Positions 1 to 64,000 of a stretch of 64,000 nt of DNA are shown here, one piece after another; position 1 is the stretch's first letter, and each line of letters opens with the position of its first letter. The notes under the pieces are model-generated. The model was not told where the DNA came from. It saw nothing but the letters and a program-made list of their open reading frames with translations, and searched no databases. The stretch comes from Trichoplax adhaerens (lineage: Eukaryota > Animalia > Placozoa), in assembly GCF_000150275.1 (NCBI RefSeq), contig NW_002060943.1, positions 798,246 to 862,245 on the forward strand. Direction: 5' to 3'. The translations under genes and the position numbers were made by a program.

Positions 1-3000
1 ATGTGATTTTAGTTAACACAACTAATTTATTTACCTTTACTATCTTTAAACAACCTAATCAAATGTTTAAGAATTCTATAGCCTTTCTAGTGACTGATTT
101 ATACGGTAAAAATAGTGAATTCTTCCAATTATTTTTGTATTTATTAAGTTGTAAAAATATTGGTACCATCGTTATATTGATTAAGTTTCTAGTTAGGAAA
201 AGAAAACCTATAAATTTGTGTGGATTAATATTTGATAGGAGCATATAAATACTTTCTCTTTAAATCATGAAATTGCAGGTATTATTGTACCCATTTTAGG
301 ACGATGAAAAAAACTAGAAATACTAAAGCTTTAATTTTACGTTACATACTACCAGTACGGTATAACAATTAAACTCAAACACGTAAACATTTTTCAAGCC
401 GTCACTTAACGTCTGTAGAAAATATAGCAATGCTAATAAAATCGCTTTAGTTACGAATGTAACTGTAAGACATGAATTTAGGTAACCTGCGCAAACATGT
501 ATGAATATCAAATTAAATCCTCTTTATTGTATTTGCTAAGTATTCGATCAATATGCCTAAATAGGTATCTACCTAATTTGTTCGTTTTTAATCTAATACA
601 ATTGATTCTCTGTGTTATTGTTGAATTATTACTTGTTTTTCTTGAATGATTTTAATACTTTATATCTACGAACTATTTATTAGTGATTTGGATAGTAAAT
701 CAAAGATTTTTGCTCTTATTTTTAGAATATGCGTACCGTATATACAGGATTAAGGCATCATCAAAATATTTTTGTTTTTGACTCTAATAATTTAAATCTG
801 ATTATGTTCTTTACATCTAAAAAATAGTCGCAGATGAATTTTAATTTCAACTTAAAATCTTGGGATATGTAACAATGAGTAACCTAATTGTACTGTTGGC
901 TAATATTATCATCTACCGTAAGAATCCATAAAAGAGTAATCGTTCTTTTCAAACTTATGCGCCTACCATGCTGTCAATATAAGACTAACTGTTACAGATT
1001 ACCTTAATTTAGAGATATTCATGGATTTGCTAACAATTTATCAAACGCCAAACCGAAACTGTATGATAATAATAAGACTTATCCAACATTGTTTATTATG
1101 GTTGTAACAGTATCGATGATCATTATTAATGCTCTTCCTATGACCTAGAACGAAGCTAATGTCTTTTTATTGTACAAAATCACTTTTAACTTTTGATTAC
1201 ATGCGGGAGTGGTCATCTTCGGTATAAAAGAAATGCAATTTACACCTCTTATCTCTTTCAATTATATATTAATGGCCTTAGAAGTCGAAAAAATAGCAGT
1301 ATTATCGTAGGTATAAAACTCTATTTATAGCTGTACCATCTTAAATCTGTGAAAAATTCTTTTACAGTTGCATCTCAGCAGGTAAATATGTTTTTCATCA
1401 TTATAATGCTTACAGCCATTATGGGTATGAAATTATTTAATACGCGTATATTACGAAGCAGGTCAAATGTTAATAGGGGTTATCAGTTAGGAAAAGTTTG
1501 AAGTGAATATTTGAATATTAACTAAAATTTAATTATTGTACAATACTTACAATCCCAATGATTTTGCTGTCGATAGAAAATATCAATGATATAATGGTTT
1601 ATTCTGACAATTGTCCACTACACAGGAAATCAAGTCGTGGTGGAAATAAATAACAAATGTCGTATATCTATAGCAATATTTCGCGTCAATATAATCTGAG
1701 AAGGCTGATCGATAGAATATATTTTGCACTCTTGAAGAAATTCAGGATATTAACTAGTTCTTGTCATATTAAGGCAGTCAGAGCATTGAGCTAGAAATAA
1801 ATTTGAAATAAAATGGATCGTAAAATTATCTTCAGTGATATTTTATTGCATTTTAATATAGACATAAATGAAATAAATACTCATTGCAGTAGCTTTCTAT
1901 TGCTAAATGAAAACTCCGTAGTGTACATATTCTATTATGTTCCACTGATAAAGAAAACCCAACGTTCAATTATATTTTTAATAAATAATAATGAAATACT
2001 GCAGTGAAACTAAATTGATACGGATAGTTATAACATTTGATAATCTACTGTGCGTATAAGATAATATTGCAGCATCATTTCTATATTCTCAATAGCAAGT
2101 CAACACTATCGGAGAAAATATATACGATAAATATGCGTCAAAATCAAGTTTGACATTTCAAATAATTTTCATCATTTGTGATTAAGCCACAATTACCAAT
2201 GGTCTAACAAAGTATTCAGTACATTATTAGCTTAAGTACATCCATACACTGAAGTTAAAAATGAAACGTTTATATGATAATAATATCAACTCAATTTCAC
2301 CACAGTATTTCTATATTATTTATTTAAACCATAATTGAAAAATGGGTTATCTATTTACGTGATGTAATAGCATTTTCGGTATCATATTTCATACTGCAAA
2401 TAATTTACATCATTTCAATCAAACTAAAGGACCTTAGTTAATTTATCAGTACACAATTAAACAATATACATCAAACTCGAAAGGTGGAGCTAATTACTAA
2501 TGTGAACATTGTATTCATTCATAATCTGTACTATCTTGACCTTGTATATATCACATAACTATAATTTCAATATATTGTTGATATATTGGTTTCACTTCCA
2601 TCTAAAAGGTATGACCTTCTTTATTATCTATTTTCGATGATTCAAATAATATTCACTAATTAGAGTTGACCTATTGAAGTTATTTGTGGAGCATGGTGTG
2701 ACATTGACTCAATGAAACAGATAAGCTAAATTCTAATTTATACGTAAATAAATATTTTATCTTAGTTATCTAATGTAACATACGTATGCAATATTCAGGA
2801 CCATATAAAGTAAAGCATTCGTCCACATTCCGAAACTCGACGCATAAATCTTTATTCAAGGGAAAGCTGGACAAATTGATCAAAAAATATATGTGTGCAT
2901 TTCACGCTTTTTATCTTATTTATTAAATACGATAACAAATCGAAATGATGTCTTCCTTTAGCACAGTTTTACCGAGATGTTCTAATTAACCTATCGAAAA

Positions 3001-3574
3001 AAGGTTATTAAAAATTCTTTATCTGTGAGAAATTTGTGTTTAGCGAACTCCTTCGTTATCCACATTTTGATCATTATGAATTAATCATTATCTGTTGTCG
3101 TCATGCAGACAATGCTTCTAGGATAGTTCACGTATGTGAATATAATTATTACCTTAAACTCGAAGTATAGTCGCTAATTGGAGATAAGTTATAGCAAATG
3201 TAAGAGGATTCATTTCACTTTGCACTCCATCATTAGGAAAGACAATCATTTATAGCTGCAATCAAATTATGTCAGTATGCTTTCTTTCAAATGCCCCTCT
3301 CGATGAAGTCAATAGAAAAATGTAAATCGTAGCCCCTTTATAAATTATTAAAGTAAACAAGAATATAATAAAGCTTGCAGTAATCCTGAACATCTGCCCT
3401 CGTTGCTAAAATCATAAATTGATTTGAATTGTATTCAATAATAATACAACGTTTTAATATTGTCGCCCACCGCTTAATCCAAACTCCGATAATTATAATC
3501 AATTCCGTCAATTTCTGATCCTTTTGTAGTTAAATTACGTCTACATATGAAATTAGCCACTTTTACGATGGTGA

Positions 3575-3649
3575 TAGACACTACAATATTCGGTTATTGT
3601 AATCTGATCTTTATTAGACACTACAATATTCCGCTATTGTAATCTGATC
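3575..3649. repeat. Tandem duplication, 2 x 40 bp, each with a small hairpin
   Basis: TAGACACTACAATATTC(GGT/CGC)TATTGTAATCTGATC occurs twice. Confidence 0.9.
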
Positions 3650-5167
3650 GTCATATATCCATTATTTGCATGAGATTACATTACCTACGTACGCAATTTC
3701 AATTCACGATATTGTTTAACAATTAGTTTATGAACAATATAAGATACTCCGAAAATTCATTTACCCATGATCAACTTCTTTCGTAGCCTTACTCTAAAAT
3801 AATCTTCTTGTAGTCAGCTTAACCAAATTTAAATCATTTAACACAGTTTGAGACGAAAAATACGCAATAAATGCCTAGAATGGCTTTCATTTATCGGTAA
3901 CCAGAGTGAAACGTTTATTAACGATCTCCCTAATTTGCGATTATCATTTGGAAATCTCACCAAAGCAATATTAATGGTTTGTTTATTGAATTTGCTTTAA
4001 TCAAATCAAATTAAACCACAACTTAATGTAATTAATTCGGACATATCTTAAATATAGAATATTGAACAATCAAATATCAAAAATTCATACAATGGATAAT
4101 AGTATATGATCTTATAGATTTATAGTTCAAGACGTGAAATGTAGCTTATTAGTCCATGCAGTTTGCGATCCATTAATGATTTAGTATCGAAAGATTAAAT
4201 CCATCGATGATTATTTAGATTCTTTCTAGTAATTTATTATAGCAAGATACACTTAGATCTGAAGGTGCAAATATGATTACTATTAGCTCATTTGGAGTAT
4301 TTGCTGACCGATGCAACCAAGCGATCAAATAGCAGCTGAAATATGATATCAGATAGCAATAATGTTATCTTAGCCATGGAAGCAAAAGCTTTCTAAGCGA
4401 TAAAAATTACTGTGATATTTATTTTTGCAATGACCTCATATAATCCTTGGGATCGGATAAATTCCGTTTTATGGTGGAAGACAGTCATTAAATAATATTA
4501 AGATGCTTATTGTCTTGATTTATATCTGATCTAACTATAATCTAATTAATACCAAATAGAAATTTGATAATTCGCCTTATTTATCTCATGGCAACTTAAT
4601 AGAATTGGTAGATATGATTAATTGCATTTATCTTATGACAAGGATGGCTAGATACATGCTCAATTAAAAAATGTACAAGATGCATACTATAAAAATTTTT
4701 AAGGCTAAGAAATCACATCTTATGACCAGTGGATTTATATAGCATAAAATGATAAATATTTACTGCATTAACCGTTTCTCTATGTCACCGTTACTTAAAT
4801 ATCATACTAAACCCTAATTTCGCTGAAATAAAGATACTCAACCCCATGTAACATTTTTAATTGATCATTTTTCAGATAATTGCCTAACAAAATATCGTTC
4901 AAGTTGGATTTATAAACATTTACTCTGATAGGTAAAAAATAAACTCTTTACCACTTCTAAAATTATGAACTTTACAATTTTATCGTATCATAAGTATGCC
5001 CGCAGACATTTTAACTAATAAATTTTGGATAATTTTTTTGGCTTTGTAACTCATTAAGTTACGAGCTAGCTTTTCTTCAATTGGCAAATATTTGATTCAA
5101 TTTCATCGTATTCAAGTTAAGGTTCTTAAAAAATACAGAATAACTTATTGCTCCTTATACCATCACT

Positions 5168-8100
5168 ATGGATTTCAGCTATCGAATTATCTCGACTAAA
5201 GTGGTTCCGATTTCAATTTTCCTTTCTATACTAATGATCATTGCACCAGCTGTACAAAGTAAATACTTTTCATGCCCTAAAAATAACCAGGAAGATAAGG
5301 TACTAACTTTAGCAGGCTCATTTGATATTACTGGCGATGAATTAAGCGGAGTTGGTCCATTGACTGCTGCACATATGGCGTTGCGGCATATTTACTATAA
5401 CTCAACTCTTTTACGCGGCTACTGTTTAAATATGGATTGGAGTAATGCATATGTAAGTGCTGTAAAATCATAATATTTATGATAAACTAATTTATTCTGT
5501 CTCAATGTGCTTCAAGAATAGCGCTAGACTATCATAATAATAGTAAAGCTAAGATAAATAAGAAAATTAATACTTTCTAGTAGTACCTACGTATATTATA
5601 ATTGTTAACAAAGCAAATAAACTGCAATCGTATAGCGGGTAAATTTATACTTTCTAATTCACCAACATTCCCGGCTAATAGCAAACCTAGTACATGCAAT
5701 TCTCCATAATACGAATACTGAAAGTAATGATTAAATATACGTATATAGATATACTGTTATACACTAATAACAACACCAAATCAGATAAAATACTAGTTTT
5801 TCTGATCGACTTGCAGCTCTTGGAGTCGAATTAATTAGTCTTTTGATGGATAAGTGAGCAATAATGTTTGATTTGTAGTTATTAACATACTTACTACGTA
5901 TATCAAAATTACTCCATATTAAACTGCCAAAAGCCTCCCTCACGGCTGGCTTTCACTTGCATGTCATATTTTTTACAAGTTTTCCGGCTCTTCCTATTAG
6001 TTTACTTACAAATATTACATGAAAATATTTGAGCTGAAGATTGATGATACTTAAATCACCTAATATGTCTATTATGAACTGTAATAATTGTAATAACAAA
6101 TTAAAACAATTCCAAATCTGTCTCATATCAATCAATGAGCATTAGAACTTGCAAATATATTCCTATAAACGCATCATTTTCTTGAACAATTTTACCAATT
6201 GATATAATCTCGTAGATATAGAAACTAGGCATTCGTATGTATCCCTGAACAATGAAAGAAAAATCACTGTGTTAACAGGAAGCTTTTTCAATATTCAGAC
6301 TTGTACTAGATAGAGAGGACCATGTAGATCTAGCTATACTCAATAATGACCAAACAAAGTAAATTTTTAATAAAGTTTTAAGGTTCCTTCATCATTTTGA
6401 TCCTAATAGTAAGAGTAGTATTATTTTTTCGAATAGTTTACACTCGGCCATACTTAGATAGTTCATTACACACGGAAGAAGTTAACGTCGTAGTCTTTTT
6501 ATTGATTATTAAATCCTCTTAATTACAGCATTTACAGACTTGAAGTATATGCTTGTCACAACCCTCACTTGTGGCAAAGGAAAGTAAAGAACTCTAGTGT
6601 AGTTACTTAAAACTTGGGCTATTTCTCCCAGTACTTTCAGTTTCTATGAGAGAAGTATTTGAGAACTCGATTTCTCGGCTGATCTCCACAGACAACTGAC
6701 TAATTATTACACTATTCTTCATGATATGAGTCTTGCCGTTTCTTGAGCAATTACTTTTTTTATTCTACAAACATACGCGCTTAAATAGGTTTCTACAGTA
6801 AATTCCAATATTAACGAGTGAGAATTCATGCTTTACAAGTTACATTAATTAGTATAATACCATTACTAAATATACATGTCGATATTCTCAGATTTAGATA
6901 GCTACAAGCTATCAGGTGTTAAGACGCTTAACCTTCGTCCATATACAGCTCAATTTTTAGAGATTAACATAACTTATAAACCTACAGTAAATTAACTGCT
7001 AACAACTTCTATTTTTATCTCATTTCTACCATCCTATTATCAGCTACAAGCGCATTAAAACATAGCACATAACCTTATCTTATCTATTCATAAGCATTCA
7101 TTAATTTACAGTTACTTAATTAGTAACGGCGTACCGTGACAATGCTATACCTATCTTGAAAATGATCTTAGTCATAAAGTCTAGTCTTTAATAAGGATGC
7201 AGAAGCCCTCCTACATATTTAAAAATACTATACTCTATCTGAAATTCTTTTCACAAGGGCGTGTACCTCAGGTACGAAATAAAATTTTCATAATGATAAT
7301 GATTTCGTGTTCAATTTAAAGTTTAACACTATACCCTAAAACAACTAGATTTAGAACTAATTTTGTGAAATTATAATGAAATCTTAATTCAACTTTTGTC
7401 ATCAATTTTAAAAAATTTAAAATTTCTGTCGACATCGTAATGTCGTTTCAGTGCGATGCAGGCTTAGGCTTAAAGCTATTGTACGACCAAGTTACTACTG
7501 GAACAACTAAGTTGGCAGTATTTGGCTCATCTTGCTCCGTCGTAACTCAGCAGATGGCACGAATTACACCCTATTATAACCTGATTCAGGTAATTGTAAT
7601 TCAACAACCAACTGAACCAAATAAATGCAATATGAAATATAATAAATTGTATTTTTGCATTGTTGCAAGCTGTTATTTTCAATTAATTTCCATATTAGGG
7701 ATTATTACCAGTTATGTTCACCATTTTAGGGATAATTACTGCCGTGAGATTATGTTTTAAAACAAATTTACTATTGTCGTGGTTTTTCTTAACTTATCTT
7801 ACAAATATAGAGTATTGATGTATAAACTATAATGGTATAAAAAGTATATACGATAGAGAAAAGAGTAGATTTCGGCTTAAGATAAATTTGCATAAGGCAT
7901 TAAATTGCTCGTTGGAGATTTTTTTGAGTTTAACTTGCAGTCGTGATACTAGCAATAGCGTTAAAAACCATAAAGTTCTTCTACATTATTGAATGAGCTG
8001 ATTCACTTTAATCACTTTTAATTAGCTCTCCTATCTATCTTCGTCCCCTACGTTAAATTCAAGAGACGATTATTCAACATTATACCGTACCTACCCGTCA

Positions 8101-11100
8101 GAGACTTCTATTAGCTTGGCTAGATTAGAGCTTTGTAGAAGATACAATTGGAAAAAGATTGCAATTATATCAGAATCTCTACATGTTTGCTCAAAGGTAT
8201 AGGCCAAATCTGATCTATATAATAATTACAGCACGAATCAATAAGCTACTATAACTTTTGAAGCAAGCCTTTTATAAACTTTGGTAGACGGCTCAAATCA
8301 TGAGTCAACTTGCAAAGGCCAAAAAATTGGAAATTCTAGCCATCACAGAATTTGGTGATCGTGAAGACCCGCTTCAAGCGTTAAAAATTATTAAAGTAAT
8401 TTGCTTCGTGTTATCAATTGATCTATAATTTCATTTTTACACATTTAAAATTGCTAATTCGTAAGGTAAGATCTTTCGTTTTTCATAATTTTGACTAGAA
8501 AATGAAAGCTAGAATCATCATGGGAGGATTTACATCAACTTCAGCCTTAAAAGTATTCTGTCGTGTAAGTCAATACTTGAAAACATTATTCAGTAAAATC
8601 TTGATGCTATTTTGGCCATACTCTTTAATTTCTAATTACTCCTTGAGATGTTTACTCGATAAATTAGTAATTTTTCAGGCTCAATGTATAAATAATTTCA
8701 CTAAAATTTTTGAAAAATTACAGGCCTACCATTTAAACTTAACAACACCAAAGTATGTCTGGATGATTAAGGGTTGGTTTAATAGTAATTGGTGGAAGCT
8801 AGATCAAGAAAATATTACAGTTGGTAATGTAAGCTGTACTCAAGCCCAAATTAACCAAGCTATAGATGGTTACTTCTCAAATGATGGCCTTCAAATCTAT
8901 GATCAACCACTTGACACAGTCTCAGGCTTAGTAAGTAGTAATTACTTTACGGAAACCAAAAACTACCCTAAATTTTGAACCACGAGGTTGAGATAGTTAC
9001 GATATAGTCTAATCATATCAAACACATGGATAACTTCATTTCCATCGGAGAAATTAAATACAAGTATATTTATATATCTACCATCCATCTATTTTTCTCA
9101 ATAATATAAATATTATCTAGTCAATAGTCTAATTATCATGTGCAACCATGATGATAGTTAAACAAGATTACTACTTTAATATGACAATGCAAAGTTTTAA
9201 GCATCATAACTAATTCTGAAATATAGACTCCTCAGGAATGGAATAAACTTTATAATCAAGAAATGGCTCAGAAGCCGCTGAAACACGCCATTGACGACTA
9301 TGGCTCATTCGCCTATGATGGCATTTGGAGTCTGGCACTGATGCTAGATCGGTCTATTAGTTATCTAAAACGTCAAAATTTAACCTTGGAAGGATTTCGT
9401 TATAAAAGCAATCAATCTATAGTATATCGAAATACCTTCCAGAATATTTTAGATCATTTAAAATTTAAAGGTATTACGGTAAGTGAAATCTACGCTTTTA
9501 AAATAGATATCAGTAGTGTCATCAGTCTAGCTATTAATAAGCTGAGAATGAGATCTATGCTTGCTAAATATATCTCTGCAAAATACCCATGATGGGATTC
9601 TGCATATCCATAAATTTACTTCAAATTTGATAACGGGGTCTAATTATTTAGGTGATAAGCTCAGCCGTGTTATTCACTAAACAACTAATCTGGCATTAAT
9701 TTCCTAATACGGCGTAAAATTCATCCATAATTAATAATCAAATTTACTCAGCTTCCACTACTTACTAATTTAATATGTACCAATATAATTTTAATTTCGC
9801 TTGATGACAGATTCTAGCGAGTATTCTTAATAACATACTGTTCAATCGTATCAATTTTTATCTATGGTAACTCTATACTACAGTTATTTATCGATTTGTA
9901 AACACACTGAAATTAATCTTTTAAACCCACTATAGGGCCCAGTGAGTTTTCATGATGGCGATCGCTTAGGAAAAATCACTATAAAACGCTTCATCAGTAA
10001 GATTAAAATTTCAGTCTACCTATATTCTCTTCACGATTACAGCTAAATGGGTCTTTTCTGCGCGAAAAATCTTTAAAATTATTCAGATGTATAACGGATT
10101 TGCTACAGATCGTTATGCCGTGCGGCTTACTGCTTTCTGTCCTATTAGAGGCTGAGATATTAATTGATGGATTATGTATACCAAAAGCCCTAAAGTTCAA
10201 TTTAAATTCCAATTAGATCAACGCAACGTTATAATCGGTCAGTTTGATGATAAGACATCAAATACTACTTGGAATAACTCTACCGATATTGACTGGAAAA
10301 CGCAAGGTTAGCTTATTTCTTAAGCATCATTTTAACTCATTTCGAAGCATCAATGAACTAAATACGTGCGATGGCGAAATGATATAAATCTCTTTTGTGG
10401 TTATTATATTTGATTTTTCGATTTAAATCCAAGTTAATTATTTCAACTTGGGTAGGATATACTCTTCAATCATCCATTTTCTTTTTGGTATTACATTAAA
10501 TTTAGTCGACGATCTATCATCGTAGTTTATTTCATTTGGTTAGCAACTTTTTTAAATAATTATAGAACTGAAATTATAATTTTATTAACTTTCCTTCTGC
10601 TCTTACCAATACTACTCTACCATTATTGAAGTAGACGTTTATCTAGATATATTGAGTATTCATTTTGCATCTCCACCAGGTAATTCCGTTCCCACTGACT
10701 GGCGAACTATCACCATTACCAACTTAAATGTTTCTGAAATGGTCTACATGATCGTCATGATTCATGTGGGATTAGTCTTCGCTACTTCCTGCATCTTAAT
10801 GGCTATTTATTTCTACTATCGCAAAGAGCCGTAAGTGGATAATTCCTAATACAATAATTTTATGCCGTCAGTTATCCAATTTATCAATGAACAACCGATC
10901 TAACAGCTTCTACTGAAAGGATTGATAAATTTTAACAATGTTTTCTAGCCCTATTGCAACTTCAAATATCATATTAGACCTATTTATGGGATTCGGAACT
11001 CTACTTTGTCTCTCGTATGTTGGATTTCTTTGCCTAGAAAATGGAATTGTTGACCCCAATAATAAGATTTTAGCTTTTCTGTGCACGGTATGAATGCAAA

Positions 11101-13981
11101 GTAATAAAAATTGAAGCACAATTGACATAGGTCTAGCTCACTATCCTTTATTTGAATTTGATTCGTTACAAATAATACTATCAATTCCTCATCTGATGCA
11201 GTATTTTGAATATTTACTGTTTGCTCTCTTTTTAGTTTCGGAGTTGGCTATTGGCAGTCGGCTTTTCAATTACTTTAGGTTGCATATTTGCGAATAGCTG
11301 GAGTACATATAGATCACTTTCAGGCCGATCTTACAGATTGAGAGTAAGTTATTACATGTATTAGCTATATTTCCATTTAATACTAGAATATATCATACTG
11401 AACGAAAAGCTACGGATGCTCTATCTTCAACTGCTATTTACATAAAAATAAATTTTAGGTAGTCCTTTTAATATTGCATATTTAATTCACACAGCCATAA
11501 ACAAAGCCACCTTAGCAACAGCGTTGCCACCTTCTTTCTTGACAACTTTATATTTACTTTTATGTTAACTTTTATGCAGACGGTAGCAAGATAATTATTG
11601 TAATCCCTTCAATCACCTTTCTTATTTTATATTATTCAGTCTTGCCGGATTTGCTTTCAATTTTATAAATTATACGCTCAAAAAGGCATAATCTAGTCGT
11701 CGGACTGATCGCTATTACTTTTCTAACATTGCTTTTCCACCGCTTAATTTACTGTCGTTGTTATATATTGTCAAGATGTTATAGTCTCCATGATTTTATA
11801 ATCTAATTGGTTTATTAAATTATTTACAATAGTAATAAGTCTCGGTGATAGCATAACTCTGATAATCTTCTTTCCTGAATGAGCTCCAGTAATATACTAG
11901 TACATGCATGATTTCTAATTTTGCTCCATTTCTCTAATTATTACCTAGAAAATTAAAAAGAGCCATAGCTATGGCATTGCCATGTCTATCTTTATTTTTA
12001 ATATCATTTTATGTTCGCTACGAGCTACCGTTGATCAAGTAGAAATTTTTAATGATACAATATGGAGTCAGGTAAGGCCTACTGTAGGCATGATGTCGTT
12101 AGAATTAGAATAATTACCGGTACCTCAACTTAGCTCTTTCACTCCTTCGTCATGGTCAAAGATTAACAGACTTTAAAATCTTTTCATTGTATTCTTTCAG
12201 AGACAAATTCAAAGCGATGGTGATATATTTGTTCTACAAGTCAGAATATGCCGTTTCAGTAAATATATTGTATGGGATGCGGTCATCTTTGGTATTAACG
12301 GAATTATTCTACTTTTTGGAGCAATCACAGCTTGGCAAGCCCAACGTATCGATATTACTAATTCTAACTATGTTCGATATTTAGCTATTACCGCCTACAA
12401 TTTAATAATTTCAACTAGTGTTGCTGTTACCATGAGCATTGTCATCGTAGAACGGCCAACTGTTCGATTTGTTCTGATTAGCTTTTTCATCATATTATCA
12501 TCTCTATCAACAAACTGCTTGACATACTTACCTAAGGTAAAGTACCATTAAGAATACACTGATCTACCTAATTGCGCACTGGAATTTCAATATAATGGTA
12601 TCCAGTTTTAGCTGGCCCACTGATACATAAAAATTCCATTTTTGCGTAATCATTCCTTAATTAATAAATCTTTACTTACAGTTAGGTAGTTTCGAATACG
12701 CATGTACTATATTGATGTTTTCGGAGAAAATTACTAGTAACCTAAAGCAACTTTTAGCTTCCTAGATATAGGTTGAGAGTCTTCTAGAATTGAGTTAAAT
12801 GCAGATGATTCTTTTCAATCTTGTCAGACATCATTGAATATAATTGTAATAGTTAGCCAATATTTCTTGAATTAATAGCAACTCTCCTATAGTAAAATTT
12901 CAGCAATATTCCCGATTGTAACAATAAATTGTCAAACAGTTATTAGTATCGCCTATATCTCTTTTCAAATTTCAATTCTATACTCACTACTCCGTATAGC
13001 CTTAACTTAAATATTAGCTTTCACTTGAGCAAAATATTTTAGAATACATCCACTTATGAATTATAATTTCTAGCCCTGCAATAGTTATCGATTGAACAAA
13101 GTACTTGTCTGAAATTTATCTCATTCTGAATTAGATACTTCAATGCTAAATAAACTGGCCGGTTCAGGATTATCCAGAGCATGATTAATAACAAATGATT
13201 ATATTTAACTTCCCAGGATATTAATATGTCTTTTATATTTAAAAATTTAGACCGACATCTTCATTAGTTATTATTGAATTTATCTCTTTTACTTAGATCT
13301 TATAGAGCAAAATTGTAATTTTCCATCAATGCCGAAAATTTAAGTTACATTGTATTTACAATATAGATTCACCAAATGGTTAAAGACAGGAAGGGAATTC
13401 GAAGAAAGTCATTTCTAATTACCACTGGAAGGTCGAAAACATTATCGATGGTAGATGAACATGCTGAATTTAATTTATATAACGTTGAAACTCGGAAGCA
13501 ACAATTACTTTCAAAGGTAGGATATTCAAATTCAATACTACATCGTCCAAATAATCCAAGTATTGAGACTTATATAGTAATTAAGATTGCTAACAGAATA
13601 GCCATAGTAGGTACGGTCAATTACGGATTCATACTCATAAATTAAAATGACCATATGTTGACATAAAAATTTAGTATTCATGGGAGCATACTGACTATTG
13701 TATGACGGAATAAAATTTTACTTGTTTCTTCGATATGATAAATTTAGTTAGAGAACGAAATCAAAGATTTAACAACAAAAATTACGGAAAAAGATGCTGT
13801 AATTGAGAGAATATCAAAATATATCAACGATTTTATGAAGAAATACGTTGGAGAAGAAATAAATTTAGACCCAAGCTCAAGTACGACTATCGCTGATAGA
13901 TTTCAAATTCATTCAGCTCAATCCTGCGATGCAAAGTTCAGCAATATATCATCTCATGAAGATAATCAAGTCTATGATTAA
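5168..13981 (+). CDS. GABA-B receptor-like class C GPCR (gene A), ~872 aa, 16 coding exons
   Basis: Exons with GT-AG boundaries and a continuous frame: 5168-5452, 7452-7589, 8026-8196, 8288-8395, 8499-8564, 8724-8930, 9227-9478, 9936-9996, 10217-10306, 10680-10830, 10949-11087, 11236-11343, 11949-12071, 12201-12536, 13367-13516, 13748-13981. Signal peptide. Venus-flytrap motifs GSSCSVVT, LSYLSSSP, RTYPS, YVWMIKGWFNSNWW, AYDGIWSLALML, FKGITGPVSF-GDR. No Cys-rich domain (GABA-B type rather than mGluR type). 7TM ends in YLPK. Coiled-coil tail LENEIKDLTTKITEKDAVIERI. Confidence 0.93.
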
Positions 13982-14926
13982 TTATCAAAGTTCAAATAAT
14001 CTCTTTTCCGAAATATTATAGTTACTGAGGGTGATGAAAGCAAAGATATTTCATTACTGCGAGAAGCTGGATTAATAGCTCTGTAAATAATAAATTTTTA
14101 CTTGGCATAAAATTATTTGCGAACTTGCTTTTCAGAATATTTATGACATTTCATGTATGTACATATTTACTTTTAGCCATGAAAACCTTGTAAATATTGA
14201 AATTCTTCGCTACTACTGTATTACAGTGCTACGAAATTTCACGAATTCTCATTTAAAGATAGAATTTACGATGATCGAGGCTTGAAATGATCAATTTAGC
14301 TAAATAGCATGGATAATAAGTATAAGTATATTTAGAGAAAAATAATATCACGAAGACACTTTTGATTTATATTATTTCCATGATCTCTAAAAATCAGAAA
14401 TATTTAGCCTGTTCACAGCTAAACTTATATAGTTGTGTTTCTTTTTGGCCTATTCGATTAGTTATCTAAAGTCTCAGTTACTAGAAAATATTTGAATACT
14501 TTGCAATTTCTTTTATCTTTAATAGCAATACTGTAATACTATATACAGTATATCTTAATGGTAAATGTCTATATATTAAGTTTTCTCACACTGCAGATTT
14601 AGAATATCAGAAAAAGTAGCAATAACTTTAAATATTTCCGGATAATCTTAATTTATAAATTTACTGGCTGCCGGTTTATGTTTCGTATCTATATCTCAAT
14701 TTAATGCATTCCAATATAACATCGTTCATATTTACTGTTCTGAGTGATTAGAATCTTTACTTTCTGCACTTTATAAACATTGAATAACGCTAACTTGATT
14801 AAATTTGGTAATAATTATCGATTCTCATTCTTAAAATATTTCTACTTTAAGGCTTGATCTGGCATCGTTTTACTTAATAAATAAGATCATTTTGTATAGT
14901 AGATTCTATTCATCTGTGGTTTAGAC

Positions 14927-15049
14927 CAATGGTTCCCAAACATTTTTGGCCAAAAATTCCTTTTTTAAGTACTTAGCTTATTTAATAAGTTCAACCTAAA
15001 ATCAGTAGGGAACCCCTTGAGAGTCACGACTCCAGGTTGGGAACCACTA
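14927..15049. mobile_element. Decayed hAT (Charlie/Buster-type) MITE, 123 bp
   Basis: TIRs CAATGGTTCCCAAAC and GGTTGGGAACCACTA resemble the CAGTGGTTCCCAA Charlie-type terminus. Left flank GTTTAGAC fits the central-TA 8-bp target. The right TSD is degenerate. Confidence 0.6.
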
Positions 15050-18000
15050 ATTTGCAGCTTGACTCTTTTATTTAAACTATCAGTCAAGATTTATCAATAC
15101 ATAAGATTTATTCTGAAAACGGACAAAGTTAAACTGAGTAAAATACACTGCATAGCGCTCAGGGTACATTAACTAAGTTAGCTATATATCTGTTTACTTT
15201 CCTGTTACAAATCTCCTTTGTAACAAGAAACCGGGGCTTAAACACTATCTTCATTAGTACTTGTGTTCCCAACTAACTTAGGGATCTATCGTAATAGTAC
15301 TAACTCTCAGCTACACAAAAAACTACTATTGAGTAATAGGTTGTGACGGAGTACAGACTCCGTCACAATTACCTATCGAGCGATGTACTGATATTGATTT
15401 ATATACAGTATAACGTTTTACATATTTTAATAAGTAAGTACATACTTTCATATTACTATCCAAGTACCGTACATAATAATCACTGACGTTTATGCACTTT
15501 GCTAATTTTTCACTGAAATATGAATTCAGTTTCGTTTAAAGAGAGACTAGTGGTGCTACTGATCGCTCTGATGATAGGAGATCGTCAGTATTTAGAGTCG
15601 TATTGTAGGTAGATGTCGGGAAGGACAAATCTGGCTCATACACGTAGCGTTAGTTTGTCTCACGTTACAAATTTCGATTTGTAAAACATATTTAAAATTT
15701 CCTTCTTACCAAATTACACACAGTACCTACAGATGATAAAATATAGGATCATTATTTATTATTGATGAAGGAATTTATTAACTTGTAATCCAATTTTATT
15801 CTACCACCGCACAATTATAAAATTTAATTAATAGAGTTTAATCAAATTTATCAATTAACGTTATAAAGTTGAACTCAATTCTGGCGGCGCTAGCAATCTA
15901 GATTAATCGATACTATTTCTATTGATATCATCACGACCAAGTTCGTCAGTGGCCAAGGCTTTTAATCTCTTCGGCTCAGTAATTGTATTATTAGTTCATT
16001 TACAAAATTATTACAATAAAATAGCTATTCCAACCCTAAATGTAGCACAAATACAATAGTGCTTGTCTACTTCAATCAAATTGATATTCTATTGCTTTCT
16101 CTGTTGGAAGACCATCGTCAGTTCCTAGTTCATGTCATTCTGTAAGAACAATATTCCAGCCCTGCAATTGCGTACAAATATTAACTAACGTATTCATATC
16201 CATTTGTTTTCTGTCTCTTATCAACAAATAATTTTAATTCACATTGTAATAAATTTATATGAACATAAATAAATATTTTGCGATTATTATGTTAATTAAA
16301 AATATTTCATCCAAAAGTAGAAGCGATATAAATTTTTCTCAATCATATTATTTGATATCTACTCATTTATATGATGCGGAAAAATTTTAGACAAAAATCC
16401 GAAATGAAAACTTTTTTTATTGGTTCAAAATGGAAATCGCTATTATTTCTACAAGTTCCTTTTTTGCTTCCATTGATGTTAACAGCTGAATTATTGCACA
16501 TCGACAGCTTCTTATTATAAACCAACCTAGATGGAATAGGATTGGACAATAAAATGATCCTAAAATATGACAGCTAAAAGTCAATTCAAAAACCAAATAA
16601 ACCATCACGGTAATGTCGAGTATGAAGTTAAGCAAGAAAGCAGGATAAGGCATCTTTCAGTATAAACTTATCCTACCAAATTAACATATAATTATTTCTG
16701 CACGCTATAATTCAACCTTAAGAAAATACTGATAAAAATTTAAACTTATCCTAGGATTCATGATCATTCCTATTTGTTTCTTGACATATTAGCAATTTTA
16801 CAAATAATATATCTTAAAATTTCCAGCTAGAATGAATGCAAAATGGTAATAAATCTGATCTAGAGAAAGCTGTATTTTAAATTATCATTCATTACTCTTG
16901 CTGTCTTATTGAATATATGTAATTATCTTAGGGTAATCTTATAACGAGCGATGTTTATTTATCTGAAAATTTAATTATTTTACAAACATTTGTCGTATGA
17001 TATTATTGTATTTCAACTTTATTGCCGCTATTACTCTAAACCTTATAACTCTATAGCTTATTTCATAAGTTCGTTCATCCGAAAATAAATTACGCAAGGA
17101 CTTCGTTCATTACTTTTAATAGTTTTGGTTTAAACAATTACCCTGCAGTCTTTATAAATTCTAAACAATAAAATTTTATCATTCACATGTATTATATGAT
17201 TATATTTTGTGGATCAATTCAACTGAATCCAATTCAATCCTTTCAGCTACATTGGACAGGAAAAAAGTCATAATTATATATCATCGTAGTCATCATACGA
17301 CATATACACGGTCTGAAAAGCAGAAAATATAAAATACGTAAGATTATTTTAGACCTTATTTTAACTACTTACTATTAATAGAAGACTAATCAAGATTAAT
17401 TGTAGATCAAGCAAACTACAAGCTTTAATAAGTTTATCGCAAGCAATTAGTATTGAACAGAATTCAAAGTCGAACATTAGACGAACATAAAAATGAGAGA
17501 ACTATCATACCCTATTCCCTCAAATAAATAGTTTACCCTATATAATAGCCAACTAAGTGTCAATTAGTCTGTGAAAATTAAGATATATAATTTTCAACTT
17601 CTTCAAATGAGAAAATAATGGAAAAGCATTAACATAGATATGTATTTTTTCCATTACTTGTAAAATATCATTTATTGTTTAACTATGTAATCTTTATGAG
17701 GTCAGATAGGCGTGTCTATCTTACTGTTGTACTGATTTTAAGCAAACGGCTATTGGGAATCATTCGAGCTAATGATTGAATCATTTTTTGATTATACGAT
17801 TATGATCGATCAATTAATTCGTTAATTCATTTAAATTTTTGACATATGTAAGAGAAAATTAATATTAAGATGAAAATCAATGTTGAAATTTTAATGGTAT
17901 ATTGACCTTTTACTGACTAAGCTTGATATTGAATGCCGTAACCTTAATCCGAAATGTTCATTCGTTCACCGGCACGAAAATAACGATAAATGAAACAAAG

Positions 18001-21000
18001 CTGAGATCTTGATATTCTTTTTCCTTTTTCCTAGTCTTTCCTTAAATCTTACAATAATAGATAAAACATCGATATTTTTACTGGAAATTTCTAAAATTGT
18101 CTAAAACTTCGCTCGAACCGAAAAAGAAAGTGATAGCGTAAGAAATAAAGTCTTTATTAAATTTCTTTTAATTTTGGCCAAACTTTACAAAGATACTCTC
18201 AAATTCGAGCTACAATCGTGAACAATAACAAATGCAAAATCTTATCCACTTGTATATTATTCCTATTAAATATGATAGCAGACAATCGTCATCTTCCTTC
18301 GAATTTTTTCAAGTTCTTAATTGTCTGATCCATAAACACCGGATGATCAATTGTTGTCTATATATTAGCAGTCTGAAATACCTTGTGGCCAATGAAAGAA
18401 AATGTAAGACTAATTTTCAGTTACGAATCAGACAGTCATTAGCTTATTTAGTCTACGTAAATAACAAATAATTCATCATAGGCATAAAGGACATAGAATA
18501 ACGTGGATAGAGGGGTAACTCAAGCATTGTTTCATAATACTGCTCGGAGAGTAAGGCCTTGGACCATTACCAACTGATCCATAAATATTCAAATCATTTT
18601 CAAAGGTTAACAGGAACTTAGGTGTCGACTATAGGTATGATGGAAATTAAATTCTGATGAGTTATTTCGGATTTTTCATATCAGTACTTTGCCTTTTTAA
18701 TATGCTATTTTTAGTGTAGGTATAAGAATAAATTGACGATCAAAGCCTGAAAACCCTTCATCTTTTCCAGTAATAGTATTAATAAAATCTCTGATACTGA
18801 AACGTTTAAATTCTGATTTAATGATATTTCAAGGCCTGATAATTACTTTATGAAATTACTTGCCCTTAACATATACCTTGTACTATAGTTAAAAAATAGA
18901 TTATGCAATGTATTTAAAATTAAATTTTAATTTTGTATTTGGTAATTAAATAATTACTAGCTATCATTCAGCCAATATGACAGACTATACCGATTCAGTA
19001 GCTTAATAAATTGTTGTACAGGAGCGCTTACCGAAAAATTAATCCATACAAATACCAGATCTTTCTATAATTTTGACAGAGATTTGGAATTGCATGAAGG
19101 TAGGACTGCTTTTGAAGCAAAGTTAATTCTCATAAAATACCATGTTGTCCCTTTATTTGTTTGTTTGTCTATCTAGCCTAGGTAATTAAGAGAAGTAATG
19201 ACTAAAGCCTTAACGTTTTACTTAATTACTAAATTTAAGATATCTTTTATGATATGTAAACAAGATCTGAATCCTAGAATAGGCTCTAATAAAACTGCGA
19301 TAGCCAAGAATCGACGTAATACATCATTCACTGTAGTTTGCACAGTAACACACGTAAATATTGCATATAAATGGTATTTATAGGTATCTAGAATGAGTAG
19401 ATACTATTTCAATTTAAAATTAATACAGTATACTATTGAACGCAATATAGCCACATTACTTTAATGAATACAAGCTCACCTTTCATTTTAAATTGAGTGA
19501 AGTAATATTGCTATCATTATCATTATTACTACTGGTAAATGCTAAATTTTCGTGCCTGAAATTAGAGAGAAAAATTATTTTACATAATGTAAAATAAGAC
19601 TCTATCCGTATAAGCCGAAATTTTGTGACATTGTTTAGGGAAATCTTTAATTAGAATTATTCAAATTCGATACTATAATAGAAACATTAAATTTTTTTAT
19701 ATTTTTAGCGTATATGCTAAATATCTGACATTGAATACTATTAAAATACACGTATCACAATACTACATTTAAGGCCATTAGATTAACTTTAGACATTTGG
19801 TAAAGTGCCTACCCTTATTACTACTATATTTTCATACTTAAAGTTTCAGCAAATGTGAGGAAGATAGTATTACTTTACTTTCCCTTATCTGACTCTTTAA
19901 CAATTCGCACCTAAGGTCTCAACATAAATTGCAAAACTTCATGTCGTATCGTATCCTATCTTAATGTGAAATGTCTCTTAAAGTACATCGTTGCTAAAAT
20001 TAAATAATTCGGTCTCTTATTTGATAGATACAAAGGGGATCTGAATAAATCTAATTCTATTAAAATTTCGCTAGTAAAGAGTATTATCGGTTATTTTTAA
20101 GAACTCTACTATGAACTACATTTATTTCCATCCTAAACAGCCACTCGTGATAGAGATCGAATGCAATCTTTTGACAACCATACAATCAAGTAGGATTATT
20201 CATTTTAATTTTAATAGCTGAATGAGTATAGTATATTGTTTGATATTTATGGCTTTGAATTCCGCTAGGTAAGTTGATTGATTGAATTTAATCAGTGAGG
20301 AAATGAAGAATATTTTCTCTATAATAATGTTCGCAAGTTACGCTTAATTGATACAGTGTATTCAATTTTCGTTCTGGTATGTTTTTATGGTAGCTATAAA
20401 GAACTAAAGGTATGCAAATAATAATATTAGGTCTACTTGATAGCTACAATTTATCATAAGCCAGACAAATACCTAAATATGTTACCGACCTTAATTTGTG
20501 GAATCTAGTAGCATACGTTGAGATGGTAATTTTGACGCTTTTATTGTCACTAACAATTAATTGAGGTTAGTATTTACTATAATGCCACTGGGCCATTTAC
20601 TATATTAAATACAGAATAAATATGGGAAATATCCTCGATTATCGCTATTTCTTATTTAACATATTTAGTATAAGATATTAATCTACGTCTTTATTCGGGA
20701 ATCTACCGCTGAATCTAAGAACTACTATCTGTCGGAATAATATTGATCCAATTTAGGTTACAGATTTATAACGAAAATATTGATATGACCGATCTAGGTC
20801 CTACTGCATGTATTTACATTATATTTAGCAATAGAAGTCTGAGAAGCTGGATAACAGTCTCCATACCCTTAATATAGTCTAAATGTAAATATTCACACAT
20901 AAAAACTACTCACGGTAATTAAGTACCGTGACAACCTATATATATGATGAAAACAACAGTTATGTTCTCTACTACAACTTATTCAAAGTAAATCTATAAT

Positions 21001-21121
21001 ACATAAGCTTAATCTAACTTCTATCCCTCCGACGGTAATACCGCAGTGGTCATAAAAGAATTTGATCATTAATCATTTTTCAAACAGAAAACGGAAAAAT
21101 CGCTATATCTGTTGGGAAAAA

Positions 21122-24100
21122 ATGGCAAACAGGCTAATCATTATGACAGCTATCGCTTTCATTTTATCCTTAAAAGCTAGAAGAAATCTCGTTGTAGCCT
21201 GCCAGAGTATGCCAATGCAAAATCGACATCCGATCACTATCTTGGGAGGCTTTAGTTTAAGTGGTGGCTGGATTGGTGGTGGCTCTGTTGGTGCTGCCAT
21301 ACTAGGACTACAGCATATCAACCAAAATTCATCTTTACTACCCAAATACTACTTAAATATGACATGGAGCGACACCAAGGTAATTCTTACAAACTCTACA
21401 TCTATCAATTCTTATTGTAATGCTACAAATGAGATTAAGACAGCTGTCCCGATCTTTTTTATTGCCATTTCTACATATCTGATTAGCTTAGTACATTTAA
21501 TTTTACATAGCATTAATTATTTTACCAAGTATACCAATAATTTGCATGTCTCGGTGTATAGGCTAATCTTGAATATCCTCTGTAGTCTAAGATCTGAATT
21601 ATTGGTCAAACTGCAAAGTATAGGAGCATAATTTAAGAAAATACGTTTGACCTACTAGGTCATTTGCAATATTTTCTCATCGATTTTAACTATACATAGC
21701 GAAATGATTACATATTTAGTGTCAAGCAGGATCCGGTGTGGAAGCTCTATTTAATCAGTTAAGTATAGAACCGGTTAAAATGTTAGTTTTAGCTGCAAGC
21801 TGTTCAGTCTCCACCATACCTCAAACGCAATTCTCTCAGCATTTCAAAATTCTACAGGTATCCTTCAATTTTTTGATAGCCTACTTAGGGCTGGATATTT
21901 TCATGACATCAATACTTTTATAATATTTCGACATTCAAGCTGATTAAAAAATTTTATATGAGCTGTAGATGATATGATAATAGTGCGATACTGAGTTTTA
22001 TATTGATCTTAATAATTTAGTTATCTTATGCCGCTGCATCGCCATTATTGAATAATCGCAAGAAGTATCCAAATTTTTTCCGAACTTACCCATCGGATAC
22101 CAACCTCAACCCTACTCGAATTCAGTTGTGTAAAAGATTTAAATGGAAAAATATTGCAATCATATATGAGAATGATGATACGAGGGTTTTCTACGAGGTT
22201 ACTACTTAATCTATTTCATTAGATTGAGCCTTTCAGACCAATCTTGTATTAAATCGAATGATTATTTTTATGATGTTTTCAGGCTTTGAAGCCATTATTA
22301 ACTTTAGCCAAAGAAAATAACATAACTATCACTGCACTACAAAGTTTTATACCTGGAAGTGATCCATTAGATGCTCTAATGAATATAAAAGTTGGTTCAT
22401 TTTACATTATTAATTCTAATATACTATTAAACCATTGAAGAAATGAGGATAAAACTTACAATTTTACCTAATAATTTACTGTATTATATATCTATAGGAA
22501 GTGAAAACAAAGATTATTGTAGGAGGATTCTACGCAAAAGCGAGTCGTGCTGTTTTTTGTCGGGTAATAAATACCATTATAATTCTCTTTGATTAGAGCT
22601 ACCTCTTGCATAAAAATTGATTTATCCAATATAAGAATAACCAAATATTGATTAATCTTGGTAATTTAACTATGGTTTAAACTCACTACCTAGGCCTATC
22701 ATTTAAATTTAACTGGCCCAAGTTATGTATGGATGATCTATGGCTGGTATGGAGAGCAGTGGTGGAAAACTCCAAATGGAGTACATATTGGAGATGTTTA
22801 CTGCAATAATTCACAAATGGAACAAGCTGTCGAAGGCTATTTCTCTACAGAAGCCGTTCCTATCTCAGTTCTACATAAAAAAACAATTTCTGGACTGGTA
22901 AAATGTTGCTTTAATTCCGTAAAAGCTGTGTGTTATTGTTTGGTATCATTAAGAACTTTACTGAAGTTTAAAACTTTATTTAGCCGCCAATTCATTAAGC
23001 ATATCTCTTGAGATTGATAGTTCGTATTATTACTTAGCCTACTTTAGTTATCAATACTAAATCTCACGGATAAGCATGAACTGTAAAATTTATTATTTCG
23101 ACTATCTGAAAAGATCTTAATGGTACCCTTTCTTTAACTTTTAAAACTGTTTCGAAAGAGCGACAGCATTTTTATTTATGAATGACAAAACTGATCGCAA
23201 TCGAACATTAACAGCATCATTATATTAATTTTTCTGTTATATCATAGGAGTGTACAAACTCCATGTCTTTCTTTCAAAGCAAATCTGTTGTGTGCCCTTT
23301 TTTAATTTCGATATTACATTTTCGTCGTTAGACCCCATCAGAATGGGTTAACATTTACAGCAAGTATCAGGAACACCCAAAATTGCCAAAAGGATCTGAA
23401 GAATTAGCAGCATTTGCCTACGATGCAGTTTGGGCAATAGCTTTAATGCTAAATCAATCCATACCGAAATTGGAAGCTATCAATAAATCCTTACACAATT
23501 TCAAGTATTACGATCAAGATTTTTATCGCATTCTGAAAGAAGAAATGTCCAAAGTCTCCTTTCTTGGCATTACGGTATGTATAAAAAATTTATCGCATTT
23601 AGTTATGTGATATATACCAATCATGAGATTCCAAATTTTAGAAAAATAAGGGCTTTATTGAATCTTATACAAAGATTAACTACACACAGCTCTACTCTAG
23701 CCGAATACTACTTCTAAAGACTTCTACAACGAACTAATAGAATAATCTAAAGTTGCATGCTTTTATAATTTCCGTAGCATTCGCAGCTACAATCCGCATG
23801 GCAACCTTTTACCTTATTTTATACATAGTTAAATTATTCTTAGTAAGACTATTCTACTGCGGACCATCATTAATCCAATATGGATACGACTACAGTACTT
23901 ACGTAGACATTATTCACACCAGCCAAAGTACAATGAATTAACCATATCATAATATATGATTTACAGTTCTATTTTTACCTATATATAGCCTTATTAGTAA
24001 CTCAACACCTTACTGTATATAGTCATCTGTATTCTAGCATAGAGTCTCTACCACTACAGTCTATAGCTATAGCTACCAAATATTTCTTAGGATAAATATC

Positions 24101-27100
24101 TACCGTATATTATACTAAACATGGCTAACAGTCTACAATCACAATACTAGTTCCATTACAAGTTATTTAATAAATATTAAAACAGGTTAAATATATAGTA
24201 TTTACAAATTTCAATTCCAGTCGATATTACATTCAATTATATGAAGATTTTGTCGAATAAAAGTATCAATATCTCTTAATTAAGGGCCCAGTAACGTTTT
24301 CATCTACCGGTGATCGATTAGGCCCAATGCTAATCGAAAGACAAGTCAGTAAGTAGACTATAATAACATTTAACATTAACAAATTAAGAAAGATACCTGG
24401 ACCATCTGTAATTGCTCATATTTTTATGTTCAAAATATTTAAAATATCATAATTCCCTATGAGGAAATAAGAAGGCAGTTCGATAGACAGAAATTTAAAC
24501 AGAATAGTTTTAATTCAAGGATGTAGCTTTTAGAAGTTACTTCAAAGCTGTAAAATTAATATACTACTACATTTTAAAGTCTTTTAGCTGTATAGTTAAC
24601 TACTGAAACTGTAAGGCACAGTTTAATAGTCACAAATTTCATGCTTATTTACTGAATTGAATAATCCCTTTTCTTATTTGCATTAAAAATTAAAGATGGA
24701 AAAGAGATTGCGATCGGAAGATATTATACGAATCTAAAAAAGACTGTCTGGAATTATTCGGTTGAAATGGAATGGAAATTACCGGGTATAATTATTCATT
24801 AGTCATCACATTATACAGCAGCAAAAATTAAGATTATAACCCAGATTAAAATACTTGTAACGATATAGAACTAATTCACTTATAAATAGCAATATCCTGA
24901 ATCAAAAATATTTAAGTTTTCAACATTTGAAACTGCATTTTAGGCAACAGGACGCCGACAGATCAAGTCAAAATAATTACTGTCGATATAACTGTGCCGC
25001 TATCAATTTATATTTCTATGAGTGCACTAGCATGCTGCGGAATCATAATGTGTATCGGCTTTATAATTATAAATATAAGCTACAAAAGATATAAGTAAGT
25101 CTTTTGACGCTCTGATGTCAAATTTACGGTCTAATTTTGTTGCAATAAAATTCTAATCATCGCTACTTAATTATCACTCTACTCTTGTTTACTATCCCAG
25201 TACATAGTGATGATAAAAGACTAATGAGTATATAATCTACCCTGATTCTAACTTTTGAATGTGTTACTATTGCTATAGGATTATTAAGTTATCAAGCCCA
25301 AATTTAAGCAACTTCATTGCCGTTGGCGCAATTTTATGCTATATATCCGTTATTTTATTAGATCGATACACTGAATTAGCCCCTATCCATGGTCTCGTTG
25401 CTATTTTGGCTTGCCTGGTAAGAGCTGTAAGATTAACAATATCTGATATAATCATGGAAATTTTCGATTAAAAATATGATTGAAAAGTATGATTACTACA
25501 TAAAACTTAATCTAATTTGTGAAAAGTAAAGTAAAATATAATTTCGAATCAGGGAGAAGTATGGTTTCGAGCTATAGGGTTTACTATGGCATTTGCAGCT
25601 TTATTCGCTAAGACTTGGAGAATAAAAACTATCTTTAATTCTACTATAATAGTCAAAAGAAAGGTAATCTAGAGCTATCCATATAGCAAAAAAATCTATT
25701 TTTAGCTCTAGCAAGATTTTTCTAAAATTTGGGCTACGTTATCTTCCATTTATTATTGATGTGCTAGGTCATGCGAGATCGAAGCCTATATGGTATTGTT
25801 TTTGCAGCTGTTCTTGTGGATATCATATTACTATCCCTACAACTGGCAATTGATACAACCACAATTGAAATTAAAAATCAATATGTAAGGCTGCTGTAGT
25901 AATAACTTGTAGTATCGCCAACCATATTAATTTTGTAATTCAATTTACTTTATCATTTTCATTAGTATTAATACAGAAAGTAGAGTTGAATGGCTAAAAA
26001 TGTCAATGTAATAGAAAGAACAAGTTTTAAAGCCATTAGCAGCTATTAATAGATAAATTTATACTATGAAATATATCACGTATCCAACCCTTGATTATTT
26101 TCATTCAGGTTTCATCTGAATTGAACGGCTACGAAGACACTATTTATAATTACATTCGACATGAATGCACATCCCAATATGCTATTGCTTGGAGCATTCT
26201 TCTGTGGGGAACGAATGGTGTTTTGCTATTTTATGGGGCCTTTCTGGCATGGAAAACAAGAAAAATTCAGCTATCTGTTGCTAATGACTCTAAATTCATT
26301 GGCTTGGCTATTTACAACGTTACAATTTTTGTCAGTTTAGGCATATTTGTTAGTATTACGCTACGTGATAAAGTAGACATACATTATGCTACTATGGCAT
26401 TACTGATACTCATCGCAACGACATGTACTACCTGCTTGGTCTTTGTTCCTAAGGCATGTTATGAACATTTTCAAACACAAATATTGTATTTATAATAAGA
26501 TTTTATTTAAAGATGTAATATAAATGGTAAAATGGAGACCATAAATATGGAAACTTGGACGGATTCTAGTACCTCAAATACGTTTGTCAAACTTAACATG
26601 CTACTAATAAGTGATATCAATATGGAAGTACTGTATCGTTGTCGCTAACGAAAATATACTGTATTACAAACCAAATCATGCAGAAGCTCTATAATATAAG
26701 ACATTTCCAGGAAAATATTAATCATTGCATCGTTTTATCTTTTCAGATTTTAGCCTTAAAGCATGAATTGAATCACAAAAAAGACGTTCGATTATCAATT
26801 CATAATTTAAGTGTGAATCTTAGAACTATTACTCGGCTCCATCTAAATGATTTTGAACCTAGAAATAACTTAGAAAGAGACTGTTCAGATTCATCACTAG
26901 ATACCAAAATCCATAAGGTTAGTTTCTACGAACTGATCTAGAACTATTAGCAGTTAGCTTAAAACTTGGCTATCAATTATAATAAATGGCAAGACAGTAA
27001 TTTGCTACAAAGTAGCTTTTATACAGCAGCTGCAATAAAACGCAGATATCAAAAAACGCACATAAGAATATACATATGACCATTTTATAAATTTTTTTAG

Positions 27101-29370
27101 ATGCAGTAAATATTTTTATAAAGGTATTTATAATTCTTCTATTATTGTCTAAGTACTGATAATTTATATCTATATAGAAAGAAATATCTTAAATTAGTTG
27201 ATTTTTCGATAAGATTCGAGTCTATAGTTTGTCTAACAAGACATGCGGTTGCAGACGATAGTAGATCCTTAGTATTTTAAGTTTTACATACTGTAGACAA
27301 ATGTTACAGAGGACAATACTAATTGCAGACATGGAGTAGTTAAATTCCTCGTTATAAATTGGTTATAGCGCAACAGTATAATATCTTATTGATATAATCT
27401 CTTGAGCAAAAATAAAATTTAAGTCTACTTTTAACGTACAGTAGTCCAATATATCTTGTCAGTCGAGGCGATATTTAAGGCTCAATATATCAATAATATG
27501 ACAAAATACTTTGCCTATTGGCAAAACTGATTCTTTTGGCTGATAAATAGTCAAAGAGGAAGCAGCAACATGTAAACTGCATACTCGTTATTACATACTC
27601 ATTATTAGCACTAAATTTGTAAATGTCACCAAACTTGTTCATAATTGTTTGCATTTAAATTACAATATGTACAACAAGGATTATCCTTGTGAATTTTAAG
27701 GAGTCATAGTCATAATACTAATTAACGGCTACCTACCGATGATCTTAAAATAAGAGTCAGCTTAGCTTTCTAAATGCTAAATCTCATTATATATTCAATT
27801 CACTTGACAATACGAGTACAGATGGACATACATAACTATACTGTTATATATTGTGACATCGTGTGACGTCACTGCCGTATACTTTAGCTCTATAGTAAAA
27901 ACAGGAAGAAAAAACAATAGAAATAAAAACAGAGTTATTGTCTAGTTATATTGAAAATTTACTTAGTAGATCACTAATTTCCAAGAATATTACTAATCAT
28001 CACTTAATACTCTTATAATACGATGATCGGGTAAATCAAGTTACAGATAAGACTCAAATCTAGCTTCAACATGTTAACACCTTCCGTATAAGTATTAAAT
28101 AAAGTAATTCGGACCATTAATAATGCTATCACCATAGCCATAATATAAATCGCGTATACTTGTACTTCCTTGTTTACTTTATCAATTTTATGACATGACT
28201 GCCTGGTAGTTCATTTTATATCAATGCAGTTCATTTACATTTATTAAGGCAATTCAATCTATCGAAAATATTCGAGACACAGATTTTACTTTCGAGTTTT
28301 TTATCATTAAATTATGTATCGATATGCGTAGGTTGAGGTCATCGTAAAGGAAAATTGATAAATCGCAGCGAATTTTATAGTCAGTGGCATCTTTATTTAA
28401 TATAAAATGTGATAGCATGAGTGTTTGAATGCTATTTCGCTCAAATAGACTAGTTTTATAGCCGGCTTACTTTAAATATTCTTTAGAGCTTAACATATAA
28501 CGAAATGATTAAACATGTATTAGAGACGAATGCAAAGAATGTTAATTAGATTGAGACAATTTAGCGGTCTACTATGTATTATGGTACTGTTTATCTACGG
28601 TAGAAGCATAAGTTCTGAAAATTGAAATATATATATATAGCATTACGCATTATTATCAACCTACCCCATCAATTTCTATATTTACTAACTAACGTTAAGC
28701 TATTTCACTGTATAAATGATGATTTAAAGATGATATAGCAAGTGTACAAGGCTTCGCATTCTTGACAATAAGATCAAAACCTTTAGATCACCTGAACATA
28801 AACAAATTAAAGTAGATAAAATTCGATCTACAACGCAACTTTACCAAGCCTCATACTATCGTTAATTAAGTTAATTAAGTGAAGCTCTATTTGTACTCAT
28901 TAATGATATAATTTATCCTTTTTTCACTTAATGACTTTATCAGCAAAAATTGAAGATACTAGAATTGAAAAATCAACTTAATGAAAGGGATTCAATTATG
29001 CAAAGAATAACATCAGGCCCAAAACTAACAGGTAATTCTTTATCCATCACTCATACAGTAAAGCTAAAGATTATCTTAACAGTGCACTATTAATTCGATT
29101 CAAAATTTTTTCTCAAATCAACACTATGAATGACATTGAAAATATTATATTTCGATTTATTCACCACCTGGAATTGGATTCATTAGCATCAAGAAAGCGC
29201 ATAGCTAACAAAGGAAGCAGTATATAAATTTCATTATCGAAGTAATAACGAACAATTTACAAGTTAAAGTTTATTATTCTATATGAATTTTTTTAGAAGA
29301 ATCGAAAGCTATTTCTACTTCCGATTACCTTGACATTATTTGCGATGGAATTATAATGAGCACTACTTAG
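21122..29370 (+). CDS. GABA-B receptor-like class C GPCR (gene B), ~850 aa, 16-17 coding exons
   Basis: Exons 21122-21379, 21720-21857, 22021-22197, 22283-22390, 22498-22563, 22694-22897, 23332-23574, 24285-24348, 24696-24785, 24944-25094, 25279-25417, 25553-25663, 25768-25884, 26109-26453 (GC donor), 26747-26917, 28944-29031, 29297-29370. The last exon is uncertain, because read-through of 28944- stops at 29093. Motifs GGWIGG, SCSVST, YPNFFRTYPSD, AYDAVWAIALML, IKLSSPNL, GFTMAFAALFAKTWRI, FLAWKTR, NDSKFIGLAIYNV, LVFVPK. The 7TM resembles GABA-B2. Confidence 0.93.
23606..24160 (-). mobile_element. Solo LTR, family A, copy 1 (intron 7 of gene B)
   Basis: TGTGAT...ATTACA termini. Perfect 5-bp TSD AGTTA (23601-23605 and 24161-24165). 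Near-identical to 41578-42128 and 57213-57762. TATA and AATAAA lie on the minus strand. Confidence 0.9.
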
Positions 29371-30602
29371 CTGAAAGTGGTTCATTATCATTCTGTTTAT
29401 CAATGGTAGTGCTTTTGGCTTGCTTTATCATAATATTTATCAATATTTATCAAAGATTTGCGCTGTAAGGCGAATAAAATTAAAATTTATAAGTTATCAA
29501 TGAGTTTTTAGTTAGATGTAATAGCATTTAAATAGCTACTGGTATTTCAATCCTGTAAAAATTTTTACATAAATAATCTAATGTATTTACGCTTGATTTA
29601 TAACATTTTAAATAGACTAAATAAGCATATTCATATTTTCAAATAACAATAACTCCGTAGCCTTAGTAATGAAGATAACATAGCTACCAATTTCATCATG
29701 TTTATCTAACGCATTAAGGTGTAAAAATATTTTTATCACTACATTTAAACCATAATTATTCATTTATTCTTTTATAATCTGTGACGTTACTATGTCAATA
29801 CTTTTTCTGTTAGCAATTGCCGCCTTTAATCAACTCAATACAGTGTAGCTTACTTAAAATAAAGCCTAAATTGATATAAAGATTAATCTATTTTCGACGT
29901 CAAGAAGTTCATCCCGGAATTAAGAAACAATTTCATCAATTATGTGCAAATTACCTTGCGAAAATAATCATTTACATGTTTTAGTCTATAGTGACACAGT
30001 GATATAAAAACTAAATACTATTCAATACTTTCTATATTAATCTAAATCTATCCACATAAAAAAGCACACGTATAAATATAGGGAAGTCATCTTTATTTCC
30101 TGCACTACTGATTAAAAGATTCGTTATTTGAATTTATTATTATGCAATCATCCACGAAGACCTAATAGATTCAGTACCAAGTACAGGTAAGTATCCTAAA
30201 TATTAATATTCGATATCTTCACTTTATTTTACTCCTTTATTGGATCAAAAATGGACACCATACTAAAAATTCGCTGTACTGCACTCATACCAGCGTTCTA
30301 GATATAGTATAGCAATAGTAAGCTACTATGTTGAATGGCACCGTACCGTCTTATTAAAAGCAGTCCATATGTTCCTTCCATAGTTTGAATGTCCCACAGC
30401 GCCATATTGCTTTCATGAACAAATGCAACTACATGCATATAAAGTGTTGGGAAAGTAGATTGATTTCATGATTAAGTTATCGGACTTGATTATCTAAATT
30501 TTAACAAGCTCAATCGTGAACATTATATGCAGCTAACGGACTTTGCTGAAAAACATTTTGAAGCTGGGGAATTCACTTTTTGATAATGACCTAATTGAGT
30601 TG

Positions 30603-31019
30603 TGTAAAACAGTGTAATATTGTATTCGAAGTTGATGATATATTTAGTAATGTCTACCGTAGGTGTTGTGTTCAACATGTGATAGATATTCTCGTTAGAG
30701 GCTTAAGTATTAAATATAGCTAGCTTAGTAACTGTAATCCTTTTGAAGAGGAGCGCTACAGTGCTCACACTAGAGCTTCACATGAAAGGTGTAAACTATC
30801 CTGTATTTGAGATGCTAATATTGAAGTGTGTAGTAAGTAAAGGTGCTAAGACTGTAAACGCGGAAAAGTATATAAGCGAGTAGTTTAGTATAATAAGAGA
30901 GTTCTTTCTCGCTAGAGGTCCTCAGCTAATCGATTACGTAGTAACTTCGTAAACGAGGTTTTGTTCAATAAATCTTAATTTTCTAAAGTTTTGAAGATTC
31001 TTGATCTATCAACCTCACA
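30603..31019 (+). mobile_element. Probable older solo LTR, family C (distantly similar to family A)
   Basis: TGTAA...TCACA termini. TSD AGTTG/AGCTG (one mismatch). GAAAAGTATATAAGC at ~30863 and CAATAAA...TTTTCTAAA at ~30966 resemble the matching family A segments. Confidence 0.55.
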
Positions 31020-34000
31020 AGCTGATAGTTAATACTATACTCTCAATTAATTTAATTTAAATTAAATATAAAAACTTTTTTGGTTGATTAAAGCTAACCT
31101 TTTGGTTTCTACGCTCTGTACAAAACTGAAAGGCGACTGTAACCTGTGTATCTTTACTAGAAGTTTGCTCGACAAGTTTACTTTTGTATCATGTCACTTT
31201 ACATATTTATTTTCTTTTACCAAAAATTTTTTATCAAATTTTAACCAACATCAGGGACCATCTTAATTTAGTCAGTACATGCAATATTTTTCTAGCATTG
31301 ATAGTAAAGGAACTTATAAACGTCCCATATTATGCGATAGCTCCATAAAAATCAGAAACGCCTACCATCCGATGATTGATATTTGAGTAATATTCCATCA
31401 CTTCTGGTCTATTGCAAATTTCGTAAATAACAATATTAGCAAGAGCATCCCGCATAATGAGCAGAATGTTCTCTCTACTATGCATTGCTCCCGTCGTTAT
31501 AATTTATGAATTATTCATGATCTAAATAAAATGCACAATAAATACAGACTTATAATGCTTGTGTCCTATCCTTAACTTAATATTGATATTTACTGGCGAA
31601 AATACTTCTATCGTAATTGTCAACAATCGCGCTGATGCGTGACTATATTATTTGTTCAATGTCGGAGAATTTCAAATGGTAAAATCACCAGGTAACGATA
31701 TTGTCATTTTATTGATTATAATACAACACTTTTAAGTCGCTAATATAAAAAAACTTAATCCTAAATAATTTTGATGTCGATTCATTGTACGTAATACTAC
31801 ACAGATCAGACATAATTCGGTCATGTTGACATTGGAATACATTTCATCCTATCGTTTCTATCGAAAATATGTGGCGTATGAATGAGATTCAATGCTAATA
31901 CGACAACTATGGTACCTTTTATTTTACTTTTCCAGCTATTCTAGAAAAGAATTATTGTTGTAGCCTTGATTATTATCTGACATGAGATGAAATTCTAACT
32001 TACATAAGGAAAAAAGTGCTAAACGGCATAGTGTAGGTAGAATCATCTAACACGATCAATGATGAGCATTGTTAAGGATCCAGTAGAAGAACGACTTAAA
32101 GATCAGCATCCTTTCACTACCTGTGCATTGATTTCAGTGGCATTAGTTGCGATAATAAACTAATTGAGATTACTTATTTCAATGTTCTTAAGATATACAG
32201 ATTAAAACATCTAAGGCTTGAATGAGTGGGCATCCATATTAGCAGATGGATCTTTGCTATATACAAATAAAAATTAAGTATTCGATATTTACAGCAAATA
32301 GTTGCGTATAGAAGTTATAGAACTGTATCGATATTTAATTAAACACACACTATGATATACTGTACTTCTGTAGTAATATTCGTTTAGTGTGATTACTATG
32401 CAGACTTGACTAACAGAAGAGCAACATGTGTGCAAAGCACATGATTCTATTAGTTCAAAATCGATTGACGTAGGATCAGGCTACATAGTAAACGAGACTA
32501 TCCGCAAATCATTTCGTAAATAGTCACAAAATCATATCCAGTATTAGCTGTGTTCATTATTCAATATGTTCTAGTTCTTGGACTACTAAAAAATATTGTG
32601 GCACTTTTTAGCAATTCATGTCTCGATTAATGTCTATGTGCTATAATTTTATGTCAAGTAGAATAAGAGAAAGCTGCTGTGAAGTTTCAAAAGCTTGACG
32701 TGAATGAATTGCTTATGCACACATCGTGATATCCAAAATATTTTTAATTTTATGATAGCTTAAAAGAATTTTCAGCCAAAGGCATTTGGGCGTTAGCCCG
32801 TTTTACATATTTATGGCTTTCTGAGAATCTTAACAATAGCCTTATTTAACATTGAAAGTTTAAGGATTTCATGCTAGCAAGGCCTAAAAAGATGCAACAA
32901 TAATTTATATAATAATCAATTAAATATCATCTTCATGCTACAATAGGAAAGCTTAATTAATGTAGGACAAAATTTTTTAAGGTAGCAGTAGAGGAAAAGT
33001 ATTGAAGAAAACATCGAATCGATAGAATATAGCATCGGTGAAATAACTAAGGCGTTAACTCAGACCACAAGGCATTAAAATAAAGTCGATATTGATTTCC
33101 ATAGTAATATTTAATGATTTAAAATAGAAATCATCAAGGAAGGAATGATCAAGATTTAGATGGAATTTTAAAATGATTAAACACTAATCATTTCCCTTAA
33201 CTAAGTTTTTTTTAATTCGATATAACTGAAATCTTTCCATACTAATTAATTATCGCAAAAATCGACCATAAAGTTTTGATAAAGTTAACACACCCAAGCC
33301 TATCTGACGTAGAAAGTATGATAAATGATTATAAATGAAAGACTGAGCTTGTAAAAGAACAATTCATAAACAACTTCAATTAAAACAGTTGCGTTTAGCA
33401 CAGCGATTTTAAGAATATTCTATCCAGTTATGAAACGAATAAAATAAATAGGTCAAGTGTGCCAATCGACAGTACAAATACTACGTAATACTTATAATAG
33501 AATATTCTTACAGCCTGAACTTTCACCCGATACTTTTCATTCCTTCATTTTTTGAATAACTTAGATTGGCGATCTCTTCTACTCTTAAATACTTTTGTTC
33601 TAAGGACTATTTTATCTCTTCTATTCAACCTAATAGCAACCAAATGAATAGCTTGCTATTATTTAGTCAATAGTCATGCAGTTATGATTTCTATTTCAGT
33701 TGTCAGTATGTTTGTTAATAAGACAGATAGGAGATAATAACCAATCCAATCAAAATGTTCGAATTTTTCCAAAAAGTTATTTGTTTTATAGTTTACTCAT
33801 CTAGTGTCAGAAAAACTTGTTAATTTCGACAGTTTCTAACGTATTAACGACACCATGCCTGCCCAAACTATTCTCTATTCCACTGTTACACTGTCTCCAC
33901 TAATTTTTATTAACACAATATAGAAAGTAAATGATTCAGTAGAATATCAAAAAGTATTTAAGACAAATAATTAGAATAGCCTATCCAGTCAATAGATGAC

Positions 34001-36131
34001 ACTCGTATAATACTTCTTTCCTTAACAATGATATTTATCAATATACAAATCGACCTAATTCGACCTAAAATTCAAGCGAAAAATTTCTAAATGTCTTAAC
34101 AGCTATATACTCTATATGAATAAGAAACCATTGCAAATTGCAGTAGACGTCAGCGATCACTATAGCGGTTCTCTATGTTTACATCAATAATAAATAGTTA
34201 GATAATTACAATAGATTTCATCGATTACAATTGCTGCTGTATACGTGCCTATTATCGGAACATGGTTAAGTAATTGCGACGGATCTCAATGGTTACAATT
34301 GCGTTCAATTTATATGCCAAAACTAAGGTAGAAGACAATATAAGCCTTATTAAGGCGTCAAAGATCAAAAGTAAGACTTTACTTTATTCTATGCATGTGT
34401 CTAAATTATGATCTAGTTTTTGGACAGCCTAGCTATAACAACGTCTATGCAACCTTCGATTCGGCTATAATTTACAATAATCGTACATGAATTTTTCATC
34501 TTAAGCACTTTGAGGGTTCTCCTGGATAATAACATAAACAAAATGATCGATGATTAAAATTGAGCTCAAACGATGTCCACTAGGTGCCATATCCAAGTGT
34601 ATACCACCATCACTAACTCCTTTTTATGGAACCTATAGCCATTTTCCAATAAAGACATGTCGTTGTCGCAAGCTACTTCATAAAATCTACCTCTTCAATT
34701 GTCATTATCGCAATATGATTTGTTTGCCTGAACAATATGTCAAACTGTTTTAGCTGCTACTATTAAAACAATAACTTCAACAATGATCAATTGCCGAACA
34801 GCATGTAGTAGCAATATCGTTCAAAATGATAAAGGAACCACATTAACAGCTACTTGATGCAAATTTTGTTTATCCCTTATAAGAAAAATTTATTATGCCA
34901 TCTTGAATGTCAAATCAATTTTTTAATTTTTCAGACAGTTTATTGTATTGAGTTTTAGGATGGAATAATACACTAAAGCCACCTAGTTTATACTTTAGTT
35001 TAGTCTTGTACAATAGAAATGGATGATGATAATAATATTATTATTTCTATATTAATGCCAGAATACGAAATGAAATGGCGAGGATAAAAAATCTACTAGA
35101 GAGGAGGAAGCCCACGAAGTGATAATAACATTTAATGATATGAGGAATGAATTCTAAATCAAACGATTTAAATGTTTAGTTCGATAAGCGGAAATGGTAG
35201 AAATTAATTCAAGTTTGAATTATTAACGATGAAAAATACAAATGATATAATTATAGTGGAATCGGCTTCAATCAAAAGACTCGTAGACAACCCTAGTTTA
35301 AAGGCCAAACAATGCAATTTATAACCTTCCTCAGCAAGATATCGACATTTCCTCTCTCTTTTATAACCTAAGGTCGAAAATTGGGCTAGTTTTCTTGCTA
35401 GTAATTATACCTACTTTATTTCCAAAATTGAATACGACTCCTTAATATAGCTCAAAGTAACGAATCGAACTATTTACCATAGCATAATTTATCCCAAAAC
35501 CAAAGACTTCGCATTAATTGACTAGCAATTGAACATTTGGAAATAATAAAATCTCAACCTCATTTTTCTACCATTTGCTCATTTTGAATCGATTAGTTCA
35601 TCGCCAACTTAAATGATAGCTCATGCTAGATGATGATGATCATCGTATTGAAATAGTATTTCCCTACAATTAATCATCTTGATGATATTAGCAATTGCTC
35701 ACTGATAGCTTTAACCCTTTTAACCTAACGCTATTGCCCAAGGGGTAGAGCAAAACTATAAAGTGTATCTGAGTAATTATGTCAATATGCAATATACGTA
35801 CACTATATACTGTCATTGGTTCAAATATTATCGAAATTCAGTCAAAACCAGTAGCATTTCCTTTCGTCTTTATAATAAACCTGAACAATAGTAAATGTAG
35901 CAGGGCCTTCAATGTATTACCGATATGATATTGTTGGCTCTTGAATAGCAAATCACCAGGAACTGTCATTTATTGCCATCTACTGTAAATACAAAAAACA
36001 TTCAAGTAGCCTAAAATAGCTCGACGTGTCTTTTTCATTCTCCTCCATTAGTCTAAATATCAATCACAACATCATTTGACTGGACTCATATTGTCTATTC
36101 CATTTTAGGCTATCAGCAATTAGAAAGGATA

Positions 36132-39100
36132 ATGAAGTTTAGTTCTATCTCCATCAGCTTGCTCGTAATTACTTTAACGATAAGGCATGTAGCTCCTGTA
36201 ATTCTTCCATCAGGTAAGTAGAATAGTGTATAAATACCAGTTGATAAATTTTATTTGAAAGATTTTCTCCTTATGCTAGTATATTACCGTAGAGTAGAAT
36301 AAAATTGATCGACTATTAGTGGCATTAGAAAGCTTTGCGCTGTATTATTTGTTAGTCAGTCTAATATCTATCGCGCTAGAATTGTAATAAATTCATACTA
36401 AGTAGTTAAATGATCGTCGCGTCCTTCAATATTTTCACTGAGCCTTAAGTTATCTATGTTAGTGAAGGTTGTATGTTACAGATCGTTTTGATCCACTATA
36501 AATTCTGTCAGTAATGGTCTTCATTCTCCTAATTAGTCTTCTGTTACTGTTACCACGTATGTAGATTGCACAAATTCAATAACGCCATTCCTTTCACAGT
36601 ATTCATTATGAACCATTGCTGGGCACGATTGTTGATAATCATGTTGCTAATTAAAGTGAACTGAATCCTTTCTGATTAATCCATAGAAGAAGATCCTAAT
36701 ATTGGAAATGTCAGAAATAAGACACCCAGTATTGGAGAAGCTAGCGCCACGATAACCGGTACAACGATGAATATTGCTATCCCATTTAGGGGTGACTACT
36801 CTGAAAAGATGGTAGCATCCCGTGTAAAACAAAATTTCAAATGGTACCGGTACACACAGAACTGTCAAATTGAGATTGAAGACATTCCTGTGCAAAGTTC
36901 TTTCAAGTACAATAATTCACAAGGCTATCTCTTTTACAACATCCAACTTACGAATATCGATACCTGCTTAAAGCTTGATATAAACTTAGCTGCAGACAGT
37001 AAACAAGTTAAGAATGGACTTTTTCGAAGCTTTGCATGGGGTATACCTGAAATAGGTGTGTAAAATTTAGACTAATCACCCGTACGAATATATTTGTACT
37101 TGTTGGCTTATTATAATCAGGACCGCCGGTTTGCTTATACAGTTTATCAGTGATACTAAGGAATAAATGAAAGTCAAAGTAATGTCAGTAATGCTTAGCA
37201 TCACGTAAAATGATGAAATTCGCCATTATGAAAGTCCACTTCTACTAGACACTATATTCAACAGTCAACTGCATTCACTTTAGAATCTAATAATATTCTA
37301 TGATAATATCAGCATCAGTAGCACTTCGTCTAAAGATTAATTGAAGAGATCTATATTGCACTATTATACATACCGTAAGACTTACGGTAGTTTTGTTACA
37401 AAAGTAAACTGATCGTCGTTTATATTTAATAACAAGAATCATATCCACTTATTTACTGACATAAAATTCGATTTTATCATAGCGTTCTTCTCTGTTTAAT
37501 TTAACAAATTAGCGAAACCTGTTACTCCTACATATGTCCACTATGAAACGGATAGCGAAAGAAATTTGGCAGCATTTTATTATAAATCTTTGCCATCAAA
37601 TAGTTTGATGATTGTTCCTAATTATTCTCTAAAAATTACAAGAATTAACCTGATTTCTCTATCTATACAAGAGGTAAGCTTGATACCATTATAGTAAGAT
37701 TTCTAATCAAGCTCAGGCTGTAACCGCTAGATTGCAGAAATATGCTTATCCAATTAAGGGTTACATAGCATTCCCGCTTTAGATTGCACTACCTTGTATC
37801 CATTATGCAATGACGATAAATCTTCTCTTCATTAAAATTTACTTCATTCTACAAAATACAATTATACATACAGTTTCATGTATAGTCTCTGTATATCGTT
37901 AAGCTGTTAACTAACTCCTTTTATCCTGTACCGATGACGTAATTATGTAACTAATCCTTTATACAAAAGCGTTGTCCATCATTATGATTTCAATCTATTG
38001 GTTCCAGTGTCCAAACTGACGCCTTATTATGATCGGCAATCACTTTTAAAACGTTCATATAATTTCTATTTTCTCACTGGGGACTCATGTTTTATGCATT
38101 ACAGTTGTTAAAGGTGTAATGGCAAAACGTTCATCATTCCCAATCAGACTACCAGCCTATGGATGTTGATATATCAACATTCTAATTTGTTATCCCTTTT
38201 TCTCAAGCCTGGCTGGACTAGGCTAGACCGTCTGTGGACATTATTCATATTTCAAATTAAATGCGTGCAAGAATAAACCGGTTGAAGAGGTTTAAATTAA
38301 TTATGATCACGTTTTGCCCAAATTGTTTTTCGATCGTTATCTTTCATAATCAGACACTGTACTTGCACAGTAATCAAAAACTATTGTCTATAACAAAGAT
38401 AACAATCGATATAACAATAGAAAAGCTTATTTTTCCCTTATTGTTTCACCATCATTTCCGCGGGAAATGTGGGCCATGACAATAACGGGTGAGCCTCTTA
38501 TCATTTTTGGAGCTTTTTAGGCCATGGATTAATTTCTAGACTAGCTTCAAAAGCCATGAAATTTAAACTAGAAAATTTTTAAACTGATATTTTCAACACT
38601 CGAGAGAATGGTATCACGTTTCATTTGGGATGGAAATACGATATTTTTAATCAAGGATTGTTATTCAACTTCTTCATGCCACAAATCAAAATCAATCATG
38701 ACATACAAAAATTAATCATCCTTTTTTTTCGATCGTAACCGTGTCATAAGTAGCCTAAAGTTACTTTCATTTAATCGCTAACCTTAAAATTGTAAATCAC
38801 ACTTCTACTGCACATGTTATCAGTAAGATTGTTTAGTTTAATTTTTCCTTTAAATGTTTTTACTTACACCTACAATGAAGCGATCATGCATTATTCAAAC
38901 CAACGCCCAGATATTCACGATGTATAAACCATCGTACCTAACCCAAGTTGTCATCGTATCGCTTGATATATCATTCACAAATGGGCATAGTATCCTGCGA
39001 AATGGGTTTTCAAAGCCAATTCTCTCTATGTACATGATTTACTACCAAAGTTGATCAACAGGACATAAAAGCTGCGTTTTAGTTGCAGCGATTTTGTCGA

Positions 39101-42100
39101 TGAATCTTGCTAATGTTGGACTCCTTTGATCGATAGAAGTACAGCACGGTACTGTATAGTGCTCTTTTATTCTATATGCAGAACTATAATTATAATATAA
39201 GCACCTGATTGATATTTACTTTTCAACTTAATCTCCCTTTGCTATACAAATTCATCGCATGCCATGCTTTGCAAAACAATTTCCATAACTCTGTAAAACG
39301 AAATATATAAATATAGAAAATGTTGATGAACGGGTATATGATTGTAAACCATTATACTACCAGTCTTTAAAAAAAACGCTAATTAAACAGGCTAAGTCAT
39401 AACTTATTGCTATTCTATACGAATATGGTGAAGCTACGGAATTTATTAATTCATAAATAATTACCCACTACCTAATACATATATAATGCAAGCAGAGGCA
39501 ACCGCATTACTTTAACAACCCCAATCGACAATCTTTTTAGTTTGCAACCATTATCTTCTGATTGCTACAGTAACAGAAAATATGACTTGTCATATGGGAA
39601 TATAAATGAAATACTTATGACTAAATCGAATAACAAGTAGTTTAGTTACGCATTCGCACACTTGTTTTAACATAACAGATGAACTGGAATCAGTTAAAAA
39701 GGATTGATTGTAGGCGTATGCTGGCACTATTATTGAAGCTACTCTTGCAGGTTAACACATAGACAAAATTAATTAAATAATGAACGAATTAAACTAACCT
39801 CTAGCTGAAAATGAGGCAGATAATTAATTTATAATAATGCATGTATCAGCCGCTTTAGTTACTCAAAAGATTAAGTTCTCAATTTTTCAATTCATCTGCT
39901 TTCCGTTTATACAATAAGCAATTACGGTCTGCAATCATATAACCTTATGTTCAAGTTGTATTATTACTATAAGTGTAATAAAAGAAGCTTTCAATAAAAT
40001 TACATACTGTCAACAATTATCTAGTGCCGATATACAGCATAACCACCATTTATTTTCTGTGCGATCTCATTAAGGACCCGATAAAATTCAATAAGAAGAG
40101 TCGCTTTGCAATACGATCTTCACCTACCGAAGTCGCATGTATATTTTCGCCGCAAAAACTAAGTATAACCCAAGTGATGACGAACAAGATATATGATTTT
40201 TTATGGAATAACCCAAAATATAGCAAGTTATCTTCTCCGGTTTACTGGGATTCCACAGGAGGTATGAATTTTATAATTGTGAATGATTAAGCTTTAGAAA
40301 CTGCATTCTAAATATAGAAGATATGCTTTTATCTTATTAAAAATAATAGCCTACATTACTTTTTGTTATACAATGCGAAATGTAGCCAAAGTTGATTACT
40401 GAATCTATTGCAATAGTTCTATTCAAGTAAAACAATAGATACCATACTGTACATAACAGAATGCAATCAATAAATAGCCATTAATTCGTTTCCTATTTAA
40501 AATTATAATTCAAGCGAATAAAAATATACGTTACGGTACCAGATTTAATCATATCGAGCAGGCTGCAGAGAAAACGCCTTTAAACCTTAATAGTATACCT
40601 CAATATGATACTGTTACGGTTTAAGATATTATGTGATAATGTTATTGAAGAAGAAATAGACGGTTACGATTAGATAATCATAAATATTATGATCTGTTAA
40701 TATTGTGAGATTCAATCGTTAATGGACTTCCATTAACGAATGTGTAGAAGTAAGGTACTTAATATGCCAATGACGTGTAATAACCAAAATGGCGGTTGTC
40801 ACACTTGTAGGGAATCCGTTAGATCTTAAATTGTTAATTGGCGCTATAATATTATTAGCGCATAATAATATCAATTATCATATATTTGTTCGATAGTAAT
40901 TAATAGGATTACAAAGTTATAGAAAAGACTAAGTTATACATAAGAATAATTAACAGGTGGAAAAGGTGTAGATTTGATACAAGTATATAAGAGGTTGTAA
41001 TTTACCTCGCTAGGCAGGAGGAAAATACGGAGACCTAATAAAGTTAGTTTAGTAAATTTATCCAGACGCTTCTAGTCCGCCTTTACTGTTGACTGAGGTC
41101 CTTCGCTGAAGTGGAGCGAGTAGTGACGCCTGGTGGCAGTTTTACGGTAGGACAGAGGAGAGTAGGATAAGTGTGGAACGGGAATCCGATTGTTGCAAAC
41201 GACGTTGTGACAGATACTAATAATTTTTTAGAAAATAAAATTGATTGTTTACGAGCTAAAATTAATATTTCAGAAAATTGATAGGCTTTGAAAATTCTTC
41301 TCATTATTTTTAAATGCTAATGCTACCTTGTTACATTTCCATAGAGGAAACTAAAGTATACTTTCTCTTCAATTATTTTCACACTAAGCCTGTAGAGTAG
41401 TATCCCACATCTTCTGCGATAAGTATGCTGGTGACTATCCCTGTAAAATCGTAAAGGTAAGCTTTTAAATAATTGCTTAGTTAGTATCTATATGTTATTT
41501 CATTGATCATTTTCAAATATTACAGTATAGTATCGCCACATGCGATTTTACAGGGGTTTCTTATAAGATTATAATGTTGTAATGTAACTAGTATTGTGAT
41601 TGTAGACTGTTAGCCATGTTTAGTATAATATACGGTAGATATTTATCCTAAGAAATATTTGGTAGCTATAACTATAGACTGTAGTAGTAGAGACTCTATG
41701 CTAGAATACAGATGACTATATACAGTAAGGTGTTGAGTTACTAATAAGGCTATAGGTAAAAATAGAACTGTAAATCATATATTACGATATGGTTAATTCA
41801 TTGTACTTTGGCTGGTGTGAATAATGTCTACGTAAGTACTGTAGTCGTATCCATATTGGATTAATGTTGGTCCGCAGTAGAATAGTCTTACTAAGAATAA
41901 TTTAACTATGTGTAAAATAAGGTAAAAGGTTGCCATGCGGATTGTAGCTGCGAATGCTACGAAAAGTATAAAAGCATGCAACTTTAGATTATTCTGTTAG
42001 TTCGTTCTAGAAGTCTTTAGTAGTAGTATTCGGCTAGAGTAGAGCTGTGTGTAGTTAATCTTTGTATAAGATTCAATAAAGCCCTTATTTTTCTAAAATT

Positions 42101-45100
42101 TGGAATCTCGTGATTGGTATATATCCCAAATGTATAACCTATAGTTTGTAACAATATTTAAATACGAGTACATTAATTTAAACATAGTAAAGCTATATAT
42201 TGTTGTAAGGTTGCAGCATAAGTCATCTTCTTAATATACATTTCTGTTACTAAAGCTATTACTGAGATAATTGTCTGTTTAAGAAGTTCAATAAGTCTCC
42301 ATATTCAATAAGATAAAAGAAACATTGCTACCTAATTTACTATAACCCCACAGTTATAGATCAAGCTACTTTCTACATCTAAATTGGATGATTTAGCTTA
42401 TTTCTTCATACTTATTTGGTAACCTAATGAAGTTATTATAAGAGCAAGCAGTACCACTTTTGCACGTTTCGTTGTATTTATATTTGCTCACGGCCATTAA
42501 TGTAATCCATCGCTTAGTAACAGTATTTAAATATCAATGCATGATCAATCACTGTAAATTGCATTCAGTGACAAGTATTAGATCTTCAGTTCGACATTAA
42601 TTGACGATCTATACGATATTTCCTTCTATTGCAGCTATTGTTGTGATAGCAATAGCTTATAAACGATAAATCACTGCATACATTCAATCAAATAATTAAT
42701 GTTATATATTTTAAGAATATAAAATCAAATTATTGTATTTTATTGTCATAGTTATGCAATTGGTGGACTTAAAAACTAAAATAAATAGTTTAATTTCATT
42801 ATCGATAATCTCTTTTCAATGTACACAGGATGGTCACAGTAATACTTCTTCACCAGAAGATAAAACAATAATACTACAGAAATATGGCGATGAAGATTTA
42901 AAAATTATTGAAGTTATTGATCAGGATGATCGGCAGTTTTACTTACCTATGCTGCCTGATGGCACAACAAATGAAACGATAGCTATTCGCTGCCCTAGTG
43001 ATGTCTTTAATAGCAATGCCACTTCCAAATATCAAGATCCAACAAAAGGATCCATCATTAATTTACAACCTGCTAAACTGGTTATTTCCATACTACCTAC
43101 ATCTAAATCCCCTAGTACAACTGATGGCTATTCGAATAAAACAACATCAGCCAAGTTAACGAGTATATTATCGGATACTACCCCAAAATCTGATGCTCAA
43201 ACGGACCAGATAAAGTGTAAGTCTACTAGCACTTAGTCACCTCTAAAATTCGTTATAATCACTCTTCATATTATAATTGATTATTTCACTATGTTCACTA
43301 CTAGATATTTTTGCAGCGATTTTAGCCCCTCTAAGTATTATAGTCATATTGGTACTGGTATATATATGTCGTAGGTAAATGCAATATATATTATATATAT
43401 ACAATTGTAGCGCAATAACTCGATAGCTTAAAAAATTATTGCTTTTGATAAACTATATGCTGATAAAACCAGGTATTAACATAAGTGCCCATCCTAATAA
43501 TCTTAATTCGTTACTTTTATTCAGTAAATCCCCAAAACCAATTCCGGAACCGACGTAAGTTTATCATCTATAAAGAATTATACCAAATTCATTAATAGCT
43601 ATAACCTTATATTAAACTGAATTACCCTGTCAAAGAATTGATCAATAATTAATTAAGTTTCAAATCATTATCGTATGAATTAATTAGTGATAAATTTTTC
43701 CATCAGTGTGTGTCTGAAGGGAAATTTAGAAAAATAATTTATTCCGATATACTGCTACGATGTATACGCCATTAGTGCTCTTGTCCCGAGGTATCGTAAT
43801 TAGATGATAACAAAACTTTTTGAATCTTAAAGCTAAGATTACTAGATTTCTATTTAAATTGTTTCAGTTATTTAACAGGTCTTCAGTAGTAATAACAGTC
43901 ACAGTAGTAGTCAAGAAGGTTACATTAATTCTTAGCAATACTTCTTGCAATTTTCAATTTCGCTGCTGTCTAGCTCCCTTAATTCCTGCTAGAAAATTTT
44001 GCGTTATCCCCTTAAATCGTTACAATTGATTAGTATTCTTTATAAATGACAGTTGCAGTAGTAACCACGAAGGTTTAATCAATTTTTTTCAGCATCTCTT
44101 CCAATTTCTATCAATTAGCAAAATGATCTATGGTAACATTGCAAGTACAAGGAATTACTACTTGCAATCATGTTTTAGGATGGAAGTTTTAGGATTAGAA
44201 ATTATCCTAAAACTTCCATCCTAAAAGATGATTGCAAGTAATAATTCCTTGTACTTGCAATATTACCATACATCATTTTGCTAATTGATAACACTCTTGC
44301 ATCTCGAATCTATATTTGGAATTTCCTGAAATCAATTAGAAGTTATAGCTAATGGCAGTACCCTGACAAATTCCGTCCGTTGCTATTCTAGCATTTTTAT
44401 GCATCAGCCGTTGCCAAAGATATACCAATTTAATCGCATCATTAATTCACCATGCTTGTAATCATGTCATAAATGACTAGCTAGGATAATTTAACAGAAT
44501 TTAAATAATTTCACCTTCGAATTTATAATTTAATATCTTCAGATGATTAAAGACTACTTTCAATAACTCTCAAAATCATGGCTAATGTCATACATGACTA
44601 ACTTAGATATTTTAAGTGAATTTAAACAATTGTATTTCATCTTAGTTCAATATCTTCGGACAATTTTACACTACTTTTCAATAGCTTTCAAAATAAACAG
44701 TTATGTCATAAATCAATAACTTACATAATAAATTTTGCTTCAAAAATTTACGATTTAATATCTTGGGATAAGTTTAGACTTATTTTCAATAACTATCGAA
44801 ATTAAGTATTACGTCATAAATAAGTAACTTAGATCAGATAGACAAATGTGAATAATTTTGTTTCCGAATTTACAATTCAATATCCTCGGACAAGTATAGA
44901 CTACTTTTCAATAACTATGAACAGCAAATATTGATCAAATTAATCCATATTTTTTTATTATATTTTCTTATAGGCCTCCATTCTTTCCCATACAGCCTGG
45001 TAAGTTAGCCGCAGCAAAATTTTAATACCTTGTTATCTTTCTTAAGAAGTTGAAGTAAATTTGACAATTAAACCTTAATAGTATCACCAAATGAACCGCA

Positions 45101-45999
45101 AGTCTCTGAGAGCGATTTGAGTCTAGGAGTAAGAGAAACCTTGATACAAACAATAAACATTGAAATTAACCTCGCTTTTCGCTTAATATAATTAATAATT
45201 AATACTCTTTAACTTATTGCCATAACTATTGTGAGTATCCTTTATATTGATGTAGTAATAAATGAATATTACTTCTTGCATAGCAAACGGGTAGGCCACC
45301 AACAGAAAATTTTCCAAATACCGCAGATTATGGACATGCCAATAATCACATAGATCCGGATGCAATGGATAATTATGGTAAGTCAGTTGGTACATACTCA
45401 CATTTCCTTCATATTCTTCTCATAAATGAATACTATAAGTCCAATGTAAGAAGGGGGCATATTTTAAATTGTATTTTCCATTCATTTTGATATTCTAGGT
45501 CGTCCAACAGTAAGTAGAAGATCTTTACTCTTACGGATCATCTCATTTTTCTTATTATCAATGCCATTAGATCGGATTATAAATACTTATTAACATATCA
45601 TCAACTATCATTTCTAAATCCAATCCTATGCGTCATTTCCTCACCTGTATTAGTTCTTTTATTTAATATTCATTAATTTAGAAAATTTATTCAATAGCTC
45701 AGTGTTGACATCAATGTACAAATATAGCGTTTGCTATTAAATAGATTATCTTTAGTTTTCATATATTTCATTATTTGATCCTTAAATTCATGTTTATTCC
45801 GGCTTTTCCAATAACTGTCAATGTGTCCCCGTAGATGTTAAATAATCATCCAGAGAATAACCTCCATGGCGATGGTGAAAATATTACTACCACGAACCAG
45901 TCTTTAGGATGTCCGCAATGTATTACTCATCACGCCTTATATAAGAAATCTGGTAAAACAACGGAAGGCGACTATGAAGAATATCTTTTGCGGCTGTGA
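36132..45999 (+). CDS. Uncharacterised type I single-pass membrane protein (gene C), ~510 aa, FN3-like ectodomain, Pro-rich/Tyr-motif tail
   Basis: Frame-consistent exons: 36132-36213 (signal peptide MKFSSISISLLVITLTIRHVAP), 36687-37055, 37513-37673, 40075-40261, 42857-43216 (domain plus S/T stalk), 43305-43374 (TM YIFAAILAPLSIIVILVLVYIC), 43525-43554, 44974-44999, 45306-45377, 45499-45509, 45835-45999. Ectodomain and TM exons align with gene D in sequence and phase. The tail exons are less certain. Confidence 0.8.
40612..41212 (+). mobile_element. Solo LTR, family B (single copy in window)
   Basis: TGTTAC...GTGACA imperfect inverted termini. Perfect TSD GATAC (40607-40611 and 41213-41217). 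TATATAA at 40984, AATAAA at 41037, and a G-richer 3' part. Confidence 0.8.
41439..41555. mobile_element. Possible small MITE
   Basis: Perfect 13-bp inverted termini CCCTGTAAAATCG and CGATTTTACAGGG, 117 bp end to end. No clear TSD. Confidence 0.4.
41578..42128 (+). mobile_element. Solo LTR, family A, copy 2 (intron of gene C)
   Basis: TGTAAT...ATCCCA termini. TSD AATGT on both sides. TATAAAA at 41967 and AATAAA at 42075 give a U3-R-U5-like order. Confidence 0.9.
44109..44290. repeat. Long inverted repeat / foldback MITE-like element
   Basis: 87-bp arms (44109-44195 and 44204-44290), about 4 mismatches, 8-nt loop. Begins and ends with TA (possible Tc1/mariner-type TSD). Confidence 0.9.
44464..44930. 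repeat. Degenerate tandem repeat, 4 x ~110-120 bp (intron of gene C)
   Basis: Recurring ATGTCATAAAT, AATATCTTCGGA and ACTACTTTTCAATAACT motifs at ~115-bp spacing. Confidence 0.85.
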
Positions 46000-48900
46000 G
46001 TGTCATTGTATCCAACGTTCTGCCATCGAAGATATCAGTACCTATAGTCAATATAAAGAAACTATAGTCTGATTAAGGGCTTGTTTATTAATATAGAACA
46101 TTCAAACCCATTTTACAACATTTTATGCATTGATCCTGCGTAGACATTAAGTTATATATGAATATCGACTTCTTTTCTCCACATTAATGTGATTTCATTA
46201 ATTAACTAATCAATGTTATGATAGTAACAATTCAACTATGAGGCAAGAAGTTTTGATTTTATTATCTATATGTAGTTCCAATTCACCACAAAGATATTTA
46301 TGATTTTGATTTTAATTAGTTATAGCTTTGACTTGAAGTTATATCTTTTCTTTATGTTTTTTTGAAAATGCAGTATGAAAATTAATGTAATTGCTATCAG
46401 CTTTTGAAATCTTTTCAGTTTGAATACGGGCAGCATCCTTACATTTATTAAATACTATTTGCTCTCCGTTGACTGGAATATCTATAATAAGCAAGAGTAA
46501 AGATATGAGTAGTTTTTTAAATTGCTCAAAGTGTACAGTAGGTATTAGATTGGATTAAGAATATCATTTTTTATATAATTTATTCAAGAAACCATTGACT
46601 CTAACAAGTACTTTGTAAACGCTGTACTTGTTGGATTTTGATCTTTATTTTTTCTTTTATGTATTGAAATAAAGTTAACGTAATTTTCCACTAATGATAA
46701 TAGGAATGCTATCAATTAATTTTCCTAACACTAGATCAGTTGAAGAAAAACATTTTTAAGTCAACAGCAATTGCTTAAATTTAGCCTACTACTTAAGAAT
46801 CCTGACTAATATACTGGCAACTAACTGTATGGAAACTAGATCAGTCGACTTAAAATCATTTTCTGTTTGACATAGTTTCAAACCAAGTTAATTTATTTCT
46901 TATGGATATTTATATGAATATTAGCAGGCAATTTCCAAACATTTTACTAGCTGGTTCAAGATTGTTTAAAGTTTGAAGATAATCAACGAAAAGTTAGCAT
47001 TCTCTAATGATTGCAAGCTTGAACACTAGTTTTGAATTTACGTCCAATCAGCTAAAGTTAGCCAACTTATGATGGTTGTGAGCTGGATATTAGTGTTGAA
47101 TTTAAATCTAATCTAGAAAACTTCACATATATAATGATCGAATTGTTGTCCAATAAACCATTCTTCCAACTATTTCCTTAAATTGATACAGAAAAGGATA
47201 GTCTACACATAGAGTTAGGAATAGAGATTTATTGCTGCTATTTACATGAACGTACTGGTCATCCAGTCTATCAGTACGATAAGTTAGCCAATTTTACATC
47301 TCAACGATTCTAGTAAAGCAACTTCTAACATTCCATTGATATCAGTCATCTTTTTTAGCCTTTTCGTAAACATATCTATTAAAATTTCTAATATTTTTTT
47401 TCTGTTTATAAGTAATCAATGCTAACTTATTCCTCAGGACAGTTAATTGTAATACCAGCAAGTATTGCACTCATTGATGCAGAATCATTTTCAGTTACGT
47501 ATAATTAATCAAAGTTAACTTATTCCCCATTCATAGTTACTAGAAATGGGCAAGTTCAAGGTCTAAGCTTAGCTTAGCAAACCCATCAGCTAAAGTTGTG
47601 GACTTTATGTTATGTTTCTGCTTGTTAGCAAGGCTCTAAAGTCATGCGAGTACAGTATTGTCACTAGTGCCCATACATTCGTTCATCATACGAAATAAAA
47701 TCAATAAGGAAGCTATGCTGATATTTTAATATATTTGATATCTATTTTGTGAGGAGAGTAGCCTAAGTAACCTAAACTAACTTCCTAATATGCCAAGTAC
47801 ATAGTAGTATTAATTCTAGCAAATCATTTTTTAAGAGCTGCATTAGTTATTTCAAGGTCATTTTAATTAAGGTGCAATTAACTAAAGCCAAGTTCTGATT
47901 GATATTGATTAAAATTCTGGTCGGCGATTCTGAAAGCATTATATCCATTTTTAAGATTATCTTTTTCGGCCTTATACAGATTTGAATAAAGTTCGCTAAC
48001 TGTTGTTAATAGTTACTAAAATACCAGAAAGGACTACAAAAACTTTACAATACTAAGCGATTCAAATCCTATTCCTGTTACCAGTAAACAAATAACATCG
48101 CTTTCGTTAATTTTTTCATAGTTTCGGAATCGAGCAGCAAAAGCTTTACATTTTCCACGAGCTAGGAAATAAGTAATCAGTTACAGAACGGCAATTCATT
48201 GCATTCCCTAGATTTAACTCATTTATGCAATGAAAATTTAAAGTTAGAAATATTTCTCATTGATTCATAATCGAGAAGATTGACAGATATTTATATCCAC
48301 GAGAATTATAAGCTTTTGTTTTATATTTTCAGAACTTCATTGCCACAATATTACTTGCAATTTAAACACTTTACCAAAATTTTACATTTAAAATACCGGT
48401 AATTCGTAATCTTTAAGTAATGCATTGAAATAGTAATGTTTTCTGTAGAATATGCTGCTGTTTTTTAGTCATTTTATTTCTAAAATCTACTAATGCAAGA
48501 AGTTTCCTCTTGCCCACCAGAGCTTTTTAATTTTTTATGTAGTATCTCAAACGCTAGAGAATCAGTAATAAAACTTGTTAATATAAAACTGTTGTTGTAA
48601 TCTATATGTTAAGTAAAGTGAGTAGAATAAATTTCGTACTCTTATTCTACAACTATGCTCATTTTAGTTCTAAGTATGTCAAAAAATGCACAGTATGCTT
48701 TGACGATAGTTGTGATGTTATAAAAGGAATAAAGAGTCAGCATGCTGCATTAAGATGGCTCTATACCCTGCCTGCTGAACGATTAAATTATAATTAGCAC
48801 TTCTGAGGTTATCTTCGCACCTTACAAATAAATCAATATACATCAAATTTACATTTACATCACAGTTATATCTTGTGTGAGCTTAACATCACATTCGATC

Positions 48901-50666
48901 CTCACTCGAATGATTTATTTTGAAGTAATGATTTCATGAAAGTTAAAGCATGATTGACAATTTTTCTATCAGGAGAAAGGTACATGGTTATGATTCAGGC
49001 AAGAGCTCTACGCTGAGACATTTCCAGCTGTATACTGATACTTATTAGCATGTTAGCGTTAGAATTGCTGAATATCGGATAAATAAATGAGACATATTCT
49101 ATTATTGGCCATATTAAAATCTAGATATTAATAAGACCGACAGAGTATTGGAAACATAGTACCGACGAGTACCTTATAGATATAAACGTATCACCTGGAT
49201 TTAATGACCTAATCTACCGGGAAGAAATTATTCCTTATGAATACTTTCGAGAAGAACTTTTTAAAATACAAATGTTGAATTATTATTATTAAATCGTAAC
49301 CTTTATGCCTTCAACGATAATTTATACTATTATTAGATGTCGCTTTACGAACATACCATAGTTTCGTTTATGTTGAAAATGCTGAATAAACATCTTATTC
49401 TACATCACATATATTGAAATATGGTTTGAAATATGATGGATTTATTCCATGGAAAATCTACCGATGGCTATAATGTGCATAAAATTTTCAAAACTTAGAC
49501 AGCGATTGATTATTTATATTGTCAATCATATGATAATTAATAAGGAAATCAATTCTACAACTATCATAGTTGTTTTTATCCTCTCCTCACAACTTGCTAT
49601 TGTAATGTTGCCGATTTTAAAAATGATTAGATTCTATTACATTCTATAACGAATAAGGTATCGGTTTATCATCTTTCCTCTTCTGATATTAGACCATGAT
49701 CCATCTTAATATAAGCATGCAACGCCCTTAATTTAAAGGTAAAAAACATGGCTTACGTTAGTTTGGATAGTAATATTTAGATATAGTTCCTTAAATAGTA
49801 TCATTGTCTTAAATCAGCAATTTGTACTGGTGTACTACCTCACTAAATAGATAATGCTTAAGTTCTTTGAAAGTTAAGAAAGGAAATTAGGAAGACCGAA
49901 AAGTTTGAATGAGTTTTATTCTTATTTCACTTTGCAAATCTATCAGTTTTGGATTAGCTCTGGATCCAGTTTGTTGTTGTTAACTTTTCGAATTACTTTA
50001 TTTATGTTTTCACCGAAACTCGACTCTTTCATGATAATATCATGATAATATCATCTCATTAACTACTCACAGCAATCTAATTGAAAAATTATTACCTTGG
50101 ATTAATCAATAAACAATCGTGTTAATCTTTAAAAAAAGAACAAGGAATAGCAAGGCAAATAAAAAGACCTGTGTATAACACTATATCCAGTCTTGTAGAA
50201 TATTTTATTATTCATTGAATTATAAATAGTTGCTATTATTTCATGATGTGGGATATCTAGTTTACAAGCTTGCTGTTTTACTATTGCAATCGATTACAAC
50301 CAATTTCACTATTTTAAGCCAAAGTATTTCAATTGCTTCATTCAAGGAAAAATCAACATTTCTTGCATTAAAGCATCCTATTCATGCTCTTCTCTTCATG
50401 CTTGCTTGTATCATTGAAATAACTGGCTACTATTTTATTCGAATTTATTATTTCGATTTTTCAAGGCCATAGTTGTAGCAACGCCCAATTACTCTGTTAG
50501 TACAACAAATGTTTGTGATTTCTTTCAACAAATTCAAAGCATTTATCAATAAATGGTAATTATTAACCGTAGGGCGCCCTCTTTGTTCTTCGTTACTAGG
50601 ATTAGGCTAAAAATCCAATTTTTTTCAAAATTCACTCATTACATTAACAAATAGTTGAAGGCCATC

Positions 50667-53600
50667 ATGCAAAATTTACGTAAACCACCCAAACAACAAG
50701 CAAATAAATTTATCCATTTATCTAGGATATTATTAAACTTATCCATCATATTCAATCTATCATTTCAACAATGTATGGCAACTAATCCTCAAACAGGTAA
50801 AAAAATAATCTTTAAATCTTTAAATGAAAAGGACGCTATTTAAACTACGATCGTAAAGGCTATTTGTGTCAGAAGTATTGTCCATTTAATAAAAGACGCA
50901 AACAGATTATTTTCAACATCAATTGCTTAGTAACAACAAAATGTTTTCCTCAATTTTTATATTCATATCAATTACTTTTTTTAAAATAATATTGACTTAA
51001 ATAAAGTTGAGTCTAGGGATATCTTCGTCTTCACTATCGATCGTGACCTATTTACATGGTCAACAAGGATTTACTATTTCTCTCTATTCTCTTCATAATC
51101 AATGTATGTGTAACAACAAGTTATTGAAAACTACGATTAAATATGAATGGTTTTATTCTTTCTCAGGTTAATTATGCTTTATTTACAGTATAATAGGCAT
51201 TCTGCTTGAGGTTAGCGTTACTTTTTTGTATAGCGTTTAGCATAGAGAATTGATCAGCTAAATAGGAAATCATTCGACTCCGATACAACAGTAATCATAT
51301 TAGCTATACATTATCCTAGCATGATAGTCGTTCTAGGATTTTACTAACACTCCCATTTCATACTATTCCACGATATCGATTCGTCGATCGCAAGGTAATC
51401 TTGTCTAATTCAAATTATCTTAGTATGATAATCGCTCAAGGATTTGATAATGCTCTCATTTTGATATTATTTAATGATTGATTTGTTAATTACAAGATGA
51501 CCTTTTGCTATCTAATCCAACCCACATTATCTTAGCATAATAATCACTTAGGGATTCTGATAATATTCTTAATCGATATTATAGAACGATTGATTTATCA
51601 ATTGCAAGGTAAACTGATCGTATCTAATCCAATTTTATTTAATTGCACTCTATATGGGTGCTTTAAACGATAGATAACATTCCCTATGGCATTGGAAATG
51701 CTACCGTTACAATTATTGGTAATCAAGCGACAATTATAATTCCATTTGCAGCCAACATTAATCCAGAAAATTTAAATCACGCTAAACATCTCATATCTTA
51801 TCAGTGGTTTTCCTCCAATTGCCAAACTGGTCAAGTCAACTTTAGGGACAAAACCAAGAGCAATCCTTTTCTCTACAACCTTCCATATGGAGAAATACAC
51901 TATAGCTTCATCATTTTTAGCTTTTATACCTGTTTAAAAATGAAGGTCAATCTAACTAGCATAATTCAAGGTGATGTTCTAGCGAGTAATCAAAGTAAGG
52001 GAGTGGAATATGTAGATGTTAATCCTTACGTCCGTTTTTTTTCCTGGAGAACCAAGGACTACGGTAAATGAGACTATTACTTACTCATTTTAACTGAATT
52101 TGATCCACTTTGATACTGGTATATTGCCCAGTCTTCACTAGCACTACCACTTTAGCAAATACAACTTGAAATAGTTGCAGTATCGGCGTGATTTTCTAGC
52201 TCAAAATAGAATCAGTTTAGTGTATTACAAAACCTTTTCATCATTTAACTCTACTTGATAGAAGTCGAATTGGTTGCAATAGTTAAGAGTGTCATCAAGT
52301 CTTCTGCTCACTTCACTCTAAAAAGGAAAATTATACCAACATTAACATGACTTACTGATTTTAATTAAAATTTTAACTAATTTAATGTATTCTAAAGTCT
52401 CACTATCCCTTCATTTAAGTTGGTAGAACTTGAAATAGTTGCAGTATCAAACTAATCTCGTCATTTTAGTTTGGTAAACAGGAATTGAAATGGTTAGATT
52501 TATGACATGATGTTCTTCCTTTAATAATTACATTTGAACTAGTAAAGTGCGTTGAAAAAAACCATATCTTTTCTATTGAGTTGATAGAACTTGAAATTAT
52601 TATCATATTAACGCTATTTCCTTACTAGAACTAAACTTGGACCATTCTATAGTGTTCTATAATCTTTCCAGCACTATTGCTTAGTTAATAGAACTTAAAA
52701 TTGTAGTAATATTGATGAGATTTTCTTACTGGAACTAAATTTTGGTCAGTCTACCGTGTTTTAAAGTCTTCATATCATTTCATTTTAGTAGATAAAACTT
52801 GTAATTGTTACAGTATGGATAGGATACCAACATTCATTTAAGCAATATAGTATTTCATAGTACTTACTAAAGAATACCGGATGCTTAACTGATTCAACTA
52901 ATCACCAGTAATAGTATTCTCCACTGACTAAGGTTCAAATTTCACTGCCTTTTTTAAGCAACAAAAATGAATCGAATCGATCAGTCAGTCCACCTTAAGC
53001 TTAGTACATCACGAAAGAATAAGTCATGATCTTCAAAGCAATGTAAATGATGATCTATGCTATCGATTAATCGATATTGGACATATGATTCTATTCTAAA
53101 ACACCGTTTCATTCTCTAGCAATACCAAATGCTCCCAGAAGAATAAGAATTAAAGCCGACTTAAGTAAAGAAGGAGCTCAAGTACTGATGGATTCCAGTT
53201 CCTGGACTTACAACTTAATTGATAATAAATTAACCTGCCGGGTAAAGATAAAATCAATCAATCTAGCTGCAAACAAGAGTAAGGTAAGATTACTATGGTT
53301 AAAATAATGCTAGTATTAACAACGGCAGAACTATTTAAATCCAATAATCATGATCACTGATGCGAAAGGAAAAAAATTAGTGATCCCATGCCGTAGTTGT
53401 CTTTTATTATCATCCTTCTGCCAGGTAATTTTAGTCATCTCTGATACCTCTCTACTACTATTGAATAATCTATGATAATTTTGAAGGAATGATTATTCCC
53501 TAATTACAAATCGTCTTGCCTACTTCAAGTTCCATTCTTACCGTCAAGGCAGTCACAACTGCTTAGTAGTTAAAGGAAAAAAATGTCATGTCATATCTTT

Positions 53601-56600
53601 TTAATTGCAGAACTAAAGAGAACTTCGGCAATTTAGTTTTCCTCGTAATGAAATGATTCCTCGTTACTAATTCATACCATTCGCCGATATTGATTTTCAT
53701 GATAGTCATTCACAATAAGCATTAGAACCAGGAATCATGCTACCAACAACTCATTGATAACTGAGTTATTTTTTCATTTTATCAAAATAATCTACTCCAT
53801 TTTTTGCCATTCTATCGTCAATCAAAAAGTTTTGCAATTCATTTTCGTTACTGGTAATCCATTCAACAAGACACACAAATACCAATTCTTTATATATTAT
53901 ATAATATAATTATAATTTCTTTTCTGACTTCTCTAGTGCATTAATTTCAAGCAAGACCGAATGAATTTCAGGTCGTGTAGGGTTAGCTATTTCTTACGGT
54001 AGTTTAGGAACAATATCACTGTACTATTACTGGATATGCAATAGGAATTCAGAGTTCTTATGGAATATATATTACATTTTATAGGGGGTAGAAAAACGCT
54101 ATTGTTAAAGGAATGTCGAGATTCAATTAATCCGTTCTATATCATACAGTTCTTCATCTTTCCTATTGCATAGTCATAGCTAGATAGACTAACTAAGTTA
54201 TAAGTACTATTGACAACTACAGCTTTAAAGCTTGCTTAAACTTTAGCTATCATCTCTCGTATAAGAGATAGTTACGCTACTGTAATAAAAGTATCTCTTA
54301 ACTGTTCCATCTAAACTAATCTAACTTCTAACCAAACCATTATCTCAGGAAGATAGATTTTAGAAAAGGCTTTTGTTGCAGAGTTGAGAATAGTAAGTAG
54401 CACAATAATTAACTCGAACAAGAATCTAATCTAAATTATCCTAAGCCTAAAAGAAGTGAAGTTAAGTGTACTCCAAGCTCAACTTTGTAGTTCTTAAATA
54501 CATTTTGTTTAATCTATTTACGAGGATAAAATTGCCAAAGATCAGACTTGAATCAACAAAAAGAAGACTTTTCCCCTAAGAGATCATCAATATCTTTTTC
54601 TGTACAATGGAATCTGCACAATATATCACTACTCTTCTATTAATATCCAACACCCGTAAAGGTGCTGGCCATCTTCATAATTACAGTACATACAGTCATA
54701 TTGATCTATTTACCATACTTAGCTAGCTGACTAATATTCCTAATCAATAATTGTAATATGCCGTAGAAATTAACTATCACCTAATATTAATATCACGATA
54801 ATATCTATTCTTACAACCTAACTATGCTAAATAATTCTACTATTACTCCAATTAAATATGAAGGAGCATCACTGCAACTTTCTAATCGTCAATTAGTACT
54901 AAGGAAAAATAAATCAATAGTATGCTCACTTTGCAGAGTTATTCATCTCAATAAAGATGATAAACTAACAAAGTCGACTTAACGAACTATAAGTCGTATA
55001 AAATTGATTATTTTCTCTTACAATATTGCCTATTACAGAATAGTCTGAACAAATTATTTATTTCATCATTTATCCATGCAAGAGATCTAACGAGAAATGC
55101 CTATGCTTTTAAATCATTAAGATAATTTAAATAAAATGGATTAAATTGACCTTATTTCGGAAACGGACCATACTTGCAGTATGCTCTATTTTAATCTTCC
55201 CTATATAGCATATACCGAGTATCTATTTTATATTTTATGTATCAACATTACAATGTTTCTCATATTTTTCAATTACAATACGTAGAATTTAGGGATAGTA
55301 TTTCCCATTGATTATGACAAAGTGCTTTAAAGATCAAAGCAAAGCCTTTTTAATTTCTCACAAAATCTTTTATATAAACTGCTCCTTGCATAAAAATATC
55401 AAGAACTATCAATCTTTACTTCTTCGGTCCAGAATTGTCTAACTGTTTACAACCAAATTTACAATTTGTATATATATATACAATTGATTACGTAGATTTT
55501 TACGAGCCTTATTGTAAAATATCTTGTCAATACGAATTGTGAATACTATCTACAAGTAGAAACTTGTAAAATTTGACAGTCTAATCAGCAAGTTGAACTA
55601 TTTAATATAATCTTATAACCATATAATCTTAATCTTAAGCTCTTTGGGAGTTGCCCATATTAATTTGCTTTGTATCCATAAGAAATTTCTTAAAATTGGA
55701 ATATTTGACAGTTAGCGTTACTGAGATCTTGTCATAGTCCAAAAACGAATTGCCATTACATTAGTAGCCTACTATCCTAACTCATAATAATTGCAAATTC
55801 TACCTTTAATACCGCTTATGTAAAGTATTAACGGAACTGATAGGAGAATGCTTGATGTAGCTGTCGCGCTACTAAAGTATGATTTTGGACTAAAATGACA
55901 CTAAACAGGATTCTAAATTTGACCGTCAAAGACTATCTAATTTTAATTTCTGCTTTTTATTATTTTTAAGAACGTCACCGATGTAACTGCAGAAGACTTG
56001 ACTTCATGCAAACAAAGTATTTTAAGCTGTAGATGTAAGATTAAACTACGGAAATTATCTTTTCTACAATTGCGAGGTTATGCGCTTTACAGTAAATCCG
56101 AAGTCAGCGGTCCATCCTCTCCTATCTACTGGGATAGTACTGGAGGTAATTATTTCAAAAGTCTACTCAAATAGATACTTGAAATATAGTAAAATTTACG
56201 AGATATTTATCTAATAGCTAGTGTATTCCAAGAACATAGTAATTGATTAGAAATCGCTTTGATTTTAATAGCATGCTAAAATAGATTCAATATTCCATGG
56301 ATATAAAAGTTGCAACAATTCATACCGTACTAATTTGTAATTAAAGCAGTATAAGTAAAGTAAAATTTATAATCATAATATAATCGAGATTAATTTCATT
56401 TTAGCTCATTTACTTCAATGAATGGCATGTAAATGGAGTGTAATAGTGTTATACAGCTAACGATTCTAACTCTGTCTGTTGATCAATAGACCGCATGAGC
56501 ATGATTTGATAATCTCAACTAACTTTTGGCTTGTTTTATTTATTATAGCTTGCAAAACAATTACAGATATTTCTTGTACCGGAATGCTAAATGAGTACGA

Positions 56601-59600
56601 ATGTAGGAATACAAAGGCATGTTTATTAATTATTCAGTTTTAAAATGGATCTTGTTGGCTAATTTGGGATAGTAGAACGATATTATTTAGGTATTAATTA
56701 GGAAGGAATAGGCTTCAAGTAGTATTTTAGGCCGCCTTTAGGACATATTGAAATGTAACCTTGCTTTCTTCCCTACCCTATGCTATCTAGTCATTATTTA
56801 CCTACCTTTAGACATAAAAATTTATAGCTCTTAGTAAATATCGTTATATGCACAGACTATCAATTGCTACCATTTCAGAACATTGTACAGGTAGCAATAA
56901 ATCGTTTTAATACGTTACAAGAAATAGCGAGATAGCCCTTCTGCTCGTCTTCAAAATTCGCAGTTGTAAGCAGCTACTATACTTTTCCTCAATTTATACC
57001 CATGAGTACGCTACTACAAAACCAATCTCCAAAAATGAAGATAGAATAAATTTAAGCTGTTCTTTTGATCCTCCATGAACAGCTACTATAGTAACACAAA
57101 TGCTAAGCGAAATGATCTCCATTCAATCCATGTATTACAATATACCGATACTGAATACTTGATTATGAAGGAAAATGTACTAGAAATAATATGCTAGAAT
57201 GCTGTATACTATTGTGATATATACCAATCACGAAATTCCAAATTTTAGAAAAATAAGGGCTTTATTCAATCTTATACAAAGATTAACTACACAGCTCTAC
57301 TCTAGCCGAATACTACTTCTAAAGACTTCTACAACGAACTAACAGAATAATCTAAAGTTGCATGCTTTTATACTTTCCGTAGCATTCGCAGCTACAATCC
57401 GCATGGCAACCTTTTACCTTATATTACACATAGTTAAATTATTCTTAGTAAGACTATTCTACTGCGGACCATCATTAATCCAATATGGATACGACTACAG
57501 TACTTACATAGACATTATTCACACCAGCCAAAGTACAATGAATTAACCATATCCTAATATATGATTTACAGTTCTATTTTTACCTACAGCCATATTAGTA
57601 ACTCAACAGCTTACTGTATATAGTCATCTGTACTCTAGCATAGAGTCTCTACCACTACAGTCTATAGTTACAGCTACCAAATATCTCTTAGGATAAATAT
57701 CTACCGTACATTATACTACACATGGCTAACAGTCTACAATCACAATACTAAGTTACATTACAACTATCTTTATTTAGCAGTCTAATCACTATGTTAAGTT
57801 CATATAGCAACTCTAAATATCTACCATATAGCTAAGAAAAGCATACAAATTCCTATTTAATGGTAATGATCAATAAACCTGCCGTCGATAATTATAAGCT
57901 ATACAAAGTAAATATAGAATTATGCATAATTATCTCCTTTACAATTTAGAACAGTGTAATTATTATTGACGCTGACACGACAGATACGCATAGACTTAAA
58001 ATTATTACTATTAAGATTCTCAGGATATTATGCTTATTTATTACTGTAAAATACCCCCAGGCAAGAAAGATGGGATTATTTTTCATTTTTACTATCTAAT
58101 GGAATTTAACAGTGCTGATTATTATTAATTTATCTTTTTATCAATTGTTAATTAAAGAACGATAGCCAGTTGTATCAACCTGTAGCTGATAATATCATCG
58201 TTCTGCAGAAGAGTAAAGATGGGAAATTAAATACAGTTGAAATTACTGGTAGGGATAATCTGCTATTTACATTAAGATCATCCGCGGATGCCTTGAGAAA
58301 TCAAACATATGTCCTTAATTGCCCGATCGTTGCAATTCAAGATCGATCATGGAAATACCTCAACGAAACTGTTGGGTCGGAGTTTGAGCTAGTATTAGCC
58401 AAAGCAACAGTCATCGATAAAACGCCTACAACTACAGCAAGAGCCTTTCCAATAGCAACGCCAACACCAACTTTCGGTACTGTTGCAGAAACAACAAGTG
58501 AAATTATAATTACTACCGGGAATCCAAATTCCAGCACAACTGCTATAAAAAATACGACAAGTAGAATCATATCTCAGCATTCTTGGACTCAAACAACTCT
58601 ACCAAGCCTACGAGCTCAAATTATGCCCTGTAATAAATCTCTTCATACTTGACTTATGCCACATAAACCTACTCATCTATACGTTGTATAATTATCGATG
58701 CTGGAAGTAATTTAAAGATTATAATAATTACCAATTTTTCATCATATAGACTTTACAGCAGCAATTATTGCATTTTGCGGATGCTCAGTAATTATTTTCA
58801 TGAGCCTATGCTACTATAAGTATGTCATACCGTATAAACATGGATGATACAATTAATTAATAGAATAATGCTATTTATACTTAATTCAACTCTATTTCTA
58901 GCAATGTCTCTCATCTGCAGTTGTATCAAGCTAATATCTATTTCTTCATGAATTGCAGGTGTCACCGACCCTCTAAAGCAGGGTTATATATAAACTCCAC
59001 AATGTAAGTTCTTCTTTTCTGCATCAACAAATTTTATTCTACATAAATAGCGATAAATTAAAATTAATTGTGTAAAGGAAACATTGTAAAACAAACTTTC
59101 TCTTTATCTAGTTAGATTAAATCCAATCGTTAGAATATATTAGTCTCACAATATTAATTAAAAGTAGTTTCAAGTCTATTTATCGCACCCCAAATAATCC
59201 CAACAATCTACAGTTGCAGCGTTACAAAATAGAGAGATTTAATACAAAATATATATACTATTCCACAATAATATTATAGTAAATTTAAATTTTATATAGC
59301 ACTTTACTAAGCATGTCTCATTTTGGAAAACCAGCTCTTTGCCATATAGGTGTAATCTGCACAAGTTTTAATTTGCTGACTTTGCTGACTATCTTATTTT
59401 TAGGTTTATCAAGGCTGAGCAGGCCATTGAAACTCGTAAGTTAGCGTCTTAAAATAATCTGTAATGTCATTAAATTAACTGTTAATTTTAATGATAGCGA
59501 TACAAGGCGTACCTCTCGCTCATAAATATACCTGTCAAGGATATAAACAAGCTTCTGTAATGGAAGTAAGTAAAAATTAATGAAAGTCTCTAGCAATATC

Positions 59601-59965
59601 TAATTGCTCATATCGACATAAGATTAAACACTAAACCTAACCTATCCTACCATTTTATTATTGTGTAGATCAAAGCTAATCCCCTGGCAGTTAATTTAAC
59701 TCAAAACGATGAGGAATGTTCAGTTGAGATCGGCGAATATCCCATCGAAGATAAGAATTTCATAGAGTTTGCTAGTCATTTCAACCAAGTCAGCAATTGT
59801 AAGACACCTAATATTCGGCCACAAGAGTTAACAAGGAGTCTTAGCAGTACATGTAGCAGCAATATACTCCATGATAGCGAATGTTTAATATCAGACCGAT
59901 ATAGCCGGGAGAATATAATAGAGAAGCAAGATGTGCAAAGAGCTATCGACTATGATTCCAACTAG
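50667..59965 (+). CDS. Uncharacterised type I single-pass membrane protein (gene D), ~604 aa, paralogue of gene C
   Basis: Exons 50667-50796 (ATG in GCCATCATG, signal-like), 51674-52063, 53120-53283, 55971-56145, 58186-58629, 58750-58819 (TM YFTAAIIAFCGCSVIIFMSLC, 70 nt as in gene C), 58959-59003, 59404-59435, 59498-59565, 59669-59965. Motifs shared with gene C: IGxAxxTIxG...IxIPF, NCQ, TCLKxxxNL, RxFxW, PxxP at the domain start, KIxxINL, KLSxxQ, SSP[VI]YWDSTG, I[IV]LQK, CP. Confidence 0.8.
51309..51635. repeat. Degenerate tandem repeat, 3 x ~110 bp (first intron of gene D)
   Basis: Recurring ATTATCTTAGCATGATAATC...GGATT...GCAAGGTAA...TCTAATCCAA. Confidence 0.7.
52160..52820. repeat. Degenerate tandem repeat, ~6 units of ~100-160 bp (intron of gene D)
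   Basis: Recurring GATAGAACTTGAAAT(A/T)GTT-like motif at about 52164, 52261, 52426, 52587, 52691 and 52795. Confidence 0.65.
57213..57762 (-). mobile_element. Solo LTR, family A, copy 3 (intron of gene D)
   Basis: TGTGAT...ATTACA termini. TSD ACTAT on both sides. Near-identical to the other two copies. Confidence 0.9.
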
Positions 59966-62289
59966 TCTTCGTTCTATTTATGATTTGTTTGCATACTTGA
60001 TTCCTATATCTACACTGAAATTTAGGACAATAAACAACTCTGTATGTGTATATATATATAGAGCATCATTATTCATAATGTCGCAAGGCATGTATTTTTT
60101 ACTAACTAATTTAAAACTTTTTCTTGTAATCAACAATTAATTCATTTCATCGAAGTTTTCAAATTCTAATAGAGTTTTGTCAAAGGTCATATGTCCAAAT
60201 TTTAGTTTTTAATTTAAGTTCATAAATTTACTCTCCATCATTTATGAAACTAATGTTAACTTAATGTTAAAGGTAAGTGTTATTTAATGATATTAATCTA
60301 TTGCAGCGTATAAACCAATTATCAATGTAGTAGCATAAATTTTAAAGCTTAATTTAACTAAGTAACTATATTTAAGTATGCGCTAACGCTGCACCGGCAT
60401 AGAAAAATTAAGTCTTTACTCGCTTTATACTATCTTCAACTACGACCTATTAAATTAAAAATTTTGATTAAGATTTTAAATAATTAAGCCTTGAAATAAA
60501 CTTTAGATTCTCAGCATTACTAAATTATTAATAATATAAGCATAACTTTACCATAAATAGAGTCTATCTACGGTATACAGCATACAACTAAAATTACTAA
60601 GACAGCCCAGCATCCTTAAATCAGAGCATTGTTCAATTATTCAGGTTTATGCAGTGCCTAATGAAAAATAAAAATAACTTGTACTTTAATTTATAATAAA
60701 ACTGGCTTTTATTAAGAGCAAAGCTCACCACAAATTTTATCATAATTAATGCTCAAATATTATGCTAAATATATCAGTTATCTGACATTATCCAATGTAT
60801 AATAATTAAAATAATTGTGCCATCTAATATGATTAAATCATAGCCCAGATATACGAATCTCCTTCGCCACATACTCAGTTGCTAAAAAGCAATTACTACA
60901 AATACCTAACTAAATTAGTCGCGGTTAAACAACAATGCCTACTACAATCAAAAATTTTACAGGAGTATTCTAGAAACTACTCTTTTATTACAAAATTTCT
61001 TTAGAATCACATCGATGTTAATTATGAGGTATTAATTCTAAAATTACGATAACCTGCTGTAAATCAAATTAAAGATTTTCAACTGGTTGATGTGAGGAAA
61101 TTTGGAATTAGATCTAGTTAGTTCCTACAGAATCCAGCCAAGGTTAGTACAACTAATTAAAAATCATAATAACCTTGAGTGAATAAAATCACACATTTTT
61201 GTCAATCGGTTATGGCAATATTCCCTTTTTACTATAATTTCTAGTTTGCTCAATAGTGATCTCCACAAATATTCCATGAATGTCAAATAAAACAATTTGG
61301 GTAGTGCATGAAGATCAATGAAGGCCGAACGAGCAATTCTAATAGATTACAATAATTTTAGTCATATCTGCAGCATCTAATTTTCCGTAAGATTTAATTA
61401 CTTTATCATGAGATTTATTATCAAAAACTGACAATTTCGAGTAAGAATCTGGGATTACTAAATGGAAAGATTTTGTTATTAATGATATAATAATACGCTG
61501 ATTTTAATCGCTTATCGTGAATCTACTTCTTCTTTAAGATTTTAATTTAGTTTTATATGTGATTTGTCTCGCAACAACCTATAAAACAGTATAAAAATTC
61601 AGAAACTGTTAATCTAATAACGTATAAGAAAACAATTTTAACTAAACATGTTGTATCTATTTCTGCTTTAAAATACTAATTTAATTCATCATGTGAATTT
61701 TTATAAAATATCTCCATACCAAAGAGCAAAAATGATCTATTCCATTCTAATGCAAAAATTTTAATGGTGAATATTACATCTAGTTCTTAGTAAAGATTTT
61801 ATTTAGTCAGAGTATCATTTATTTAAGAATATTAAATATAATAAATTCGAATTACTCACAAGAATTATTTTATTATATCGTAATAATCCCAATTGTAGTT
61901 ACTTTAACCATTACTTTAGCAGGATTTTATTTAGTTTAAAATAGATTTGCTAAAGAAAAATCCGAAAGTACAGGCTAAAATCCCTGAATCTGATCAACAA
62001 GGATTTTATTTCAATGATAACATTTTAAGTTGCTCATTCTATCTGTTTCTCTTGCAAAAACTTAGGCTAGTTTACTATGCAATTGTTCAGAAATAACTCA
62101 TAACATAATATAGAGATTCATAAATGCTAACTGAAACAATTTTATTGCATTAAAATGACTTTAAGTATGATGCTCTTTACATTATCTAATTTCTATACAA
62201 GATTTTAATTTTAATTTATGTAGTGGCTCGCTGTGGAATTAATATATGCAAAGTCTCAGGAATAAGTTTTATGCCAGTGCATGATTTTA

Positions 62290-62339
62290 NNNNNNNNNNN
62301 NNNNNNNNNNNNNNNNNNNNNNNNNNNNNNNNNNNNNNN
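62290..62339. other. Assembly gap (50 N)
   Basis: Run of N. Confidence 1.
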
Positions 62340-62880
62340 TGATCAGTCCAGGTCATACACTGTACAGTACAGTACTGTATTGTAGTGAGTCCATCGCTGT
62401 GTACAGTACATTGTACGGTACTGTACCGTACTGTACAGTACTGTATGTCGTCTATCCGTCCCAAAGTGATCAGTCCAGGGTCATACAGTATTGTAGTGAG
62501 TCCATCGCTGTGTACATTGTACTGTACAGTATCGTAGTGAGTCCATCGCTGTGTCCATCGTACGGTACTGTATTGTACAATGTACAGTATGTCGTCTATC
62601 CGTCCAAAAGTGATCAGTCCAGGTCATACAGTACGGTACAGTACTGTACAGTATTGTAGTGAGTCCATCGCTGTGTACATTGTACTGTACAGTATCGTAG
62701 TGAGTCCATCGCTGTGTCCATTGTACGGTACTGTACAGTACAGTACTGTATTGTATGTCGTCTATCCGTCCAAAAGTAATCAGTCCAGGGTCATACAGTA
62801 TTGTAGTGAGTCCATCGCTGTGTACTGTATTGTATGTCTGTCCGTCCCAAAGTGATCAGGCCAGGTCCTATACAGTACAG
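62340..62880. repeat. Complex satellite with TACAG/CTGTA-rich spacers
   Basis: Repeated blocks GATCAGTCCAGG, GTGAGTCCATCGCTGTGT (6 times) and GTATGTCGTCTATCCGTCC. It abuts the assembly gap. Confidence 0.9.
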
Positions 62881-63463
62881 TAGATAGTCCATGTACTATA
62901 CTGTACACTATACAATACTGCACTGTCTTACTGTAACATACAGTAATATGATGTTACTGTAGTATACTGTAAAGTACAGTACTGTATATGCGATTCACGA
63001 CAGTACAGTGTACAGTATAAGAAATATCAGAACTACTTCAACAGTCCAAAATAAGACCAATATGCAGTTAGCAATATCTGATTATCTGTAGAAGAAGAAT
63101 TTCTAGTACTCCTCCAGTCCATGCCAATCAATCAATCACCACATACGTACTGTATACAGTATACAGGTGATCAGCAAGTAGTCTCCTAGTGGATTCTTCA
63201 CCACATTTGGACTACTTCTGAAGTCGGCTGGATGGGGTAGAACACCATACCGGACTACATTCACCATGATTCACTACTAGCACGTGAGCACTCGCTCGGT
63301 ACTGGTACTGTATTGTACAGGCACTAGACGAGCCTACGGTGGTCAAGAATCACAAGGATACACTATACAGTGTATGGTGTACACTGTACGGCGTATAGCA
63401 CAGTATAGCATAACCGGAGGCAAACTCAAGATGCTAAGGACAGCTTGCCCTCCAAACCGTAAG

Positions 63464-63474
63464 ACGCATGCGCA
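63464..63474. promoter_or_regulatory. NRF1-like site in the eIF3f proximal promoter
   Basis: ACGCATGCGCA, close to the GCGCATGCGC consensus, about 25 bp upstream of the ATG of a housekeeping gene. Confidence 0.45.
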
Positions 63475-63497
63475 GTTGACTTCAGGTAAAATCAAGC

Positions 63498-63689
63498 ATG
63501 GCGGTCTCTAGTCCTTTACAACTCTCGGTAGTAATCCATCCAGTTGTTGTACTTACTATATGTGATAGTTATGAACGACGTAACGAAGATATAGAAAAAA
63601 TCCATGGCACTTTATTAGGCAAGGTGGAAAAGGAACGAATCGAGATTCGTAATTGCTTCATTGACGACAATCCTACTGCATCAGGAAAG
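63498..63689 (+). CDS. EIF3F: Eukaryotic translation initiation factor 3 subunit F (MPN domain), first coding exon; gene continues beyond the window
   Basis: VIHPVVVLTICDSYERRNE...GTLLGKVEK..IEIRNCF matches the eIF3f N-terminal MPN signature (HPV..SIVDSYERRNE...GTLLG...NCF). Donor AAG|GTGAGA after 63689. Confidence 0.9.
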
Positions 63690-64000
63690 GTGAGAATGGA
63701 ATGGACCAACTATTCGCAGGACTGAAGTCATGTATAGCTGTAGGATAGTATTTCATCAATCGCTTTGGATCATGCAGTACTATGTATTGCTGTAGTTGGT
63801 TCATGAAATGAAAGCTGGATAAAATATGTAGTGTATTATTGAGTTGAATCTAGTATACGATTCACCGGTCGAATTTTCTCAACAAACTCGACACTGAAAT
63901 TCAGATTCAACTTTTGCTCCCACTGAATCACGCCTTCAATACAGTACAATAGAGTACTGTAATGGATAGCGAAAAACCCCGTCTAAAGTCCTGTACAACA

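What the first reader, a model, noticed from the sequence alone, without database searches (positions are those of the whole stretch)
36132..59965. Hidden tandem pair of orphan cytokine-receptor-like single-pass proteins
Seen: two genes, mostly missed by the ORF track, can be rebuilt and confirm each other exon by exon. The layout is signal peptide; beta-rich domain 1 with two conserved Cys (NCQ, TCLK) in a phase 1-1 exon; domain 2 starting with an FN3-like PxxP (KPVTP / IPNAP), split by a phase-0 intron and ending SSP[VI]YWDSTG; a third conserved domain; S/T stalk; 70-nt TM exon ending in phase 2; and a tail with Tyr motifs and no kinase, phosphatase, TIR or SEFIR domain. Known: class I/II cytokine receptors have tandem FN3 domains, a phase-0 intron in the second FN3 and non-catalytic tails. 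Inference: this is an undescribed receptor family, possibly cytokine-receptor-like, in an early-branching animal. I do not recognise the family.
Basis: partly seen in the sequence, partly recalled or inferred. Interest (0 to 1): 0.85.

Follow-up and report, generated by a model that had tools for sequence, protein, structure and literature searches.

The report
Orphan placozoan single-pass receptor gene pair
Two neighbouring Trichoplax genes encode related membrane glycoproteins so far seen only in placozoan-like sequence; one is shown to be spliced and expressed, but nothing links them to cytokine receptors, so they look like ordinary lineage-specific orphans.

Summary
Two tandem + strand paralogues (gene C 36132-46072, gene D 50667-59965) share exon order, exon lengths and intron phases, and are 27-35% identical in protein. 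The genome holds only these two copies. Spliced RNA contigs from three runs confirm gene C from exon 4 to its last exon. The window lacks 2 nt near C's end; transcripts read on to ...KETIV.

The genes are only partly hidden. D is TRIADDRAFT_51327 plus TRIADDRAFT_51328 in T. adhaerens and TrispH2_007156 in Trichoplax sp. H2. H2 also annotates a 589-aa gene at C's position.

The cytokine-receptor reading is not supported. There is no Pfam, PDB-sequence or profile match. The class I Cys motif and WSXWS are absent, Box 1 is not shared by the two genes, and no JAK or STAT signal was found. Domain 1 folds only weakly as a generic Ig-like sandwich. Whole domains 2 and 3 could not be tested because the joined step was left out.

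Best reading: placozoan-restricted type I glycoproteins that work as non-catalytic receptors or adhesion molecules. Interest is modest.

The parts
36132..36213 (+). Gene C exon 1: ATG and signal peptide (MKFSSISISLLVITLTIRHVAPVILPS), ends in phase 1
   Evidence: GTAAGT donor. Two RNA contigs carry 635 nt upstream of exon 4, which equals e1+e2+e3 (612 nt) plus a 23-nt 5'UTR (records 1 and 9).
36687..37055 (+). Gene C exon 2: domain 1, 369 nt, phase 1-1, with two conserved Cys (NCQ, TCLK)
   Evidence: AF2 on the three-sequence alignment gives pLDDT 57.9 and a 7-8-strand sandwich.
37513..37673 (+). Gene C exon 3: first half of domain 2 (A-KPVTP...), phase 1 to 0
40075..40261 (+). Gene C exon 4: second half of domain 2, ends SSPVYWDSTG, phase 0 to 1
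   Evidence: contigs begin at 40073/40075, and the joint 40261|41389 is seen in X12, X4 and X10.
41389..41456 (+).
   Evidence: joints 40261|41389 and 41456|42829 in three runs. Translation.
42829..43216 (+). Gene C exon 5: rest of domain 3 (1 Cys, 4 N-x-S/T sites) plus Ser/Thr-rich stalk, phase 0 to 1
   Evidence: contigs cover 42827-43216 and the joint 43216|43305 is seen..
43305..43374 (+). Gene C TM exon: 70 nt, phase 1 to 2 (Y-IFAAILAPLSIIVILVLVYICR)
43525..43554 (+). Gene C exon 7: juxtamembrane KSPKPIPEP (the only Box-1-like PxxPxP)
   Evidence: joint 43374|43525 in X4 and X10. Motif scan.
43707..43737 (+). Gene C alternative terminal exon: a short-tail isoform ending ...T-VCLKGNLEK-stop
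   Evidence: joint 43554|43707 in X4 only. Translation.
44974..44999 (+). Gene C exon 8 (PPFFPIQP)
   Evidence: joints 43554|44974 and 44999|45082..
45082..45128 (+). Gene C exon 9
45284..45377 (+). Gene C exon 10
   Evidence: joint 45128|45284..
45499..45509 (+). Gene C 11-nt micro-exon GTCGTCCAACA, flanked by AG and GTAAGT
   Evidence: table 5c: the letters CGTCCAACA stand between 45379 and 45835 in X4, X10 and X12. Located in the genome.
45835..46072 (+). Gene C last exon. In the window as assembled the frame stops at 45997-45999 (...DYEEYLLRL). Transcripts of organism A carry 2 more nt after 45979, and Trichoplax sp. H2 has a 1-nt deletion there. Both read on to 46072 (...CGCECHCIQRSAIEDISTYSQYKETIV).
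   Evidence: table 4; the H2 gene model at this place is 589 aa.
50667..50796 (+). Gene D exon 1: ATG and signal peptide, ends in phase 1
   Evidence: P0001 and P0005 map here.
51674..52063 (+). Gene D exon 2: domain 1, 390 nt, phase 1-1
53120..53283 (+). Gene D exon 3: first half of domain 2 (A-IPNAP...), phase 1 to 0
55971..56145 (+). Gene D exon 4: second half of domain 2, ends SSPIYWDSTG, phase 0 to 1. Absent from all database models; splicing not tested.
   Evidence: Identical in H2.
56549..56616 (+). Gene D exon 4b: 68 nt, encodes ACKTITDISCTGMLNEYECRNTK with the same Cys spacing as C. The donor is GC (AAG|GCATGT), also in H2.
58158..58629 (+). Gene D exon 5: rest of domain 3 plus Ser/Thr-rich stalk. 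The T. adhaerens model TRIADDRAFT_51328 uses an earlier phase-1 donor near 58560 instead.
58750..58819 (+). Gene D TM exon: 70 nt, phase 1 to 2
58959..59003 (+). Gene D exon 7 (CHRPSKAGLYINST)
59404..59435 (+). Gene D exon 8
59498..59565 (+). Gene D exon 9
59669..59965 (+). Gene D last exon including the stop (...AIDYDSN)

Best explanation
Genes C and D are a tandem pair of fast-evolving type I single-pass membrane glycoproteins, so far seen only in placozoan-like sequence. From the N-terminus each has:
- a signal peptide;
- domain 1, a disulfide-bonded Ig-like beta-sandwich in one phase 1-1 exon;
- domain 2, beta-rich and split by a phase-0 intron;
- domain 3, with four Cys (three of them in a 68-nt exon), also split by a phase-0 intron;
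- a Ser/Thr/Pro-rich stalk that looks mucin-like;
- one TM helix followed by basic residues;
- a cytoplasmic tail of about 150-175 aa with no catalytic domain.

Shown: gene structure, paralogy, copy number, and transcription and splicing of C.

Inferred: they sit at the cell surface and act as non-catalytic receptors or adhesion molecules. Ligand binding or clustering would be passed on through short linear motifs in the tail that recruit cytoplasmic kinases and adaptors. These motifs are a Pro-rich juxtamembrane stretch, acidic Tyr sites and a C-terminal ETIV that looks like a PDZ ligand in C, and YINS and other Tyr sites in D. The genes are not demonstrable members of the class I or class II cytokine-receptor families.
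For: - Paralogy: exon-by-exon similarity and identical phases and exon lengths, including two 70-nt TM exons and two 68-nt exons.
- Copy number: only two copies in the genome.
- Expression of C: spliced contigs with GT..AG joints for every C junction from exon 4 to the last exon in X12 (an RNA library), X4 and X10. Exon depth is well above intron depth.
- Reading frame: open through all 13 exons of C. C's exon 4 to last exon are 98.9-100% identical in Trichoplax sp. H2 outside the frameshift cluster at C's end, except the three short tail exons 7-9, which are 85-94%. The located splice sites are kept, and H2 annotates a 589-aa gene at this place.
- Topology: N-x-S/T sites are concentrated in the ectodomain exons, the stalk is 46-49% S+T+P, and Arg/Lys follow the TM helix.
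- Tail: no catalytic or other Pfam domain.
- Language-model look-alikes of the H2 D protein are all Ig/FN3 cell-surface proteins at scores of 0.84-0.86. This is a lead only.
- Distribution: an exhaustive profile search of 1.84 billion representatives found only the D cluster and one 133-aa ORF. That ORF lies on an AT-rich Logan contig with the same exon 1-3 layout.
Against: - No fold is established. Domain 1 has pLDDT 57.9 and neighbours at chance-level Z. The domain 3 model is useless (pLDDT 46.7). Whole domains 2 and 3 were never tested.
- The tail motifs are 3-6 residues long, are not shared by C and D, and could be chance.
- Surface location, glycosylation and phosphorylation are all inferred.
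- Splicing and expression of D were not tested. Database models of D skip exons 4 and 4b, and exon 4b has a non-canonical GC donor.
- The relative outside Trichoplax comes from an unnamed organism.
Confidence: 0.6

Rival explanations
1. C and D are true, highly diverged homologues of class I or class II helical-cytokine receptors. Two of the three ectodomain modules would form a cytokine-binding homology region and the tail would dock a JAK-like kinase.
For: - Type I topology, module boundaries in phase 1, phase-0 introns inside domains 2 and 3, and a non-catalytic tail.
- SPKPIPEP next to the membrane in C.
- A conserved aromatic/Ser motif (YWDST) where WSXWS would sit.
- One YxxQ in D's tail.
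Against: - No WSXWS and no CX(9-10)CXW...C motif (against the definition in PMC1963337).
- Domain 1 has only two Cys and no internal intron.
- No Pfam hit to fn3, Tissue_fac, Interfer-bind or any receptor family.
- hhalign of the domain 2 half-exons against Trichoplax FN3 gives 0.5% and 1.4%, in the wrong register.
- The Pro-rich box is absent from D.
- No STAT_bind or JAK FERM_F1 match in the genome. This is a weak negative, because the controls did not ring.
Confidence: 0.05
2. They are mainly adhesion or recognition molecules (cell-cell, self/non-self, or microbe recognition) whose fast-evolving ectodomains matter most. The tails serve only for anchoring and trafficking.
For: - Very fast divergence: the paralogues are about 30% identical, and the relative in another organism is only 33% identical in domain 1.
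- Mucin-like stalk and many N-glycosylation sites.
- A Hydractinia allorecognition cluster is among the language-model look-alikes (lead only).
- C's transcripts end in ETIV, a PDZ-ligand look typical of junctional proteins.
- A short-tail isoform exists.
Against: - Only two copies exist, and they are nearly identical between T. adhaerens and H2 in the ectodomain exons (0-1 change per exon). That is unlike hypervariable recognition loci.
- The tails are long (about 150 aa or more) and keep their intron phases between the paralogues.
Confidence: 0.25
3. Gene D is a decaying or remodelled duplicate. Because exon 4b has a GC donor, exons 4 and 4b are skipped together (243 nt, frame kept). D's mature protein then lacks half of domain 2 and the Cys-rich start of domain 3, as in the H2 model TrispH2_007156.
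For: - The 555-aa H2 model joins exon 3 directly to exon 5.
- The donor is AAG|GCATGT in both T. adhaerens and H2.
- No database protein contains D's exon 4 or 4b.
Against: - Both exons keep open frames.
- The invariant SSPIYWDSTG motif and the exact C-x7-C-x8-C spacing of C's RNA-proven exon are kept.
- Exon 4 is identical and exon 4b differs at one base between the two strains.
- GC-AG introns are a known minor class that gene predictors usually disallow (own knowledge), so the skip may be a prediction artefact.
Confidence: 0.15

Closest known systems
Database models of the same locus: TRIADDRAFT_51327 (B3RII2, 285 aa) and TRIADDRAFT_51328 (B3RII3, 319 aa) in T. adhaerens; TrispH2_007156 (RDD41744.1, 555 aa) and the neighbouring 589-aa gene in Trichoplax sp. 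H2
   Same: They cover gene D (exons 1-3, and exon 5 to the end). In H2 a gene also sits at C's position, and its length fits the 13-exon model built here.
   Different: - The T. adhaerens annotation splits D into two genes. TRIADDRAFT_51327 has a false 3' end. TRIADDRAFT_51328 starts inside a transposon ORF (MATFYLILHIVKLFL).
- All D models lack exons 4 and 4b.
- No protein with C's domain 1 or domain 3 was found in the protein libraries.
- All are unnamed, apart from UniRef's name 'Cadherin domain-containing' for B3RII3 (presumably automatic). That name is not supported here: Pfam finds nothing and hhalign gives 0.2%.
Class I cytokine receptors (gp130 / Domeless type)
   Same: Type I single-pass layout, beta-sandwich modules with phase-1 boundaries, a phase-0 intron inside a module, a non-catalytic tail, and a Pro-rich juxtamembrane stretch in C.
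   Different: The CHD cysteine signature, WSXWS, a shared Box 1 and any Pfam or profile match are all missing, and no JAK/STAT signal was found in the genome.
IgSF-type non-catalytic receptors and adhesion molecules (single-pass, Ig/FN3 ectodomain, Tyr-motif tail)
   Same: - Domain 1 sits in a phase 1-1 exon and has one Cys pair.
- The AF2 model's nearest structures are Ig C-type and V-type domains.
- Language-model look-alikes are all Ig/FN3 surface proteins.
- A stalk, a TM helix and a tail with Tyr motifs are present.
   Different: - No Ig, I-set, V-set, C2-set or fn3 Pfam hit was found.
- The two Cys are only 33 residues apart, and no Trp follows the first one.
- The structural scores are at the level expected for any beta-sandwich.

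Membership tests
Class I cytokine receptor | CX(9-10)CXWX(26-32)CX(10-15)C motif in the first FN3 fold (PMC1963337) | tested here: not met
   A regex run on every exon translation gave no match. Domain 1 has only 2 Cys, 33 residues apart. Motifs spanning exon joints were not scanned.
Class I cytokine receptor | WSXWS at the C-terminal end of the second FN3 fold | tested here: not met
   There is no W[ST]xW[ST] in any exon. The conserved motif at that position is SSP[VI]YWDSTG.
Class I cytokine receptor | Box 1 proline motif next to the membrane, conserved in the family | tested here: inconclusive
   C has SPKPIPEP in exon 7. D has none. H2 changes C's motif to SPKPIPKP.
Class I / class II cytokine receptor | Sequence-profile match to fn3 or to receptor ligand-binding families (Pfam) | tested here: not met
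   hmmscan with E up to 10 on every exon, and on P0005 and P0002, gave no relevant family. The same fn3 model finds more than 100 other places in this genome.
Class I / class II cytokine receptor | JAK and STAT partners encoded in the genome | tested here: inconclusive
   The six-frame search of the whole genome found no match to STAT_bind (PF02864) or JAK FERM_F1 (PF18379). The controls rang nowhere, and exon splitting lowers sensitivity.
FN3 domain (domain 2) | Profile similarity or FN3 fold over the whole domain | tested here: inconclusive
   Exon-by-exon hhalign against 9 Trichoplax FN3 domains gave 0.5% (exon 3) and 1.4% (exon 4), both in the wrong register. The whole spliced domain was not searched or folded because the joined step was left out.
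Immunoglobulin superfamily (domain 1) | Ig-like beta-sandwich with a B-F disulfide; Pfam Ig families | tested here: inconclusive
Cadherin (UniRef name of B3RII3) | Match to the cadherin repeat profile | tested here: not met
   No Pfam Cadherin hit. hhalign of domain 3 against 8 Trichoplax cadherin repeats gave 0.2%.

The most novel reading that the evidence does not exclude
Domains 2 and 3 each start in phase 1, are split by a phase-0 intron and end in phase 1. On this reading they are a very diverged cytokine-binding-homology-like pair, and the SSPxYWDSTG motif stands in for WSXWS. The family would then be a pre-bilaterian relative of helical-cytokine receptors that signals through Tyr motifs without a canonical JAK.
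Probability: 0.05. Interest if true: 0.75.

Novelty: new member of a known kind. Interest (0 to 1): 0.3.

Why it matters
If the best reading is right, this is one more lineage-restricted surface receptor or adhesion family. It is useful for placozoan cell-type and signalling studies, but it does not change how receptor evolution is understood.

The practical gains are corrected gene models:
- Gene D is a single gene, not two.
- Each gene has an extra 68-nt Cys-rich exon.
- Gene C has an 11-nt micro-exon.
- Gene D has a likely GC-AG intron.
- The reference lacks 2 nt and so truncates gene C.

Only the unlikely cytokine-receptor reading would bear on the open question of when cytokine-type receptors arose.

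Tried and rejected
- **Phase-1 acceptors for exon 5.** I first placed them at 42857 (C) and 58186 (D) to repair the frame after exon 4. RNA joints show a separate 68-nt exon and the phase-0 acceptor instead.
- **Inverted 540-bp repeat in the same intron of both genes (41590-42145 and 57196-57747).** It is not a conserved regulatory element. It is a high-copy interspersed repeat (at least 694 candidates, 96-97% identity), and the D copy is absent from H2.
- **Bacterial hits P0003 and P0004 from the profile search (E 2e-8 and 3.5e-4).** These are repetitive cadherin-like and Big_13 proteins whose score adds up over repeats. hhalign gives 2%. Rejected as homologues.
- **Cadherin, from the UniRef name.** Rejected.
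- **Other searches that found nothing.**
  - Exon 5 of C with the search for homologous proteins.
  - P0005 against PDB sequences.
  - Rfam over 36-60.2 kb.
  - Domain 3 in the ESM Atlas.
  - Paper searches for the locus tags and accession numbers.
- **AF2 of the exon 5 part of domain 3.** pLDDT 46.7, so it was not used for a fold search.
- **The search of earlier findings near the locus.** Empty.
- All searches used single exons by reference or database proteins by id, and scripts translated exon by exon.
Full report
**Source.** The window is contig C1414:798246-862245 of a 105.6-Mb, 1414-contig genome with about 30% G+C. Database proteins that map exactly onto the window are labelled Trichoplax adhaerens. 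Upstream, at 26091-26492, lies a class C GPCR exon (7tm_3, E 1.8e-18).

**Observation.** I translated the + strand of 36-47 kb and searched it against 47-61 kb. Three coding stretches are conserved:
- domain 1: 27.6% identity over 127 columns, E 3.6e-9;
- the ...SSP[VI]YWDSTGG stretch: E 1.8e-5;
- domain 3: 33% identity over 88 columns, E 4e-7.

- The signal-peptide exon ends in phase 1.
- Domain 1 is a phase 1-1 exon of 369 nt (C) or 390 nt (D), with NCQ and TCLK.
- Domain 2 starts A-KPVTP (C) or A-IPNAP (D), is split by a phase-0 intron, and ends in phase 1 after YWDSTG.
- A Ser/Thr/Pro-rich stalk follows (46-49%).
- The TM exon is exactly 70 nt, phase 1 to 2.

The family has exactly two members in this genome. 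Domains 1 and 3 find only these two loci. A degenerate DNA pattern for P-[VI]-Y-W-D-S-T-G-G hits only these two places, and its reversed control hits none.

**RNA evidence for gene C.** Exon 4 ends in phase 1, but the obvious acceptor of the domain 3 exon is in phase 0, so I laid contigs of four runs on 40040-46039. The runs were X12, an RNA library of organism B, and X4, X10 and X8, three runs of unrecorded library type. Spliced contigs with GT..AG ends were found in X12, X4 and X10, at depths well above those of the flanking introns. The joints are:
- 40261|41389
- 41456|42829
- 43216|43305
- 43374|43525
- 43554|44974
- 44999|45082
- 45128|45284
- a last joint with extra letters between its two sides, which locate to an 11-nt micro-exon at 45499-45509

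A 68-nt exon (41389-41456) therefore sits between exon 4 and the domain 3 exon. It encodes A-CRVVSHIFCDKYAGDYPCKIVK.

Two contigs carry 635 nt upstream of exon 4. That equals exons 1-3 as modelled (612 nt) plus a 23-nt leader. This is indirect support for the first three junctions.

Exon-by-exon translation gives an open frame through 13 exons, 565 aa in the window as assembled. One run (X4) also shows exon 7 joined to 43707, which would give a short-tail isoform ending 21 residues after the TM exon.

**Reference discrepancy at C's end.** Contigs of organism A carry two extra A after 45979. Organism B and the Trichoplax sp. H2 genome have a 1-nt deletion there. Both changes move the frame into an ORF ending at 46072 (...EENIFCGCECHCIQRSAIEDISTYSQYKETIV). 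The result is about 590 aa, which fits the 589-aa gene annotated at this place in H2. The window therefore lacks 2 nt, either through an assembly error or as an allele.

**Gene D.**
- A profile of domain 1, run against 1.84 billion representatives, found TRIADDRAFT_51327. This is a 285-aa T. adhaerens model with exons 1-3 and then a false 3' end. Its cluster mate is TrispH2_007156, 555 aa, from Trichoplax sp. H2.
- A later search found TRIADDRAFT_51328 (319 aa). It starts inside a transposon ORF and then covers exon 5 to the end.
- Mapping these models gave exon 1 and the four tail exons.
- All of these models join exon 3 directly to exon 5.
- D nevertheless keeps an intact exon 4 and a 68-nt exon (56549-56616) encoding A-CKTITDISCTGMLNEYECRNTK. 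The Cys spacing is exactly that of C's RNA-proven exon. The donor is GC, not GT, in both T. adhaerens and H2.
- With both exons D is 636 aa. Skipping both removes 243 nt and keeps the frame.
- The tails of C and D have no detectable sequence similarity. They do share intron phases (2-2, 2-1, 1-0), which shows common descent.

**What it is.**
- No exon, nor P0005 or P0002, hits any Pfam family at E up to 10.
- P0005 has no PDB sequence match.
- The only relative outside the D cluster is a 133-aa ORF on a 5.1-kb Logan contig (SRR30660616, 32% G+C). It is 33% identical to C's domain 1 and 31% to D's. The contig has a C-like signal-peptide exon, the same phase 1-1 exon, and a following exon that starts A-KPIP.
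- The bacterial hits in that search are repeat artefacts.
- AF2 of the exon 5 part of domain 3 failed (pLDDT 46.7).
- ESM Atlas look-alikes of P0005 are all Ig/FN3 surface proteins at 0.84-0.86. This is a lead only.

**Test of the cytokine-receptor idea.** The defining features come from PMC1963337.
- The CHD Cys motif and WSXWS are absent.
- PxxPxP occurs in C only.
- Exon-by-exon hhalign against nine Trichoplax FN3 domains gives 0.5% and 1.4%, in the wrong register.
- Six-frame searches for STAT_bind and JAK FERM_F1 find nothing. This is a weak negative.
- UniRef's 'Cadherin' name for B3RII3 is also unsupported.

**Left out.** The folds of whole domains 2 and 3 therefore remain untested. This is the main gap.

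**Conclusion.** The family is an orphan type I glycoprotein pair, so far seen only in placozoan-like sequence, and most likely acts as a non-catalytic receptor or adhesion molecule (confidence 0.6). The cytokine-receptor reading is possible only as a remote, untested homology (about 0.05). Both genes already exist as unnamed models in Trichoplax sp. H2. Novelty is that of a new member of a known kind, and interest is modest.

Noticed in passing
window 41590-42145 (+) and 57196-57747 (-): A roughly 540-bp interspersed repeat sits in the same intron of both genes, in opposite orientation. It is high-copy in the genome (at least 694 candidates, 96-97% identity). The copy in D is absent from Trichoplax sp. 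H2, so these are independent recent insertions. The model TRIADDRAFT_51328 wrongly starts in its ORF.
   Followed up: yes
window 40612-41212: A second repeat, 601 bp long, lies in C's intron 4. About 20 full-length copies in the genome are 97-99% identical. It is absent from the H2 genome at this place. RNA-run contigs end exactly at its borders.
   Followed up: yes
window 45979-45981: The window lacks 2 nt relative to transcripts of the same organism label (X4, X10). H2 has a 1-nt deletion here. The assembled frame truncates gene C by about 25 residues.
   Followed up: yes
window 45499-45509: An 11-nt micro-exon (GTCGTCCAACA) with canonical AG/GTAAGT flanks is included in contigs of three runs.
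   Followed up: yes
window 56616/56617: Exon 4b of gene D is followed by GCATGT, a probable GC-AG intron. It is conserved in H2. This may explain why gene predictors skip exons 4 and 4b.
   Followed up: partly
window 44974-45128: C's tail exons 8 and 9 differ from H2 at 7 positions within about 110 nt, four of them within 6 nt. One contig of X10 (organism A) carries the H2-like version, so two haplotypes seem to coexist.
   Followed up: partly
window 43707-44088: An alternative splice from exon 7 to 43707 is seen in one run (X4). It would give a short-tail isoform of gene C.
   Followed up: partly
window 5168-27000: ORF fragments of what look like two tandem class C GPCR genes lie upstream. 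26091-26492 hits 7tm_3 at E 1.8e-18. The N-terminal exons did not reach Pfam thresholds.
   Followed up: partly
L009 (Logan SRR30660616 contig, 5151 bp), 2767-4432: A relative of gene C in an unnamed AT-rich organism. It has a signal-peptide exon, a phase 1-1 domain 1 exon (33% identity) and an exon starting A-KPIP. Unlike C, it keeps the Cys in exon 3 that D also has.
   Followed up: partly
window about 62290-62340: A run of N (an assembly gap) lies downstream of gene D.
   Followed up: no
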